Source: a virus (lineage: Duplodnaviria; Caudoviricetes). Taken from it: DNA of 54,863 bases. Location of the stretch: positions 1-54,863 of IMG/VR virus record IMGVR_UViG_3300048586_000572, one strand, 5' to 3'. The notes under the pieces are model-generated. The model worked only from the letters and a program-made list of their open reading frames with translations. It was not told the DNA's origin and ran no database searches. Shown in pieces: positions 1 through 54,863 of the stretch. How positions within the stretch are numbered: position 1 is the stretch's first letter; the number at the start of each line of letters is the position of its first letter. The position numbers were made by a program, and so were the translations under genes.

Positions 1-2
1 AC

Positions 3-404
3 CGCCTGCCGAGCGAGGCGGAGTGGGAATATGCCGCGCGCGGCGGCACGACCACGACCTATCCCTGGGGCGCGACCCTGGTGAAGGAGCGCGCCAACTG
101 CGTCGGCTGCAACGAGCCGACGCGCCGGCAGGCGGTCGAGACCGGGCAGTTCCCGGCCAACGGCTTCGGGCTCTACGACATGGCCGGAAACGCCGCCGAA
201 TGGGTCGCCGACTGCTGGAGCGACAGCTACCGCGCCACCCCGCGCGACGGCAGCGCCTTCACAGCGCCGGGCTGCCGCGAGCGCGTGCTGCGCGGCGGCT
301 CCTTCAACAACGATCCGCGCTATCTGCGCTCCGCCGCCCGCTTCAAATACGAGGCCGATGTGCGCTTCTTCACCAACGGCTTCCGGGTCGTCAGGGAGCC
401 CTAG
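3..404 (+). CDS. Formylglycine-generating enzyme (SUMF1/FGE-sulfatase) family protein, 5'-truncated by window edge (host)
   Basis: Frame open from base 3: RLPSEAEWEYAARGG, NGFGLYDMAGNAAEW, RVLRGGSF, GFRVV are FGE-family motifs. Confidence 0.9.
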   Translation, partial: RLPSEAEWEYAARGGTTTTYPWGATLVKERANCVGCNEPTRRQAVETGQFPANGFGLYDMAGNAAEWVADCWSDSYRATPRDGSAFTAPGCRERVLRGGSFNNDPRYLRSAARFKYEADVRFFTNGFRVVREP

Positions 405-798
405 AACCGGCGTCACGGAACCACAGGCGCAGCGGAATGGGCTGCTCGCCGCCGCAGGCGACGAAGCTGTGGCGCTCCTGCGAGAGCGTGCCGGAGAAAC
501 GGCAGGAGGCGCCCGCCAGCGTCATCTCGGCACTGTAGCGATCACCGCGCAGGGTCAGGCGGATCTGGCCGCTCTTCTCCGGCGTCTCGCCGGGCCCGCA
601 GACGGCGTTGTGCTTCATCAGCAGCGGGCCCGACAGAACCGGTGTCCCAGAACGCCCTGCCCGCTCCTGCGCGAGCGTCACGGTCACATCCCATTCGCCG
701 AGATAGCCGAATTTGCCGACGAGGTCGCGCGCCGGGGCCTCGACCCCGAAACCGATCAGGCCCAGCACGGCCAGACAACCCCGGATCAAGCGCGTCAT
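391..798 (-). CDS. Hypothetical exported protein (host)
   Basis: 135-aa ORF with signal-peptide-like N-terminus and three Cys in the predicted mature region. Confidence 0.65.
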   Translation of the reverse strand: MTRLIRGCLAVLGLIGFGVEAPARDLVGKFGYLGEWDVTVTLAQERAGRSGTPVLSGPLLMKHNAVCGPGETPEKSGQIRLTLRGDRYSAEMTLAGASCRFSGTLSQERHSFVACGGEQPIPLRLWFRDAGSRAP

Positions 799-884
799 GC
801 TCCTCTTGCTGGGGCAAAGCCTAGCATGGCGACGCGATGCGGCAAGGCTTGCGCGAGGCAGCGGCGGACGGACAATGGGGAAAA

Positions 885-934
885 GCTGGAGCGGGTACCG
901 GGAATCGAACCCGGGTATTCAGCTTGGAAGGCTG
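885..934. repeat. att site, left copy (duplicated 3' part of tRNA-Gly)
   Basis: GCTGGAGCGGGTACCGGGAATCGAACCCGGGTATTCAGCTTGGAAGGCTG identical to 52326-52375. Confidence 0.97.
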
Positions 935-1050
935 AAATTCGCTCACCTGCGGTTGGCTCACGGTTAACCGTCACGGCCATTAAGCCCCTGAAAACGCGCC
1001 GAAAGGCTCGATCGCCTGCGATTTGCCGCCTAAGATGATGACGGACAATT

Positions 1051-1073
1051 TCTGGTATCAATCTGGTATCGCG
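1051..1073 (+). promoter_or_regulatory. Putative integrase arm-type binding sites (tandem CTGGTATC)
   Basis: CTGGTATC at 1052 and 1063 (11-bp period); same pair at 52237 and 52248 inside the other end. Confidence 0.7.
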
Positions 1074-1086
1074 GGGCGGCATCGAT

Positions 1087-2616
1087 ATGGCATCTGGATA
1101 TAGCCGAGAGCGGGTCCGCCTGTCGCCAGATCACGTGCGGCGCGGGCTGGCGATGATAGACGCCGGCACCGTGCCCGGGCGTGGACACGAATACGTCTGT
1201 GACAAGCGCACCGGCCTGGTGCTGCGCATCACGCCCACTGCGGCGACGTACTATCTCAAGCTCGAAACGACGACGCTGCGCATCGGCTCTGCAAGCGTCC
1301 TGACACTCGACCAAGCGCGCGATCAGTCCGCTGCGGCCAAGATTGCAGCGAAGCGTGGTAAGCGGCCGCAGGCCGGCTTGGAGGCGTTTGAGGACCTGCT
1401 CGCGGCAGGCATGTCCGAAGTGGACGCATGGGAGATTGCGACGGCACGCGATGGTGCTCCGGATCGGTCTGATGATGAGCATTTGGCAGAGGGTCCGTGG
1501 CGCTGGAAAGACCTCGTCAAAGCCTTCCTGGCGGACAAGGAAGCCAAGCTAAAAGCGCGCTATTTCAAGCTCTACCGCACGTATCTGGAATACTCCGAAT
1601 TCGCGACCATCGCGGAGCGGCCGCTGTCCTCCTTGAAGCTGGGCGACCTCGAAAAGGTCCGCAACCAGATCATGCAGTCGAAGGCAAAATCGGCGGCATG
1701 GAGGAGTGCGCAACAGGTGAAGGAAGCCATCACTTGGTCATGGTCTTTTCACTCCGGTATCAGCGGCCTTCAGGACGTCGAGTATCCATGGTGGTCCCGT
1801 CTCGCGGTCGACTACGCCAGCGGCAAGCGCGAGCATGTTCCGTCGCTTCAGGACCTCGCGAGGACCCTCGTGGTGGCGGAGCTGCACCGCACTCTAGGGT
1901 GGACAGAGCACAAAACCGGCCCCGGCACCCTAGCCGCGTTGTGGGCGGTTATTCTTACCGCACAGCGAACTGGTCCATTGTGTGCGACGCGCCGAGAGCG
2001 GCTGAGGTTTGATCCGGAGCGGCCAGGCTGGAAAGTGGCAGTATGGACAGGTGAAGAGATGAAAGGTGGCCGCAGCGGCGGGCGGGATCACGCGCTGCCG
2101 ATCCCGCCGGCAGCATTGGCGGTGATAGAGCGATACTGGAAAGAAGCCGACGGTGACGGAGAGCCGTCCGAGTACGCCTTCCCTTCAACGCGCGGCGATG
2201 GGCACGTCTCGCAGGGGTCAATCAACCAACTGCTGAACCGCCTCCAGGGAGTTACGAACAGCCAGGCCAAGGCTCGGGAGGGAAAACCTAGCCGGAAGAA
2301 GAAGCCTTTGCCTGCCCGCGTCGACCTGTTCGCTCGCTACGGGATAGAACCATGGGTGCCGCATGATGTGAGGCGGACGTTAAGCACTTTCCTCGAAGAT
2401 CAACGGCTTGGCGGCGCCGGTTCGGCTATCCTAGCGCACAGGCCGCCGAAAACAGAGGACGAGCGCGAAAAGGTCGAGACGGTGACCCGTCTTCACTATG
2501 CAAAATCTCAGCGGCTCGGCCTGAAAGCGGAAGGCATAACTGTATGGGTCAAGGCCGTATTGGAGGCTTATGAAACCGAGAAGGCCAGAATGGCGGGTAT
2601 CAAGTCGGCGGCGTAG
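1087..2616 (+). CDS. int: Tyrosine recombinase / phage integrase
   Basis: N-terminal arm-binding-like domain (GLVLRIT), TAQR, HDVRRT, ILAH, terminal HY catalytic pattern; next to att. Confidence 0.92.
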   Translation: MASGYSRERVRLSPDHVRRGLAMIDAGTVPGRGHEYVCDKRTGLVLRITPTAATYYLKLETTTLRIGSASVLTLDQARDQSAAAKIAAKRGKRPQAGLEAFEDLLAAGMSEVDAWEIATARDGAPDRSDDEHLAEGPWRWKDLVKAFLADKEAKLKARYFKLYRTYLEYSEFATIAERPLSSLKLGDLEKVRNQIMQSKAKSAAWRSAQQVKEAITWSWSFHSGISGLQDVEYPWWSRLAVDYASGKREHVPSLQDLARTLVVAELHRTLGWTEHKTGPGTLAALWAVILTAQRTGPLCATRRERLRFDPERPGWKVAVWTGEEMKGGRSGGRDHALPIPPAALAVIERYWKEADGDGEPSEYAFPSTRGDGHVSQGSINQLLNRLQGVTNSQAKAREGKPSRKKKPLPARVDLFARYGIEPWVPHDVRRTLSTFLEDQRLGGAGSAILAHRPPKTEDEREKVETVTRLHYAKSQRLGLKAEGITVWVKAVLEAYETEKARMAGIKSAA

Positions 2617-2745
2617 CGCCCAGCTGAGTTGGCTTGCTGGCAGCTCCTGAAGGCCGTAGCAATTGGAGGATATCGAATCGCTGTGAACTGCGTCGACTGA
2701 TGCATCGTCGGTCTAGGGTTCGCTAGCATTGACCGGGCGCCCTCA

Positions 2746-4410
2746 ATGCCGAAATACATCGCTCTCGATGCAGTAGAGTGGGCGGTGTCCCAGCTGAAAA
2801 ATAGCTGTAACGGCATCTTCGTGGATTTTCTGATCCTGAAGCGTGAGGGGCTGGATGTCGGCAATCCCGTCACGATAACTACCAAGTCCACCCTCCCCTC
2901 AGCGAAACGCCTGATGGGTATTCACCATGCAGACGGCAGCGTGGTTGACGACGATCACGTCTTCTTCAACCCCATCATGATCGGATGGCGGCATCTGGGT
3001 TACCCAAGGTCCGGGACCTATTCCACGCTGGATCGCAACAAGGCCTTTGCAAAGATCTTCGACATTCAAAGGCCCGGCGTCGGCATGCAGCTGACGCCGC
3101 GACCGGATTACTTGACGCAGGTGCAAGAAGGCCTGCGCCGCTCGAAGTCCCATCCGCTGAACGTCAACTTGAACGCCCTTGCGATCTGGAGCGCTCGTTA
3201 CGACGAGTTCCCGGACACTGCGACCCTGGACGATGTCGTCGATCGGTTCGTGGCCGAATATCACATTTCGACGGCAGAGATGGCCCTGTTCAACCGATCG
3301 GAAGAGCCGCCGGTCCCGTTCACCGATCAGCCGCTCGACGCCGACGATCTGATTGCGCTTCTCACGTCGCTGTCGCCCATGGTGGTCACAGCGCCAGGCT
3401 CGGGCGAGGTTGAGATCGAGACCGTCATCGAGGACCTGCCGGAAGACCTGATCGAGTTCCTGCGCGGCCGCCTGCTGATACCAACCGGCCTGCTCAGGCA
3501 AGTCGTCACGCTGATCCGCGCCGGCAAGCACGTCATCCTGACGGGTCCGCCTGGCACAGGGAAATCCACGGTGGCGTCGCAACTGGCAGCTGCCAGCTCG
3601 CGGTTCTCGGGCGCCTTCGCGCTACCGGCTTCCGCCGGTTCGACGTTCACGACCGCGACCGCGGACTGGAGCACTTTCGACACGATGGGCGGTTACACGC
3701 CCGGTCCCGATGGTGAACTCAAGTTTCAGGAAGGCCTCTTCCTACAGACGCTGCGAGAGAACAAATGGCTCATCATCGACGAGTTGAACCGCGCGGACGT
3801 CGATAAGGCCTTCGGGCAATTCTTCACGGTCCTCTCCGGCCACAGCGTGGTGACCTCCTTCAAGGCAGGCGACAACAACGTCTCCGTCTCCTGCGATCGC
3901 AACGTCGCGGAGAGCAGTCACGACGCGTCCACCGCGACCTACACGGTAGGGTCGGACTGGCGTGTCATCGCGACGATGAACACCTTCGATCGGAACCAGC
4001 TTTTCCAGCTGTCGTCCGCGTTCGTGCGGCGCTGGGCAATCGTGCACCTGGGCGTGCCGCCGCTGACGGAGCTCCAAAGCTGGATAGGCGAGAGGGATCT
4101 GAGTGCCCCGCATCTCGCCATGATCCAGGGCTTCATGGCGGTGCTCGACGAACTTCGTCCGCTCGGACCGGCGATATGGGGCGACCTGGCCGATTACCTT
4201 GAGATGCGAAGCACTCACTCGTTCGAGGGCGAAACACCTGAGAATGCTAGGGACGCCGCGTTCGTCGAGGCCGTGACGACGTACGTTCTGCCCCAGCTCG
4301 ACGGCCTCAACCACGAGGACCTCGGTCAGATCCAAGCGCGGCTCATCGAGCTCATCTCGGCTGAGAGCGAAAAGGACCGCGTCAGACGTACCTTCAAAGA
4401 GATGCTCTGA
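2746..4410 (+). CDS. McrB-like AAA+ NTPase restriction subunit with unrecognised N-terminal domain
   Basis: Walker A GPPGTGKS, Walker B IIDELNRAD, McrB-type MNTFDR motif, AFVRRW. Confidence 0.85.
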   Translation: MPKYIALDAVEWAVSQLKNSCNGIFVDFLILKREGLDVGNPVTITTKSTLPSAKRLMGIHHADGSVVDDDHVFFNPIMIGWRHLGYPRSGTYSTLDRNKAFAKIFDIQRPGVGMQLTPRPDYLTQVQEGLRRSKSHPLNVNLNALAIWSARYDEFPDTATLDDVVDRFVAEYHISTAEMALFNRSEEPPVPFTDQPLDADDLIALLTSLSPMVVTAPGSGEVEIETVIEDLPEDLIEFLRGRLLIPTGLLRQVVTLIRAGKHVILTGPPGTGKSTVASQLAAASSRFSGAFALPASAGSTFTTATADWSTFDTMGGYTPGPDGELKFQEGLFLQTLRENKWLIIDELNRADVDKAFGQFFTVLSGHSVVTSFKAGDNNVSVSCDRNVAESSHDASTATYTVGSDWRVIATMNTFDRNQLFQLSSAFVRRWAIVHLGVPPLTELQSWIGERDLSAPHLAMIQGFMAVLDELRPLGPAIWGDLADYLEMRSTHSFEGETPENARDAAFVEAVTTYVLPQLDGLNHEDLGQIQARLIELISAESEKDRVRRTFKEML

Positions 4411-4413
4411 CGC

Positions 4414-5628
4414 ATGTGGTCGGACGCGGAGATAGAGTCGGTCCTCGCTGACGTCTCCGGGCTCGGCTGGCTCGTCCTGAAGCGGTTCTCCGCCGCCTAC
4501 CGGCCGTCAGACATAATCGCGGCGTTCGCCACACTTCCGAAGCGGGAATTTGATCTTCTCCGGCGCCTCCATTTCGGTCTCAGCGAGATGGCTGGCGCGT
4601 TTCTGACCGTCCATGTACCGAATTTCCTCCGGTTTACCCCGTCGTCGACGGAGCACGTCGTCGAGGATCGGGCGGGCCCGCCTCGCGCCAGGATCGACTG
4701 GGCTCGGACGCTTGCCCGCCGCAGCCAATCCGGATTTGACGCCGGCCGGTTCGTGACGCGTCCCGTCGAGCGCACGAGCGACAGCTCCGCGGCCCGCCTC
4801 GTGGGCTACATGGCAAGATTGATTGCCGAGAACGCGGATCGCCTGAAGGGCGCGAAGATCCCCCAAGCGGCGGCGCATGAGATCGAGGAGCTCGGTCGCC
4901 TGGCGACGCGACAACTGGGCATTCTCCAGGGCCGAGGCGTGCGCGTTCCGAGCAAGCTGACGGGCCGGGAAGTCGCTCATCTCCGGCGGACGTCCCGTGA
5001 GGACGTGCGATCGGCAATCCTGCTGTTCGACCTCCACGTTCAGCTGATGGAGAACGCCAACGAAAACATCCTGCGCGATCTGCTGAAACGGCGGCACATG
5101 GCGCCGGAGAACCTCGACGACCTGTTCGAGGTCTGGGGTTTGCTCACCTTCGTCCAGCTGCATCTCGAAGAGGGTTGGATACTCCAGCAAGCGCATCTCA
5201 TCGGCGGTGATCATGACCCCAAGCGGCCGCGCTTCACGCTCGAAAAGGATGGGGCGGCGGCTGAGATCTTCTTCCAGACCGTGCCTGCCGAGATGGTGAA
5301 GGTCAGCACCTACAAGGAGCTGTTCGCCAACTACGACCTCCCGGTTGCGATCCGGCGCCCCGACATCAGCCTCAAGCTGACGGTGGATGAGCAGCCGCGA
5401 CACATGATCGTCGAAGTCAAGCGTACCTCGGACCCCGGCTACATCACGGACAGCGTCTACAAGACGATCGGTTACATCTCGGACTTCAAGCGTGCCCTCG
5501 GACCCGGCACGCCGCTGGCCATCCTTCTCGTCTGGGAAGGCGTCTCACCGATAAACGATGACGCCGCGACGATGCCCCTCGTCATTAAGACGGCGGAGCA
5601 ATTCAGGTCGATGAAGCTGCCTTACTGA
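4414..5628 (+). CDS. McrC-like PD-(D/E)XK nuclease subunit
   Basis: RIDWARTL, LFEVW, RPDI...IVEVK motifs; 3 bp downstream of McrB-like gene. Confidence 0.75.
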   Translation: MWSDAEIESVLADVSGLGWLVLKRFSAAYRPSDIIAAFATLPKREFDLLRRLHFGLSEMAGAFLTVHVPNFLRFTPSSTEHVVEDRAGPPRARIDWARTLARRSQSGFDAGRFVTRPVERTSDSSAARLVGYMARLIAENADRLKGAKIPQAAAHEIEELGRLATRQLGILQGRGVRVPSKLTGREVAHLRRTSREDVRSAILLFDLHVQLMENANENILRDLLKRRHMAPENLDDLFEVWGLLTFVQLHLEEGWILQQAHLIGGDHDPKRPRFTLEKDGAAAEIFFQTVPAEMVKVSTYKELFANYDLPVAIRRPDISLKLTVDEQPRHMIVEVKRTSDPGYITDSVYKTIGYISDFKRALGPGTPLAILLVWEGVSPINDDAATMPLVIKTAEQFRSMKLPY

Positions 5629-6931
5629 GCTTTCTGGCTTTTGCCGGCGTTACCGACGGCTGCCTGAGTTTCGAGAGCTTCCCGTTCGCCAGGGCCACGT
5701 ATTCCTGCGAGACATCGAAGCCGATGAACCGGCGCCCCAACTTCTCGGCGGCGATGCCGGTGGTCCCCGATCCGGCGAAGGGATCGAGCACGGTGGCCCC
5801 CTCCGGCGTGGAGAGCGATATGCAGCGACCGGGAAGCGCGAGCGGAAACTGCGCACCATGGCCGGCACCGCCACTCGATGTCGGCAGATGCCAGACGTCG
5901 GTGACCTGGTCCTGCTCGTCGACGGCATTCCTGCCTCCGAGTGCCGTGGGTGTGGTCCTAAAGGCGGCCTTCTCGAAGTAAGGTGCGCGGACCTTCGATA
6001 GATGGATGATCTGCTCCACCGACCTGGTAACACGCGAGAGCGTCGGCTCAGGCAGCGAACCATCCTTGCGCCAAGAGATCATCGATTTGACGAGGTAGCC
6101 GAGCCGGCTTGCGCGCTCAGCGATGCGGTGCGGGATCAGGCACTGCTCGCCATCCGACAGGTAGGCGTGACCGGCGCTGTAGCGGCGGCAATTTTGCTGG
6201 GTCCACTTGCGGGGATCCAGCCCCTTCATCGCCTTCAGGGTCTCGCTGGCGTTACCTCTGATCTGGGTGCGGGTGTTGAACGTGTCGCCCACGTTCCACC
6301 AAATGGAGCCAGTGGACGCAAGCTTCGGCATGAGCAGGTAGAGGATTTCGGTCGTGTGGCGAACGAAACCTTCTGGGGTCTGCTCATGACCCAGTGGACA
6401 TACTTCACCATCTGCCCACTCGACCGGCTTAGGGACGCCATAGATGCGAACTGCCCAGTAAGGAGTCGAGGTGACGACGCAATCGATGCTCTCGTCCTGA
6501 AGCGACGGGATCAGCTTGTGGGCATCGCCGCAGATGACGTTGCCGACCGACAGTGGCTGCGTGGTGAGCTCACGAAGGCCGCGGCGGGAGGCAAGCCTCT
6601 CGAAGTATGCGCCGATCCTGCTGCGAGGGACGAAAGTCTCGGCGGCATCGTCGAGCATGAGGAGCCGCTCGATATCAGAGAAGGTCAGGTTTGACCTCGT
6701 TCCAAGGACCCGGCGAATGAAGGAAGGCTGAAGGCCTAGGACTGGTGCGACCTCGGCCAGGGAAAACGTGGCCTGAGACTTCGGCGCGTCGGTCCATCCG
6801 AGAACCGAGCTTCGAGGGTGTACGTCAGGCCAACCAGCGATAGAGTTGCGTACTGACTTAGTCATCCGAAAACCAACCCCGAATTGGGCAGGCGCCACAC
6901 TGTTGAGCGGCTTCCGCCGGCCCGACGGCAC
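5603..6931 (-). CDS. Amino (N4-C/N6-A) DNA methyltransferase, beta class, with N-terminal extension (start uncertain)
   Basis: VTSTPYW catalytic motif precedes HGAQFP and VLDPFAGSGTT SAM motif. Confidence 0.88.
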   Translation of the reverse strand: MPSGRRKPLNSVAPAQFGVGFRMTKSVRNSIAGWPDVHPRSSVLGWTDAPKSQATFSLAEVAPVLGLQPSFIRRVLGTRSNLTFSDIERLLMLDDAAETFVPRSRIGAYFERLASRRGLRELTTQPLSVGNVICGDAHKLIPSLQDESIDCVVTSTPYWAVRIYGVPKPVEWADGEVCPLGHEQTPEGFVRHTTEILYLLMPKLASTGSIWWNVGDTFNTRTQIRGNASETLKAMKGLDPRKWTQQNCRRYSAGHAYLSDGEQCLIPHRIAERASRLGYLVKSMISWRKDGSLPEPTLSRVTRSVEQIIHLSKVRAPYFEKAAFRTTPTALGGRNAVDEQDQVTDVWHLPTSSGGAGHGAQFPLALPGRCISLSTPEGATVLDPFAGSGTTGIAAEKLGRRFIGFDVSQEYVALANGKLSKLRQPSVTPAKARKLSKAASST

Positions 6932-6997
6932 ACTAGCTAGCCTACCGAAACATACTCATACACTGTCGCCTCGATTCGAGAAGAAAGACACGTTTGT

Positions 6998-7267
6998 ATG
7001 GTGAATACAAGACCCGGTCTTGTGGTTCGAGTTCGCCTTCGCGAGGCCATGGAAGATTACCGTCGGCGGTCGGGGCAGACGGTCACCTATGTCGAGCTCG
7101 CTGAAAAAACCGGACTGTCGCGGGCCACACTGGAATCGCTTGGATCACGGGCATACAACACACGCCTGAGCACGATCGCGGCGCTGTGTAACGTTCTTGG
7201 ATGTGGCTTATCAGACCTGCTTGAATTGGTTCCAGGCGAAGGCACAGGCGTTGCTGAAACACCTTAG
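6998..7267 (+). CDS. XRE/Cro-C1 helix-turn-helix regulator
   Basis: ELAEKTGLSRATLESL...TRLSTIAALCNVLGCGLSDL; divergent from the methyltransferase. Confidence 0.85.
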   Translation: MVNTRPGLVVRVRLREAMEDYRRRSGQTVTYVELAEKTGLSRATLESLGSRAYNTRLSTIAALCNVLGCGLSDLLELVPGEGTGVAETP

Positions 7268-8301
7268 GCGGCCGCCGCCGTCTGATCGCGCTCATACTCT
7301 TCGATGCGCTCTCCCACCCATCGGATCACAGGCACCGTCATGCTGTTGCCGAGGACCTCGGTTTGGAGGTCGTAGGTCGCTGCCGGGATGTCGGTCCAGC
7401 CGTCCGGAAAACCCTGGAGCCTCTCGCGCTCGACCGTGAGATACTTGCGCGGGAAGCCGTCCTGGAGGACACCGACGTCTACTTTAGGCCCGTCACGTGC
7501 AAGGATTGTTGCCGCTACGTCGGAAACATATCCTTGGCTTCCGTTGAACGACCAGGCCTTGGGCCGCGAGTGCCAGACACCTTCTTCGGCGGCAGCGGCA
7601 ACCAGTCTCCGCTCCACTTCAGACAGCTCGCTGTCCTCAAGATGGCGTTCGTCAAAGCCACGACGTCGCGACCGCCGTGCTTCCTCATCATCGTGGCGAG
7701 AACGCCCGGGCTCAAAAAGTACTCGGGCGGGATCTCGGTCTCCAAAACCGACCACAACGTAGACGCGCTCGCGTCGTTGGGGCACGCCGAAAAATTGACT
7801 GTCGAGAACGCGCCATGCTGCTCGGGCCCGGGGTCCGGCAACCAAACCTGCGTTAGGCCACCATCCGCGCTCGTGTGGACTAGCGAGGGGCTCGTCGGCT
7901 CCGACCAGTGCGCCGATGAAGCCTCCGAAGGCGTTGTCTTTTGTCTGGAGGACGCCAGGGACGTTTTCCCACACGGCGTATCGAAGAGATTGAGCTGCAA
8001 GGCCATGCACAAGGTCCACATATGCGAGCGTGAGGCGACCCCGCGGGTCGTCGAGCGAGCGGCGCTTACCGGTGGTTGAGAACGCTTGGCAGGGCGTCCC
8101 GCCCACAAGCACGTCGACGTGCGGAAGCGTAGCAGGGTTCATTGCGGTGAAGTCACCGTACAGGGGAACCGCCGGGAACCTCGTTTCGAGAACCGCCCGG
8201 GGGAACGGCGCAATCTCCGAATACCACTGAGCCCTCCAGCCGAGCGGCTCCCATGCCACGCTCGCCGCTTCGATGCCGCTGCAGATCGATCCGAACCTCA
8301 T
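7264..8301 (-). CDS. C5-cytosine DNA methyltransferase
   Basis: CSGIEA (motif I variant), GGTPCQAFS, WENVPG, PQRRERVY, ERLQGFP, LGNS. Confidence 0.92.
   Translation of the reverse strand: MRFGSICSGIEAASVAWEPLGWRAQWYSEIAPFPRAVLETRFPAVPLYGDFTAMNPATLPHVDVLVGGTPCQAFSTTGKRRSLDDPRGRLTLAYVDLVHGLAAQSLRYAVWENVPGVLQTKDNAFGGFIGALVGADEPLASPHERGWWPNAGLVAGPRARAAWRVLDSQFFGVPQRRERVYVVVGFGDRDPARVLFEPGRSRHDDEEARRSRRRGFDERHLEDSELSEVERRLVAAAAEEGVWHSRPKAWSFNGSQGYVSDVAATILARDGPKVDVGVLQDGFPRKYLTVERERLQGFPDGWTDIPAATYDLQTEVLGNSMTVPVIRWVGERIEEYERDQTAAAA
7515..8021 (-). CDS. Alternative-frame ORF nested in the C5-MTase gene (possible second polypeptide)
   Basis: Same-strand open frame reading like protein (STLWSVLETEIPPEYFLSP); start uncertain (8108, 8021 or 8006). 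Confidence 0.55.
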   Translation of the reverse strand: MWTLCMALQLNLFDTPCGKTSLASSRQKTTPSEASSAHWSEPTSPSLVHTSADGGLTQVWLPDPGPEQHGAFSTVNFSACPNDASASTLWSVLETEIPPEYFLSPGVLATMMRKHGGRDVVALTNAILRTASCLKWSGDWLPLPPKKVSGTRGPRPGRSTEAKDMFPT

Positions 8302-8378
8302 GATCCAGCCATGGCACTATCCGCTGAACATGCCGCTGTCCGGATCGCTGGCATTTGAACAATCCGGCAGCGGCGGGT

Positions 8379-8951
8379 TCAATGGCAGGTGACGTTGACG
8401 GGCACGGCGGCGCCGCGAGGGCCGCGCGACATTCCCCGCCCCAGGCCCTTGGCCTCCAATCCGGCCTTAGTGGCGGCTGATTTCTCCGCCTTCGACAGCG
8501 TCGGCGGCGTCACGCCCGCTTGCTTGTGCGCGGCGTAGACGCGGCTTTCGGGGATTTCGAGCGCGCGCGCGGCGCGGATCACGCTGCTCAGCTCGGCGGT
8601 CACCGCGACGATCCTGTCGCGCTCCTCATCCTCGACCGTCTTAAGCGTGCCTTCGAGCCGGCGGCCGTCGCAAATCCATTGCGTGATCGTGCCTCGTGAG
8701 CGCATGGACCAGCGCTCACAAGCGGCGTGGAAGCCCATCATCCTCGCGATCTTGAGGACGAATGCCGGGTCGGGCGTCTCATAGACGTCTGCGGTCAGAG
8801 ACGGCCTGTCGGCCGCCCGGCCGTCGGGGATGTCGTAGTCGGTCTCGTCCTCGAACGTCTCGCCGGCGATCGTGATGTAACCGGGCTGGCGGCGGACTGA
8901 GACAAAACCGGTGGGGACAAAAAGAGGGGCGGTGTCTGTCGGGATCTGCAT
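8379..8951 (-). CDS. Hypothetical protein, possibly DNA-binding
   Basis: ~190-aa ORF with phage-like codon usage; HTH-like segments. Confidence 0.6.
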   Translation of the reverse strand: MQIPTDTAPLFVPTGFVSVRRQPGYITIAGETFEDETDYDIPDGRAADRPSLTADVYETPDPAFVLKIARMMGFHAACERWSMRSRGTITQWICDGRRLEGTLKTVEDEERDRIVAVTAELSSVIRAARALEIPESRVYAAHKQAGVTPPTLSKAEKSAATKAGLEAKGLGRGMSRGPRGAAVPVNVTCH

Positions 8952-9243
8952 GTGAGTGCGTCCATCTGAGCGGCCGGGATTGACCGCGTCGACGACTGAT
9001 GATGCCACTGGCGATCCGCATTACCAGGGCACCCGGCCGCGCAAGGGGCCCGGAACGGGGCTGTTTTGGCCTCTTCCGGAGGGGGGTCTACAGAGCGAAA
9101 ACGACCCTCGTTAACCATCCCGAAAAACATTTTTTCAACGCCCATGTCGGAGCGGTCCACAGCCGCGCTTTTGGCCGTCCGGAGCCAAAATCATGGTTAG
9201 CGATTCGTTACCGATTCGCTGCTGCCAACACCGACGATTGGCG

Positions 9244-9263
9244 TTTCGGCATTGCCGGATGCC
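9244..9263 (+). promoter_or_regulatory. Late-type motif A, copy 1
   Basis: TTTCGGCATTGCCGGATGCC, two mismatches to consensus, ends 24 bp before ATG 9287. Confidence 0.65.
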
Positions 9264-9286
9264 TCGCCAGCCGATCCGATCGCGTG

Positions 9287-9913
9287 ATGATCAAGCTCGA
9301 AGTCACCGTCGACCAGGCCGCTTTCACGCGCGAGGCCGAAGCGCACGTCGCCGAGGACATCATGCCGGTGCTCGTCGACGCTCTGAACGAGGTCGGCCGG
9401 GCGGCCGTGGTCGGCATCGTCGGAGCAATCGACACAAACCTAGACAGGCCCTCGCCCTACACCCGCAGCGCGCCGGCGATGCTGCCAGCTCGCCTCGGCG
9501 GAAAGCGGGACCCGGCGGCGCTGGTGTTCCTGCGCGACGACCAGGCCGAATACCTCGACCTGATCGTCAACACCGGGACCAGGCGCGCCGGCGCTCGGGC
9601 GACGACGAAGCTCGGGCCGCTGCTGCCTGGTCGCGACGCCCCTCGGGACGCCTTCGGCAACCTGCCGCGCGGCTACGTCGCCCGCGTGTTACGCGAACCC
9701 AACGTGGCTTGGGTGACCCTAAAGCCTGGGGCTCCCCCTGCCCTGGTGCGGCGCGGCCGCGACGGGCGGACCGAGGTGCTCGCCGTCATCGTGCGAGAGA
9801 CGCACTACAAGGCGGTGCGCCTGCCGTTTTACGATCTCGTGGAACAGGCCGTGCAGCGCGAGTGGCCGCGGGCCGCGCTGCGCGCTCTCTCGGGCGCAAC
9901 TCAGCCCGAGTAA
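9287..9913 (+). CDS. Phage protein, possibly neck/tail-completion (gpZ or HK97 gp10-like)
   Basis: ALNEVG...LDRPSPYT...LPFYD pattern recalls prophage morphogenesis proteins; function inferred. Confidence 0.55.
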   Translation: MIKLEVTVDQAAFTREAEAHVAEDIMPVLVDALNEVGRAAVVGIVGAIDTNLDRPSPYTRSAPAMLPARLGGKRDPAALVFLRDDQAEYLDLIVNTGTRRAGARATTKLGPLLPGRDAPRDAFGNLPRGYVARVLREPNVAWVTLKPGAPPALVRRGRDGRTEVLAVIVRETHYKAVRLPFYDLVEQAVQREWPRAALRALSGATQPE

Positions 9914-11262
9914 GGGAACAGCGGGACGGCGTTGCCCAGGTCAACAGGATAGTCCGCGGACAAGCCGCCTCCCAGCGTAGTCGCGCGCCGCACGGAAATC
10001 GCGCGCCAGGTCGCGCCGTAGTCGAACGATATCTTGGCCGCGCCCTGGGTCCCCTGAAATACCCACGAGACCAGGGCGCCAAGGTGCGGGATCGAGGTGA
10101 AGCGGTTGCCGCCCGAGTTGTTAGCGATGTCGAAGACGGTCTCGCCGCCCTGCGTCAGTCGAAGCCGCGTGACGATGCCAGTGTTTGCGTCGAACTGGCG
10201 ATCCGTGACCGTCGTGCCGAACACTCCCGTGGGTTCGTAGGCGGTGGGGGCATCGCCGGCCGCGGAATAGATCGCGGTAGTCCAATCGCCGCTTTGCAGG
10301 GCGTAGACGCCCTGTGCGTATGCGATGGCGTTGGTGTTCAGGAAGCGCCGGGAAACGCCCGTCGGCACCACGATGGCGGCGTTGGCGGAGACGCGGAGAT
10401 AGCCGCTGAAGGTCGTGCGTACGTCGCGGACGAATGTCGTGCCGTCGAACCCGAGCCCCCCGGTGTAGACCTCCGAACAAGTCCCGCTGACGCGAGCGAG
10501 AAGCGCTCCGGATCGCGCGAATCCCGAGGTGTCGACGACGATCTTGCCTACCCTGATGCGTGTCGAAAGCCCGGGGAACGCGCTGCCGGCGAAAGGCAGG
10601 CCCTCGAAGGGGATCGCCCAGGCTCCGGTCGACGAGATACCCACCAGCGGGGTGGCGGCCGCCTCGTCCGTCGAGACGTCGTAGACGACGCGGAAGCGGT
10701 CTCTTGCGGGAAAGGGACCGGGAAGCGAGGAGTTCGTCTTCGGCACGAAGACGCTCGGCGCAACGCCACCCGTCCCATCGTCGTAGTCGGAGAAAAGGGC
10801 GAAGCCATCCCCAAAATTCAGGAAGCCGGACGCTCCGGAAACCTGAGGCCCGACGTTGCCGGTGATCATGTTCGTGACACGGTAGACGCCGGCTTTCAGC
10901 TGAAGCACCTCTCCGCTGGCGAGCACCGATACGACCGTCCAGTCGAAGGGAAGCGATGCGAGCGGATAGCTCACGACCGGCGGCTGCACGACGCCCGTGT
11001 TGGCGATGGTGTTGACGTTCAACCGACGCGGGAACGTATCGGAATGCAGGCCCGCCCGGCCATTTCCCGCGACGCCTGGGCGGGCTTGGGTCGTGAAGGT
11101 CGAGGTGCCCGGCTCGAAGTCGAGCCGGCCCAACGCGTCGTTCCACGTGACCTTCATCAGGTAACCGGCGCCCGGGCTTGTGCCGAACCAATAGCTCCCT
11201 ACCGGCGGCAGGCCGGCCTTCTTCGCCCGTCGCGGGTTGAGCATCAGGGGGCGCATGAACAT
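9901..11262 (-). CDS. Putative tail tip / receptor-binding protein
   Basis: 453 aa, G/T/S/V-rich, last gene of tail operon. Confidence 0.55.
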   Translation of the reverse strand: MFMRPLMLNPRRAKKAGLPPVGSYWFGTSPGAGYLMKVTWNDALGRLDFEPGTSTFTTQARPGVAGNGRAGLHSDTFPRRLNVNTIANTGVVQPPVVSYPLASLPFDWTVVSVLASGEVLQLKAGVYRVTNMITGNVGPQVSGASGFLNFGDGFALFSDYDDGTGGVAPSVFVPKTNSSLPGPFPARDRFRVVYDVSTDEAAATPLVGISSTGAWAIPFEGLPFAGSAFPGLSTRIRVGKIVVDTSGFARSGALLARVSGTCSEVYTGGLGFDGTTFVRDVRTTFSGYLRVSANAAIVVPTGVSRRFLNTNAIAYAQGVYALQSGDWTTAIYSAAGDAPTAYEPTGVFGTTVTDRQFDANTGIVTRLRLTQGGETVFDIANNSGGNRFTSIPHLGALVSWVFQGTQGAAKISFDYGATWRAISVRRATTLGGGLSADYPVDLGNAVPLFPYSG

Positions 11263-11264
11263 CG

Positions 11265-11906
11265 TCAGAAACCCCGGCCGGCGAGGTATCCGAAGGTCCC
11301 GAAACCGGGCACGACGACGAGAACGTAGCTGTCGAACTCACCCTTGGTGGCCGCGCCCAACAGGCTATCCGACGTGCCGGCGTCCCCGTCGGGATCGGTG
11401 ACGTCGACCGGCCAGCGGACGCCCGACCAGGTCACCACCGTCCCGATCGGCCGCTTCAGCCACAACTTGACGGCATAGATGTAGCTGGGCGTCGGCGCAT
11501 AGGGATCGACGTCGACGGGGGCCTCCGGCGCCGTGATCGTGACGCTGCAGTTCCCCAGCGCAACCGCGACGAAGTTCGTGCAGATGTTGGGGTCGAGCGT
11601 GATGACGCCGTTGATCGCAATGTCGCCCAGGTTCAGGACGGTCTCGCGATAGCCCATCATCTCGGCCCGGTGCTGGGCGCGCCAGCCGAAGTCGTTGGGG
11701 GCGCCGCGCCTGGCCGGGCCGCGCGCGCCGAGCTCGACGTAGGTGCCCGTCGTGCCGCTACTCTCCTTCTTGACCTCGCCATCGCCCATGTCGGCGAAGG
11801 CCGCCTGCTGCGCACCGCGGGCGGTCTGCACGATCGCGCCGGCGGTCCTCGCCAGCGACGCGGCAGCGCCGGCGACGAAGGAATGGATGTCGAGGTCCTC
11901 GGCCAT
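11265..11906 (-). CDS. Putative minor tail protein
   Basis: 213 aa; C-terminal VTWSGVRWP...D motif seen in tail proteins; position. Confidence 0.55.
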   Translation of the reverse strand: MAEDLDIHSFVAGAAASLARTAGAIVQTARGAQQAAFADMGDGEVKKESSGTTGTYVELGARGPARRGAPNDFGWRAQHRAEMMGYRETVLNLGDIAINGVITLDPNICTNFVAVALGNCSVTITAPEAPVDVDPYAPTPSYIYAVKLWLKRPIGTVVTWSGVRWPVDVTDPDGDAGTSDSLLGAATKGEFDSYVLVVVPGFGTFGYLAGRGF

Positions 11907-11912
11907 GGCGGC

Positions 11913-13808
11913 TTACTCCGGGAGGGCGATCTGCGCCGGGCCATTCCACGGCGACACGGGCAGGACGATCCGATGGACCATGTCGTCGCGGCCGCTGAGC
12001 TGCGTCAGGCTGAACTGGATCGAGGTCTGGACTTGGTTCAGGAGCCGCAGCGGGTTCGTCGTCTCGCGGTCGTTACGGCCGGCGGACGGGAGGTAGTCGT
12101 TGGCCTGGACGTACAGCAGCTGGTCCGCGACCGGGTTGACGACGTAGGCCTGGCCGCCGATGCCCGGGAACTGCGTTGGCTGCTGATCCGAATAGTCCCC
12201 GATCGCGACCAGGTCCCATCCCTCGACCGTCCACGAAACGCCGCCCCCCGTGCCTGGCGCGGTCGCCTCGCCGCTGCCGGGCAGGCAGGTGATGGTGATC
12301 GTGGCCTTGGCGTATTCCTCGATCGATGGATCGCTGACCGCGAAATTCGTCACCTTGCCAATGGCGTAGCCGCCGGGGATCACGTCCTCCGGCAGGATCA
12401 GCTCCGCCGCCCATCGGCAGGACATGTCGAGCACGTCCTCGAAGGGCACGCTGAAGCTGATCGAGACGCAGCGGCTCGAAAGGATCAGGAGCTTCACGCC
12501 CTTCAAGATCGCGCACTGAATCGTCAGCAGCCCGCGGCCCGTGTGGAAATACGTCGCCCGGTCGCTGCCGCCGATCGGCGACGCGTCGTTGTCGAGCGGG
12601 ACCCAGTTCGCGACGACGATGCCGCCGACGATGTCGTACCGGTCGGCGGCGAAGTTGCTCTTCGAGAGGTGCGCCCGGGTGCAGTACCAGTTTCGCGAAC
12701 CGACGCGCCGGATGGCGCCCTCGGGGAAGAACCCGGGCGACCATTGCGGGGTGACCGTATCGGCGGTCACGTCCTCGCACTTGAGGGAGATTTCCTTGAT
12801 TTCGCCCTCGGATGCGTCCTGGCCCCCGTTAAGGAGCAGTATCTCGACCTGCTCGACGCGCTTCTGGGCGGCCGAATAGGCGACGGTCACCTCGACGTCG
12901 TAATAGGAGACGTCCAGCGACATGGTCGCCGGGTTCAGCAGGTTCGGGTCGTCGACGTAGTTGAACGCTTGGCGCGAGCCACGTACGGGGCCGACCTTCT
13001 TCGGCAGGCCAGCCGGCACCGGCACGCCCTTGAGCTTCGCCCTCGTGAACGTCCACCCGCTATTGCCGTTGACGGCGCTGCCTGCCTTGAACCAGTTTCG
13101 CTCGAAGTCCTCGCCGGTCAGCGTCGACACCACGCCGTCGGGGAAGAGGGAGCGGATGACGCCGGTCGCGTCGAGCTCGCCGTCGAAGCGCTGGAGGAAC
13201 TCGGCGGACAGGAGGATGCGGACGCCGGCCAGGGGCGTCCCGGACTGCTCGACGGTAACGCCGCCCTCCTCCCAACCGAGCACGTCATCGAACGTGCGGG
13301 TCGGGCAGCCGACGCCAAGCAAGTGCGGCGTGGTGTACTCGCCGGTGACCCGGTCGTAGTGGCCCACGATGGGCATGCCGTCGAGTATCTCGACCGGGTC
13401 CTCGCGCCGGTCGGGCGACACCAGGACCGGGTCGAAGTTCGGTAGCACCCGGCGCGGCAACAAATTCGCGTCCCGGCGCTCGCGCCAGTCGGACGGCAGG
13501 CTGTCGAACGTGATCGTCGCCTCGCCATCGTTCTGGCCAAGCGGCCGCTTCCGGACCTTCATGCGACACACCGGCACCAGCGCCCCACCCGGCGCCACGA
13601 AGGACAGCATCGCCCAGCGCTTGCCGCCGTACTCGGCGGACGATCTGGCGTGGGTCCGAATCGTCACCGGGTGGGCGTCGGCCTCCTCCGCCTCGTCGAA
13701 CTGAACGGACGCGATGCCCAGGTCATCCCGACGGTGGGCGACGGCGTCGAACGGCTCGTCCTCCGCGGCGAGCCAGGCGAAGGCCCAGTCGCGCTCAAGG
13801 AGCGACAT
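11913..13808 (-). CDS. Putative tail hub / central tail protein
   Basis: 631 aa, second gene after tape measure. Confidence 0.55.
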   Translation of the reverse strand: MSLLERDWAFAWLAAEDEPFDAVAHRRDDLGIASVQFDEAEEADAHPVTIRTHARSSAEYGGKRWAMLSFVAPGGALVPVCRMKVRKRPLGQNDGEATITFDSLPSDWRERRDANLLPRRVLPNFDPVLVSPDRREDPVEILDGMPIVGHYDRVTGEYTTPHLLGVGCPTRTFDDVLGWEEGGVTVEQSGTPLAGVRILLSAEFLQRFDGELDATGVIRSLFPDGVVSTLTGEDFERNWFKAGSAVNGNSGWTFTRAKLKGVPVPAGLPKKVGPVRGSRQAFNYVDDPNLLNPATMSLDVSYYDVEVTVAYSAAQKRVEQVEILLLNGGQDASEGEIKEISLKCEDVTADTVTPQWSPGFFPEGAIRRVGSRNWYCTRAHLSKSNFAADRYDIVGGIVVANWVPLDNDASPIGGSDRATYFHTGRGLLTIQCAILKGVKLLILSSRCVSISFSVPFEDVLDMSCRWAAELILPEDVIPGGYAIGKVTNFAVSDPSIEEYAKATITITCLPGSGEATAPGTGGGVSWTVEGWDLVAIGDYSDQQPTQFPGIGGQAYVVNPVADQLLYVQANDYLPSAGRNDRETTNPLRLLNQVQTSIQFSLTQLSGRDDMVHRIVLPVSPWNGPAQIALPE

Positions 13809-14277
13809 AGCCGAGGGCCTCCCGATAGCTGGAGGACCAGGTCACCAGCGCGCCCCAATCGTCCTCGTCCAGCTCCCAATCGAGGATGCGGGCGATGATG
13901 AGGGGGTTATAGACGCGCCAAGCTGCCGCGGGATCGCCGGGCTCCACGACGCGGCTCTCGGCATCGATATAGAACAAGGTGCCTGGCACCTCGGGCCGCG
14001 TCTGCGGCCGCGCGATCGGCTCGACGAATTGCCCCGGGTAATGGACCGTCACTACCTCGCCGATCCACATGCCGGCGAACGGCGGTGCCCAGATGTCGGA
14101 CCCGCTGATCGAGAACTCGAAGCCCCGGGCAGAGGGACGCGTCATGTCGCGATCTGCGCCGGACAGGTACTCGACGATCTTGCCGTTCTTCCGCAGCTTG
14201 ATCTGCTGGTTGATGCCGCGCGCGGCCGCCGCGGGCAGGCCGATGCCGACGAACTCGAAAATGGTGTCGGTGGCCAT
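13795..14277 (-). CDS. Putative distal tail protein
   Basis: 160 aa, directly coupled to tape measure gene. Confidence 0.55.
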   Translation of the reverse strand: MATDTIFEFVGIGLPAAAARGINQQIKLRKNGKIVEYLSGADRDMTRPSARGFEFSISGSDIWAPPFAGMWIGEVVTVHYPGQFVEPIARPQTRPEVPGTLFYIDAESRVVEPGDPAAAWRVYNPLIIARILDWELDEDDWGALVTWSSSYREALGYVAP

Positions 14278-17267
14278 CAGCTCCTCCTCGCCTTCGGGGT
14301 GCGGACGCGCATGCCCGCGGCCTCCAGCGCCCGGCGGACGTTCGCGATCCCGGCCTGGGTCGCGAGCACGGCGCGGTCACCCGGCATGACGTCCAGCCCG
14401 TAGGCGGACAATCCCGACATGCCGCGGCCGCCGGCGGGCACGGCCACCGGCGCGGCGCTGTAGGGTGTCGAGAAGTCCATGCTGGACAGGGCCGCCAGGC
14501 CGCCCAGGAGGCGGTCCAGGATCGGCGTCTCCTGGGTCGTGAGCACGCGCTCGCCGCCGTGCGCTAGGATCTTCCGGGGCGCGCCCAGGTTGCCTGGGAT
14601 AATGCCGCCGACGTCGAAGCTCTCCAAGTTCTCGACCCCGCCGCCCTGCCCGCCGGCGGGCGCCTTGGCACCGAATCCGAAGGCGCTCTTGACGTAGCCC
14701 CAGGCGTCCGCCGCGCCGCCCTTGATCGATGCCCACAGGTCGACGAAGAACTGCTTCACCTTCGCGACGGGGTTCATGAAGAAGTCGACCAGGCCGCCCC
14801 AGACGGCCTTCATCCCGTCCCAGGCACGGCTCGCACCGGAGGAGATGCCGGCCCACAGGTCGGCAAAGAACCCGGTGATCGCGTTCCATGCTGCCTTGAT
14901 GTCGTCGACGCCGGCGTTGACTAGCGCCACGAGAAGGCCCCAGACCGCTTTCGCGCCCTCGACCATGTCGTCGAACTGGAGGTACGCCAGCAGCAGGTCC
15001 CACAAGGCCTTGAGCCCCGCGACCATGTCGTCCCACCACAGGTACAGCTGGTAGATCGAGGCCGCGGCGATGGCGCCGAAGGTCGCCCAGAACGCGGCCC
15101 ACGCGATCGCCATGCCGCCGAAGATCGCGGCGCTCTCGACGCCCAGCGCGACGACCCAGCCGATGACCGTGCCGCCGATCTTGAGCAGGTTGGCCAGCGC
15201 GAAGGTCATCGCGGCGACGATACCGGTCAGCGTGCCGAGCAGCTGGAGCGCCCCGGTCAGCTGAAGGATCGCGGTGATCACGATCAAATGGTTCGCCGCC
15301 GACCCGCCCGATCCGTCGCCCAAGCCGAGGAACTTGCCGAGCTTGTCGAGGAAGCCGTAGATCGACTTGCCGGCGGAGACGAACTTGCCGCCGGCGGCGG
15401 TGACGTCGCTGGCCAGCTGATTGAAGACCGACTTGATCCGCTGCCAGGCATTCTCCGCCGTGGCGATCCACTCGTTCATGAAGGCGAACTTGTTCTCCCC
15501 CTTGATCGGCGTGCCGTCGATCAAGTCCTTGATGGCGAGGAGCGCCTGCTCAAGGTTGATCATCGTGTTCGCGATGAAGAACGAGATCGCCTCGCGGTTC
15601 TCGACGATGATCTGAGCGAGCGTGCCGATGCCGCCGGCCGCGGCCGCCGCGGCGACGCCGAGCGCGGCCGCCCATGGCATGGTCGCCTCGGTGCCCAGCC
15701 CGGCCAAGCCGAGCGTGAAACTGTCGATGGCCATCTTGATGCCGTCGAACGTCTCCTTCACGGTCGGCAGGCGATCGAGCGCGACGCCGCTGCTCTCAAG
15801 CAGCAGCTTGCCCAACACCAGCGCGGCGTTACCGGCGGCCTCCAGCACGCTCACGAAGGCCTTGATCTCGGGAACGCGGCTGCCGAAGCCGTTGCCGGAC
15901 AGGCCCTCGAAGATATCGAGCACGCCGTCCTTGAGCTTCTTCAGAGGCCCGGAGATGCTGTCGAAAATTGGGAACTTGTAGCCGCCCTCCCCGGCGCGGC
16001 GAATGCCGCTGCGCGCCAGCTCGACGCGCTTGCCATTGATGATGGCGTAGTTGCCCGTGGCCTTCTGCTCCGCATCGATCCACTTCTCGGTGGCCGCGAC
16101 CTTGCGGTCCGCAGCCTCCTCCGCGGCATCGGCTCCGTCCTCCTCCTCTTCCTCGTCGTCGGCGGCCGCCTGGCTGGCGACCTGCCCGGGCGCGCTCTTG
16201 GCAGGCGCGGCCGCTTCCTCGTCCGGAAAGAACACGTCCTCGAACAGCGTCTTAAGGTCGTCCTTCACGTCCGAAACGAAGTCCTTCACGTTGGTGAGGA
16301 ACTTCTCGATCTTCTCTTGGCTCTCGTTCAGCCAATCCGACAGCTCTTCGGCGCCGTCCGCGAAGAACGGGAAGAAAATCTTGGCGAAGGTGTAGCCGAG
16401 CCCGCGCAGGCTCTCGGTGAGTTTGGCCTGGGCGCCGAGCGCTTCGTTGATCGTATCGACGGACGATTGCTTGATGACCGTGCCGTACTTCTCGACCTCC
16501 TCCTCGCTCTCCTTGAGACCCTTCGACCCCTCGGAGAAGATCGAGCCGATCTCCTTTCCGCTCTTTCCGAAGATGTCGAGGGCGGCCTTCGCCTGAAGCG
16601 TGGGGTTCCGGACCTTCCCGATCCGGTCGATCAGCGTGTCGAGCTGCTGGCGCGTCGAGACCAGGTTGCCTTTCTTGTCCCGGAAATTGGCGATCGATAG
16701 GCCGAGCGTGTTGAACGACGCCTCCGCCTGTTCGTTGCCGGCGGCCAGGTCGATGACCTTCCGCTGCATCGACTTCAGAGCCTCGCCAAACTTATCGCCG
16801 TCGCCACCCAATAGGCGGACGGCCCCTTGTAGTCGGGAGAACTCCTCGACGGTCATACCGACGCTGGTGGCCAGGTCGTCGGTACCGGAGATGCCTTCGG
16901 CGACCGACTGGGCATAGGTCCGCGCGGCGTACACTAAGCCAGTCACGCCGACGCCGGCGACGGCGGAGGCCTTGCCGATCGCGCCGGCCAGGTCGCTGGC
17001 GGTGGACACCGCGAACCCGATCGCGCCGCTGATGCCGTTGACCACGCTGCCGATGACGCTGAGGGCGCCGGTCGTGACCGACACCGCGGCGCGGGTGACC
17101 GACGAGGCCGCCTCAACCGTCTTGACGGCGGCGCCGCCGGTCGCGGCGACGGTGCGGCCGATACGGCCGAGCGTGCTGTCCGCGTCGGCGCGCATGCGAT
17201 CGAAGGAGGCCCGGACCTGGTCCGACCCCCTTACGACGACGCGGGCTCCGATCTGCGGCTCTGCCAC
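14277..17267 (-). CDS. Tail tape measure protein
   Basis: 996 aa, Ala/Gly-rich helical, periodic W/F repeats near C-terminus, follows tail tube and chaperones. Confidence 0.9.
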   Translation of the reverse strand: MAEPQIGARVVVRGSDQVRASFDRMRADADSTLGRIGRTVAATGGAAVKTVEAASSVTRAAVSVTTGALSVIGSVVNGISGAIGFAVSTASDLAGAIGKASAVAGVGVTGLVYAARTYAQSVAEGISGTDDLATSVGMTVEEFSRLQGAVRLLGGDGDKFGEALKSMQRKVIDLAAGNEQAEASFNTLGLSIANFRDKKGNLVSTRQQLDTLIDRIGKVRNPTLQAKAALDIFGKSGKEIGSIFSEGSKGLKESEEEVEKYGTVIKQSSVDTINEALGAQAKLTESLRGLGYTFAKIFFPFFADGAEELSDWLNESQEKIEKFLTNVKDFVSDVKDDLKTLFEDVFFPDEEAAAPAKSAPGQVASQAAADDEEEEEDGADAAEEAADRKVAATEKWIDAEQKATGNYAIINGKRVELARSGIRRAGEGGYKFPIFDSISGPLKKLKDGVLDIFEGLSGNGFGSRVPEIKAFVSVLEAAGNAALVLGKLLLESSGVALDRLPTVKETFDGIKMAIDSFTLGLAGLGTEATMPWAAALGVAAAAAAGGIGTLAQIIVENREAISFFIANTMINLEQALLAIKDLIDGTPIKGENKFAFMNEWIATAENAWQRIKSVFNQLASDVTAAGGKFVSAGKSIYGFLDKLGKFLGLGDGSGGSAANHLIVITAILQLTGALQLLGTLTGIVAAMTFALANLLKIGGTVIGWVVALGVESAAIFGGMAIAWAAFWATFGAIAAASIYQLYLWWDDMVAGLKALWDLLLAYLQFDDMVEGAKAVWGLLVALVNAGVDDIKAAWNAITGFFADLWAGISSGASRAWDGMKAVWGGLVDFFMNPVAKVKQFFVDLWASIKGGAADAWGYVKSAFGFGAKAPAGGQGGGVENLESFDVGGIIPGNLGAPRKILAHGGERVLTTQETPILDRLLGGLAALSSMDFSTPYSAAPVAVPAGGRGMSGLSAYGLDVMPGDRAVLATQAGIANVRRALEAAGMRVRTPKARRS

Positions 17268-17269
17268 GG

Positions 17270-17638
17270 CTACTTACTCCACAGGTCCTCGGTCTCGGCG
17301 CGGGCGCGGTCTATCGCCGCCTTCTCCGCCGGCGACAGCGTCTTGCCCGGCGCGGGCGGTTCCACCGGAGCGGACTTGCCCGCCGTCCCGGCCAGGCGCT
17401 TGTCGGTGTTCTGAGCCCTCTCCCCGCCGTCGACGACGACGGCCGCCGCGGAGACCTGGAGGTGGAGCAGCTCGCGCAGCTCCTGGACCCGGATCTCGTT
17501 CTCTTTGGCGGCGTAGTGGAACAGGTCCTTCAGGCAGAGGCTGCGGACCCAGTTCCGGTCGTGGGTCGCCCGGGCCAGGCGATAGATCGCGTCGTCGACC
17601 AGCCACCAGAACGACCTGGCGGCCGGCGTGGCGGTCAC
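17270..17638 (-). CDS. Tail assembly chaperone, second part (gpT-like; -1 frame relative to upstream gene)
   Basis: Protein-like frame (SFWWLVDDAIYRLAR...) filling gap before tape measure; GTG overlaps upstream TGA. Confidence 0.65.
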   Translation of the reverse strand: MTATPAARSFWWLVDDAIYRLARATHDRNWVRSLCLKDLFHYAAKENEIRVQELRELLHLQVSAAAVVVDGGERAQNTDKRLAGTAGKSAPVEPPAPGKTLSPAEKAAIDRARAETEDLWSK

Positions 17639-18180
17639 CGCTTTGCCGGCCTTGCCGGGGAGGCGTCGCTCGCGAGCTTCGCCGTTAAACCGGCCCACCC
17701 CTGGTCCAGGAGCGTCAGGGCCTTTGTCGCTCCCTTCACGAAAGGCTCGTGGAACTCGGGCAGATTGACTTGCATCCATCCCGACAGGACGTCGAACAGC
17801 TGGGTCGGGCCTAGCGAATTCAGCCAGCGCCGGTAGCCGGCCTCCTCCTCCTCCCGGTCCTCCAGCACCGTGTCCGCCACGATGATGTTGATGATGAAGG
17901 AAGGGGCGGCCTGCACGACCTGGCGGACCATCTTGCCCTCCGTCGTCTGCTTGGACCCGGCCAGCTTCGCCAGCGCCTGCTTGGCGACGTCGGTGGTGCT
18001 GACCTTCTTGCCGGCGTTCGCCTTCTGCGCATCGGCCAGCGCCTCGATCGCGTCGAGCAACACCGGGTTGCTGGCGCCCTCCTCCGCGATGCGGCCGACG
18101 CCGCGCTTCAGGAAGGTCAGCGACTGCCCGTTGACCTCGACCGTGCCGGTCTCGATCAGGGCGTCCCAATCACGTGCCAT
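17635..18180 (-). CDS. Tail assembly chaperone (gpG-like)
   Basis: 181 aa between tail tube and tape measure genes; GGAG RBS. Confidence 0.7.
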   Translation of the reverse strand: MARDWDALIETGTVEVNGQSLTFLKRGVGRIAEEGASNPVLLDAIEALADAQKANAGKKVSTTDVAKQALAKLAGSKQTTEGKMVRQVVQAAPSFIINIIVADTVLEDREEEEAGYRRWLNSLGPTQLFDVLSGWMQVNLPEFHEPFVKGATKALTLLDQGWAGLTAKLASDASPARPAKR

Positions 18181-18227
18181 GTGTCACTCCAACGATTGCG
18201 GGTAGGTCAGAAAGCGAAGGCGGCTGC

Positions 18228-19013
18228 TCAGGCCGCCAGGCGCTGCCAGTAGCCGACGCCGCGGTTCGTGTTCGTGCAGGCGCCCGACAGGTCGAGCGAG
18301 GCCCAGTCGTCCGCGAGCATCTCGACGCCGCCGGTCGGCGCCAGCTTGGCGCTCTCCAGCATGATCTCGGCCGGGGTGCCGTTCGCGGAGGTGCCGCGAG
18401 CCTTGAGCGCAAGCTCGAACTCGGGCTTGGTACCGATGCGAACGCGGGTCCGCTTGTCGGCCACGGAGATCGCCTGGGCTGAATAGGTCGCGACCAGCGC
18501 GGCTCCCAGGCCAGGTGCGCCCGCGTAGATCTCGAAGCCGCCGGCGGCCGCGTCGACCAACTTGTAGTCCTCGCCCGCCGTCATGCCCGCGATCGTCAGC
18601 GAAAGCAGGTCGTAGACGGGCTCACCCGCGTCGGTCTCGACGTAGAAGATGCCGGGCTGCGCGTCGTCCGCGACGATGTTGTAGGTGCCCGCCACGACGG
18701 CGATCTGCTCGAAGTAGGCGAGCTCGCCCAGGAAGGCCGCGCCGCGGATTTCGTCGCGGAACTGCATGGCCTTCAGCGAGACGCTGGTCTTAATGCTCTC
18801 GACCACCTCGATGGCGGTCTCGCGGACGCGACCACGCTTGGCCTCGCGGCTCTTCTTCGTGACGACGATGTCGACCTTGAAGCTGTCGCAATCACCGACC
18901 TGGAACCAGCGCTTCGACCCGGGATAGCGCCCGAGGATCTCGCACAGCTGGAGCTCGTACGGAGCGGTCTCCTGGCCGAGAACGGCATAATCGGGGAGTG
19001 CGATATCGGCCAT
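18228..19013 (-). CDS. Major tail tube protein
   Basis: 261 aa, strong AGGAGG RBS, VGDCDSFKV tube-like N-terminus, position. Confidence 0.75.
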   Translation of the reverse strand: MADIALPDYAVLGQETAPYELQLCEILGRYPGSKRWFQVGDCDSFKVDIVVTKKSREAKRGRVRETAIEVVESIKTSVSLKAMQFRDEIRGAAFLGELAYFEQIAVVAGTYNIVADDAQPGIFYVETDAGEPVYDLLSLTIAGMTAGEDYKLVDAAAGGFEIYAGAPGLGAALVATYSAQAISVADKRTRVRIGTKPEFELALKARGTSANGTPAEIMLESAKLAPTGGVEMLADDWASLDLSGACTNTNRGVGYWQRLAA

Positions 19014-19024
19014 GACTGGACCTC

Positions 19025-19498
19025 CTAGGAACGGGAACGGGTGAAGCTGGCGCCGGGGACGCCCTCGCGGTGATCCACGATCACCTCGAAATCGATGGCG
19101 ACGACGATCACGTCGCCGGAGCCGGAGCCGTCGAAGCCGGTCGTCACGGCGCGGAGGCTCACCGAACGGGCGATGCCGCCGAGGGTCGGATCGCCGGCGA
19201 ACCGGGCCTCGACCTGCTCGACGTAGGCATCGACCTCGTCCTCGAAGTCCGTGCCGTCGATCACCGGCGCGGCGAAGGCGCCGACGACGCGAAGCGTGCT
19301 CCTGCGCTCGGAGCGCCGGATGCCGGGACGTAGGCCGCCCTCCTGGCGGATGGTCTCGGTGGGCAGGTAGACGATGGATGCCGGAAGGGCCTTGCGCTCG
19401 GACGACCAGATGCGGCCGCGCTTCACCGACTTCTGACCGGGAATGCCGGTCAGCAGGGTAACGGCGTTCTTCGCGAGGTCACTCCGGGGGTGCGCCAC
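19025..19498 (-). CDS. Tail terminator-like protein (gpU-like)
   Basis: 157 aa; LPASIVY and DPTLGG motifs; directly before tail tube. Confidence 0.65.
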   Translation of the reverse strand: MAHPRSDLAKNAVTLLTGIPGQKSVKRGRIWSSERKALPASIVYLPTETIRQEGGLRPGIRRSERRSTLRVVGAFAAPVIDGTDFEDEVDAYVEQVEARFAGDPTLGGIARSVSLRAVTTGFDGSGSGDVIVVAIDFEVIVDHREGVPGASFTRSRS

Positions 19499-19808
19499 CT
19501 TCGAGGGGTCCGTGCAGCTTGAGCTTCAGGAAGACGCCGCCATCGGGAATGGCCTTGACCACCGCCCATCGCTCGCCTCTGCACTCCAAGACACTGCCGG
19601 GGCTGGCATCCGACAATGCTGAAAGGGCCGCGAAGGCGTGCGGCTCCGTGTCGGATATCTCCTCGCCCAGCGCGTTCACGATGCTGCCCGGGTTGACGAA
19701 GCGCACCGTCAGGTCGACCGGAATGCCGACCTCGGGGACGAACCGGGCCAGGACGGCGTCGAGGCCATCCTCGGGGTCCAGGTGCAGCTCCGCCAGCTCG
19801 TCGAACAT
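19479..19808 (-). CDS. Head-tail joining protein (gpFII-like)
   Basis: 109 aa beta-rich, ending WAVVKAIPDGGVFLKLKL. Confidence 0.6.
   Translation of the reverse strand: MFDELAELHLDPEDGLDAVLARFVPEVGIPVDLTVRFVNPGSIVNALGEEISDTEPHAFAALSALSDASPGSVLECRGERWAVVKAIPDGGVFLKLKLHGPLEGGAPPE
19605..19624 (-). promoter_or_regulatory. Late-type motif A, copy 2 (inside FII-like gene, pointing at tail genes)
   Basis: Plus strand GGCATCCGACAATGCTGAAA. Confidence 0.75.
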
Positions 19809-19816
19809 GCCCACGA

Positions 19817-20323
19817 TCAGGCCCCCAGGATCGCGTCGACCTGGGCGGTGGTGGTGGCGGTGCCCGCCTCGATCGCCTCGTCGGCCGCCCGGTTCGCGGT
19901 GAACATGGCCTGGACGTACGCCTCCACCGCGTCCGCGATCATGACGATCGTGGCGGCGTCGAGCGTGACGTAGACGCCGCTGGAAACCTTCCAATCGGTG
20001 ATCTGGTACGCGGGGTTCGCGGCCGCCTTCACGTACGCGGCCGTCAGCGTGTCGCGGGTGACCTTGTCGGTCGGGACGCTGAACGGGCCGAGCTGGAGGC
20101 GATGGCCCTCGATCAGCTCCCAGCGCTTGCCGGCGGCGTAGCTGTAGAGGTCGACCGGGCCGTTGGATGGCGTGAAGGATCCGTCCGGCTGGCGCGTCCA
20201 GCCGATCCATTCGTCGCCCTCGCGTTCGATCGCGGTGTGGCCAACGCTTAGGGGAGGGACATCCCCGATGGATGCCCCGACGACGAGTCCGTCCGAATCG
20301 CGGATTTCAAGCCATGTGGCCAT
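19817..20323 (-). CDS. DUF4376-like fibre-associated protein
   Basis: 168 aa; WK...YVTLDAATI...AVEAYVQAMF pattern; follows Gly-rich fibre gene. Confidence 0.7.
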   Translation of the reverse strand: MATWLEIRDSDGLVVGASIGDVPPLSVGHTAIEREGDEWIGWTRQPDGSFTPSNGPVDLYSYAAGKRWELIEGHRLQLGPFSVPTDKVTRDTLTAAYVKAAANPAYQITDWKVSSGVYVTLDAATIVMIADAVEAYVQAMFTANRAADEAIEAGTATTTAQVDAILGA

Positions 20324-21429
20324 CACGGTGCCCCGTAGAAGAATAGGCGGACGGCCCCGGCGGCGCCGGCGCCTGACGTGGCGCCGCGGCCTGCGCCACC
20401 GCCGCCGCCTCCAGGAAATCCACCTGCACCGCCGTTGAACCCGGACGCGGCGGAGGAACCACCTCCGGCGCCACCGCCGCCGTAGCTGAACAGCGTCGCG
20501 GCGTTCGATCCGGCAGGGCCGGCTGCGGCGCTCACACCGATGCCCCCCGCGGTCGTGAAGCCGGGAACGCGACGACCGCCTTCGCCACCGTTGCCGCCGA
20601 TGCCATTCCCGTAACCGGTGCCGTTGTGACCGGGGCCGGAGGCGCCGCCGCCACCCGGGCCATCGGCCCCGCCGAACGCATGGCGACCGTTCAAGATATT
20701 CGCCACCTCGTGCCAACCCGGCATCGAGGGCATCTTGCTGGACGCGAAGAACAGCAGCGCCGACACGGCCGTCGCGAAGCCGCCGTTGGAAGCGCCGCCG
20801 ACCGCGCGTACCAAGTCTCCGACCCGGGTTTCGCCGCCGGCGTTGTTCGCGGACTGGGCGGCAAGGGTGCCGGTTGACGTGTAGCCCACGCCACCGGCGC
20901 CGATCGTCACCGCGACGGTCGCAGGGATGGAGGACAGCGGCAGCATGTCGGTGCGTTCGGCGGCACCGGGCATTCCACCCGCGGCGGAATTCGGGGTGCT
21001 TCCGAGCGCCATCCCCGACGCGCCACCGCCAATTGCCTCGACGACGACATGCGTCGCACCAGCCGGGGCAGCCCCGGCGATGTTGTAAGCCGCATTGTTC
21101 GCCGTCAGCTGCACACTGCCCTTAAGGACCAGCTGCCCGCTGGCGCCGGCCGGCCCCGTCAGTTCCGCGAGTGAGACCAGGTTAGCCCAGGAGCCGCCGG
21201 GGAGACGCCACTGCACATAGGTGGCGGTTTTCTGGAGCTCGGGCGATACGCCATCGGTGCCATCCTCGCCGGCGGGACCGATCAAGTCCGCGATAGAGAC
21301 CAGGTCGAACCACTCGTTTGCGCCGGCCAGGCGCCACTGGATGTGGGTGGCGGTCTTCTGAAATTCTGGCGAGGCACCAGGCGTTCCCGGCCCTCCTCCC
21401 CCTCCTCCGATGATGATCGGGCCCATCAT
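20323..21429 (-). CDS. Glycine-rich fibre/spike structural protein
   Basis: Two N-terminal repeats (PE.QKTAT..QWRL.G...W..LVS.A.L.GPAG) and GGGGxG-rich C-terminal domain. Confidence 0.7.
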   Translation of the reverse strand: MMGPIIIGGGGGGPGTPGASPEFQKTATHIQWRLAGANEWFDLVSIADLIGPAGEDGTDGVSPELQKTATYVQWRLPGGSWANLVSLAELTGPAGASGQLVLKGSVQLTANNAAYNIAGAAPAGATHVVVEAIGGGASGMALGSTPNSAAGGMPGAAERTDMLPLSSIPATVAVTIGAGGVGYTSTGTLAAQSANNAGGETRVGDLVRAVGGASNGGFATAVSALLFFASSKMPSMPGWHEVANILNGRHAFGGADGPGGGGASGPGHNGTGYGNGIGGNGGEGGRRVPGFTTAGGIGVSAAAGPAGSNAATLFSYGGGGAGGGSSAASGFNGGAGGFPGGGGGGAGRGATSGAGAAGAVRLFFYGAP

Positions 21430-21430
21430 C

Positions 21431-21832
21431 TCAGACGGCCTTGGAATAGACGTGGACGCTGACGAAGACGGCGGCGTCGGAATGGATCAGCAAGGTATCG
21501 CCCTGGGAGGCGGCACGCGTCTCGACCAGCTGCGAACCTGCGGGGATAGAGCGGCGGAAGCCCTTGGCGGCCAGCAACGCGACGCGCGCGGCGTCGGTCT
21601 CGGGGACGCTGCCGACAGCGAGGAAGCTGACCTTGGCAGTCTGGTCCTCGGCATCGTTCTCGATCGATACCTCGACGACCTCGCCAGTCTCGATCGAGGC
21701 AGCTACAACCTCGTTGGCGGCGAGCGCCTGGCGGAAGGGCAGCGCGACCTCGCCATCCCGCGCGGATAGCGCGGGAAGGACCTCGGCCTCACCGAACACG
21801 TCGGCAATCGCCGCCCTTACGCCTTTGCTCAT
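21431..21832 (-). CDS. Hypothetical virion protein
   Basis: 133 aa in head operon. Confidence 0.6.
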   Translation of the reverse strand: MSKGVRAAIADVFGEAEVLPALSARDGEVALPFRQALAANEVVAASIETGEVVEVSIENDAEDQTAKVSFLAVGSVPETDAARVALLAAKGFRRSIPAGSQLVETRAASQGDTLLIHSDAAVFVSVHVYSKAV

Positions 21833-21853
21833 GTCACACGCCTTCCGGCTGGA

Positions 21854-22045
21854 TTACTTGGTGGCGCCGGAACCCTGGCCGGCGTCCTTCTTGTCGTCGG
21901 CCTTCTCCGCGCCAATGCGCTTCGCCAGGCCGCGCTTGGTCACCTCGACCAAGTCGGCGTCCTTCTCGATCTCGACGGTCATGCCCTTGAGCAGGATCTT
22001 GCCGGCGTACTGGAAGGTGTTCTCGACGATGACTTTCGTGCCCAT
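21854..22045 (-). CDS. Small head-associated protein (gpFI position)
   Basis: 63 aa after major capsid gene, GAGG RBS. Confidence 0.6.
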   Translation of the reverse strand: MGTKVIVENTFQYAGKILLKGMTVEIEKDADLVEVTKRGLAKRIGAEKADDKKDAGQGSGATK

Positions 22046-22136
22046 GGCGGGACCTCGTGGTTGGGTGTCGGAATGGAAGGGACAGGCGTGGCTCGACGTG
22101 GGTGCGCCGCCCGGGTGACCGGGCGGCGATGCGTCC

Positions 22137-23171
22137 TCAAAGGACGGTGGCGGTGACCTGCGCGTCCTTGCGGCCGGGGGCCAGCAACGGGGCCGTCTGC
22201 GACATCAGAACCAGCTGGGACGGATCGAACACGGTGTCCGTCTTCTGGTGGATCTTCATCGGCACGAGGACGTCGACGTCCTCGATGGCGCCGAAGTACT
22301 GCACGCCCTCGAAGTCGGCGCCCATGCCGATGACCGTGCCCGAAGGCAGGTACGGCACGACGTTGTTGTTCGCGTCGCGGTAGAACGCGGCGTAGACGTA
22401 GATGTCGAACTGCCCCAGCGAACCGACGTAGGAGGCGCCCTGCGCGACCGGGCGACGCGGACCGAGGTCCAGCCTGTCGGCGCCGATCTCGGGACCGGCG
22501 CGGCGCTGGTCGAGAAGCTTCAGGACGCGCTCGTTCTCGCGGCAGGCGGCCCAGGCGTCCGGGTCCATGACCCATTCGGTGACCACGGCTCCGCCGCTGG
22601 CCTGCAGCACCAAGTGCGACCAGCGCTCCATGTCCCGGATCGGGTTGGATCCGGCCTGGTTCCAGCGGTCGGCTCCGACGAGCGGGACGTTCAGGGCGGC
22701 GTTACGGCCGAAATTGACGATGCGCCTGGGGTACTTGAGGCCTTCCAGCACCAGCTGGCCGGTCACCAAGATCTGCGCGGCCATCGCCTCCAGGCGACGG
22801 TTGATGCGCTTCTCGTGGCGGCGCATCGTCTCGGCCAGGCGCATGTCCATGCGGGCCTTGCGGGAGAGCTTCCCGTTGAAGTCCTCGCCCATGGCGCGCT
22901 TGATCGACTTGAACGGCGCGAGAGGCGTCTTGATCTTGATGTACGCCGGGGAAATCGTCTCGCTCTGGAAGCCCTGCTCCAGCATGATCTCGCCGGTTTC
23001 CTGCGGGGCGACGAACGGCGCGAGCTTCTCGTCGTGCAGCTCCTGGTCGAAGGTCACCTCCTCCGCGTCCGACAGGACGACGTTGTTGAAGTAGCGGCCC
23101 AGGAGGAAGGTGGAATCGAGCTTCAGGCTTCTGCGGACACCCGCCAGAACGCGCGTGGAGTAAGTGGACAC
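22137..23171 (-). CDS. Major capsid protein, lambda gpE family
   Basis: 344 aa; LAPFVAP, PAYIKIK, MSQTAPL motifs typical of gpE family. Confidence 0.93.
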   Translation of the reverse strand: MSTYSTRVLAGVRRSLKLDSTFLLGRYFNNVVLSDAEEVTFDQELHDEKLAPFVAPQETGEIMLEQGFQSETISPAYIKIKTPLAPFKSIKRAMGEDFNGKLSRKARMDMRLAETMRRHEKRINRRLEAMAAQILVTGQLVLEGLKYPRRIVNFGRNAALNVPLVGADRWNQAGSNPIRDMERWSHLVLQASGGAVVTEWVMDPDAWAACRENERVLKLLDQRRAGPEIGADRLDLGPRRPVAQGASYVGSLGQFDIYVYAAFYRDANNNVVPYLPSGTVIGMGADFEGVQYFGAIEDVDVLVPMKIHQKTDTVFDPSQLVLMSQTAPLLAPGRKDAQVTATVL

Positions 23172-23224
23172 TGGCAGGCTCCCAGAATGAGGAATGGTCG
23201 GAAAGGGTGGCGGTCGCCGGCGCC

Positions 23225-23605
23225 TTAGGAGGCGTCGGAGACGTAGCGGCCGGTGTCCTCGAAGGCGGCCCGGACCGTTGCGATGGTGTGGCCCGCTCCG
23301 AGGACCAGCGCCGGCGCGATGAAGGCGCCGCCGACCGCGACGCCGGTAACGGTGTCGGCAGTCGTGACCAGGTCGTGCAGCATGACAGCGCGCGGGACCT
23401 GCGAGCCGTCATTGGCGGCCGCAACCGACAGCACGTACTTGCCACTGGCGGTGATGCGACCGAGCACCGAGCCGCGGACCAGGTTCTGGCCATTGGCGAT
23501 GGTGACCGACTGGTCGACCATCTGGACGGTGGGATCGAGGAGCTCGACTTCGTCGAAGCTCTCGATCCGGTAGCTGGCCATTCCGGCCTTGCCTGCGCTG
23601 GTCAT
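23225..23605 (-). CDS. Head decoration protein (gpD-like)
   Basis: TIANGQNLVRGSVLGRITASGKY...DGSQ; directly before capsid gene. Confidence 0.88.
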   Translation of the reverse strand: MTSAGKAGMASYRIESFDEVELLDPTVQMVDQSVTIANGQNLVRGSVLGRITASGKYVLSVAAANDGSQVPRAVMLHDLVTTADTVTGVAVGGAFIAPALVLGAGHTIATVRAAFEDTGRYVSDAS

Positions 23606-23646
23606 GTCTGTGTCGCTCCTGGTTCAGGGAATGGCCGCGTCCGCGG

Positions 23647-24198
23647 TCAGGCGGACTTCTTGGCGATGCCGATGCGGCCGGCGGCTCCGACGATCGCGGC
23701 GATCTCCTCGTCGTCGGCGCTGCGGGGCTCTCCACCGCGTCCACCCACGTTCACGCGGGGGCGGTCGGCGCCCTCGGCGCGAAGCCGATCAGCCAGGCCC
23801 TGACGCTTGCCGGTCGGGGCGGCGGTCGGATTGGAGGCCTTGAGAAGTTCCTCGGCCTTGGCCGCAGACAGCTTCGTGCCGAAGGCCAGGGCCTCGGCCA
23901 GGCCGCGGTTGGCGCGGCCTGCATCCGACGTCAGGATCGCCTGGATGCGGGCGGCGCTGGCATCGGCGGCGGCGGGCGGAGCGGCCGGGGCCTCCTCCTC
24001 CTCTTCGCCCTCGTCCTCAGCCTCGGCGGCGTCCTCGTCTTCCTCCTCGGACCCTTCCAGGTCCTCGTCCTCATCCAGGTCCTCGTCCTCATCCAGGTCC
24101 TCGTCGTCCATCGGGGCGTCGGCGGACTGGGCGGCGGACGGGCCCGCATTCAGGGGGGCGGTCGGCGCGGAGCGCTGCGAGCGGAAGATCTTGAGCAT
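23647..24198 (-). CDS. Putative scaffolding protein (Nu3-like), highly acidic
   Basis: Acidic linker then ARIQAIL...LAEALA motif resembling the C-terminus of gpC-type proteins. Confidence 0.65.
   Translation of the reverse strand: MLKIFRSQRSAPTAPLNAGPSAAQSADAPMDDEDLDEDEDLDEDEDLEGSEEEDEDAAEAEDEGEEEEEAPAAPPAAADASAARIQAILTSDAGRANRGLAEALAFGTKLSAAKAEELLKASNPTAAPTGKRQGLADRLRAEGADRPRVNVGGRGGEPRSADDEEIAAIVGAAGRIGIAKKSA
24056..24105. repeat. 18-bp tandem repeat, ~2.8 copies, encoding DEDEDL
   Basis: TCCAGGTCCTCGTCCTCA at 24056, 24074 and partial at 24092. Confidence 0.85.
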
Positions 24199-24257
24199 GG
24201 GCCCTCGGTCCTTGAAGCGGTTAGGTTCGCTGTAGGATCGAGAAAGCCGCCGGGGCC

Positions 24258-24277
24258 GGCATCCGACAATGCTGAAA
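24258..24277 (-). promoter_or_regulatory. Late-type motif A, copy 3 (upstream of scaffold-decoration-capsid genes)
   Basis: Intergenic; plus strand GGCATCCGACAATGCTGAAA. Confidence 0.8.
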
Positions 24278-24287
24278 TGGGGCCGCC

Positions 24288-25208
24288 TCAGGCGGCCGCC
24301 AGCTGCTCCAGGACGGCCTCGAACGTGCCGATCTCCTCGACCATTCCAGCCGCCACGGCCTTCTGACCGATGAAGACGGCGCCCTGGCCGTAGTTGTCGT
24401 TGACCACCTTCAGGTCCACGTCGCGGTACATGGCGACGTCGGCCAGGAACACGGCTGCCAGGTCAGTGATCTCCGTCAAGATCTGCTCGTAGCCCGCGTC
24501 GGTCGCGGGGTCCGGGCGCTTGTTCGGCGTCTGGCTGGAGACGATCTCGTACGTCTTGATGCCCAGCTTCTCCTCTGCGCCGCGCATATCGCGCATTGTG
24601 CCGACCACGCCCAGGCAGCCAACCATCGCCGTCGACGACGCCACGATCCCATCGGTGGCGGATGCGAGCCAGTAGGCGGCGGAGCAGCACGCGCCGCCGA
24701 CATAGGCCACGATCGGCTTGCGTCCGCGCCCGCCGGCGATCATGGCCGCCAGTTCCGCGCAGTCGGTGACCTGGCCACCGGGCGAATCGATCATGAAAAG
24801 GATCGCCTTCACCTTGTCGTTGTCGAGCGCGCGCGAAAACGAATCGGCAATGACGTCGTAGGACATCGCCCCGCAGATGTCGGTCAGCCACGACGAATAC
24901 GCGAACAGCGGGCCGATGATGGGGATGACGCAGACGCCGTCGCGGACGTAGGGCCTATCGACGTCCCAGGCGTCCCTGGTCATCTCGCGGGACAGGGCGC
25001 CGATGGTCCTCTTGGCCTTGCCCGGCAGCGACGCCGAGCCCTTCCGGGACTGACGCTGCATGCGGTCCATCTTGGGCGCCAGCGACTGGATGTTGACCGG
25101 CGCGCGGTCAGCGATCCTGAGCATTTCGCCCAGAGCGGTCTCGGTGATGGCCCATGGCTGGCCGCGCAGCGCGGCCGCGACGTGGATCAGGGGTCCCTTA
25201 TTGGTCAT
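24288..25208 (-). CDS. S49-family capsid maturation protease (gpC-like)
   Basis: IDSPGG, CSAAYWLAS, VGCLGV motifs; ATGA overlap with portal. Confidence 0.92.
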   Translation of the reverse strand: MTNKGPLIHVAAALRGQPWAITETALGEMLRIADRAPVNIQSLAPKMDRMQRQSRKGSASLPGKAKRTIGALSREMTRDAWDVDRPYVRDGVCVIPIIGPLFAYSSWLTDICGAMSYDVIADSFSRALDNDKVKAILFMIDSPGGQVTDCAELAAMIAGGRGRKPIVAYVGGACCSAAYWLASATDGIVASSTAMVGCLGVVGTMRDMRGAEEKLGIKTYEIVSSQTPNKRPDPATDAGYEQILTEITDLAAVFLADVAMYRDVDLKVVNDNYGQGAVFIGQKAVAAGMVEEIGTFEAVLEQLAAA

Positions 25209-26800
25209 CGCATCATCTCCCTGTCCGCCGCGTCGGGGTCCTCGTCGTCTGGCGGTTGGTTGTGGCCGATCGGCGCGTGCGCTGGCGTCGGGATCGAGTT
25301 CGGGTGGATCAGCTTGGCGGCCTCGAACACCTGGCGCTCGTACGCCGCCTGCTCCAGGACCTCCTCCCAGTCGAGGCCCTGCTCCGCGCACTCGATCTGG
25401 AGGTTCGACGTGAAGTTCTTCAGGCGCGTCGTCTGAGCGTCGCCTTCCTTCTTCGGGTCGATGTAGCCGCGACCGGTGCCGATCCAGTTCGACCGCGTCC
25501 AGGCCTCCATGTAGCCGGGCCGGTCGAACAGGTCGTCGGGATCGAGGTCCGGGATCTCGCCGCGCTCGGCCTCCTCCTCGATCCACAGGCGGAGGATCGG
25601 CTTGTTCAGGCGGTTGATCAGCCACTGCCTGGAGGTCGAGAAACCACGCCAGGCCTCGGCCAGCATCACGCGCGCGTTCGAATAGTTCATGCCGCTGAAC
25701 GCGCGCATGGCGAGTTCATACGGGATGTTCATGCCCGCCGCGATCTCGCGCATGATGTTGACGCTGAAGGCGTCGTAGTCGCTGCCCGGGCGGCCGGGGC
25801 TGAAGGGCACCACGTCCTCGCCCGGCGCCACGGTCAGCACGCTGGCCGGCCCCAGCTTCGGCTGGTTGGACTTCCTAAACTTGAGGTATGCCTCGCTGGA
25901 CTTGAACAGCGTCTTGACCTGGTCCCACGACATGTTCGTCTTGAGGATCAGGCCGACCAGGCTGTTGGCGAACTCCTTCTGCAAGGTGTTCTGCGTCAGC
26001 TTGTCGAAGGTGTGCAGCCGAGGCAGTACCCGCGCCAGGCCGGAGACGCCGCGGGAGACGTCGATCCTCTCCTTGTCGAACACGTGCAGCACACGCTGAC
26101 GGCCCCACGAGGTCTCGGCGGGGATGCGGGTCCAAGTGTTCACGTCGGCGGTCAGCCCGATGGCGACGTCGCCTGGATGAGAATTCCGGATGTCGTAGAA
26201 CAGGGGCTTGCCGTACTCGTCGAAGCCGATGCCGTTGCGGTAGTCCTCGCCGTCCTGCTCGCCATAGGGCGTCGACACACGGTCGATCTCGACGAAGTGC
26301 AGCTTCAGCCCGTAACCCGACAGACCGCCGGGCTGGTAGATCGGCAGGGCGATCATGCCGCCGGACGTCAGCACGGAGCGCAGTGCCAGGGCGGTCAGAC
26401 CATGGCCGTTGTCGATGCCCGTCGCGTCGATGTCGGTGCTATTGTACCACGCCCGAAAGCGGGTCTTGATCAGCCGGTTGACCTCGATCGCCCACTCCCG
26501 CGACTTGCCGAGGAACAGGTAGTCGACGTTCGGGACGAAGAGGAAACCGGGCCCGACGACGTTGCTGACGGTGGCCTGGATCGCGGAGTGCGCGACGGGC
26601 GAGTTGCGGTCTGCGTCGCGGGAGCGGTACGCGATCTCCTCGTGCTCGCCCTGGAGGTCCGCGTCGGCGGAGCCGCGGGACGCCTCCCAATCCTCCATCT
26701 CGCGCCCGCCCGACGCGCCATTCCACGACGTGTCGCCGAACATGGCGAGACGATCGATCGGCGTACCGGTGGCGTCGAGGATCAGGGAGCGCTCGGCCAT
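25205..26800 (-). CDS. Portal protein, lambda family
   Basis: RSRDADRN, VLHVFD...RGVS, NYSNAR, YIDPKKE motifs. Confidence 0.93.
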   Translation of the reverse strand: MAERSLILDATGTPIDRLAMFGDTSWNGASGGREMEDWEASRGSADADLQGEHEEIAYRSRDADRNSPVAHSAIQATVSNVVGPGFLFVPNVDYLFLGKSREWAIEVNRLIKTRFRAWYNSTDIDATGIDNGHGLTALALRSVLTSGGMIALPIYQPGGLSGYGLKLHFVEIDRVSTPYGEQDGEDYRNGIGFDEYGKPLFYDIRNSHPGDVAIGLTADVNTWTRIPAETSWGRQRVLHVFDKERIDVSRGVSGLARVLPRLHTFDKLTQNTLQKEFANSLVGLILKTNMSWDQVKTLFKSSEAYLKFRKSNQPKLGPASVLTVAPGEDVVPFSPGRPGSDYDAFSVNIMREIAAGMNIPYELAMRAFSGMNYSNARVMLAEAWRGFSTSRQWLINRLNKPILRLWIEEEAERGEIPDLDPDDLFDRPGYMEAWTRSNWIGTGRGYIDPKKEGDAQTTRLKNFTSNLQIECAEQGLDWEEVLEQAAYERQVFEAAKLIHPNSIPTPAHAPIGHNQPPDDEDPDAADREMMR

Positions 26801-26807
26801 GTCCACC

Positions 26808-27050
26808 TCAGTAGAAGCTGAAGGCGCGGCGGCCGCCGGCATCCTCGCCGGTCAGCGTGGCGATGCGGGACTTCAGCTCGTCGATGTACTCGGCCAGCTT
26901 GCCGACGTCGGCCTGGGAGAAGTCGGCGCTGGTGCTGACGCCCGCGCCGGAATGCATTAGGCGGATGCGCTTGTTGCCGGTCAGCAGCTTGTGCCTGGCC
27001 AGCTCCGCTTCCGCGAGACGAAGCCGCAGCGTGGGAAGTTCATCTGTCAT
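26808..27050 (-). CDS. Head-tail joining protein gpW-like
   Basis: 80 aa between terminase and portal; ARHKLLTG...LAEYIDELK. Confidence 0.85.
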   Translation of the reverse strand: MTDELPTLRLRLAEAELARHKLLTGNKRIRLMHSGAGVSTSADFSQADVGKLAEYIDELKSRIATLTGEDAGGRRAFSFY

Positions 27051-30000
27051 CGTCGCCCGCGGACCTGATGCTGTGTGACAGCAGATCAGAGAGTTCGGGC
27101 CGGCATCCGACAATGCTGTTCCGGTCTGGCGCCAGGTCGTCCGCCGCGCCCCAGCCGTCGCCGCTGCCCCACCCCTCGGTGTCGTTGGAGACGCCAGCGT
27201 ACAGCTCCGCCTCCCGAGCGGCCTCAAGCTCCTCGAAGGTGCGCGGCGCGGCCGCCGGTTCCGCAACGGGCTCGGGCGCGGCCACCTCGGCGGGATCGAC
27301 CGGATCGGCCACCGGCGTCGTCTCCGCCGCGGGCGCGGCCGCCCCCGGAACCGGCGGCGGCCGGTGCGGCGAGACGGGCTCCTCCCCCGGCAGGACAAGC
27401 GACGCGTACAGGTCGCGGACGGTCACGGGTCGGGTGTCGCCGTTCCTCTGACGCTCCAGCTCCATTTCCTTGATTTTGACCGCGATCTGCTCGGCCAGCG
27501 TCTGCATCGCTTTCTCCTCGCGGTCGAAGTCGTGCGGTCCCCAGCGGCTCCAGCCGAGAAGCTCGGCGCCGATGCGGGAATAGTTCGAACAGTCGAGGGC
27601 CTCGTGGCGCGTGATGCCGTGCCCGACGAACCGGGGCGTGGGCCGCCTGCCCTTCGCGCCGACGTATTCGAGCCGCTCCGACACCAGCTGCTTGCACCAG
27701 TCGTCGCTGGCATCGCCATTGATGGTGATCCATCCCGGCGGAACGTCGTGCCCGTCGACCTGGCGGAGGTTCAGGTCGCCGAAAAGCTCCAGCTTGAGGC
27801 TCGACACGCCCGCGCGGACGAAGGTGTAGGTGGGATCGATGCCCCAGGACGCGTCTTCGGGCCGTTCCTTGCGCTTCGCCATCACCATGATCGGCGCGTC
27901 GAAGGACTTGGCGCCGACGACGCCGATGATCTTGGAGCGGTCCATCGTCATAAGCATGCGATCGACCAGGTCCGGCCGGTGGTTCCGGTCGATGACCAGC
28001 CGGCGGATGTTCATCACCGCGCCGCACGGATGCAGGTAGAGCCGCTTGGACACGGCCAGCAGCTGCGCCTGGATGTCGGGGTCGCTCGGGTCGCCGTCGA
28101 TGCGCAGGTGCTCGACCAGGTGACGCCGCCTGCGACGGCCGTACGCCCACACGTCGATCTCGATGTGGTCCTGGCCTATGTCCGCGCCGGCAGAGAGGAA
28201 CGTGGCCCAGGCCGGGATCTCGCGGGACCGCAGTTCGATCTTGCGGTCGCGGACCCGCTCCCACGAGGGGGCCTCGCCCGGCGGGCTGTAGGTCCGGGCG
28301 AACATGGTGTTCCAGATGACCTTGATCGCGGACTGCGAGCCGTCTGCCTGTTCCCATTCCTCGACGATCTTGGCCCAGGTCAGGCCGATGGTCGCGTAGA
28401 AGCTCGGCAGGTAATAAGAGCGGTGGTAGGCGGTCTTGTTGAACTCATCGAGCGCGGACCGGTCGCCGTCCTTGAGCCGCTGCATGAAGTCCGTGTCATC
28501 CGATAGGACCTTCGGGACCCACACGCCCTTGGCCAGCATCGCCTCCTTGTGCCTGCCTTCGTGGATGCGGCCGAAGTTCGGGGGGACTTCCTTGCACGTC
28601 TGGCAGAGGTAGCGGACCGTATTGGGCTTGCCCTCGGTCCAGACGAAGTTCTCCCACTCGAACGTGATGGGGGTCGAGCAGTGCGGGCACGGCATGAAGA
28701 ACCGGCGCTGATCCCTCTTTAGGAACGCGGGCTCGATCTGGCTGACCGCCTTCATGCCCGGCGTGCTGATCAGCATCATCTTGAAGTCGTCGCCGGCGGT
28801 GGTGCCGCGGACCTTCGCCACGCCTACGGTGTCGCCCTGCCCCTCCAGGTCGGCCGGATACTCCTCCAGCTCGTCGAGGATCATCCCACGGACCATTGTG
28901 GACTTCAGGTTCGCGGCGCTCTGCGCGGTCGCAAAGTAGAGCGCGCCGCCGGGAAAATGCTTTTCGCGCTCGCTGTTCTTGCTGTCCCGCTTCCTCGCCG
29001 GCAGGACCAGCTTCCCGAGTCCCTTCGGGTCGTCGTCGATCATCTGCTGCACGCGCGCGGACGTGCGCTTCATGACAGTCAGCGTCGGGCAGACATAGAG
29101 GAAGGGTCCGGGAGCGGATGCGATGTTGTAGCCGACGACATTATTGGCACCCTCCGTGTTGTGCGTCGGGATAAACGTCTCCCCGACGAGGAAGAGCCTC
29201 GAAGGCGCGTCGACGGAGATGCAGCGAACCGGCACGGATGGAACGGAACGGACATCCACGATCCTCCTCCGCCTGGTCTCGGTGAGCCGGAGACCGGGCC
29301 TGTCCACCGGGACCAGCCGGTCGCGCTTCCTCGCAAGCCCGAACACGGGGCTGTCGGAGTAGGCCATGAAGCCGACCTGGAAGAGGATGGCGGGATCGGT
29401 TTGGCGTGGCCCCCCGCGAAAACCACGTTCGGTCAAGCGGGCGGACATGGTGGGCTTGAGGCCAAGCGAGGCGATCAGCTCGTGGACATCCCTAGCCAGG
29501 TCCATATTTGACGCGACGAAGGAGCACCAACCTTTCTTGGTAATCGTTCCGTCCGTGTCCATCAGTCCCCGGAGCAAAGCGAGCCGCTGCTGCGGCGAGG
29601 ACCGGAGATACACCTCGGGGATGTGCTTGCGTTCTGTCAGGCCAAGCGCCACCAGGCCCGACCATAGACTTAGTGGACGGACGGTGGGCGATCTCGGCGT
29701 GCCGAAGCGGTGGAAGAGAACGTTCTCCACGTGGCAGCGGCGACATACGCGATGCTTTGATCGCGCGTCAGGCAACGTCATGTCATGGCCGCGCTTGCAA
29801 ATGCTGCCATCGACGCCACCGATGAGGATGTTCATCACCTTGCCCTTGGAGCCGGGCAGGCGCCGAACGAGCGTGGTGATGCCCTCAGCCCGAATCGCGG
29901 CCGCCATCTCCTCTACGTCGTCGTCATGGGTCGTGATCTGGTTCGAGCTCTGGTTTCCATCCCCCAACCATGCGCCCAGCGTGTAGGGCGGAATGGGGAG

Positions 30001-30606
30001 CGGCGTCTCCGGCAGGTCGAGCGGCCGCGCCACGTCGACGGCGTATCGATTGCCCATGCCCCGACTGAAGGTGGACGCTATCTCCTGCATGCGCAGGGTG
30101 CGGACCTTTGGCCGGCGCGCATCCTTCTCGTCCCACACCGTCCAGAGGTGACCATCGTCGCAGACGACGGTCGAGCCGTCCGAGAACTCGACCTCGAAAC
30201 ACGGGCGACCTTCGAATATCGGCGATAGGGCATCAACCCTCGTACGATTGCCCTTCTCATCGAACACCACGTCGCCGACGCGAATTTCGCCCATGGTGGT
30301 CCAACCGGCCTCGGTCGGCACCTTGGTATCGAGCGATAGGGGACCGCCGATCTGTCCGCCTTTGATCAATGCGGACGATCGGCACGGGGATCGCGCCGAC
30401 ATATTGTCCATGGGTTCCCTCATGAAGGGGACGCGGTCCGTCGACCACTGGCCGTGCTCGTGAGCATGCCGAGAAGACAGCTTGCGGTTCTTGTCGGCCC
30501 ATTCGCTCACGGTGAGGTCGGGCGCGGGCCGTAAGGCCTTGAGCAGCATCGCGTGGACCTCCGCGGCTCCACGGTAGGAAAGCAGCTCAGGATCGATTTG
30601 CAGCAT
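27040..30606 (-). CDS. Large terminase subunit, lambda gpA family, intein-containing
   Basis: VSEWAD, KGGQIGG|TE Walker A, ILDELE Walker B, ISTP, CPHC, EALDC. Confidence 0.93.
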   Translation of the reverse strand: MLQIDPELLSYRGAAEVHAMLLKALRPAPDLTVSEWADKNRKLSSRHAHEHGQWSTDRVPFMREPMDNMSARSPCRSSALIKGGQIGGPLSLDTKVPTEAGWTTMGEIRVGDVVFDEKGNRTRVDALSPIFEGRPCFEVEFSDGSTVVCDDGHLWTVWDEKDARRPKVRTLRMQEIASTFSRGMGNRYAVDVARPLDLPETPLPIPPYTLGAWLGDGNQSSNQITTHDDDVEEMAAAIRAEGITTLVRRLPGSKGKVMNILIGGVDGSICKRGHDMTLPDARSKHRVCRRCHVENVLFHRFGTPRSPTVRPLSLWSGLVALGLTERKHIPEVYLRSSPQQRLALLRGLMDTDGTITKKGWCSFVASNMDLARDVHELIASLGLKPTMSARLTERGFRGGPRQTDPAILFQVGFMAYSDSPVFGLARKRDRLVPVDRPGLRLTETRRRRIVDVRSVPSVPVRCISVDAPSRLFLVGETFIPTHNTEGANNVVGYNIASAPGPFLYVCPTLTVMKRTSARVQQMIDDDPKGLGKLVLPARKRDSKNSEREKHFPGGALYFATAQSAANLKSTMVRGMILDELEEYPADLEGQGDTVGVAKVRGTTAGDDFKMMLISTPGMKAVSQIEPAFLKRDQRRFFMPCPHCSTPITFEWENFVWTEGKPNTVRYLCQTCKEVPPNFGRIHEGRHKEAMLAKGVWVPKVLSDDTDFMQRLKDGDRSALDEFNKTAYHRSYYLPSFYATIGLTWAKIVEEWEQADGSQSAIKVIWNTMFARTYSPPGEAPSWERVRDRKIELRSREIPAWATFLSAGADIGQDHIEIDVWAYGRRRRRHLVEHLRIDGDPSDPDIQAQLLAVSKRLYLHPCGAVMNIRRLVIDRNHRPDLVDRMLMTMDRSKIIGVVGAKSFDAPIMVMAKRKERPEDASWGIDPTYTFVRAGVSSLKLELFGDLNLRQVDGHDVPPGWITINGDASDDWCKQLVSERLEYVGAKGRRPTPRFVGHGITRHEALDCSNYSRIGAELLGWSRWGPHDFDREEKAMQTLAEQIAVKIKEMELERQRNGDTRPVTVRDLYASLVLPGEEPVSPHRPPPVPGAAAPAAETTPVADPVDPAEVAAPEPVAEPAAAPRTFEELEAAREAELYAGVSNDTEGWGSGDGWGAADDLAPDRNSIVGCRPELSDLLSHSIRSAGDDDR
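27102..27121 (-). promoter_or_regulatory. Late-type motif A, copy 4 (3' end of terminase gene, pointing at gpW-portal)
   Basis: Plus strand GGCATCCGACAATGCTGTTC, 17 of 20 match. Confidence 0.72.
29158..30342 (-). mobile_element. Class-3 intein (395 aa) with LAGLIDADG homing endonuclease
   Basis: Begins PLSLDTKVPT, block B GHLW, block F VRCISV, ends IPTHN followed by Thr; LGAWLGDG and LRGLMDTDG endonuclease motifs. Confidence 0.9.
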
Positions 30607-31324
30607 CGATGTCCTCCTGGCTCTTCGACTGGTTCATCAGTTCCTGCCGGACCAGCTCGGCCACGAACTGGCTGACCTCGTGCGCATTCGGCAGGTCGAA
30701 CCTCGCGGCGATCTTGGGTCCAGCCTTGGTCGGGAAGACCTGCCACGACGACGTCGAGGCGCGCAGGACCGTGAAGAAATGGGCGGTCGTCTTGGCCTGG
30801 TCGACCAGCTTGCCTTCCGCGATGTCGTTCTCGCGGCGCAGGCGGCGCAGGCGCTCCTCCTCGATCTCGACCGCGATCCCCACCAGCGTCCCGGGCTGCG
30901 GACCCTCGGGCCGCGAGGCCGGTTGCCGCTTGGCAAGGTTGGCCTGCCGATGTTCCTCAAGGCGGCCGCGCAGGGGAACCACGTTGTCCGCCACGGGCGC
31001 GGCAGCAGGCGCGATCGGCTCAGGTGCGGACCCCGTCTCGGCGGGTGCGGACCCAATCCCAGGTTCCCGGTCCGCAGGGTCCGCACCGGGTGCGGACCTC
31101 TCCTCGATCGCCGCCGCGATGCTGGCTTTCGCGCGCAGCGCTTCGACGCCGCGACGCTGCGAGACGCGGGTATTCTCCTCCCACAGACGGTCTGCCAGGT
31201 CCGCGTCGATGGTGTCGTCGGGAAGCAGCGCGGCCGCGATCCGGTCCTTGAGCGCCTTGCGAACGGCCTTCTCGGAAACGCCGCGGCGCGTGGCGTATTC
31301 CCGACGCGACAGCCCCTTCGCCAT
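30587..31324 (-). CDS. Small terminase subunit (Nu1-like)
   Basis: N-terminal HTH (LSRREYATRRGVSEKAVRK), C-terminal EGKLVD coiled segment; overlaps large terminase start. Confidence 0.82.
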   Translation of the reverse strand: MAKGLSRREYATRRGVSEKAVRKALKDRIAAALLPDDTIDADLADRLWEENTRVSQRRGVEALRAKASIAAAIEERSAPGADPADREPGIGSAPAETGSAPEPIAPAAAPVADNVVPLRGRLEEHRQANLAKRQPASRPEGPQPGTLVGIAVEIEEERLRRLRRENDIAEGKLVDQAKTTAHFFTVLRASTSSWQVFPTKAGPKIAARFDLPNAHEVSQFVAELVRQELMNQSKSQEDIDAANRS

Positions 31325-31326
31325 GG

Positions 31327-31425
31327 TCAGCGACGCTGGTCCGCGAGGTGGACGATGTAGGTGATAGCGACGACGCCGGAGACGAAGACGGAGAACATGA
31401 TCGTGGTGGCTGCGGCCCAACTCAT
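31327..31425 (-). CDS. Possible 32-aa single-pass membrane peptide
   Basis: MSWAAATTIMFSVFVSGVVAITYIVHLADQRR; GAGG upstream; ends 2 bp before small terminase. Confidence 0.4.
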   Translation of the reverse strand: MSWAAATTIMFSVFVSGVVAITYIVHLADQRR

Positions 31426-31518
31426 GATGCGTCCTCGGCGTCTCTCGGCGGTCTTTCGATCCCGATGGCGACGGACGCGCCGTTGGCGATCAGCGCCGCC
31501 GTGGTGCCCGTTCACGAC

Positions 31519-31605
31519 GGGTGCGGACCCCGTTTTCGGGCTGGCCCACGATCAGGGCCGGACCATGGGAAGCCTGCTTGGCGTTTCGCCCCGGGAAGGA
31601 CCCGT
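31519..31605 (-). other. Putative cos packaging region
   Basis: Minus strand ACGGGTCCTTCCCGG (31591-31605) resembles lambda cosQ context; lies upstream of small terminase. Confidence 0.6.
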
Positions 31606-31712
31606 GATGCCCCTCGCTCTCGGAGGCGACCGGGCCCGCGCTGGCTTGCCGCCCCGCCTGGTCCCGGTCGCCCGTCGAGCAACACCCACGCATGCACCCT
31701 GCCATCGGGTTC

Positions 31713-31732
31713 GGCATCCGACAGTGCTGAAA
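31713..31732 (-). promoter_or_regulatory. Late-type motif A, copy 5 (head of packaging operon)
   Basis: Plus strand GGCATCCGACAGTGCTGAAA, intergenic. Confidence 0.78.
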
Positions 31733-31928
31733 TGAGGCGGCACAGGAGGCGGCCTGTTCGAACAGGATTGGTCCACCGTGAAACCCTTGCAGGCCTGGGG
31801 TTTCGAGGCTTGTGGAACAGGAAGGCTACGAAGCCTTCACCATTGGGCCATGGAGCCACGCCCCCGGGCATGAACCGTTCACGGCTCCCTCCTATGGATG
31901 AGGGATCACCGGTTCGGGAGGGGATCGC

Positions 31929-32207
31929 ATGTACCGTGAGATGACCGCCGCGGACATCGTCGACATCGATCTGGTCTATGGGGACGGCCTCAACTGGTGC
32001 ACCGATCCGGACGCGGCGCCCGATCGCAGCTGGCTCGTGATCATCGCCCGCGGCCCCAACGGGCGACCCCACGGCGAGGCTGGCTACCGAGACGTCGCCA
32101 AGGGCAAGTGGTTCTGGTTGGACGGCGAGGCGATCAAAGAGCCGGTGACAGCTTGGTGCAGGATCAGCCGTCCGCACCTTCGCCGCAAGCGGTTGAACGA
32201 CACTTGA
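31929..32207 (+). CDS. Hypothetical phage protein (Trp-rich, DUF551-like ending)
   Basis: 92 aa, GGGAGGGG RBS, VTAWCRI near C-terminus. Confidence 0.6.
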   Translation: MYREMTAADIVDIDLVYGDGLNWCTDPDAAPDRSWLVIIARGPNGRPHGEAGYRDVAKGKWFWLDGEAIKEPVTAWCRISRPHLRRKRLNDT

Positions 32208-32316
32208 AGCCACAGGAGGCGTAGCCGCCCGCGAATCGGTAGTTGAATCGATATCGTCACTTTCTTCGGTAGCCGCTTGAATCCGTTGCGAATCGTTCGC
32301 TACGGAGACGCCGCCC

Positions 32317-32700
32317 ATGCGCCTGCGAGTTGCCAGCCGACCGTTGGCCAAGGACTACCCGACCGTCCGGACCGCCGTGCTTGAAGCGGCGGTTCGGGAG
32401 ATCCATCGCCGCGGGCTAGGGCCGGAGGACATCCTGGTGCCGGAGCGCCGGATGGAGAAGCTAGAGACGCCGGACGCGGTGGCGGCCTGCCACGCCATCC
32501 TCGACAAGGTGCGCACGCACATCGTCGCCGGCGGCTGGTCCAACGCGTACATCCGCAACACGACGCGGCTGCGCTCGATCCGCGTCGGCATGCTCGATCG
32601 GCTCCGCGAGGGCGACTATGCCGGCTTCAGCCTGCCGCGCGCCATGCAGCTGGCGGAGGCGCTGGGACTGAACGTCCGCATGAAGGATGACGCCCGGTGA
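32317..32700 (+). CDS. XRE-like HTH protein
   Basis: C-terminal LREGDYAGFSLPRAMQLAEALGLNV; GGAG RBS. Confidence 0.6.
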   Translation: MRLRVASRPLAKDYPTVRTAVLEAAVREIHRRGLGPEDILVPERRMEKLETPDAVAACHAILDKVRTHIVAGGWSNAYIRNTTRLRSIRVGMLDRLREGDYAGFSLPRAMQLAEALGLNVRMKDDAR

Positions 32701-32882
32701 GCCAGACCCCGACCAAGCGCTGCGAGGCGGCGAAGCGCGAGCCCGCCGGCGACGCCTTGATACCCATGTCCGAGCCCATGTTTCAGCGTTTGAAGCGCCG
32801 GGAGTTCGACACCTTCAGCCTGCCCCGCGCCTATCAGATCGCCGCGCGCCTCGGGCTCAAGATCGAGATCGTCGTCGAATAG
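32697..32882 (+). CDS. Short paralogue or remnant of preceding XRE-like gene
   Basis: FDTFSLPRAYQIAARLGLKI matches the upstream protein's C-terminus. Confidence 0.45.
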   Translation: MSQTPTKRCEAAKREPAGDALIPMSEPMFQRLKRREFDTFSLPRAYQIAARLGLKIEIVVE

Positions 32883-32898
32883 GGACACGGTCCGTCGA

Positions 32899-32918
32899 TT
32901 TCAGCAGTGTCGGGTGCC
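32899..32918 (+). promoter_or_regulatory. Late-type motif A, copy 6 (head of lysis operon)
   Basis: TTTCAGCAGTGTCGGGTGCC, intergenic, 45 bp before ATG 32963. Confidence 0.78.
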
Positions 32919-32962
32919 TGGGCGCCCCGCACCCTTCGACCTCGCAACCCCGAGGTCGACAG

Positions 32963-33298
32963 ATGCCCCAGAGACGCAAGCGCAAGCACCTGCCGCCGTA
33001 CGCGGTGCTCGCCGAGATGCGCAGCCGGATGACGGTGGCGCAGATGGCGGAGCGGCACGGCTGGCTCCCCAACAGCATCGCGAACCGGCTGAGGCGTGGC
33101 CCGACGCTCCTGGAGACCCGAGAGCACGCGCTGCGTCGCCACGTGATCCTGGACTGCTGGGCGGAAGGTTCCGGCGCGAAGGACATCGCCCGCGCCGTCT
33201 CGATGTCCCACGTCGCCGTCTTCGGCGTCATCGCCAGGGCGCGCGCTGCCGGCGATCCCAGGGCCACTCCCCGCTATCGTGAGAGGAAGCCGTCATGA
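32963..33298 (+). CDS. Small protein with two HTH-like segments
   Basis: MTVAQMAERHGW...IANRL and SGAKDIARAVSMSHVAV; coupled to endolysin. Confidence 0.6.
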   Translation: MPQRRKRKHLPPYAVLAEMRSRMTVAQMAERHGWLPNSIANRLRRGPTLLETREHALRRHVILDCWAEGSGAKDIARAVSMSHVAVFGVIARARAAGDPRATPRYRERKPS

Positions 33299-34173
33299 GG
33301 ACGTCGTACGCCATCGCCCTGCCGAACGTGCTCAAGCTCGAAGGCGGCAAGGTCAACCATCCGAAAGATCCCGGCGGCCGCACGAACATGGGCGTGACGC
33401 AGCGGGTCTATGACGGGTTCCGCCGGAACCGGGGCCTGCCGCTCCGGACCGTGTACGACATCGAGCGCCACGAGGTGGAGGCCATCTACAGGCTGCAGTA
33501 CTGGGACAAGGTGCGGGGCGACGATCTGCCGGCGGGCGTGGACCTGGTCGTCTTCGACGGCGCCGTGAACAGCGGACCGCTACAGTCGGTCAAGTGGTTG
33601 CAGGCTGCCCTGGGCGGCAATGTCCGGATCGACGGCGTCCTGGGCGAGGCGTCCCTGGCGGCAGTGAAGGCGCATCCCGATCACGATGCCCTGGTTGCCG
33701 CCATCTGCGCCATCCGGCTGCGCTTCCTCAAAGCCTTGAAGACGTGGTCGACGTTCGGTCGCGGATGGGCCGCACGGGTGGCACATGTAAAGGATACCGG
33801 ACAGGCCTTAGCTTCCGGATCGGTCGGTCCCGTGCCGCTGTATTTCGCCGGCGGGGAGGCCAAGGGCCGCATCGAGGACGCTAGGCGGGTGCCGGGCAAG
33901 GCCCTCGCGGATGCCACCGCGGGCGCCGGTGGCGCGACGGGCATCCTGTCCCAGCTCACCGAGACGCTGTCGCCGGCGGCGTCCGCCATCCCGGCCATCG
34001 GCCAGGTCGTGACCGTGCTCACCGCCATCGGCGCGGCCGCTGCGGCCGCCGGTCTCCTGTACCGCTGGTACGCGACCCGCCGGCAAGCGGAGATAGACGC
34101 CGCGCTGCTGATCGCGCCCTCGGTGCCGGTCAACGACAACGCGAGCGCCGACGTCGCCAGCGAGGCCGCGTGA
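33295..34173 (+). CDS. Endolysin, glycoside hydrolase family 108, with C-terminal hydrophobic tail
   Basis: EGGKVNHPKDPGGRTNMGVT, FDGAVNSG, FGRGWAAR. Confidence 0.92.
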   Translation: MRTSYAIALPNVLKLEGGKVNHPKDPGGRTNMGVTQRVYDGFRRNRGLPLRTVYDIERHEVEAIYRLQYWDKVRGDDLPAGVDLVVFDGAVNSGPLQSVKWLQAALGGNVRIDGVLGEASLAAVKAHPDHDALVAAICAIRLRFLKALKTWSTFGRGWAARVAHVKDTGQALASGSVGPVPLYFAGGEAKGRIEDARRVPGKALADATAGAGGATGILSQLTETLSPAASAIPAIGQVVTVLTAIGAAAAAAGLLYRWYATRRQAEIDAALLIAPSVPVNDNASADVASEAA

Positions 34174-34496
34174 TGGATTGGGTCTGGACCATCATCGCCA
34201 CCCTCGGAGCCTTGGCGGCCGCCATCGCCGGCATCTGCCTTCTCCCTGGCGGCGCAGCCCTCGTCGCCGCCATCCTGAACTCCCCGCTCGCCCGGGCCCT
34301 GGTGGCCGCGGGCGGCGTCATTCTCATGATCCTGACGATGCGCCGGCAGGCCTATGACGAAGGCCAGGCTGCGGCGAAGCGCATGGTCGACGAGGCGAAT
34401 GCGGAGGCGCTGCGCCGGCGCCGGGCGATCGAGCGCGACGTCGCCGACGACACCGATGCCGAGATGCGCAAGCGGCTGGAGAGGTGGTCCTTGTGA
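34170..34496 (+). CDS. Putative inner-membrane spanin
   Basis: Hydrophobic N-terminus then charged helical tail; follows endolysin. Confidence 0.55.
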   Translation: MMDWVWTIIATLGALAAAIAGICLLPGGAALVAAILNSPLARALVAAGGVILMILTMRRQAYDEGQAAAKRMVDEANAEALRRRRAIERDVADDTDAEMRKRLERWSL

Positions 34497-34840
34497 TCCA
34501 GCTCTTCCTCACCTCCTTGGCGCTGATGCTGGTGGCGCACGCCCTGGCCGACTATCCCCTCCAGGGCGACTGGTTAGCGAAGGCCAAGAACCGGACGCTG
34601 GCGCCGGTGCCGGGTTCGGTCGTCTGGCCCGGCGCTATGACCTGCCATGCCGGCATCCATGCCTTCGGCGTCTTCCTGGCGACGGGGTCCTGGGTTCTCG
34701 CCGTCGGGGAGTTCGCAGCCCACGCGGCGATCGACGACGCGAAGTGCCGAAGCGTGATCGGCTACAACGCGGACCAGGCGCTGCATGTCGGCTGCAAGGT
34801 CGCCTGGGCCCTGATGCTGGTCTGGTGGAGCGCGTCATGA
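34493..34840 (+). CDS. DUF3307-like membrane protein
   Basis: HALADYPLQ...HAAIDDAK...DQALH. Confidence 0.75.
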   Translation: MIQLFLTSLALMLVAHALADYPLQGDWLAKAKNRTLAPVPGSVVWPGAMTCHAGIHAFGVFLATGSWVLAVGEFAAHAAIDDAKCRSVIGYNADQALHVGCKVAWALMLVWWSAS

Positions 34841-35082
34841 ACCGCACCCTCTCCCACCTCGGCATGGCCGCGGCGTTCCTGATGATCCTGGCGGTGACGC
34901 TCGGCGCCTGCGCCAACAAGCCGCCGGTCACGGGTGGCCGCGGGGGTGCTTTCTGCGACGTCGAGGAGCCGATCCGCCGGCCGCTGGCGGAACTGCTGGC
35001 GATGCCGCGCAGCGAGCAAAACCGAATCGTCGCGCACAACGAGCACGGCGAACGCGAGTGCGGATGGAGACCGAATCGATGA
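34837..35082 (+). CDS. Putative outer-membrane spanin lipoprotein
   Basis: Signal peptide with LGAC lipobox; FC...HNEHGERECGW. Confidence 0.7.
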   Translation: MNRTLSHLGMAAAFLMILAVTLGACANKPPVTGGRGGAFCDVEEPIRRPLAELLAMPRSEQNRIVAHNEHGERECGWRPNR

Positions 35083-35375
35083 GCCCTCAACAGACCCGCA
35101 CGCCCGCTTCCTCCGCCGGAGCCGGAGGTGGAGGCGACGACTTCCGGGGCGACATGAAGCTGCTGACCTACAAGGTCGACGAGCTGACGCGGAAGTTCGA
35201 CAAGTTCAGCGACGAGATCAAGACGACGTACGCGAGCAAGACCGAGGTCGCGGAGCTCCGCGACGACGTGCACGGCATCAAGGGCAACATCACCTGGCTG
35301 CTGCGGCTCGTCATCGGCCTCATCGTCGCGGCGGTCATCGGCCTCGTCATCGTGAAGGGCGGAACGCCAAGATGA
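35079..35375 (+). CDS. Holin-like / XhlA-like membrane protein
   Basis: Coiled coil then single C-terminal TM helix (WLLRLVIGLIVAAVIGLV). Confidence 0.6.
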   Translation: MSPQQTRTPASSAGAGGGGDDFRGDMKLLTYKVDELTRKFDKFSDEIKTTYASKTEVAELRDDVHGIKGNITWLLRLVIGLIVAAVIGLVIVKGGTPR

Positions 35376-35914
35376 GGCCTGACGACCTGCGGCGCCTATC
35401 GGAGACGGATCGGTTCTACGGGAAGGCGCTGGCCGCCCTCGTCGGGCCCGGCCGCGCCATGGCCATGGTCATGCGCCTGGTGAGCCTGGCGTACTGGATC
35501 GTGATAATCGGCGCTGTGGGCTGGCTGATGAGCCAAGCCTTCGACCGCGAGCCGCCTGTCGACATCCTGTCCACCGAGGTCCTGACCGAAGCGGTTCGAC
35601 CCGGGGAAGCGATCCGCGTCAGATACCACCTGGTTCGGCATAGGGTCTGTCGGACGGAGACCTCGTGGGTGATCCTCGACGGTATCTCGGAGTATCGGCG
35701 TTTCGGCCCGGTCGTAGCCGAGGCCGTTGGCCGCGTGGGCGACGATGTCTTCGTGAAGGGCTGGACCTTGCCCCTTGGCGCAGCGCCAGGCGCAGGACGC
35801 CTGAGGACGATTACCACCTGGCGCTGCGAGGGGAATTTCTTACACGCCTTCTACCCGATCGTCCGCGTAGGACCCGACCTGCATTTCCGGATCGTGGGCA
35901 CGGCACAGCCTTGA
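35372..35914 (+). CDS. Membrane-anchored periplasmic protein (possible lysis regulator)
   Basis: One TM segment then beta-rich domain with two Cys; ATGA-coupled. Confidence 0.55.
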   Translation: MRPDDLRRLSETDRFYGKALAALVGPGRAMAMVMRLVSLAYWIVIIGAVGWLMSQAFDREPPVDILSTEVLTEAVRPGEAIRVRYHLVRHRVCRTETSWVILDGISEYRRFGPVVAEAVGRVGDDVFVKGWTLPLGAAPGAGRLRTITTWRCEGNFLHAFYPIVRVGPDLHFRIVGTAQP

Positions 35915-35950
35915 TCTGGCGGGTTTGGACCTACCCCTGCCAGGGAGAGG

Positions 35951-37669
35951 TCACTGCATCGCAGATGGGTTGGGATGCCCGTCCTGAGCGACCTGAAAGC
36001 GGCGCTGTCCAGCAAGGCGCTTCTTACGTTCGGTCGCGTACCACGGATCCTCGGGAACGATCGCAAATCCTCTCCAGCGATCGTTGTAAGCCTCGAACGA
36101 AGTCCGCTCGTCGCGGTACATCTCGAACAGCACTTTCCCGACGTTTCGACCGTAAAGGGGCCAGAGCAGGTGCTCCATCTCGCCTGGGACGCGGATCAAG
36201 GTTTTCGTCTCGCCGCGCTCAAAGGCCGCCTGGCGCCGCTCGCTCTCCGCCTGATCGTAACTGGGACGGGTGCGGCAGTCGACGACCTCGACGTAGGGCT
36301 CTTCCGCCCCCCCCGACCCCCACACCCCATTATGTGGAATCTCAGGACGAATAAGCTTTTGTTCGCAATAGCTTGGAACCGAATTTTCGATGACCTTCTC
36401 GGCAGCCCTTTTCGAGGCCTCGAACGCGGTCCGGGCACGGGTTTCGTACCGTTCCATCTCCTCGTCCATGATCTCGCGCAGCACCGCCTCATGGCGAGCC
36501 TGAACGATGAAGCTGTCGTGCACCGGCAGGCAAACGACATCGATCTTGGCGCAGGCCTTCACCACCCTCAGCGCAATCTCGGAATCCTCCCGCATCAGCG
36601 TTATCCCGACGTCCGCGCCGATGTCGGCCGCGATCACGGGGTTCCTCGCGATCACGGCGTCGACAAGGCGGCGGGTCGTCGGCCAGTCGAGCGGCCAGGC
36701 GGTGCCGTCTCTCGACGTGCTCGCCAGCAGCGCGGCCACGGCCTGGCCGAGGTGCCGCGCGTTGAACGCGACAAGCAGGGCCCGCTTCGAAAGCGAGCGG
36801 TCGAACTCGGCGACGTCGTACGGGTCGAAGTCCAGGGACTGGCCACGCTTCGCGTAGAGCATGCGGGGGTGCAGCGACTGATAGTCGAGCTCCACCACCG
36901 GCTCGCCGTTGATCCGGAGGTCAGCGCGCCTGTTTGAGGGGAGGTTCTGGACCCAACAATAGATCCGGCCGCCACAGGTCCACTTGCCTCGGCTGAATAC
37001 ACGGTAGAGCACCGGGGTGTCGGTCATCCTGATCACGGCGCCATCGACGCGGATCAGGTTTCCCTCGATGACGACGCCTTCGCCCGGCAGATCTAGGCGG
37101 ACCTGCGCCATCGCCCGGTTCAGGCTTTCCAGATCGCGCCGCATCGCGACGGTCTGAGCGGTGTCCTTGTAATCGATCAGGTCGCCTCGCTCGTCGCGGA
37201 GCCGGATCGTCTCGTGAATACGGTGCTCGAAGCCGATGCCGGCGAAGGCCTCGATCAGATTGTCGGTCGCCCTGATGCGTGACTGACGCTGCGTCCTGCG
37301 GTGGTCGCCAGGGCGTGCGCGTTCTTCTTCAATCAGACCCAAGGCCAGCAACTCGTCTACGGCGGCGACGATGCGGTCATATGTATACGCCAGGCCTTCG
37401 TACCGGCCGGCGCCACGGTACCATTCCCGCCGGCGGGAATAGGACACCCACTCGCCGGCGCGGCCTGCAAGAACGGCGGCCGCCATGATGCTGAGGACGG
37501 CCTGATCGGCCTGGCGATCGCCGGTCGCCAGCCAGCCTGTTCGGGACGCGGCTGATGCCGGCACGCGCCAATGGAAATCCAGCGGGCGGTCGCGGCCCGC
37601 GACGACGATGTCGTCGGCGGCGTCCAAGGCCTGCTCGATGTCTGCAATGACGCTGGCGGTGAATTCCAT
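35951..37669 (-). CDS. Stand-alone family-A DNA polymerase / T7-RNA-polymerase-like protein
   Basis: RVF...GGRIY...QN, motif A ELDYQSLHPRMLY, motif B RSLSKRALLVAFNA, motif C LPVHDSFIV; no exonuclease motifs seen. Confidence 0.75.
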   Translation of the reverse strand: MEFTASVIADIEQALDAADDIVVAGRDRPLDFHWRVPASAASRTGWLATGDRQADQAVLSIMAAAVLAGRAGEWVSYSRRREWYRGAGRYEGLAYTYDRIVAAVDELLALGLIEEERARPGDHRRTQRQSRIRATDNLIEAFAGIGFEHRIHETIRLRDERGDLIDYKDTAQTVAMRRDLESLNRAMAQVRLDLPGEGVVIEGNLIRVDGAVIRMTDTPVLYRVFSRGKWTCGGRIYCWVQNLPSNRRADLRINGEPVVELDYQSLHPRMLYAKRGQSLDFDPYDVAEFDRSLSKRALLVAFNARHLGQAVAALLASTSRDGTAWPLDWPTTRRLVDAVIARNPVIAADIGADVGITLMREDSEIALRVVKACAKIDVVCLPVHDSFIVQARHEAVLREIMDEEMERYETRARTAFEASKRAAEKVIENSVPSYCEQKLIRPEIPHNGVWGSGGAEEPYVEVVDCRTRPSYDQAESERRQAAFERGETKTLIRVPGEMEHLLWPLYGRNVGKVLFEMYRDERTSFEAYNDRWRGFAIVPEDPWYATERKKRLAGQRRFQVAQDGHPNPSAMQ

Positions 37670-37744
37670 TCCACGGAAGTTACCCCCGCCCCCCGCCAGC
37701 GCAAAGGGACAATTGACGTCTAAGTCATTGACGATATTGGCTTA

Positions 37745-38130
37745 TCGACCAGGGGGTACCCCTAGGGGTCGAGGCTCCATGAATTCCCGCTTTCAGCCTA
37801 AACCAGCCATGCAAACGAAAGACCTGCCAGGTCAAAGCCTCCGAACGTCAGCAGCCTTAAAAAGCCCGTTCTGGTGCATTCCAAGGCCATTACAAAGATC
37901 GCAATTTGTAATGGCCTTCGCCTCAGAGAGGTCTATTGGCCCCGCAGGTCCAGCTGGGCCTGTGGGGCCGCTTCGTGCCGTCATCGGTGTAAAACACCAA
38001 TGGCGATAAATACCCATGATCGGCCCATGTTTCGCCATGGACGGCCCAGGTTTCTCCCATGATCCCCATGAAATCGCCCATGGGGGCGATTTTTGATTTC
38101 ATGGCGTCCATGGGGTTTTCATGGGGAAAT
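37745..38130. repeat. Cluster of palindromes, inverted repeats and a phased CATG array
   Basis: Palindromes 37753-37769, 14-bp-arm IR 37883-37918, near-palindrome 37938-37969, nine CATG at ~10-11-bp period 38015-38123. Confidence 0.8.
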
Positions 38131-38216
38131 CGACCGATCGAGGGCTGGGCGGCGCCGATGCCGCCACCGGTCCCTCGATCAGCCGGCAAGACCGAATCGG
38201 TGCGCGTCTGATGCCA

Positions 38217-38705
38217 TCAAGCCCGCGCCGCCCAGTCCGCCGCGGCCGCCCTCGCCCGCTCCGCACCGACCTGGGACCGGTATTGATCGCCACGCCACCA
38301 CCATGTCTTGCAGAAGAAGACACGCCGGCAGGTGACCGGCTCGCGCAGCACCGCCAGCCGCCGCGCCTCCGCCGGGCTGACCGCCTTGCCGCAGGTCGGG
38401 ATCGAGTTGCGGATCGCGACGCTGTCATATGCGGCGTCGTATGCCCTGTGCCACCTGATCTCGGGCGAGCCGTCACGATGGCAAAGCCCGGTCTCCTGGA
38501 GGACCTCGTGGCCGGGGGCGATCCGCTCTAGCGCCGCGATCAGCACCCGCAGCTGGGCCATGCGGCCGGCGTCCTGGGCGTCCCGCTGGGCCTTCGCGAT
38601 CGCGACCTGGCGACTGGACCAGTCGATCCATGCCTGCGCGTTTCGGTTCGCATTCTTGATGGCCTGCCCCATCGCCAGGGCTTCCCCGATCGCCGCGAAA
38701 TCCAT
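38217..38705 (-). CDS. Hypothetical protein
   Basis: 162-aa ORF with purine-rich leader. Confidence 0.65.
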   Translation of the reverse strand: MDFAAIGEALAMGQAIKNANRNAQAWIDWSSRQVAIAKAQRDAQDAGRMAQLRVLIAALERIAPGHEVLQETGLCHRDGSPEIRWHRAYDAAYDSVAIRNSIPTCGKAVSPAEARRLAVLREPVTCRRVFFCKTWWWRGDQYRSQVGAERARAAAADWAARA

Positions 38706-38912
38706 GATACTCGTCTCTCTTTCAAATATATCGACGCAACTACGCCGACCCGAAAGAGACTATCAGGGCCGCATTACCATCCAGTGGAAGCGATCGCGGC
38801 AATGGATTCCATCCCACAACGGAACGTTAACCAAACGAATCTCGCTCTCGGAAAGCAATGTGCCACCCGGTTAGGGGCGGCACGGGAGGGAGCGTTGCGA
38901 CCGTAGCCTCTA

Positions 38913-39128
38913 TCAGCCGAGATATGTGTCGGGCGGGCCGACGTATCCCTCGTCGAGATGCCATCGGTCCTCGTTGATCGAATAGTAGATGCGCCTGGCC
39001 GCCTGGAGCGCCCTGAGCTCTTTCGACAGCACGGCCGCCTCTTTCCCTGGCGTGAGGCCCAGAGCCTTCCGGAGCGCATGCCGCTTGAGCGGCCGCTTCG
39101 ATAGTTCGTTCAAGATCGCGCTCCTCAT
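38913..39128 (-). CDS. Small winged-helix-like protein
   Basis: 71 aa, ATGA-coupled to relaxase. Confidence 0.5.
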   Translation of the reverse strand: MRSAILNELSKRPLKRHALRKALGLTPGKEAAVLSKELRALQAARRIYYSINEDRWHLDEGYVGPPDTYLG

Positions 39129-40351
39129 AGTGGCACTCCCCAGATGTCGGTTTGACCTGGCACCCAAGCCGGGCGGCTAGTGCCGGCGCTAATGGTCTCA
39201 AGCTTGTCGGACAGCCTCTCGGCCTCGCGGACGGCTCTCCAATCGACGTTGCGCAAAGCGCTCTTTAGGCGAGCTCGCGCGTACGCCCGGCGGCCGCGGC
39301 CTTCAGCTGCCGCACCTCGTGCTGCAATGCCTCCACTGCGTCGGCCTGCCGATCGACCGCCTCCCCGACCAGCTTCAGCGTCTCGGCCAGCGATTGAACG
39401 CTGTCCTCCTCGCCCTCCTCGGGCGTCAGCGCCTCCAGCAGCGCCGTCATGATCGACCGCAGGCCCCGCACTTCCATCAAGATTTCGTCCATCGATAGCT
39501 CCCTTTAAAACCATTCCACCCAGCCGTGCCTTGACCTCGCCGGCGCTGATACGGTGTCCTCGCTCGCGGCTTGCCCGCCCGATCGCTCTTGTCAGGCTGT
39601 GAGCGGTCCCGGTGGCGTCGACGACGACGGGCCCGGCCGTGCCCTGCCTGAGGTCGAGGCCGCGCTTGGCAAGTTCGTTGACGAACCCCGGGCCGTCGAT
39701 CGACGCGTCCCATGCCGCCAGGCACGCCGCTCGGATGTCAGCGAGCTCGATGCCAGTCCTGGCCTCGATCAGCCTTTCGCCCGGCGTCACAGGTGCCACC
39801 GGCTTTTCGGCGTCGATCAGGCCGTGCGAGGCCATCCACTGGACGATGTCGTCTCGGCCTTCCTGCGCCAGGCGATAGGCGACCGACCTGGCGTGAGGCG
39901 TCGGCGCTGGCGTCAAGCTGAGCCCAAAGCCGACCACGATGTTCACGTAGGTCCGCCGGGCGAAATCTTGAGAGATGTCCACCGCCCTGCCATCCGGACG
40001 GATCAGGCCATACGCCCTGTGCTCGTGTCTGCGATCGTGCTTGACGTGCTGGGCGCCGCAGTACGGCTGATGCTGCAGGCCGAACTCAACTTCGAAGGCG
40101 CGCCACCAGGCGGTCAGGACGGCCTGGCAATCGGGAGCGTCCGGCGGAGGGTCCGCGTGAACGTGATAGATCGGACGCCCTGCCCGACCATGTCGGCTGC
40201 CGGCGACGATCTCGCGCAGCTGGGCGTGCAGGTCCTCGCGAGTGGCCACGCCCCGGGGCTGGATCACCTCGGTGATCTGACCCTTTTCCGATTTGAGCAG
40301 ATGCGCGCTCAAGGCGCGGCCGCCTTTCCCTGGCGTGGCGCCGGAAATCAC
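39125..40351 (-). CDS. HUH relaxase / mobilisation nuclease (MOBP/VirD2-like)
   Basis: LSAHLL, IYHVHADP, HVKHDRRHEHRAY three-His motif, F...L..RGL.L..G C-domain. Confidence 0.78.
   Translation of the reverse strand: MISGATPGKGGRALSAHLLKSEKGQITEVIQPRGVATREDLHAQLREIVAGSRHGRAGRPIYHVHADPPPDAPDCQAVLTAWWRAFEVEFGLQHQPYCGAQHVKHDRRHEHRAYGLIRPDGRAVDISQDFARRTYVNIVVGFGLSLTPAPTPHARSVAYRLAQEGRDDIVQWMASHGLIDAEKPVAPVTPGERLIEARTGIELADIRAACLAAWDASIDGPGFVNELAKRGLDLRQGTAGPVVVDATGTAHSLTRAIGRASRERGHRISAGEVKARLGGMVLKGAIDGRNLDGSAGPAVDHDGAAGGADARGGRGGQRSIAGRDAEAGRGGGRSAGRRSGGIAARGAAAEGRGRRAYARARLKSALRNVDWRAVREAERLSDKLETISAGTSRPAWVPGQTDIWGVPL
39265..39492 (-). CDS. Nested alternative-frame coiled-coil protein inside relaxase (MobB-like position)
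   Basis: 75 aa helical ORF with AAGGGAG RBS. Confidence 0.55.
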   Translation of the reverse strand: MDEILMEVRGLRSIMTALLEALTPEEGEEDSVQSLAETLKLVGEAVDRQADAVEALQHEVRQLKAAAAGRTRELA

Positions 40352-41073
40352 TGGCCTGCCCTTCGGCTGATCTGAACATCAGCGCCGACGGTAACGTGGG
40401 GCCAGTCGCCATAAGCGAAGGCCCGCATGCTGACGCCGGAGACGTCGGGCACCTCGGTCCATTCTTTGGTGCCGGCTTCGCGGACGCAGACCTGCGCCGA
40501 GGCGATGACGCGGCCCTGGTCGTTGGGCTCGTCCTCCAACGCCATGATTGCGTCGGCCGCCTGCAACATGAGGCGGCGCTGCTGGCGGGCGGCCATGAGT
40601 CGGCCTTGGGCCTCGGCGATCAGTGTGGCGACGAGATCTCTGGGCGCCAGGTCGCGCCGCCAGGTCCTCCCGTCGGGGGCCACGACGATTTTGCATGCGT
40701 GATGGAAGTACATCTTCAGGCCGCAACGGGCGTACCGGGCGAGCAGGTGCTCAATCTGACGCGCGGCCGACGGTCCGGGCCTGTTGTTGCCCGGACCGCG
40801 CACCTGGAGCACTTCCAGGTAATAGAGCTCAAGGTCGAGGATCGACCGTCCGTCCGACACGCGACGGAGCGACCAGATGCTAGGAGCGTTCAATTTCTCA
40901 TGCCCGACGAAGTCCGGATAAGGCCGCGTCGCAAGGCAATTTTTCATCGCGAGGCCTTCGCGGACCAAGGCCTCCCGCGTAGTCGGGCGGCACCAATAAT
41001 ATCCGTCCGGGCAGTCGATGCGCTCATCTGTGCCAGCGTCGCCGGCGACGGGGCGGTTCTTGAGCAAGGTCAC
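40348..41073 (-). CDS. PcfJ-like domain protein
   Basis: LVREGLAMKNCL...IWSLR...QVRGPGN. Confidence 0.65.
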   Translation of the reverse strand: MTLLKNRPVAGDAGTDERIDCPDGYYWCRPTTREALVREGLAMKNCLATRPYPDFVGHEKLNAPSIWSLRRVSDGRSILDLELYYLEVLQVRGPGNNRPGPSAARQIEHLLARYARCGLKMYFHHACKIVVAPDGRTWRRDLAPRDLVATLIAEAQGRLMAARQQRRLMLQAADAIMALEDEPNDQGRVIASAQVCVREAGTKEWTEVPDVSGVSMRAFAYGDWPHVTVGADVQISRRAGQ

Positions 41074-41105
41074 GAAAAAGGCCTCCAGGTTGATCCTGAA
41101 GGCCT

Positions 41106-41134
41106 ATTGTCCGGGCTGCACGGAAAGAGACGAT
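41106..41134 (-). promoter_or_regulatory. Motif B copy (ATCGTCTCTTTC-N10-GGACAAT)
   Basis: 33 bp before GTG 41073. Confidence 0.72.
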
Positions 41135-41224
41135 AGCCTCAGGCGGCCGCCTCAGTGGTTCGTTTGCATTTGAGCCAAATCGGAACCGCATCGTAACGCA
41201 CGTATGTCATCTGCCGGTGGGGAG

Positions 41225-41544
41225 ATGACCATGCGACAGTCTACCAAGCTAAGAGACCTGCCCGCCGAGATCGAGATCGAGATCATCACTCGGCTTTTTA
41301 ACGCGTTGCCGCAGGTGCTCTGCGTCACTACCGGGCTTGTTGCCGGCGCCGCTTTCATGGTGTCGCGATGCCCTACATCGTCCTCGGATCGCCGGCCGTC
41401 GTTGGGACCTCGGTCGGTATCGAGATCGCTAGTGACGGCGCCGACGCAACGGCGATCAAGGCCTCGGCAGATCGCGCCCTGTATGCGGCGAAGGCTGCCG
41501 GTAAGGGGCAAGCTATAATAGCCGGTATGCGCGACGCAGCCTGA
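41225..41544 (+). pseudogene. Internally deleted diguanylate cyclase remnant
   Basis: Membrane-like N-terminus joined out of frame to VGTSVGI...ADRALYAAKAAGKG; GGDEF core absent. Confidence 0.7.
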
Positions 41545-41546
41545 AG

Positions 41547-42314
41547 CTAGGCTGCCGCCTTCGCGTCTTGCTGCACGAATGTCTCGATCATGAAGGTCGC
41601 CATGGCGCCGGCCATGTTCACCGCGAGCGCGGCGTGCCTGGCCGAGGGCTTTACCGGGATTTTGCCGCCGGGGGCGTGGGCGTCGGAGAACCGGTTGCGC
41701 AGCGTGCCGATGCCGTTGACCAGGTTCATTGCGCCGCCGAGGATCATCTTGATCGGCTCCTCGACATGCTGGTCCGGTGCCATGTTGAGCTCGCGTGCCG
41801 CCAGGCCGTAGAGCTTCGGCAGGTCGTCCTTATAGCCATAGGCAACCCCACGCTCGTCAAGCACCCGCTTGCAGACGGTTTCCAGCAGCGTGCGCGCGAC
41901 CGTGATCGCCCCTTCCGGATCGCTGGCGCGCCGGGACAAGGCCTTAGCCCACACGGCATGCACCCCATCGGCGTCGAACGACGCCAGCGTGTCGCCGGCG
42001 ACGAGGTCGATCGGCGCGCGGTTCGCGCCCTCCAGGTGCTCCACGATCGGCGTGAAGGCCTCGCTGATGATCTGGCGACGCTCGGCATAGGAGCCGGCCT
42101 CGTTCTTGATGTACGGCCAGAACGCGCCGAGGTTGCGGTAGGTGCGGACGAACGCGGGAAGCAAGGGCTTCAAGGTCTCATCCGACATGAACTCGCGGCG
42201 CAGATAATCGTAGACATGGTTGTCAGGCGATCCGCCTGTAGCGGCCGCCGTGAGAATGCCTTCCATCATCGTCACTCGCTCGATGATGCTGTCCGGCAGG
42301 TCGTCGATGTCCAT
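41547..42314 (-). CDS. Abortive-infection family protein (Abi_C, HEPN-like)
   Basis: AITVARTLLETVCK...LRNRFSDAH. Confidence 0.8.
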   Translation of the reverse strand: MDIDDLPDSIIERVTMMEGILTAAATGGSPDNHVYDYLRREFMSDETLKPLLPAFVRTYRNLGAFWPYIKNEAGSYAERRQIISEAFTPIVEHLEGANRAPIDLVAGDTLASFDADGVHAVWAKALSRRASDPEGAITVARTLLETVCKRVLDERGVAYGYKDDLPKLYGLAARELNMAPDQHVEEPIKMILGGAMNLVNGIGTLRNRFSDAHAPGGKIPVKPSARHAALAVNMAGAMATFMIETFVQQDAKAAA

Positions 42315-42371
42315 GCGTTGGTCCCCATGCGATGGCTCAAACTACCACCGGTGCGCCATCAACAACATGAT

Positions 42372-42386
42372 GTTCCTGTTCTGTTC
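42372..42386. promoter_or_regulatory. Alphaproteobacterial LexA box
   Basis: GTTC-CTGTTCT-GTTC, 58 bp upstream of Abi start. Confidence 0.65.
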
Positions 42387-42461
42387 AAAGGCCTTCTTCG
42401 TCTTTGCAGGCAATCCACAGGGTCCCAAGGATAGGAGCGGCATTTTCGGTGCTCGAAACGG

Positions 42462-42487
42462 AGAAAGCCGGCCTGAAGGGCCGGCTT
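42462..42487 (-). terminator. Intrinsic terminator
   Basis: AAGCCGGCC/GGCCGGCTT stem with short T-run on minus strand, after gene ending 42512. Confidence 0.6.
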
Positions 42488-42511
42488 CCGCACTCAAGGA
42501 GACCGAATCAC

Positions 42512-42931
42512 TTAGCCGCTGGTTTCGTTCCAGGACGTCGAGCGGGGCATCATGGCCTTGAGCATGCCGATCGCCTGGTCGAGCTTCTCCCCGTGGCGAG
42601 ACAGAATCGAGCTTAGATCGGGAAACTGGATCTCGCTGCCTGGCGGCACAACCGCCGTTTCGGCCGGCGCATCCTCAACGGAGGTCAAGTTGACGACGCG
42701 GCTCTGCCCCCGCTCGGTCAGCACGACGTGCGGGGCGGGGAAAGCCTTCGAATAGGGAACGATCGAGATGAAGCCACCGTCGTGCGCAGACGTCAGCGCA
42801 TTACCGACATTGCCCTGAAGCCAAACCTGGCCACCCGACGCAACGATCCGCAGCAACAGCAGGTCGACGCGAAGCGCCTCTATCTTGGTCTCGGCCGCCT
42901 CAACGGAAGGATAGGTGGTTGTGGAAGTCAT
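42512..42931 (-). CDS. Hypothetical protein
   Basis: 139 aa, CCCAGGAGG RBS. Confidence 0.65.
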   Translation of the reverse strand: MTSTTTYPSVEAAETKIEALRVDLLLLRIVASGGQVWLQGNVGNALTSAHDGGFISIVPYSKAFPAPHVVLTERGQSRVVNLTSVEDAPAETAVVPPGSEIQFPDLSSILSRHGEKLDQAIGMLKAMMPRSTSWNETSG

Positions 42932-42997
42932 GTGGTTGCCCTCCTGGGCATGAAGGAATGGCAGGTGCCAGGCTGAATGGCAGCCTGGCTTTGATGA

Positions 42998-43276
42998 TCA
43001 GCGTCCGGCGAAGGGGCCCGGCTCCAGGCGCTCCAACACGCGCTCCTGAAGGGTGGCCAGCATGAAGCTAGCGAAGTTCTGCCGGACGGGTCCTTCCCTA
43101 AAGCCATTGATCTCGGCGAGGGCCCGGATGGTCCCGACAACGACGCTCTCCAGCAGCGTAGCGACCTCGCCCGTGTTGCCCTCGGCCTCCAGGATCGGCT
43201 TGACGATGCTGGCGACGATCGGCCCGGCGACCGCATTGTGATGATCCGTGGCCTGCTTGTTGGTACGCTTCGACAT
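42998..43276 (-). CDS. Hypothetical protein
   Basis: 92 aa, CCCAGGAGG RBS, motif B upstream. Confidence 0.7.
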   Translation of the reverse strand: MSKRTNKQATDHHNAVAGPIVASIVKPILEAEGNTGEVATLLESVVVGTIRALAEINGFREGPVRQNFASFMLATLQERVLERLEPGPFAGR

Positions 43277-43313
43277 GGGGTGCCCTCCTGGGCTTGCGTG
43301 AGTGACGAAACCC

Positions 43314-43342
43314 ATTGTCCGGCCGCCACCGAAAGAGACGAT
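43314..43342 (-). promoter_or_regulatory. Motif B copy
   Basis: Plus strand ATTGTCCGGCCGCCACCGAAAGAGACGAT. Confidence 0.75.
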
Positions 43343-43352
43343 GCCCGCAGTT

Positions 43353-43386
43353 AAAAAGCCGCCCCGGAGACGATCCGAGGCGGCTT
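43353..43386 (-). terminator. Intrinsic terminator
   Basis: AAGCCGCC...GGCGGCTT stem followed by T-run on minus strand. Confidence 0.65.
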
Positions 43387-43407
43387 GCTTGACGGTGGCG
43401 GAGCGGC

Positions 43408-43830
43408 TCAGGCCGGTTCGGGCTCGCGGGCCTGGACCGGGTCGGGCTGGCCATCTTTCCATTCCAACTCGGATCGCCGGACGTCGCTGACGATGAACCA
43501 GTTGCCGGTGATCATGTCCTGCTTCAGCACCTGGACGTTCCCGGCGCCGAAGCGGCGCAGGTAGGTCCTCGCCGCGGCGATGCCCTTGCACGTAGTGGTG
43601 AAGACGATCTCATCCTCGAACTCATAGGCGCGATTGTAAGCCGCCGACGTCTCGTCCTCCCGCCAGTTGAACCAGTCTCCGTGCTCGCAGTGACGGACAG
43701 CGAGCTTCGTGGCGTCACCGTACTCGCCGTGGACGAGGACGCGTATCTCGAAGCGGTCGTCGCGGATGATCGGCTCGACGAAATCCAGGCGGATGCTGCC
43801 GGCGGTCTCGGTGCGGTGTTTCGCGGACAT
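43408..43830 (-). CDS. Hypothetical protein
   Basis: 140 aa, GAGGAGG RBS, motif B upstream. Confidence 0.7.
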   Translation of the reverse strand: MSAKHRTETAGSIRLDFVEPIIRDDRFEIRVLVHGEYGDATKLAVRHCEHGDWFNWREDETSAAYNRAYEFEDEIVFTTTCKGIAAARTYLRRFGAGNVQVLKQDMITGNWFIVSDVRRSELEWKDGQPDPVQAREPEPA

Positions 43831-43868
43831 GGGGTGCCTCCTCGGCATGGTGTGGGGTGACCAAATCG

Positions 43869-43897
43869 ATTGTCCGACCGCCGCCGAAAGAGACGAT
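43869..43897 (-). promoter_or_regulatory. Motif B copy
   Basis: Plus strand ATTGTCCGACCGCCGCCGAAAGAGACGAT. Confidence 0.75.
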
Positions 43898-43917
43898 GCC
43901 GGCGGCCGGGCCGTCGG

Positions 43918-44745
43918 TCAGCGACGCGTCGTCGTGGTCCAACGGCGGATCTTCGCGTCGAGCTCGCGCTTTCGGGCGGCGGCAGCTTCAGCGCCGTCAA
44001 CGACCGGGCGCGGCTCGGCACGGGCCGCCATCGCGCGGGCCGTATTCATCACGTTAGCCTCGACCGCATCGGGACCGCGCACGGACACCGGCGCCGCGGG
44101 CGGCGGCTTCGGCTTGTTCTTCGAACCGGGCTTGCGGCCCCGACGCGGCCTCTCGGGCCTCTCCGCGACGTCGGCAGCGAGCTTCGCCGTCGGGGCGCCA
44201 CCGAAGATGGACAGCGGCCGGCCGACCACGGTCACAGGCTCCTCCGCTTCCTCGACGACGGCATCGTCCTCGTCGTCGTAGACGTCGCCCTCCGCCGGTG
44301 CGGTCCACAGCGCGGCCTGGCGCAGCGCCTGCCCTTTCGCCGTCAGCGCCAGCCGCCGGGGCGGCCAAGTCGGCGCGACGACGCCCAGCTCAGTGGCGAC
44401 GTCGATGTACTGCTTGCTGTCCGCGTTGCGCGCATGGAGGTAGCCGTCGTCGGTAAAGCGCGAGATCAGGCGCAGCACGCCCTCGGGGATCGGGGCGGCG
44501 CTGTAGTCCCCGTCGATCTGGACATGCTTCAGGCGCAGCGTCTGCTGCCGAACGAGCCGGCCCGTCGGCGTCAGATCCGCATAGCCGACGCTTGGGTGGC
44601 CGATCAGGCCGGCCTTCATCGCGAGCTGGCCGGTCTCGCCGTAATCCGTGACGAAGTCGGCCCGCTGGACGGGGCCGCGCCAGTGCTCGATCAGCGTGAC
44701 GATCGCGATCGGGAGCGGCAGGTCGGCGTTGACGATATCGAACAT
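43918..44745 (-). CDS. Hypothetical protein with two wHTH-like repeats and AT-hook-like RRGRKPGSKNKPK
   Basis: LTPTGRLVRQ and LTAKGQALRQ repeats; CCCAGGAG RBS. Confidence 0.7.
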   Translation of the reverse strand: MFDIVNADLPLPIAIVTLIEHWRGPVQRADFVTDYGETGQLAMKAGLIGHPSVGYADLTPTGRLVRQQTLRLKHVQIDGDYSAAPIPEGVLRLISRFTDDGYLHARNADSKQYIDVATELGVVAPTWPPRRLALTAKGQALRQAALWTAPAEGDVYDDEDDAVVEEAEEPVTVVGRPLSIFGGAPTAKLAADVAERPERPRRGRKPGSKNKPKPPPAAPVSVRGPDAVEANVMNTARAMAARAEPRPVVDGAEAAAARKRELDAKIRRWTTTTRR

Positions 44746-44777
44746 GAAAATCTCCTGGGCGTGAGGTCGCCCAAGAG

Positions 44778-44806
44778 ATTGTCCGACCGCCGCCGAAAGA
44801 GACGAT
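44778..44806 (-). promoter_or_regulatory. Motif B copy
   Basis: Identical to 43869-43897. Confidence 0.75.
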
Positions 44807-44808
44807 GC

Positions 44809-45153
44809 CTAGCCGACCGGATGGCCGTCCAGGGCCTTGCCCTGGCGCCACGCGGTCTGCCGATACGCCAGGCTCTGCTGGGCAGCTGCGGCCGCCCCAA
44901 CGACGGCGACCTCGTGGGCGGCGAGCAACGCCATCAATGGCGCCTCGGGGTCGGGTGCGGCCGCCACGGTTGCTTGATGCCGACGCATAGGCGCCAGCGC
45001 CTGGGCGATCTTGGCCTCGATGCGCGCGCGGCATTCGGCAATCTGAACGGGGGACCGAGCCGAGGCTGGCGGAATCGGCGCCGGGGCCGGTCCGATTTTG
45101 AGTTGCGGGGCGTCGGCGTCAGAGAACGGGTTGAGCCAGTCATCGCTGTTCAT
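44809..45153 (-). CDS. Hypothetical protein
   Basis: 114 aa, ATGA-coupled. Confidence 0.55.
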   Translation of the reverse strand: MNSDDWLNPFSDADAPQLKIGPAPAPIPPASARSPVQIAECRARIEAKIAQALAPMRRHQATVAAAPDPEAPLMALLAAHEVAVVGAAAAAQQSLAYRQTAWRQGKALDGHPVG

Positions 45154-45455
45154 GACGCCCTCCACGCCCGGACGCGGGCTCTCGCTGTGTCGGTGACCCG
45201 GTACACCGATGCCTGGGTGCCCATGACGTGCCTGGTGAGCAGTCCGACCGAGAAGAGCTCAACGATCGGCGTGATCAGGTGTTCGTCCAGCGTGCCGTCG
45301 TCGACGAAGTCGCTGCCGGCGTCGATCGCCGAAACTAGGACATGCTCGGCGCGGCAGCTGGCATAGCGGAAAATCACGCCACCCCACTCCTCAGTGTCGT
45401 TATCCGCCGTCGGCGGGTGGACGTCTTTGATCACGGCCGTACAGTGCATCATCAT
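45150..45455 (-). CDS. Hypothetical protein
   Basis: ~100 aa, GGAGG RBS. Confidence 0.55.
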   Translation of the reverse strand: MMMHCTAVIKDVHPPTADNDTEEWGGVIFRYASCRAEHVLVSAIDAGSDFVDDGTLDEHLITPIVELFSVGLLTRHVMGTQASVYRVTDTARARVRAWRAS

Positions 45456-45591
45456 AGAGCTGCCTCCAGCGAGGTGGGTGGGGCAGCGTGGGTGTCGCCG
45501 GCCCACTCCTCATGATAGCGATTCGTTTTTTCCCTGCTGGCGGGGGCCGTGCTAACCAGGGTTACGGGCGCTCCTGCTCGCGGGGGCGGCC

Positions 45592-46191
45592 ATGGGCTTG
45601 CTGGATTTCATCTTTCGCCGCGGGCCGTCCAAGGCGGAGCAAGCGGAGCGCATGCTCGATTACGGCGGCTTCCTTGCCCGCCTGAACCATCATGCAGATC
45701 GTCTCGGGGGCGGCAGGGAACAGCCGTTCGAGCTCCGGTTGTCCCTCTTCCTGATCTTCGCCGCCGGATGCGTCCGAGAGCGGAACGGCATGGCCGAGCT
45801 GTCGCGGGCAACTACCCTCAACGAGGCGATCGCGATGAACATCCTGTTGACGCAGGGAGCGCACACGCTGGCAGACCGCTACTTCCAGGAAAGGGCTCGC
45901 GGCGAAGAAGCCAAACTGGCAGTAAGTAGGATCGTCCTATTCATCCTGGCCAAGGCGTTCGGTCTCGACGACACGGACCTGGACAACGACCCGTTCGCCC
46001 TCAAGGTTATGGGGATGACCGGCGCCGCGATGAGGCAGTCGCGGCAACTGGTGCCAGGTCTCCTGGATCGCGTGGCCGAAAGCTGGGATGCGTTCTTCCG
46101 AGACGACGCGGCGCTAGACGACCTGGTCAGGGCCTATCTCGCGACATGCGACTACGCCGATCATTTCATGCGCCCCGCGCCCGCGGCTTGA
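45592..46191 (+). CDS. Hypothetical protein, opposite strand to neighbours (moron-like)
   Basis: 199-aa helical ORF. Confidence 0.65.
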   Translation: MGLLDFIFRRGPSKAEQAERMLDYGGFLARLNHHADRLGGGREQPFELRLSLFLIFAAGCVRERNGMAELSRATTLNEAIAMNILLTQGAHTLADRYFQERARGEEAKLAVSRIVLFILAKAFGLDDTDLDNDPFALKVMGMTGAAMRQSRQLVPGLLDRVAESWDAFFRDDAALDDLVRAYLATCDYADHFMRPAPAA

Positions 46192-46388
46192 CCTCGGCAC
46201 TCCTCCAGGGCCCTGACCGCCGCGATGGCAACCCGCCGCGGGCTGGTGTGCCACACCTTGCTCGGTGGCTCCGGAGCGTCCTCCCGGACGCCCCAGGTGC
46301 CGGTGTAGGCGTGCTCCCATGCCCGAAAGTCGCGGTCCAGCTCCGACTGGATCGCGGCCTCGACGATGGCGATCTCGGCCTCAGTCAC
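46161..46388 (-). CDS. Hypothetical protein
   Basis: 75 aa in overlapping-gene chain. Confidence 0.5.
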   Translation of the reverse strand: MTEAEIAIVEAAIQSELDRDFRAWEHAYTGTWGVREDAPEPPSKVWHTSPRRVAIAAVRALEECRGQAAGAGRMK

Positions 46389-46752
46389 GGTCGGACCTCG
46401 TCAGCGCGGCCATGACCTTGATCTTGGCGACTTTGCTGGCTCGATAGCGGGCCGCCACTCCAGGGCCGCTCAGGCAATAGGGCGCGACAACCCTTTCGAC
46501 CCAGCCAGCCTGGTAGAGCTCGAAGAGCGCCTTGATGACGCCGGGGGACACCGTGGCATCGTGCATGAACTCCGTGCCATCGCAAACGCACGACACGATC
46601 AGGGCCTCGGCCTCAAGTGTGAGGCCGTCGAACAGCCTGCCGGGCTCGCCGGCGGCCGCCTTCCTCCGCGCAGCAGGATCGTCGCCAGTTGGCGGCACCT
46701 TTGACAACGGGAACCGGTCAGCCCAGTCTTGGTAAGAGACGCCGTTACTCAT
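46381..46752 (-). CDS. Hypothetical protein
   Basis: 123 aa in overlapping-gene chain, GGAGG RBS. Confidence 0.55.
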   Translation of the reverse strand: MSNGVSYQDWADRFPLSKVPPTGDDPAARRKAAAGEPGRLFDGLTLEAEALIVSCVCDGTEFMHDATVSPGVIKALFELYQAGWVERVVAPYCLSGPGVAARYRASKVAKIKVMAALTRSDRD

Positions 46753-46993
46753 GAGGCACCTCCCCGACGTCCACCGACACCGGGGGATGCTCGTCGCCCA
46801 GCACGCGCAGCACCACCGGCGCGCCGACGACGATGCGGGCGATCTCGTCCGGCGTCGGGTGCCAAGCCGTCTCCATGGCGGGAACCAAGCCGTTGACCGT
46901 GCAGCGCACGATGACGTCGCGGACCGGCAGGCCGATGTAGCCTTGCGATTTGCCGAGGTCGCGGGTGGTGCCGAGGATGCGGCCGGCGATCAT
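46745..46993 (-). CDS. Hypothetical phage protein
   Basis: 82 aa; GLPVRD...TAWHPTPDE...HPPV. Confidence 0.65.
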   Translation of the reverse strand: MIAGRILGTTRDLGKSQGYIGLPVRDVIVRCTVNGLVPAMETAWHPTPDEIARIVVGAPVVLRVLGDEHPPVSVDVGEVPHE

Positions 46994-47241
46994 CGACGTT
47001 TCCTCCCCGGACGATCGAGGCAGGCACCAGCCAGTGCCTCGCGCTTCGCTTCCTCGATCGTCGTCACGCTCTCGGGCGCCCAGCCGTCGTATAGATAGCC
47101 ACCCTCGTGGACGTTGACGCGGATGTAGAAGAGGCCGTGCCCGAATTCGTCCTCGTCGGTGTCTTCGTCCAGATCGATGGCGATGTCGCAGCCCTTATGC
47201 GTGCCCCGGAACCGCTTTGCCGTCTGCTCGGTGATGCGCAT
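46990..47241 (-). CDS. Hypothetical protein
   Basis: 83 aa, GGAGG RBS. Confidence 0.6.
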   Translation of the reverse strand: MRITEQTAKRFRGTHKGCDIAIDLDEDTDEDEFGHGLFYIRVNVHEGGYLYDGWAPESVTTIEEAKREALAGACLDRPGRKRR

Positions 47242-47243
47242 TA

Positions 47244-47699
47244 TCAGCCCTCCAGGCGTTCGAGGATGCGGACGAGCCGCGTGTGCGCCGTCTCCAGCGC
47301 CGCGATGGCGCCCGCGGCCTGGCCGTCGCCCAGTTCGCGCGACGCGATGACGAGCTGAGTGAGGTGCCCCAGCATGACCGAGGCGGCCGCCAATTCCGCC
47401 GGGGGCACCCGAGCGCCGTCGAGGCGGTCGATAACAGCCGGGTCACCCAAATGATCAGCCACGAGGCGCCGGACATATGCCGAGGTGCCGGAGCCCTCCG
47501 CCCGAGCAGCCGCGACGACCTTGGCGTAGAGGTCAGCGGTCAGCTGGACGCCAAGGTGTCGGAAGCCGAGTTTCGCCTTCCTACGGGGTCCACGGGGAGC
47601 ATCCCCTGGCTGGCCGGACACCCCAGGGTCCGTTGGGCGGGGGAAAGCGGAATGCTTTTCAACGCCCATGCCTGGCTTAAACTCTGTGCTGCTCTGCAC
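47244..47699 (-). CDS. MobC-like ribbon-helix-helix relaxosome accessory protein
   Basis: LGVQLT...AARAEGSGTSAYVRRLV and LGHLTQL (MobC GNNLNQ-like). Confidence 0.7.
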   Translation of the reverse strand: MQSSTEFKPGMGVEKHSAFPRPTDPGVSGQPGDAPRGPRRKAKLGFRHLGVQLTADLYAKVVAAARAEGSGTSAYVRRLVADHLGDPAVIDRLDGARVPPAELAAASVMLGHLTQLVIASRELGDGQAAGAIAALETAHTRLVRILERLEG

Positions 47700-47741
47700 T
47701 GTCTGTCTCCGTTGAAAACTCGCGTTGAAAACTGCTGCCGA

Positions 47742-48542
47742 TCACGGCCCGCCGGGTCCCGACGGATCACCGTCGTCGTCTGAAGCGGGCTTAGCTGCCT
47801 CCTCCGGGGGCGTCCGGGGCATCTCCGAGTCTTCCTCGTCGTCCTTAGCTGCCCTTGCGACGCGGCCGCGCCCGCCGCCCTGCTCAGGCTCAGTTGTCGG
47901 AACATCTGCTTCGACGGCGGCGGCCGCTGGGGCTGCGGGGGCACGCCTGCCCTGCCCGCCTGCACCAGCGCGCGCTGCTCGCAGCCGGTCGCGCTCCAGC
48001 AGTCGCTGCTCGATGTCGGCGGGAATGACGATCGGATCGGGGATCGGGCGGCCTAGACGCCGTGCTTGGTCGGCCGCGGTGCGCTCTAGGCCGCGCACAC
48101 TGGCCCAGAGGTCGAGATTAGCATTCAGGTCCCGATCGATCCCGTCAGCGAAACCCGTCTCGCGTCCCTCGTCACCGATCTTGTCGACGGGGATCATTGG
48201 GATCGGCCGGCCGGCTAGGACCAGTGCCTCAAAAAACGCCCGGCGGCGGGGACCCAAGACGTCCTTTGCGCGCGAAAAGTACGCTGCCGACGGCTTAGAG
48301 CCGACCTGGCCGACGTGACGGGCATAGACGTCGGCCGCGCCGCCGATCGTCGAGACAGCGCGTGCAGCGCGGATGGCTTCGTCGTCGACCGCACGCTGGC
48401 GGTCGGCTTCGCGCTGACGACGGGCGGCCGCCTGTTCCGATGCCGAAGGCATCCTGGCACGGGCAGTCGGCCGCCTCGGCTTCGGCGCGACCTTGGCGAA
48501 ACCGAAAAGACTGATCAGGGCGTGCAGCATGATGGGCCTCAT
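47742..48542 (-). CDS. Hypothetical protein
   Basis: 266 aa with low-complexity tail; motif B upstream. Confidence 0.6.
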   Translation of the reverse strand: MRPIMLHALISLFGFAKVAPKPRRPTARARMPSASEQAAARRQREADRQRAVDDEAIRAARAVSTIGGAADVYARHVGQVGSKPSAAYFSRAKDVLGPRRRAFFEALVLAGRPIPMIPVDKIGDEGRETGFADGIDRDLNANLDLWASVRGLERTAADQARRLGRPIPDPIVIPADIEQRLLERDRLRAARAGAGGQGRRAPAAPAAAAVEADVPTTEPEQGGGRGRVARAAKDDEEDSEMPRTPPEEAAKPASDDDGDPSGPGGP

Positions 48543-48557
48543 GTGTGGTGAGGCCGT

Positions 48558-48600
48558 ATTGTCCGCGCGGCGGACGAAAGAGACGATATCGTCTCTTTCG
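48558..48600. promoter_or_regulatory. Back-to-back motif B forming a perfect 26-bp palindrome between divergent genes
   Basis: CGAAAGAGACGATATCGTCTCTTTCG at 48575-48600, ATTGTCC at 48558. Confidence 0.8.
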
Positions 48601-48656
48601 AGGTCCGGGGGCAGTCTGTGCAGCGTTCGAATTCGCGACGCAACCCCGAGGTCACC

Positions 48657-49127
48657 ATGACAGTGCTACACGCCCACCCGCAGCCGGCGGCCGCTCCGCC
48701 AGAGGCCCGCGCCTTCAATAAGGAGGTCGCGGCCGCCGCACATTTCCTGGAATTCACACGCGGACACCGCCTCGCCACGCAACTGAAGATGTGGGCCAAG
48801 CTGCGGACGGGTTGGGATGGACCCGGATCTCTTCCAATGGACCGGGAGTGCTGCATCGCCCTCGCGAGCCTGATCGTCCATTGTCCTCCCGACTGGGCAC
48901 CGCACTGGTCGCTGGTTCCGCATCCGCACGGCGCGCTCGAAGCACGGCTGGTGCTGCCCGACGATATCGGTCGCGCATCCGTCCACGCATGGCGAGTGGA
49001 GGGGGAGGTGCGATACTGTCTGTTGATCGGCGGCGACGAGCCCCGCTACTTCACCTGGACGGATCCGGTTATCGCCGCTCTCATGGTCCGGTTTCCCCTC
49101 GGCCTGGTCGACACGCTCGACGAGTGA
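48657..49127 (+). CDS. Hypothetical protein
   Basis: 156 aa, GAGG RBS, GWDGPGS motif. Confidence 0.6.
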   Translation: MTVLHAHPQPAAAPPEARAFNKEVAAAAHFLEFTRGHRLATQLKMWAKLRTGWDGPGSLPMDRECCIALASLIVHCPPDWAPHWSLVPHPHGALEARLVLPDDIGRASVHAWRVEGEVRYCLLIGGDEPRYFTWTDPVIAALMVRFPLGLVDTLDE

Positions 49128-49133
49128 GGTTCC

Positions 49134-49970
49134 TCACCCGGGGGTCCGGGTGAGGTAATCGACGGCCTGGCTCGCCTTTGCCGCGGCAGTAAAGATTGCC
49201 CTGCTGTCGCCGCGCAGGAGCGTCAGCCAGCTGGCGATGTACGATGCGTGCTGCTGGTGCGGCTCGCTCGGCAGCCCCAGGGTTGCCAGCGTGAAGGCGG
49301 CTCCCAGTTCAGCCACGAGTTCTTCCGCGGCGTAGGCTGCCGTCTTGAAGCGGCCGCTGAGGTCGCGATCGAGGCGGCTCTTGGCGCCGGTCCAGTGCAC
49401 CAGTTCGTGCGCTAGCGTGCTTGTGAACCCGGTGGTGGAATGGAACGCGGCCCTGGGGGGCATCCGGATCTCGTCCAAGGACGGCGCGTAGCAGGCGGTC
49501 GACCCGGTCTCGTGAACGATGGCCCCGGTCTCAGCGACGAATCGATCGAACTCCGGGGGTGGCTCGGCACCTGCTGGCGAAACCGAATCGATAGCGGCCG
49601 CGCCATCGACCTGGTGGGCATTGAAGACGAATGATGCCCGGGCAATGAAACGGCGGCCATCGTCGCCCTCGCCTTCGGGTTCGACCCGATGGTCTTTGTA
49701 GAAGACGATCAGTGAGGACCTCTCGCCTTTCCGCACCTGGGCGCCGGCCTCGGCCCACTGCTTGTATGTGGCCCAGCGGCTGTCGGCGTAGCCGTTCGCC
49801 TGAGCGGCGCACCAGAGGCTGAGGATGTTGACGCCTCTATATGCTTTGCGGCTGACCGCATTGGTTGGAAGGCCTCCGCTGGCTCGGTTCCAGGGGCACT
49901 GCCAGTCGCCTGGCTTCACGGTCTCCAGGGCGGCGATGATCGAGTTGGTGATGGTCTCGTGAATGTCCAT
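49134..49970 (-). CDS. ardC: ArdC-family antirestriction / ssDNA-binding protein
   Basis: PW...YRGVN, WATYKQW...VRKGE, VFNAHQ, HELVHWTG, YAAEELVAE, YIASW. Confidence 0.9.
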   Translation of the reverse strand: MDIHETITNSIIAALETVKPGDWQCPWNRASGGLPTNAVSRKAYRGVNILSLWCAAQANGYADSRWATYKQWAEAGAQVRKGERSSLIVFYKDHRVEPEGEGDDGRRFIARASFVFNAHQVDGAAAIDSVSPAGAEPPPEFDRFVAETGAIVHETGSTACYAPSLDEIRMPPRAAFHSTTGFTSTLAHELVHWTGAKSRLDRDLSGRFKTAAYAAEELVAELGAAFTLATLGLPSEPHQQHASYIASWLTLLRGDSRAIFTAAAKASQAVDYLTRTPG

Positions 49971-50029
49971 GACGCTCTCCTTCGAATTGAGAAGCCCGCC
50001 GGGGTTACCGGCGGGCTGGATTGAAGGGG

Positions 50030-50350
50030 TCAGCCGCGCTCGGCCTGGCGGTCCCACACCAGCGGCCATTCGGTCGCTTTGGGCTTGCGGGGCTGGAACA
50101 GTGCCGCGCGGATGGTGCAGGGGAGCGAGGGGTCCGAGATCGTCACGCTCAGGAAGGCGTTGCCCGTCTTGCTCTGCCGCCTCCAGGCGCCGCCAACTTC
50201 GCGCCCGAGGTGCATTACCCGGAAGTCGGGTGCCTTTTCCGAGGTGCTCTCGAACGGGACCAGTTCGAGCTCGGCCTGGATCGTGAGGGTGTTCAGGGAG
50301 CCGATATAGCCGCCGGTGCCGGTCGTGGTGAAAAGCCCGATGTCGATCAT
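50030..50350 (-). CDS. DUF736 family protein
   Basis: IG.F...G...TL...APDFRV...EVGGAW...FLSV...DPS. Confidence 0.85.
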   Translation of the reverse strand: MIDIGLFTTTGTGGYIGSLNTLTIQAELELVPFESTSEKAPDFRVMHLGREVGGAWRRQSKTGNAFLSVTISDPSLPCTIRAALFQPRKPKATEWPLVWDRQAERG

Positions 50351-50568
50351 GGAATCTCTCCGTCTTTCCGGTCGCCCGATTGCGACCGCGTGGCGGCCTG
50401 GGAGACGGAAGGGAGCGGCTGCACCGCAGGCCGGAACGGAGTGGAGGAGCGCGCCAGCGCTTGCAGCTTCAACGATCGAGCGTCGTATGAACCGACACAA
50501 AGCGGTCCAACGGGCGGACAGCGCGGAGAGATTTGATCGCCTCGGGTCTCGATCTGACCAGGCGATTC

Positions 50569-50583
50569 GTTCTACATCTGTTC
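50569..50583. promoter_or_regulatory. Alphaproteobacterial LexA box
   Basis: GTTC-TACATCT-GTTC ending 4 bp before ATG 50587. Confidence 0.75.
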
Positions 50584-50586
50584 TCT

Positions 50587-50979
50587 ATGAGGTCCGACAT
50601 CCCGCCCGACGAAGAGACGCCCTTGAGCCGCTGGCCCTGGGTCGAGGTCCGGTTCCGCTGTCACTACTGCGCGCGGTGGGATGACGTGCGCCTGGCAATG
50701 CTGTCAGCGAAAAAGGGGCACGCATTAACCGTGGGCGCGCTCGTTCGGCAATGGGCAAGCCTGTGCCCATGGCATCATTCGAACCCAGCACGTAAGCCGC
50801 AAAAGTACGGCATGAAATGCGGGGCCAACTGTCCGGACCTGCGGACGTTTACGCCACCCGACATGCCGCCGGCGATGGGCGGCCTTGTGGTTGTCGAAGG
50901 GGGTAAGGCGGACATGCTGCCGGCGGAGCCGCGCCGCCAGGAACGTCGCCGTCGGATCGGTGGGGAAGACGAAGGCTAG
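50587..50979 (+). CDS. Small Cys-rich (putative Zn-binding) protein, probably SOS-inducible
   Basis: CHYC...CPW...CGANCPDL. Confidence 0.65.
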   Translation: MRSDIPPDEETPLSRWPWVEVRFRCHYCARWDDVRLAMLSAKKGHALTVGALVRQWASLCPWHHSNPARKPQKYGMKCGANCPDLRTFTPPDMPPAMGGLVVVEGGKADMLPAEPRRQERRRRIGGEDEG

Positions 50980-51090
50980 CGCGACGGCCAGAGGAAAGTT
51001 CTCAAAAGCCATTGCGGTTTTCATCGATGTCCATACATTGATGGACATGACGCTGGCATCCTGCCCGGCGTCGATGCAGGGAAACCGCAC

Positions 51091-51339
51091 ATGAGCCATA
51101 AGATCCCCGTTTACACGCACGCGCTTCGCCTCGGCATTAAGCTCTACGCAGATGGCACGTCCTTGCAGGACCTCGCGACAGTCATGCGGCGCGAGGCCGG
51201 GCTGAGCCAGTCCAACGACCGCGCTGCCGGGCTCCAGAAGGGTTTCATCGGCGTCGCCGAGTTGGCCGGCGACGTCGGCGCTATGGACCGTTTCTACAAG
51301 GCCCGCGAGATCGCCGCCGCTTCGCGCGAGGGGGCCTGA
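51091..51339 (+). CDS. Hypothetical protein
   Basis: 82 aa, first of three coupled ORFs. Confidence 0.55.
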   Translation: MSHKIPVYTHALRLGIKLYADGTSLQDLATVMRREAGLSQSNDRAAGLQKGFIGVAELAGDVGAMDRFYKAREIAAASREGA

Positions 51340-51341
51340 CG

Positions 51342-51680
51342 ATGACCAAGGAACAGCTTGAAGCCGCCGGGCGCCTGCTGCTTGGCGAGGAATGGAAACG
51401 GCCCCTGGCGAAGCTATTGGGCCCTTATCATCCGCAGGGCGCTAGGGAGAGCATGGACCCACGCTTGCCATTCCGCTGGGCATCGGGGGAGCGCCCGATC
51501 CCCGCGTGGGTCGACGTCGTCATTGAGATGATGCTGGAGCGGCGCGCGCAGCGGTACGAAAGGGCCGCAGTGGAGGCGCGCGCGCTCTCCGACGTGCTTC
51601 TCGATCAGCACCAGTTCAAGCACGACGACGAGTACGTGCGCCACGTCATCGAAGTTATGGCCAAGGAGGCGCAGTCATGA
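51342..51680 (+). CDS. Putative HTH DNA-binding protein
   Basis: GEEWKRPLAKLLG...RWASGERPIPAWV. Confidence 0.6.
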   Translation: MTKEQLEAAGRLLLGEEWKRPLAKLLGPYHPQGARESMDPRLPFRWASGERPIPAWVDVVIEMMLERRAQRYERAAVEARALSDVLLDQHQFKHDDEYVRHVIEVMAKEAQS

Positions 51681-52129
51681 AGCGCTTCTTCGAAGTCGGC
51701 GGCCGGGGATTCACGGTTTACGTCGCTTGCACCTCGACAGATCCCGCGAAAGTGAAGGCTGCCGCAGTCGAACGACTGACAGAGCTGGGCAGGACGGATC
51801 TGAAGCCGAAGGACCTCACGATCTTCATGTCCAAGGGCATGCGGCCCGGCGCATTCGCAAAGCGCTGGGTCTTGAACTTCGACGACCTCGACGAGACGAT
51901 CGCCGATATGCGTCGGGACCTTGCGCAGTATCCGGAGCTTGCGAACCCCGTAACTCCGGCGGGTCTGCGGGCGGACATAGAGGAGTTTCCCACTCCGCTA
52001 TGGGAGCAGGTCCGCAGCGAGTGGCCGCACGCGATGCGGATGCTAGGTACGGACACGGCGGCCCGGGCGACCTTCGACCGGACCTTCGACAGGCTGGTTG
52101 CCAAGCGCATGGCAGCCGCCGGCAGATAG
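51677..52129 (+). CDS. Hypothetical protein
   Basis: 150 aa, AAGGAGG RBS. Confidence 0.6.
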   Translation: MKRFFEVGGRGFTVYVACTSTDPAKVKAAAVERLTELGRTDLKPKDLTIFMSKGMRPGAFAKRWVLNFDDLDETIADMRRDLAQYPELANPVTPAGLRADIEEFPTPLWEQVRSEWPHAMRMLGTDTAARATFDRTFDRLVAKRMAAAGR

Positions 52130-52150
52130 CATCCTCGCGCCGTATCATCC

Positions 52151-52186
52151 AACGGCTCGACCCTCGGGGTCGGGCCGTTTTGCTTT
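52151..52186 (+). terminator. Intrinsic terminator
   Basis: AACGGCTCGACCC-TCG-GGGTCGGGCCGTT then T-rich tail. Confidence 0.7.
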
Positions 52187-52235
52187 GTCCACAGCAGCCG
52201 AGTCGCTGCCGGCGGACGCGCACACACCCGGGAAA

Positions 52236-52258
52236 TCTGGTATCGAACTGGTATCGCG
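52236..52258 (+). promoter_or_regulatory. Putative integrase arm-type binding sites
   Basis: TCTGGTATCGAACTGGTATCGCG, matching 1051-1073. Confidence 0.7.
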
Positions 52259-52325
52259 AGATTTTGGCCGGCCCCGGCTGGATGAAGCATTCCCTTGCAA
52301 GTGACTGCGGTTGCAAGGGAAAGGG

Positions 52326-52375
52326 GCTGGAGCGGGTACCGGGAATCGAACCCGGGTATTCAGCTTGGAAGGCTG
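52326..52375. repeat. att site, right copy (within intact tRNA)
   Basis: Identical to 885-934. Confidence 0.97.
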
Positions 52376-52401
52376 CTGCTCTACCATTGAGCTACACCCG
52401 C
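52328..52401 (-). tRNA. tRNA-Gly (anticodon TCC)
   Basis: GCGGGTGTAGCTCAATGGTAGAGCAGCAGCCTTCCAAGCTGAATACCCGGGTTCGATTCCCGGTACCCGCTCCA, 74 nt with CCA end. Confidence 0.97.
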
Positions 52402-52435
52402 GCTGCCCTCGAAATTCCCCAGCGGCGGCCGGAAG

Positions 52436-54829
52436 TCAACCCGTTCCGAGCACGGGCTGCACCGTTTCCGGCGTCGCACCGGGTGCCGCTGCTGTCTCGC
52501 GCCGGAAATAGCCGAGCAGCCGCAGCGCGTTGAGCGTGACCAGCACGGTCCCGCCGGTGTCGGCGAGGATCGCGACCCACAGCCCCGTCGCGCCGATGAT
52601 GGTGGTGACGAGGAACAGCGCCTTCAGGCCGAGCGCCAGCGCGATGTTCTGGCGGATATTGGCCATCGTCGCTCGCGCCAGCCCGATCAGCGCCGGCACG
52701 TCGCCGACGCGGTCATGCAGCAGCGCCGCATCGGCCGCCTCGATCGCGACGCGCGTGCCCGAACCCATGGCGATGCCGACCTGCGCGCTGGCGAGCGCCG
52801 GCGCGTCGTTGATGCCGTCGCCGACCATCGCGACGCGCCCGCCGCGGGCGAGTTCGGCCACGGCCTTCGCCTTGTCGGCAGGCAGCATCCCGGCGGTGAC
52901 CGCGACGCCGAGCGCCTCGCCGACCGCATCTGCCGCGCGCGGGTTGTCGCCGGTCAGCATCAGCGGGCGGATGCCCATGGCGATGAGCCGGCCGATCGCC
53001 GCCGCCGCATCGGGCCGCGGCTCGTCGCGTAGCGCGAGCAGCCCCACGGCCCGCGCCGCGCTGACCACGACGACGACGGTCTTGCCCTCGCCTTCGAGCC
53101 GGTCGATCGCCGCCAGTGCCGCCTCCGGCAGGGGCGCCCAGGCGGCGGCATGGGGCGGCGCACCGACGAAGACGGCCGCCTCCCCGATCGTGCCCGCCAT
53201 GCCCTTGCCCGGCACCGCCGCGACATCCTCCGCCGCAACGAGGGCCACCGCCTCCGCCTCGGCCCGCGCGACGATGGCCGCCGCCAGCGGATGGCTCGAG
53301 CGCCGCTCGACCGCCGCCGCCAGCGCCAGAACATCCGGCGCGCCACCCTCCAGCGCCACGACATCGGTGACGACGGGTCGGCCGATCGTCAGCGTGCCCG
53401 TCTTGTCGAAGGCGACGGTGTCGACGCCCGCCAGCGCCTCGATCACCGCCCCGCCCTTGATCAGGAGCCCGCGCCGCGCCGCGGTCGCGAGGCTGGAGGC
53501 GATCGCGGCGGGAACCGAGATCACCAGCGCGCAGGGGCAGCCGATCAGCAGCAAGGCGAGCCCGCGATAGATCCACTCCCCCCAGGCGCCGCCCGCGACC
53601 AGCGGCGGCAGCATTGCCACCAGCAGCGACAGCCCGACGATGAAGGGCATGTAGATCCGCGAGAAGCGGTCGATGAAGCGTTCGGTCGGCGCCTTGGCGT
53701 CCTGCGCCTCGGCGACGAGCGCGACGATGCGCGCGATCATCGTGTCCTGCGCCGCGCGGCCGACATGAACCGTCAGCGCGGCCTCGTGATTGACGGTGCC
53801 GGCGAAGACCTCCGAACCGGGCTCCTTGGCCTTCGGCATCGATTCACCGGTGATCGGCGCCTCGTCGACGCTGGAGGTGCCCGTCAGCACGGTGCCGTCG
53901 GCCGGGATGCGGTCGCCCGGGCGCACCAGCACGGTCTGGCCGATGCGCAGGGTCTCCGCCGCCACCTCGCGGACGGTGCCTCCCTCCTCAAGCCAGGCGG
54001 TCTGCGGCACCAGCGCGGCGAGCGAGCGGATGCCGGAGCGCGCCTTCTCGGCGGCGACGCCCTCCAGGACCTCGCCGACACAGAAGAGGAAGACGACGAT
54101 CGCCGCCTCCTCCGCCGCGCCGATGACGAGCGCGCCGGCCACCGCGATCGTCATCAGCATCTCGATGGTGAAGGGCGCGCCGGCCCGCGCCGAGACGATG
54201 GCCCGGCGTGCGACCGGGGCCGCCGCGATCAGGCTCGCCGTGATGAAGAGCGGGTCGTGCCAGCCCGGCGCAAACACGCTCACCAGATAGGCCAGCGCGA
54301 CCAGCGCGCCCGAGGCGATGGCGAGCCGGCCCTTGGCCTGGCGCCACCAGGCGGCCGGCGCCTCGCGCCGCAGCGATGGGACTTGCGTCGCCACGAGCCG
54401 GCTCGGCCTGTAGCCCAGCGTCGCGATGCGGCTCTCGATCGCCTCCGGCTGCGTCAGCGCCTCGTCGAGGCGCAGCGCCAGCGTCTCCTTGGTCACGGAG
54501 ATGCGGATGTCGGAGACGCCCGGCAGCCGCTCCAGCGCGGCGCGGAGGGTCTGGGCGCAGTTGCCGCAATCCATGCCCTGCACCTGCCAGAGCAGCACGC
54601 CTGACTCATCCTCCGGCAATGCGTCGGCCGCTGGCGCCGCATGCGGATGACCTTGGGCATGGTCGTGATCATGGCCGCAGCCCGGGCCGTGGCGATGCGG
54701 GGCGATCGCGGCCGCAGCGGGAGGCGGCGCATGGTCATGGCCGCCGCAGCAGGCGGAGCCGCAGGAGGCAGGCACCGCAGCGACGGCGTCAGGGACCTTC
54801 GTGGCGACAGCGGAATCGGGTTGGGACAT
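52436..54829 (-). CDS. Heavy-metal-translocating P1B-type ATPase, ZntA/CadA-like (host)
   Basis: His-rich N-terminus, GMDCGNC, TGES, CPC, DKTGTLT, SSHP, GDGIND. Confidence 0.95.
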   Translation of the reverse strand: MSQPDSAVATKVPDAVAAVPASCGSACCGGHDHAPPPAAAAIAPHRHGPGCGHDHDHAQGHPHAAPAADALPEDESGVLLWQVQGMDCGNCAQTLRAALERLPGVSDIRISVTKETLALRLDEALTQPEAIESRIATLGYRPSRLVATQVPSLRREAPAAWWRQAKGRLAIASGALVALAYLVSVFAPGWHDPLFITASLIAAAPVARRAIVSARAGAPFTIEMLMTIAVAGALVIGAAEEAAIVVFLFCVGEVLEGVAAEKARSGIRSLAALVPQTAWLEEGGTVREVAAETLRIGQTVLVRPGDRIPADGTVLTGTSSVDEAPITGESMPKAKEPGSEVFAGTVNHEAALTVHVGRAAQDTMIARIVALVAEAQDAKAPTERFIDRFSRIYMPFIVGLSLLVAMLPPLVAGGAWGEWIYRGLALLLIGCPCALVISVPAAIASSLATAARRGLLIKGGAVIEALAGVDTVAFDKTGTLTIGRPVVTDVVALEGGAPDVLALAAAVERRSSHPLAAAIVARAEAEAVALVAAEDVAAVPGKGMAGTIGEAAVFVGAPPHAAAWAPLPEAALAAIDRLEGEGKTVVVVVSAARAVGLLALRDEPRPDAAAAIGRLIAMGIRPLMLTGDNPRAADAVGEALGVAVTAGMLPADKAKAVAELARGGRVAMVGDGINDAPALASAQVGIAMGSGTRVAIEAADAALLHDRVGDVPALIGLARATMANIRQNIALALGLKALFLVTTIIGATGLWVAILADTGGTVLVTLNALRLLGYFRRETAAAPGATPETVQPVLGTG

Positions 54830-54863
54830 GGGGCACCGGGCGTCGTGAATCGCGAACCGGCCA

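Follow-up and report, generated by a model that had tools for sequence, protein, structure and literature searches.

Six oriented copies of a 20-bp box most likely mark phage-specific late promoters in a lambda-like prophage

Oriented boxes at the late genes

The window, meaning the whole 54,863-nt stretch of DNA analysed here, holds a lambda-like prophage of ~51 kb in tRNA-Gly:

885-52375, no strand: prophage, with an exact 50-nt direct repeat at 885-934 and 52326-52375
1087-2616: integrase gene

The repeat is the 3' part of tRNA-Gly(TCC) (52328-52401). An earlier note on this DNA had pointed out six copies of a 20-bp motif, and searching the window for this box, TTTCAGCAnTGTCGGATGCC, at up to 3 mismatches revealed exactly six matches at the coordinates given there, as compared to none in 100 dinucleotide-preserving shuffles of the window. 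A weight matrix derived from these same six boxes gives them 34.8-47.5 bits, while the runner-up in the window (11285, minus strand) reaches only 18.2 bits; thus the early and accessory arm and the host flanks carry no copy, as the note had also observed for the accessory arm and the flanks. The sites, each with the invariant downstream T described below, are:

9244-9263, T at 9280, plus strand: site 1, 2 mismatches, ahead of the phrog_1924 'minor tail' gene (9287-9913, plus)
19588-19624, box 19605-19624, T at 19588, minus strand: site 2, 0 mismatches, within the 3' end of a head-closure-like ORF
24241-24277, box from 24258, T at 24241, minus strand: site 3, 0 mismatches, in the gap from the end of the protease gene (24288) to the start of a scaffold-like gene (24198)
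27085-27121, box from 27102, T at 27085, minus strand: site 4, 3 mismatches, within the 3' end of the 1188-aa large terminase ORF
31696-31732, box from 31713, T at 31696, minus strand: site 5, 0 mismatches, upstream of the small terminase gene
32899-32935, T at 32935, plus strand: site 6, 1 mismatch, 44 nt 5' of a 111-aa HTH gene that heads the lysis block
11285-11304, minus strand: degenerate possible seventh copy, excluded from the site count, 22 nt 5' of the ATG at 11262 of a 453-aa tail-region gene

The late genes form three strand blocks, with a box copy at the 5' end of each. The isolated plus-strand gene at 9287, whose start is backed by a phrog_1924 match beginning at residue 1, is beyond the reach of the other units and has its own box at its 5' end. 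Site 2 lies 106 nt from the start of the tail-terminator gene (19498), which is followed by the major tail, chaperone and tape-measure genes; site 3, unchanged in two small metagenome contigs, precedes the scaffold-like, decoration and capsid genes. The box of site 4, which begins with GAA rather than TTT, is 51 nt from the start (about 27050) of a small ORF, gpW according to the earlier note, with the portal gene next. Site 5 is about 270-290 nt upstream of the small terminase gene, whose start is uncertain (TTG at 31420 in the ORF listing), and site 6 is followed by the 111-aa HTH gene, the endolysin gene and a spanin-like gene.

Every copy is oriented with the next gene, two of the six (sites 2 and 4) lie inside coding sequence, and the genes that follow are those that the earlier note had named: the isolated gene at 9287, tail, scaffold/decoration/capsid, gpW/portal, terminase and lysis. 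From box to next co-oriented start codon, sites 1-6 measure 23, 106, 59, 51, 292 and 44 nt. Random placement put all six within 300 nt of a co-oriented start in 3e-5 of trials, and the observed placement pattern arose in none of 200,000.

Orientation along transcription would also suit a box with a role in the late transcripts themselves, where it could direct RNA processing, load an antiterminator or serve as a translational operator, and at sites 2-4 the box would be transcribed if the promoter lies upstream. We consider this very unlikely: the distance from box to start codon is far from constant, the six 70-nt contexts have no common fold (z-scores -1.5 to +1.8), Rfam matches are to tRNA only, the variable base has no co-varying partner by eye, and site 1 stands in a divergent gap, where the gene immediately upstream is not co-oriented. 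A role in DNA outside transcription, as priming sites or fork-oriented sites, appears extremely improbable. Once the genome is circular, sites 5 and 6 would diverge from about 32.3 kb with all boxes pointing away, an orientation compatible with two forks leaving that place, and a primase-polymerase-like enzyme of the TV-Pol kind is encoded; however, all six boxes adjoin gene starts, none lies across the 33-52 kb arm, and lagging-strand priming would need far more than six sites.

Restriction to phage DNA and an invariant T

The earlier note had proposed comparing the frequency of the box in host chromosomes. Among 401 genomes from the family of a related host it is at background level, with 11 matches (at most 2 mismatches) as compared to 9 for a reversed control, and at most one match per genome. 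In the 5.6-Mb genome G001, the sole exact copy lies inside a prophage remnant. This remnant is a decayed relative of the present phage: it keeps the box at both of the two places where flanks survive, and at its site 5 the conserved stretch begins precisely at the box's 5' edge.

Aligning the sites revealed a feature of the element not recognised before: a T stands exactly 17 nt past the box in 6/6 sites, where chance would give 0.0045 invariant A/T columns per 100 flank columns. The same T is present at both sites of the relative despite diverged spacers. With a further invariant T 17 nt downstream, the element goes beyond a self-contained promoter of 20-23 bp. Positions 9-14 of the box read TTGTCG, 17 bp upstream of the hexamer that ends in the invariant T. 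This gap equals sigma-70-family spacing, on which reading the box would lie at about -43 to -24 and the element would be bipartite, a 20-bp box with a -35-like TTGTCG plus a T at -7 of an otherwise unconserved putative -10 hexamer.

At site 1, the ATG at 9287 begins with the seventh nucleotide past the T and has no Shine-Dalgarno sequence ahead of it; with a predicted transcription start at its A, the mRNA is predicted to be leaderless. The relative's site 1 keeps the T, with the ATG 6 nt after it. The putative -10 hexamer has an A at position 2 in only 2/6 sites, which is poor for a sigma-70-type -10, and the -35-like hexamer agrees with TTGACA at 4/6 positions at four sites and 3/6 at sites 5 and 6. 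A scan for consensus sigma-70 promoters called none of the six box sites and found 0 promoters in 18500-36000 (1.4 expected), so the late genes there need some non-standard signal. The earlier note had seen no sigma-70 resemblance; this stands for the consensus scan but not for the box itself, with its -35-like TTGTCG at canonical spacing to the T.

Such spacing suits a sigma-70-family holoenzyme, and no phage sigma factor was found among the 37 window proteins scanned, both of which would fit boxes read by a host factor alone, an alternative sigma or a transcription factor with no phage partner. This we judge unlikely: the motif of a host regulon should recur in hosts, whereas matches in the 401 genomes barely differ from the control and the only exact copy in G001 is in phage DNA.

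It is quite improbable that the boxes are stoperator-like, sites at which a monomeric prophage repressor would block elongation in one orientation and silence the late genes. The gp71 stoperators of L5 (cluster A mycobacteriophages), as described in PMC9283540, are likewise asymmetric, with an orientation that tracks transcription and a location mostly in short intergenic gaps. That account has them as 13-mers at more than 20 sites genome-wide, with a sequence that doubles as an early-promoter operator (PMC9283540), whereas here there are six 20-mers, all at late units and none in the immunity/early region. Moreover, sites 1, 5 and 6 head units rather than lie within them, and the T at fixed distance would have no role.

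P0121 and P0001 as candidate readers of the box

Two proteins encoded in the window bear on how the boxes might be read:

32963-33298, plus strand: P0121, 111 aa, two HTH-like segments, first gene after site 6
35951-37669, minus strand: P0001, 572 aa, N-terminal winged helix and minimal family-A polymerase core, last gene of the early operon

The family matches of P0121 all fall short of curated cut-offs: they are to Pfam HTH_23 (E 3.5e-4), Pfam Sigma70_r4_2 (E 0.027) and phrog_836, 'late transcriptional activator' (E 0.096). Its leads in the Atlas are clusters of sigma-70 region 4, Mor and GcrA-like proteins. One homologue is known. P0121 has no Mor/C or Ogr family match at threshold, and a Pfam scan of the same 37 window proteins gave no sigma or anti-sigma domain above threshold. 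From its sequence and position, P0121 is the best candidate for a box-binding late factor, with P0001 the less likely reader.

P0001 is the only polymerase-like gene product in the window; a canonical single-subunit RNA polymerase, which would be about 800-900 aa long, is not encoded. AlphaFold models P0001 with confidence (pLDDT 83), and its best structural match in the whole PDB is yeast mitochondrial RNA polymerase (Z 11.9), with T7 RNA polymerase at 10.2, N4 RNAPII at 7.3 and family-A DNA polymerases at 10-11, a tie within about 1 Z. Its catalytic motifs do not vary across 50 homologues. Motifs B and C are closer to T7 RNA polymerase (RSLSKRALLVAFNA vs RSVTKRSVMTLAYG; PVHDSF vs IHDSF) than to T7 DNA polymerase (VHDE), the steric-gate Glu of the latter (DASGLELR) is an invariant His in the P0001 family, and UniRef labels three homologues 'DNA-directed RNA polymerase'. 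These likenesses, the place of the gene at the end of the early operon and a winged helix that could give sequence recognition would all suit P0001 as a single-subunit polymerase with the boxes as its promoters, a T7-like strategy with a far smaller enzyme.

We nevertheless doubt that it is so. Firstly, such a polymerase leaves the invariant T and the sigma-70-like spacing unexplained. Secondly, among the Foldseek matches listed all are DNA polymerases, the motif B Tyr conserved in T7 RNA polymerase is an invariant Asn in the P0001 family, a profile comparison with T7 RNA polymerase aligns motif C only (E 0.098), and P0001 has no PDB sequence match. Thirdly, 10 neighbourhoods of distant P0001 homologues contain no comparable dispersed box family. 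Fourthly, P0001 resembles the TV-Pol family, predicted by Iyer, Abhiman and Aravind (2008) to be replicative primase-polymerases of mobile elements, and for SCCmec a related A-family polymerase has been reported to be a primase. As published, TV-Pol proteins share with P0001 a size of 400-600 residues and a minimal thumb-palm-fingers core with an RxxxK motif and two catalytic Asp. One subset likewise has an additional N-terminal domain, and the family too occurs in alphaproteobacterial prophages and mobile elements, those of Methylobacterium among them; many of the elements that bear them are described there as having no late genes. The likeness rests on this published description, in which function in this subset is predicted and the N-terminal domain is predicted to be all-helical, whereas the model of P0001 has a winged helix there. 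Among the structural matches of P0001, the rows for the 'sigma appropriation complex' and MotA are generic winged-helix matches of its N-terminal domain (Z 5.7-6.4).

Late promoters of other phages and the early elements

Taken with their placement, orientation, restriction to phage and conservation, the six boxes most likely mark phage-specific late promoters. We put about an even chance on these being promoters at which host RNA polymerase works with a specificity factor of the phage, in the manner of P2 and Mu and not of T7. One late promoter would head each unit of this lambda-like temperate phage (packaging; portal/protease; scaffold/capsid/connectors; tail; the isolated tail gene; lysis), and the host multi-subunit polymerase would start at a box only when the phage-encoded factor, which could be an activator of class-II type or else a protein that resembles or appropriates sigma, binds around -35. 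If this is true, late expression depends on a phage product made earlier. With its gene next after site 6, P0121 would as the factor activate itself too; since it is itself downstream of a box, something else would have to start the circuit. The earlier note's dedicated phage late promoters thus remain the best fit, shorn of their T7-like framing, against which stand the T, its spacing and the lack of a canonical single-subunit polymerase gene in the window.

P2 and 186 have several late promoters that depend on an activator (Ogr/B). The sites of Mu C and P2 Ogr have dyad symmetry and their promoters keep a recognisable -10, whereas the box here is asymmetric, contiguous and 20 bp long, and of the -10 only the T is kept; unlike in Mu and P2, the virion genes here are lambda-like. 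At T4 middle promoters, a phage box (the MotA box, with AsiA, in 'sigma appropriation') replaces or overlays the -35 while a strong -10 is kept. As in our proposal, a small phage DNA-binding protein and host holoenzyme read that box; no MotA or AsiA homologue was found here. Mu is described as having several C-dependent late promoters (Plys, PI, PP and Pmom; PMC4461284; bioRxiv 10.1101/2025.05.02.651988), so that lambda and T7, the precedents set against each other in the earlier note, are not the only ones. Mu, as these sources describe it, and also P2/186 resemble the present phage in having a late promoter per morphogenetic or lysis module, an activator site beside or over a weak -35, and host RNA polymerase as the enzyme; P0121, with its weak Mor-family structural leads, adds to the likeness with Mu.

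T7-type class II/III promoters are similar in that one contiguous, oriented motif of ~20 bp recurs many times before gene modules, and the T7 record annotates promoters ahead of many genes. T7-like phages that are temperate and encode an RNA polymerase of their own are reported from Rhizobium (Autographiviridae; PMC8631192). Unlike these, the present phage is a siphovirus with a lambda-like virion module, has a T 17 nt past the box and encodes no large canonical enzyme. Multiple late-gene promoters are thus already known from other phages; the sequence of the box is new.

The window sequence was sought in RNA runs and was present in none. A second repeated element lies in the early region:

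41106-44808, minus strand: early element of 31 nt, four copies (44778, 43869, 43314, 41106)

Each copy is about 45 nt 5' of a Shine-Dalgarno sequence and the start codon of an early gene, and its 3' end is a -10-like GACAAT, a better -10 than those of the late sites. One copy is kept in the relative (L159, 16571). These four elements are probably early promoters. They share GCATCGTC with GCATTGTC of the late sites, in the same orientation and at nearly equal distance from the -10; the octamer common to both is a frequent word, GCAYYGTC occurring 28 times as compared to 13 expected.

Six oriented boxes on the prophage map

The window, a complete IMG/VR virus record (54,863 bp, 66% G+C), carries a prophage of ~51.4 kb with the following features:

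885-934 and 52326-52375: exact 50-nt direct repeat that bounds the prophage
52328-52401: tRNA-Gly(TCC), the 3' part of which is the 50-nt repeat
1087-2616: integrase gene, adjoined by a McrB-like ATPase gene and two DNA methyltransferase genes
9287-9913, plus: isolated gene (phrog_1924, 'minor tail protein'), converging on the minus-strand late block
~31.4 kb down to 9.9 kb, minus: late block, in transcription order small terminase, 1188-aa large terminase, a small ORF (gpW in the earlier note), portal, ClpP-like protease, scaffold-like protein, decoration, major capsid protein, connectors, tail terminator, major tail protein, G/GT-type chaperones, tape measure and distal tail genes
31929-35900, plus: lysis-side block of four small genes (three with HTH-like matches), then endolysin, spanin-like and membrane protein genes
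45506 to 35951, minus: early operon, mostly without annotation

The portal protein shares at most 38.6% identity with any portal in 50,697 phage records, indicating that there is no close isolated phage. The usual view of lambda-like virion modules is of a single long late operon under antitermination. The earlier note had instead described six oriented copies of a 20-bp asymmetric box at the heads of late units, and had read them as dedicated phage late promoters. All six were recovered at their reported coordinates with 0–3 mismatches, as compared to no match in 100 shuffles; they are listed here with the distance from box to the next co-oriented start codon, together with a possible degenerate copy:

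9244, plus: site 1, 23 nt
19605, minus: site 2, 106 nt
24258, minus: site 3, 59 nt
27102, minus: site 4, 51 nt
31713, minus: site 5, 292 nt
32899, plus: site 6, 44 nt
11285, minus: possible degenerate seventh copy, 22 nt before the gene starting at 11262

By weight matrix the six sites score 34.8–47.5 bits and the next best position in the window (11285, minus) scores 18.2 bits; no other copy exists at up to 3 mismatches and none exceeds 18.2 bits, confirming that the box is limited to late units. Two of the six copies do lie inside coding sequence, as had been claimed. The further claim that every copy points the same way as the next gene holds unambiguously at sites 2, 3, 4 and 6, all four being inside runs of co-oriented genes; it does not hold in that unambiguous form at sites 1 and 5, which lie in divergent gaps. 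When six sites were placed at random in the prophage, all fell within 300 nt of a co-oriented start in only 3e-5 of trials, and the observed pattern (five within 110 nt, all within 300 nt) was never reproduced in 200,000 trials. Contigs from four DNA runs covered the boxes in fragments and carried no usable variation there. The late genes of this phage seem to be divided among six units, each with its own promoter, under a private and highly conserved signal; what we say of the boxes' function here and below we infer throughout from sequence.

Two other functions for the boxes can be weighed against this placement. A role in replication or priming agrees with how the sites are oriented on the circular map and disagrees with how tightly they are tied to gene starts. 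Action at the RNA level is unsupported: the sites have no common fold (z-scores –1.5 to +1.8), no Rfam match, and a variable distance to the start codon. Within the box itself, a GCAU/AUGC hairpin was rejected, as it showed neither compensatory changes nor a folding signal, and the ATG was rejected by eye as a start codon, being out of frame at site 1 and followed by a stop after 13 codons at site 3.

The large terminase ORF (27040-30606, minus, 1188 aa) has ATPase-type matches at ~17–290 and its main phrog_15 match at 484–1042, separated by an unexplained middle segment, and ends in a C-terminal tail of ~145 aa; site 4 lies within this tail, which also runs over the start of the small ORF that follows. 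At 19479-21429 (minus), the ORFs 20323-21429, 19817-20716 and 19479-20210 overlap in three frames and the third-position G+C signal moves from frame to frame across them; matching tail-fibre/assembly families and a head-closure family, they could be separate overlapping genes, or reflect a programmed frameshift or sequencing frameshifts. A further frame change, from 17635-18180 to 17270-17640 (minus), directly upstream of the tape-measure gene, shows across 17270-18180 the usual G/GT tail-chaperone frameshift layout. Accessory genes for defence and counter-defence include those for a McrB-like AAA_5 ATPase with an unannotated 404-aa partner at 2746-5628 (plus), an Abi_C-domain protein within the early operon at 41547-42314 (minus), and an antirestriction protein (ArdC-like, zincin peptidase domain) at 49134-50069 (minus).

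The box in related genomes

The comparison set for the host comprised 401 genomes from the family of G001, a related Rhizobiales genome with a decayed relative of the prophage, and is distinct from the window's own host. These genomes contain 11 matches to the box with 2 mismatches or fewer, as compared to 9 for the reversed control, and no genome has two. The frequency of the box there is thus at background level, which upholds the earlier assignment of the motif to the phage and makes it unlikely that a factor of the host alone reads the box. In the 5.6 Mb of G001, the sole exact copy sits in the prophage remnant.

The remnant, which spans 7900-18400 of one locus (L159, on contig C81 of G001) and 3000-5700 of a second (L160), has kept the box at both places where the flanks survive. 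At its site 1, the 15-nt core is intact while the flanks have diverged; at its site 5, the whole box is intact and conservation starts exactly at the 5' edge of the box. Everything from the start of the 9287-type gene to the C-terminal part of the large terminase has been deleted, and early genes and the ArdC-like gene are retained at 40–77% identity. Between site 5 and the gene for the small terminase, whose start is uncertain, a stretch of ~290 nt (31420-31712) is ~80% conserved in the remnant, whereas the other side of the box is not; this stretch may hold a cos/packaging site or a small gene. Separately, clusters of the CcrM-type methylation site GANTC mark two regulatory gaps: 32233-32300 carries four GAATC ahead of the gene at 32317, and 9200-9225 carries two GATTC ahead of site 1. 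The first of these gaps is near-identical in the remnant, and the methyltransferase genes of the prophage lie at 5603-6931 (N6/N4) and 7264-8301 (C5).

Wider searches returned few relatives. A megablast of window positions 9000-33500 against phages gave no match, and protein searches of IMG/VR with the capsid and the terminase found nothing. Short-word scans gave 2 stretches in IMG/VR (19-mer), at least 120 in genome contigs (17-mer) and 13 in metagenome contigs (20-mer). Two of these last are true relatives, both tiny, nearly identical to the window and bearing short copies of site 3. Among the 122 loci listed, only L075 is syntenic for window proteins, and L071 has only a weak protease-family match; three box-like copies in L097 were set aside as unrelated, since they sit within a 2761-bp tandem repeat. 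Of four relatives that are more distant and share the head-gene order (capsid protein 33–37% identical), none had a dispersed box by a method that recovers that of the window, and for this reason the arrangement seems specific to the window's lineage.

A distant lambda-like relative, L204 (contig C16 of G032), has a tight CATGTGTCCC iteron cluster in both orientations at ~5700-5970 of the concatenated region. These iterons lie directly upstream of a phrog_1924-like gene that occupies the expected small-terminase slot ahead of the large terminase, a position that casts doubt on the 'minor tail protein' label of phrog_1924.

Promoter-like anatomy and its precedents

Aligning the six sites over 120 nt revealed a second conserved feature: a T exactly 17 nt past the box in all six, where the base composition predicts 0.0045 invariant A/T columns per 100 flank columns. 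This T is also kept in both remnant sites despite diverged spacers. Positions 9–14 of the box read TTGTCG (TTGCCG, CTGTCG or GTGTCG in three sites), which matches sigma-70 TTGACA at four of six positions and is followed, at a spacing of 17 bp, by a hexamer whose last base is the invariant T. The box-to-T layout is that of putative sigma-70-family promoter spacing; setting the T as –7, we infer a geometry in which the box would span –43 to –24 and contain a –35-like hexamer. At site 1, the position 7 nt past the T is the A of the ATG at 9287 (in the remnant, an ATG lies 6 nt past the T). The predicted start would fit a leaderless transcript here, because the PHROG profile aligns from residue 1 of the gene and no Shine-Dalgarno precedes the ATG.

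Within the putative –10 hexamer only the T is conserved (A at position 2 occurs in two of the six sites), and a sigma-70 consensus scan of 18500-36000 called no promoters. Since the –10 is otherwise unconserved and no consensus promoter was called, a promoter built in this way should need help. The box is strongly conserved to either side of the –35-like core, which suggests that a protein is bound there.

This arrangement can be compared to several known systems. The T7-like framing of the earlier note was not sustained: scans of 37 proteins against Pfam and 50 against PHROG found no cognate T7-like RNA polymerase gene, the sole polymerase-like product being P0001, described below. T7-type promoters are contiguous elements of ~23 bp (–17 to +6) with initiation inside; the box is a contiguous 20 bp, and a further invariant T lies 17 nt downstream. 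Late regulons of the Mu C/P2 Ogr type have several late promoters, each with one activator site at or upstream of –35, and the six boxes, one per late unit, would take this position under the predicted geometry. In function the boxes appear to resemble these multi-promoter regulons of Mu (C protein) and P2 (Ogr) more than the single antiterminated operon of lambda or T7 promoters. However, no Mor/C or Ogr/Delta family scored above threshold among the proteins scanned, and because of this, the asymmetry of the box and a nearly absent –10, the arrangement falls outside the Mu C and P2 Ogr families themselves.

Silencing by stoperators, as in phage L5, fits in part. Passages of PMC9283540 describe L5 stoperators whose orientation correlates with the direction of transcription; the window boxes are likewise asymmetric and oriented, unambiguously so at four of six sites. 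The same source describes L5 stoperators as spread over both arms, with some doubling as the early lytic operator, whereas the window boxes occur in late units alone: no copy lies in the early/immunity region, and the sites stand at unit heads. On the preferred reading as late promoters, the compact 37-bp element, at background level in related host genomes, makes a clean starting point for identifying a new late-gene regulator in Rhizobiales phages, and the box with a candidate reader would be a possible orthogonal promoter/factor pair.

The early operon contains a different repeated element of 31 nt, GCATCGTCTCTTTCGGCGGCGGTCGGACAAT:

41106-41136, minus: early element, diverged copy (8 mismatches)
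43314-43344, minus: early element, directly following a terminator-like hairpin with a T run
43869-43899, minus: early element
44778-44808, minus: early element

Each copy lies ~45 nt before a strong Shine-Dalgarno and ATG of an early gene and ends in a –10-like GACAAT, and one is conserved in the G001 remnant; the four are probably an early promoter set with a conserved operator-like spacer. Read in the gene direction, GCATCGTC of the early elements is shared with the late GCATTGTC, at nearly equal distance from the –10 position. Because the shared word is frequent (28 occurrences as compared to 13 expected), the link is no more than suggestive. An alternative alignment of the late-box reverse complement to the early element (GGCATC...GACAAT) was dropped, since the remnant and 41106 copies lack GGCATC and the same-orientation alignment fits the –10 spacing better.

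Candidate readers of the box

Among 37 proteins scanned against Pfam, 50 against PHROG (five scans of ten) and ten against NCBIfam, none matched a sigma factor, an antiterminator or a canonical RNA polymerase. Two products stand out as candidate readers of the box:

35951-37669, minus: P0001, 572-aa polymerase-like protein, encoded by the last early gene
32963-33298: P0121, 111-aa HTH protein, encoded by the first gene after site 6

P0001 has no Pfam family and belongs to phrog_4756, whose function is unannotated. Its confident AlphaFold model (pLDDT 83) comprises a winged helix (~37–150) and a minimal family-A polymerase core (~150–430), the latter matching folds of both family-A polymerases and single-subunit RNA polymerases at Z 8–12. 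A comparison with 48,161 PDB representatives gave a tie among the best matches, namely yeast mitochondrial RNA polymerase (Z 11.9), Pol I of the apicoplast and of bacteria (Z 10–11) and T7 RNA polymerase (Z 10.2), with N4 RNAPII at Z 7.3; the Foldseek matches listed are DNA polymerases. Across 50 homologues, D262 and K295 show no change and R291 and D385 almost none. Motifs B and C are nearer to T7 RNA polymerase than to T7 DNA polymerase, with an invariant His at the steric-gate Glu of T7 DNA polymerase and an invariant Asn at the motif-B Tyr of T7 RNA polymerase, and the profile aligns to T7 RNA polymerase at motif C alone (E 0.098). Of 171 homologues at E≤1e-5, many are only ~400 aa and some are fused to XRE-type HTH domains; three are labelled 'DNA-directed RNA polymerase' in UniRef, and distant ones occur in Aeromonas, Vibrio and Rheinheimera phages of ~80–140 kb. 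A search with the protein matched none of 111 genomes of the genus of G001 and 6 of 401 genomes of its order, all at 30–43% identity. The neighbourhoods of these six and of four viral loci contain no box family comparable to that of the window; at lenient settings, 3–5-copy GC-rich families in five genomes (G143, G404, G160, G195 and G337) and a 3-copy family in the viral locus L181 were judged by eye to be compositional noise.

P0001 shows the thumb, Arg hairpin, two-Asp palm and RxxxK-bearing fingers that characterize TV-Pol enzymes within a minimal family-A core, and its family matches the TV-Pol description; the overlap in taxa (Methylobacterium) is no more than suggestive of membership. 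In passages of PMC2579912, Iyer and colleagues predict TV-Pol enzymes to be primase-polymerases of mobile elements, including elements without late genes, and PMC10061031 reports primase function for a related polymerase of the A family from SCCmec. On the evidence for P0001, including that prediction and the SCCmec primase, a role in replication is more likely than one in transcription, and we consider it highly improbable that P0001 is a dedicated late-gene RNA polymerase recognising the 20-bp box. A literature search returned nothing on the box or on a transcription role for TV-Pol enzymes. Were P0001, with its core of ~400 aa behind a winged helix, such a polymerase, it would be the smallest promoter-specific single-subunit transcriptase known, the phage would be the first lambda-like temperate siphovirus to transcribe late genes with a polymerase of its own, and TV-Pol, a large and uncharacterised family, would gain a role in transcription; the box puts a testable question to a TV-Pol-like polymerase encoded at the early/late boundary.

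P0121 has two HTH-like segments with weak matches, all below cut-off, to HTH_23, Sigma70_r4_2 and the PHROG 'late transcriptional activator' family (E 0.096 against phrog_836). Atlas leads point to sigma region 4, Mor and GcrA-like clusters, the Mor-like structural leads having TM 0.47–0.52. P0121 has a single known homologue, P0122 (81% identity), which sits on a 181-kb contig together with P0006, a protein 71% identical to P0001; a search of IMG/VR with P0122 found nothing.

Follow-up and report, generated by a model that had tools for sequence, protein, structure and literature searches.

Polymerases of the TV-Pol family, described in 2008, consist of a minimal family-A core of 400-600 aa without a nuclease, and are recognized by a hairpin Arg, two palm Asp residues, and a fingers Asp together with an RxxxK motif (PMC2579912). 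A subset of the TV-Pols carries an N-terminal accessory domain, TV-PolN, predicted to be all-helical, and a subset is linked or fused to a D5-like helicase; members are found in mobile elements with an integrase, resolvase, or transposase, and in Brucella with a Bro-N/KilA-C partner (PMC2579912). The sole TV-Pol-type enzyme known to have been tested at the bench is CcPol-MP, encoded in SCCmec (Bebel et al. 2020, PMC7581432; Rice 2022 preprint 10.1101/2022.12.02.518924), which is both a DNA polymerase and a primase and acts at a repeat-bearing site beside its own operon (PMC7581432).

Here, we analyze a polymerase gene in the window, that is, the whole 54,863-nt stretch of viral DNA under study, whose family fits the TV-Pol family. 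The branch to which it belongs is very large (6364 homologous cluster representatives) and has no Pfam model, and CcPol-MP is the only TV-Pol-type enzyme studied at the bench; relative to CcPol-MP, the branch has a fused DNA-binding domain, replacements of the Pol I residues that exclude ribonucleotides, and lineage-specific repeat arrays beside the gene. With moderate confidence, we interpret this TV-Pol-type minimal family-A nucleotidyl transferase with a winged helix as probably being the replication initiator or primase-polymerase of a 51.4-kb element located in a tRNA-Gly gene. The original prediction had cast the protein as a late-gene RNA polymerase and named a primase or replicative role as the alternative; it is this alternative that we favor. 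The gene and its domains are laid out as follows.

35951-37669, minus strand: polymerase gene, an ORF of 572 aa with an ATG start (stop codon 35951-35953)
37220-37561, minus strand: N-terminal winged-helix domain, residues ~37-150, from the predicted structure
36380-37219, minus strand: minimal family-A-type palm/fingers core, residues ~151-430, from Foldseek and VIA matches and alignment column counts
35954-36379, minus strand: C-terminal extension, residues 431-572, low-confidence helices (pLDDT mostly <60)

The translation contains ELDYQSLHPRMLY, R291-x3-K295, and VHDSF, confirming the predicted 572-aa ORF with polymerase motifs A, B, and C, and the respective residues are near-invariant in an alignment of 82 homologs: D262 (82/82) and H267 (82/82) in motif A, R291 (79/82), K295 (82/82), and N303 (81/82) in motif B, and H384 (82/82), D385 (82/82), and S386 (72/82) in motif C. 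All of these residues belong to the catalytic core of ~280 residues, which also carries a beta-hairpin (strands 222-225/233-237 in the model) with R235 (82/82); the fingers Asp is D282 (72/82). The core is preceded by the winged helix, modeled as ~110 residues, and the protein has no nuclease domain. The MEF... start of the polymerase is kept in the related loci L016 and L017. The C-terminal extension is common to close relatives only, full-length coverage being restricted, among the matches listed, to those with at least 53% identity, and a free-standing 184-aa protein, P0126, matches polymerase residues 401-572.

The likeness to TV-Pols encompasses the stand-alone minimal core (region ~25-430), R235, the D262/D385 pair, D282, R291-x3-K295, and the presence of an N-terminal accessory domain, as well as the mobile-element context with att repeats and an integrase and a Bro-N plus KilA-C neighbor in 6/14 genome loci. 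Furthermore, the TV-Pol list includes Methylobacterium members (PMC2579912), and Methylobacterium dominates the matches listed here. There are also differences: the TV-Pol thumb is a coiled coil of two antiparallel helices, whereas in our model the hairpin is preceded by one helix (171-187) and a small sheet (199-214), so that the thumb looks different; the N-terminal domain, predicted to be all-helical in the 2008 description (PMC2579912), is modeled here as a winged helix; and the link or fusion to a D5-like helicase is absent. Pfam domains were found in none of 10 long polymerase homologs, and we found no fused polymerase forms longer than 1001 aa, which is a weak indication. The family profile yielded no candidates in Microcystis phage Ma-LMM01, a result that counts neither way for TV-Pol membership, and the replication protein of the Zamilon virophage was matched by structure only (E 4.8e-3, rank 37). 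CcPol-MP resembles the present system as a small A-family polymerase of the TV-Pol group from an integrated mobile element with a repeat-bearing site nearby. However, CcPol depends on two further proteins, the OB-fold partner MP and the helicase Cch2, whereas no partner was recognized here; it lacks an N-terminal domain, in contrast to the fused winged helix of our polymerase; and it keeps the equivalents of Pol I E710 and F762, at the offsets of which the family analyzed here has His and Asn/Leu/Gln.

Database searches with the polymerase gave no Pfam-A family at E ≤ 1 and no match in NCBIfam or PADLOC, neither the sequence alone nor the profile of 82 homologs matched a PDB chain, the sole PHROG match was phrog_4756, of unknown function, and no close relatives were detected in IMG/VR. 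In a search of the non-subscription literature, we found no paper characterizing this polymerase branch or ICP1 ORF100. The structural model (pLDDT 85) matches Pol I, apPOL, T7 DNAP, T7 RNAP, and mtRNAP (Foldseek and VIA), and structure and sequence together support the proposed assignment to the family-A/T7 superfamily, the core being very small and motif C of the HDS type. In both fold and profile comparisons, T7 and mitochondrial RNAPs tie with Pol I-type DNAPs; given this tie, these comparisons do not separate RNA from DNA synthesis.

The split in motif C on which the original prediction drew holds in the reference sets built here, with the consensus IHDSFGT in T7-type RNAPs vs VHDE in family-A DNAPs, and the His-Asp-Ser of the T7-type enzymes is common to the polymerase family. 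The hhalign match to six T7-type RNAPs covers 51 columns at motif C with a non-significant score (E 0.0072, probability 5.4%), and that of the same motif to DNAPs is slightly weaker (E 0.092), neither being significant; no sequence-family match links the polymerase to T7-type RNAPs, including mitochondrial RNAP and N4 RNAPII. Whole T7 RNAP measures 883 aa compared to the ~280-residue core here, and the T7 residues G542 and Y639, invariant in six reference RNAPs, correspond to His (82/82, D262+5) and Asn (81/82, K295+8), respectively, in a register taken from offsets and model secondary structure rather than from an alignment. T7 RNAP recognizes its promoter with a large N-terminal domain and a specificity hairpin that follows motif B and precedes motif C. 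In our model, only helices were assigned by DSSP between residues 305 and 380, with no beta-hairpin in this interval, and the N-terminal domain is modeled as a simple winged helix. The hallmarks of family-A DNAPs, namely, the palm/fingers fold, the catalytic Asp of motifs A and C, and the RxxxK of motif B, are all present, but the counterparts of E480, Y526, Y530, and E655, invariant in six reference family-A DNAPs, are replaced. At these selectivity positions (Asp+5, Lys+4, Lys+8, and the third residue of motif C; Glu, Phe/Tyr, Tyr, and HDE in DNAPs), the family has His, Asn51/Leu15/Gln9 (of 82), Asn, and Ser (72/82; Glu only in 4/82), respectively. RNA synthesis would be compatible with both the modeled structure and the sequence, neither of which excludes it.

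The polymerase gene lies within the following arrangement.

885-934: attL, a perfect direct repeat (50 nt) that copies the 3' end of tRNA-Gly
1087-2616, plus strand: integrase of the 51.4-kb element (phrog_1, E 1.6e-16; 85% identical in L017)
9354-35647: lambda-like virion and lysis module, 26.3 kb, outside the polymerase module, with nothing equivalent at the corresponding site of L017
38217-38705, minus strand: 162-aa protein, no family match, 83-84% identical in L016/L017
38913-39167, minus strand: 84-aa protein, no family match, 58-65% identical in L016/L017
39125-40351, minus strand: candidate MobA/VirD2-like relaxase (HUH nuclease; PF03432, 25.6 bits vs a cut-off of 24.6, residues 41-132)
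40348-41073, minus strand: PcfJ-like protein, a weak match (PF14284, E 0.0095, below the cut-off), 69-80% identical in L016/L017
52326-52375: attR, inside tRNA-Gly(tcc) at 52328-52401 on the minus strand

This arrangement shows that the supposed lambda-like prophage is a virion module inside an integrase/relaxase element. Locus L017 keeps the integrase (85% aa identity), the att site, and, in full, the PcfJ/relaxase/polymerase block, and has no counterpart of 9354-35647 there, although this locus stops at a contig end, so that late genes elsewhere in that element are possible. The relaxase candidate is 75-86% identical in L016/L017, and the 162-aa and 84-aa neighbors are conserved only in these two loci. 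The polymerase block shares 64% aa identity with that of L017 at a dN/dS of 0.16-0.21, with dS near saturation (1.0-1.2), and the dN/dS of the polymerase core is 0.16-0.19 with or without an adjoining phage module. The block is under purifying selection in L017 without a virion module beside it: the polymerase gene is linked to the repeat region described below and to the relaxase block, and its linkage to the late genes is lost. Short contigs in X2, X3, and X5 cross position 35647 with 0-1 differences (read joints with sides of 20-29 letters were disregarded), so the arrangement in the window is not an assembly artifact. In agreement with the original prediction that other replication genes are missing, a scan of 41 proteins from the window, which left aside ~20 small ORFs in the element, revealed no recognizable helicase, primase, or initiator. 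A recurrent neighbor of the polymerase gene, c1, found in 9/14 genome loci, was considered as a helicase and ruled out, being a Lon-type AAA+ module; comparison shows that the 554-aa ATPase of the window (2746-4410) is not the same protein.

Upstream of the polymerase gene, we identified a conserved non-coding region with several repeat features.

37670-38216, minus strand: conserved 547-nt non-coding region, a candidate ori, possibly oriT (alignment of the window, L016, and L017)
37883-37918: perfect 14-bp inverted repeat with an 8-nt loop, arms kept in L017
37938-37969: overlapping palindrome, 19-nt, 89% complementary
38014-38123, minus strand: nine same-orientation CATGR repeats spaced by 11, 9, 21, 12, 9, 22, 10, and 11 nt (repeat count and core conservation)

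The 547-nt region has a GC content of 57% and a mean column identity of 78% across the window, L016, and L017. The density of CATGG/CCATG reaches 12 per 160 nt in the array and does not exceed 4 in the rest of the window, and the CATGR cores are invariant at 43/45 positions compared to 38/75 in the spacers (Fisher p 7e-8). The 14-bp inverted repeat folds strongly as single-stranded DNA (-15.6 kcal/mol, z -6.5), with 0/200 shuffles as good. As a tiny mobile-element polymerase that combines a fused DNA-binding domain with adjoining repeats, the protein most likely starts the copying of the element DNA rather than the expression of late genes. The winged helix would bind the phased CATGR repeats just upstream of its own gene, and the polymerase core could start a primer de novo at these repeats or on the nearby hairpin-forming inverted repeat, which it might then extend, perhaps with the neighboring HUH relaxase-like nuclease. 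A gene for a DNA-binding domain beside lineage-specific direct repeats, as here, is also typical of iteron-binding initiators and plasmid prim-pols, such as pRN1 ORF904 (PMC2777425), whose genes likewise adjoin the presumed origin. However, those proteins consist of winged-helix pairs alone or contain AEP-type primase domains, whereas the polymerase has a family-A palm, and no Rep family model in Pfam-A matches it.

The reading put forward originally, in which a minimal RNA polymerase with promoter specificity would transcribe the late genes from six GGCATCCGACAATGCTG motifs, appears highly unlikely, even though several of its premises hold. The motif itself is real, with 6 matches (≤3 mismatches) vs 0.25 expected and 0/100 shuffles reaching 6, and all six copies (19605, 24258, 27102, 31713, and 32902 inside 9354-35647, and a sixth at 9247-9263) point the same way with respect to the genes around them, in the direction of the late genes, and are located upstream of blocks of genes. 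The HDS motif C with its slightly better profile match to RNAPs, the lack of a recognized Q-type regulator among the 41 proteins scanned, and the name 'DNA-directed RNA polymerase' given in UniRef to 3 of the 120 homologs listed point in the same direction. The transcription claim itself is not supported: five of the copies belong to the module that has no counterpart at that place in L017 (where the locus ends at a contig end), the polymerase block being kept there under selection; the motif is absent from 21 other loci, with two 3-mismatch matches only (L001, the window's own stretch, was left out of this count); the family is mostly found in non-phage contexts, being present in 28/401 genomes of one order in non-phage mobile elements; and the gene has a repeat and hairpin region of its own. 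The replacement of T7 G542/Y639 by His/Asn and the fact that the model lacks a beta-hairpin in the interval from motif B to motif C also argue against it. Q-type regulators are located upstream of, and co-directional with, the lysis genes. The polymerase gene does adjoin the lysis cassette (33295-35375, plus strand) in the window, as claimed for its position beside the late region, but it is convergent with these genes, unlike a Q-type regulator, and the adjacency is lost in L017. The late motif needs an explanation other than the polymerase, and its readers are more simply sought among the small HTH proteins encoded inside the late module (32317-33298). For one of them, 32963-33298, a GcrA-like identity was unsupported, as only non-significant resolvase-HTH matches were obtained, and searches with the ORF at 32317-32700 gave nothing. 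The exact motif had two chance matches in IMG/VR, in unrelated contigs of 45-50% GC with no shared proteins; no relatives of the window terminase were found, and a comparison of the portal with 50,697 phage records gave a match of 38.6% at best. A search for RNA runs that contain the locus returned none.

Direct repeats in phase are found more typically at origins than at oriT sites, and this speaks against a transfer-associated primase. In that scenario, the non-coding region would be the oriT of the relaxase, and the polymerase would prime the complementary strand on transferred or rolling-circle ssDNA with the hairpin as a single-strand initiation signal and would not act at a vegetative origin. 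We consider this scenario unlikely. The gene is linked to the MobA/VirD2-like relaxase and the PcfJ-like gene in the window, L016, and L017, the element also encodes ArdC and DUF736, as conjugative elements typically do, the strong single-stranded fold of the perfect 14-bp inverted repeat would suit such a signal, and plasmid-borne primases with this role are known, as cited in the reference list of PMC5512222. However, no relaxase occurs among the recurrent neighbors in the 14 genome loci, the relaxase match in the window is marginal (25.6 vs 24.6 bits), and no type IV secretion genes are present in the window. Similarly improbable is a conflict-related or regulatory role outside replication, for example, as an early-expressed phage or element polymerase that makes a non-coding RNA or DNA product, or as a polymerase of defense or anti-defense. 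Such a role would suit the phage homologs, found in 243/50,697 phage records among the small early genes of large lytic phages with their own replication enzymes; Barba5S, for instance, has a primase and a DNA polymerase, so the homolog is not the main replicase there. It would also suit the defense-type neighbors, namely, an AbiJ-like gene in the window (41547-42314) and an OLD/AriA-like ATPase after the polymerase gene in L002, L009, and L014, and the Xre-type HTH domains in 10 of the 120 homologs listed. Yet no PADLOC model matches the polymerase, the defense neighbors are inconsistent across loci, and such a role would leave the adjoining repeat arrays unexplained.

Such arrays accompany the polymerase in other lineages as well. 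CATGG arrays of 9-14 per 160 nt (locus means 0.3-0.8) occur within 1.5 kb of the gene in 6/18 sequences and nowhere else there, and other types of arrays are located 39-130 nt after the polymerase gene in L004, L011, L012, and L014. Tandem arrays with a TRF score of at least 100 number 4 in 55.8 kb near the gene vs 1 in 312.9 kb elsewhere. When either a TRF score of at least 60 or the CATGG density is taken as the criterion, 10/20 sequences have an array beside the gene, and 9/20 (L002, L005-L008, L009, L013, L015, and L018) have none by either measure, L005-L008 and L013 being near-copies of each other and L009 and L018 being truncated by contig ends; in L003, none was detected by TRF, and three ~50-nt repeats are seen by eye only. 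When mapped onto the polymerase tree, the array type changes label 5 times compared to a shuffled mean of 8.4 (0/200 shuffles as low), a clustering that could be due to kinship alone. Near the arrays of L019 and L020, homologs were detected for no window protein other than the polymerase. The loci that lack an array weigh against the preferred initiator reading, as do the lack of a recognized helicase partner, the replacement of the Pol I residues that exclude ribonucleotides and are kept in CcPol, the slightly better motif-C match to RNAPs, and the replication enzymes that lytic phages with homologs already possess.

A broader, rather unlikely reading is that the family is a self-contained, sequence-addressed RNA-synthesizing polymerase, with the winged helix reading a lineage-specific repeat (CATGR here) and the ~280-residue core starting NTP chains de novo. 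If so, this would be the smallest known site-specific single-subunit RNA polymerase or primase, and its naturally diversified protein-site pairs could serve as orthogonal initiation systems. The three features that set this branch apart from CcPol-MP offer a concrete, inexpensive way to learn how an origin-specific initiator could be built on a family-A polymerase and whether RNA, DNA, or both are made by the ancestral-type core.

The open reading frame at 35951-37669 (-) is a genuine gene: it begins with ATG, encodes 572 aa, shows the codon-position GC of a gene in this 65% GC window, and shares its start codon position with the relatives L016 and L017. All three motif strings quoted in the original prediction are present in its translation. 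A homolog search retrieved 6364 cluster representatives at E<=0.001 (448 at E<=1e-30), the matches listed coming mostly from Methylobacterium and Methylorubrum, and in an alignment of 82 homologs drawn from them the motif residues are essentially invariant (R235, D262, H267, K295, H384 and D385 in 82/82, N303 in 81/82, R291 in 79/82 and S386 in 72/82). The conserved stretch spans residues ~25-405, and the final ~140 residues are common to close relatives only. The protein matched nothing in Pfam, NCBIfam or PADLOC, and neither it nor the 82-sequence profile matched PDB sequences; the PHROGs match is phrog_4756, of unknown function. Several genomic copies contain in-frame stops (G001 contigs C59 and C125, G021, G167 and others), and one Methylobacterium genome carries three copies, which fits decaying mobile-element genes. 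At 23-31% identity, more distant homologs are present in 243 of 50,697 phage records; most of these are lytic phages of 80-145 kb, and the homologs include Vibrio phage ICP1 ORF100 (L023) and Rheinheimera phage Barba5S gp036 (L024), both annotated as hypothetical. These lytic-phage homologs head runs of small early-type genes, and ORF100 lies among the early genes of ICP1.

The AlphaFold2 model built from the homolog alignment is confident at residues 25-430 (mean pLDDT 85, pTM 0.74). It has a family-A-type polymerase fold; the best 50 Foldseek matches in the PDB are all family-A DNA polymerases, with weak E-values (from 5.8e-4). Compared with viral predicted structures, the model comes closest to uncharacterised 400-450-aa proteins from phages of Aeromonas, Vibrio and Rheinheimera (E 1e-22 to 1e-17), and a virophage replication protein also appears (E 4.8e-3). 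Profile-profile comparison with six T7-type RNA polymerases (RNAPs) and six family-A DNA polymerases (DNAPs) from named phage records aligned the motif C region alone and was significant for neither set (RNAPs: E 0.0072, probability 5.4%, HDS on H811-D812-S813; DNAPs: E 0.092, probability 0.6%). Selectivity positions were read at fixed offsets from the catalytic residues, the register being taken from the model (strand 256-262, helices 266-274 and 291-303) and not from an alignment:

Motif A Asp+5: His in 82/82 family members; E480 in T7 DNAP; G542 in T7 RNAP
Motif B Lys+4: Asn in 51, Leu in 15 and Gln in 9 of 82; Y526 in T7 DNAP
Motif B Lys+8: Asn in 81/82; Y530 in T7 DNAP; Y639 in T7 RNAP

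The predicted active site corresponds neither to that of Pol I nor to that of T7 RNAP. According to PMC7581432, the SCCmec enzyme CcPol retains the ribonucleotide-excluding Pol I residues E710 and F762, whereas the present family, in the offset-based register, appears to lack them; therefore, either an RNA or a DNA product could be made, and RNA synthesis is possible judging from these residues.

The gene lies in a 51.4-kb integrated element delimited by 50-nt direct repeats:

885-934 and 52326-52375, perfect 50-nt direct repeat, the second copy overlapping tRNA-Gly
1087-2616 (+), integrase
2746-8301 (both strands), ATPase (+) and two methyltransferases (-)
~9.9-31.4 kb (-), tail and lambda-like head genes (tape measure, capsid E, S49 protease, lambda portal, gpA terminase)
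31.9-35.4 kb (+), small HTH proteins and lysis genes
35951-47241 (-), block with relaxase-like HUH nuclease, PcfJ-like protein, AbiJ-like protein and, at its end, the polymerase
49134-50500 (-), ArdC and DUF736
52328-52401, tRNA-Gly

The polymerase was originally predicted to transcribe the late genes from a six-copy motif, at the place of a Q-type late regulator. The motif is real (6 copies against 0.25 expected) and has the orientation of the late genes, which speaks for such a transcriptase, but the two do not go together: none of the 21 other loci scanned (L001 being the window's own stretch) has the motif, and only two 3-mismatch matches were seen in them. Furthermore, the metagenome locus L017, at the same tRNA-Gly site, retains the left flank and the att sequence (100%), along with the integrase (85% aa) and the PcfJ-to-polymerase block (75% nt). 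Its position 10609 corresponds to window 35647 and, 70 nt on, its position 10680 corresponds to window 9354; because these positions nearly abut, 26.3 kb of the window, containing all virion and lysis genes and five copies of the motif, has no counterpart at that place, yet the L017 polymerase is intact (575 aa). The L017 locus ends at a contig end upstream of the polymerase block, and late genes elsewhere in that element are possible. The polymerase core has a dN/dS of 0.16-0.19 in three pairwise comparisons, with dS near saturation. Contigs of three runs from three studies cross position 35647 (0-1 differences), and the arrangement of the window around it is real. The gene is also convergent with the lysis cassette, unlike that of a Q-type regulator, and we regard a late-gene transcriptase as very improbable. 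The lambda-like virion and lysis module (9354-35647) is embedded in an integrase/relaxase/ArdC/DUF736 element, and the absence of the module at this place in L017 makes the whole a phage-mobilisable-element hybrid or else a satellite-like derivative. By eye in the alignment, several motif copies (19560-19680, 24215-24335, 31670-31790) follow a GC-rich inverted repeat and a short run of T, a combination that looks like a terminator and then a promoter placed between late gene blocks; within the motif core there is a short GCAT-N6-ATGC symmetry.

Beside the polymerase gene, we identified a region of repeats:

37670-38216, non-coding region of 547 nt (GC 57%) between a 162-aa gene and the polymerase, kept in L016 and L017
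38014-38123, nine same-orientation CATGR words spaced 11, 9, 21, 12, 9, 22, 10 and 11 nt
37883-37918, perfect 14-bp inverted repeat with an 8-nt loop, ~100 nt downstream of the CATGR array

The CATGR spacings equal one or two helical turns, and the CATGG/CCATG density of the array reaches 12 per 160 nt, against at most 4 elsewhere in the window. Across the window, L016 and L017, 43/45 columns of the CATGR cores are invariant versus 38/75 in the spacers (Fisher p 7e-8) and 207/426 in the remainder of the region. As single-stranded DNA, the inverted repeat has a fold z of -6.5.

In L010, L016, L017, L019, L020 and the window, an equally dense CATGG array is located no more than 1.5 kb from the polymerase gene; these are 6 of 18 sequences (17 loci and the window, omitting L006 and L008 as duplicates of L005 and L007), and none of the six has comparable density elsewhere. 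For L019 and L020, the sole window protein with a homolog is the polymerase. Other lineages carry distinct arrays 39-130 nt after the gene: L004 (4.2 x 40 nt), L011 (2.8 x 19 nt), and L012 and L014 (~3.8 x 39 nt, each unit comprising two ~20-nt half-units). Of the tandem arrays scoring at least 100, four fall no more than 1.5 kb from the gene (55.8 kb in all) and one in the other 312.9 kb, and at a score of at least 140 the counts are four and zero. Array type tracks the polymerase tree (5 label changes, shuffled mean 8.4), which kinship alone could produce. Neither CATGG density nor tandem-repeat score revealed an array in 9/20 sequences, of which five are near-copies of a single locus and two are truncated at contig ends; repeats in L003 were seen by eye only. 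The polymerase ORFs of L012 (9746-11959, 737 aa) and L014 (9563-11950, 795 aa) are very long, with the frame passing through the ~20-nt repeats after the conserved core, and these extensions are probably non-coding.

An initiator and its origin are usually laid out as the gene for a DNA-binding protein with lineage-specific phased repeats next to it. In the predicted domain layout of the polymerase, a DNA-binding winged helix is fused to the minimal core; the primase or replicative role, originally offered as the alternative, is the favoured reading. In the most economical mechanism, the polymerase would bind the phased repeats and there prime replication of the element after its excision; primer extension by the same protein is a further possibility, as is cooperation with the relaxase-like nuclease. 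We consider such a repeat-binding initiator moderately probable. The strongest points against it are that no helicase partner was found (among 41 scanned window proteins, ~20 small ORFs being left out, no helicase, primase or initiator was recognised), that homologs occur in lytic phages with a primase and a DNA polymerase of their own (Barba5S), and that the active site fits neither Pol I nor T7 RNAP. A transfer-linked variant, combining an oriT with complementary-strand priming by the polymerase, seems unlikely, and we would also give little weight to a non-replicative role in conflict or regulation.

The polymerase family fits well with the TV-Pols, minimal family-A polymerases described in 2008 (PMC2579912) as proteins of 400-600 aa without a known domain, in which the nuclease is absent and the core comprises a beta-hairpin with an invariant Arg, two palm Asp, and a fingers Asp with RxxxK; a subset has an additional N-terminal domain. 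TV-Pols reside in mobile elements with integrases or resolvases, a Brucella member adjoins a Bro-N/KilA-C protein, Methylobacterium members are listed, and primase-polymerase activity is a prediction of the authors (PMC2579912). The present family shares the Methylobacterium-rich membership and, as in Brucella, the Bro-N and KilA-C neighbour (6/14 genome loci); a second recurrent neighbour, c1 (9/14), is a Lon-type AAA+ module. However, the thumb is modelled in another way, no link of the family to a D5-like helicase was found, and the polymerase profile did not match phage Ma-LMM01, a TV-Pol carrier named in PMC2579912. The only tested TV-Pol, the SCCmec primase-polymerase CcPol-MP, is a DNA polymerase and uses dNTPs for priming at a site with repeats adjoining its own operon (PMC7581432; 10.1101/2022.12.02.518924). 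As a family-level idea, the minimal family-A primase-polymerase of mobile elements dates from 2008. Searches of the openly available literature found no account of this branch, of the winged helix or of the repeat arrays, and what is new here is testable mechanistic detail for a TV-Pol-type enzyme.

The element also carries defence-type cargo, namely, at 2746-8301, the ATPase, which matches PtuA and type II restriction-enzyme models, its 404-aa partner and the pair of DNA methyltransferases, and, at 41547-42314, the AbiJ-like Abi_C protein. L017 has an ORF of equal length (554 aa) without similarity in the corresponding slot, which appears variable. The 1188-aa large terminase (27040-30606, -) probably harbours an intein or homing-endonuclease insertion, given a LAGLIDADG domain (residues 340-401) before the main gpA ATPase match (483-696). 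A 75-aa ORF (39265-39492, -) with gene-like codon GC (GC3 0.88) overlaps, in another frame, the 3' part of the relaxase-like ORF 39125-40351 (-); in L017 the long frame is broken between residues 292 and 364 and the 75-aa frame is preserved (84% identity), and the gene structure here is uncertain. Additionally, a second repeated motif, GGCATCGTCTCTTTCGG in the sense orientation and inside a ~50-nt conserved stretch, has copies at window 41121-41137, 43329-43345, 43884-43900 and 44793-44809 and at L017 4191-4207, with weaker ones at window 48574-48601. It was matched 7 times where 0.36 were expected, and one match (22708-22724) falls beyond the early block. The motif stands directly 5' of the start codon in several early-block genes and, in L017, in the PcfJ-like gene, and could be an early promoter/operator or leader element.
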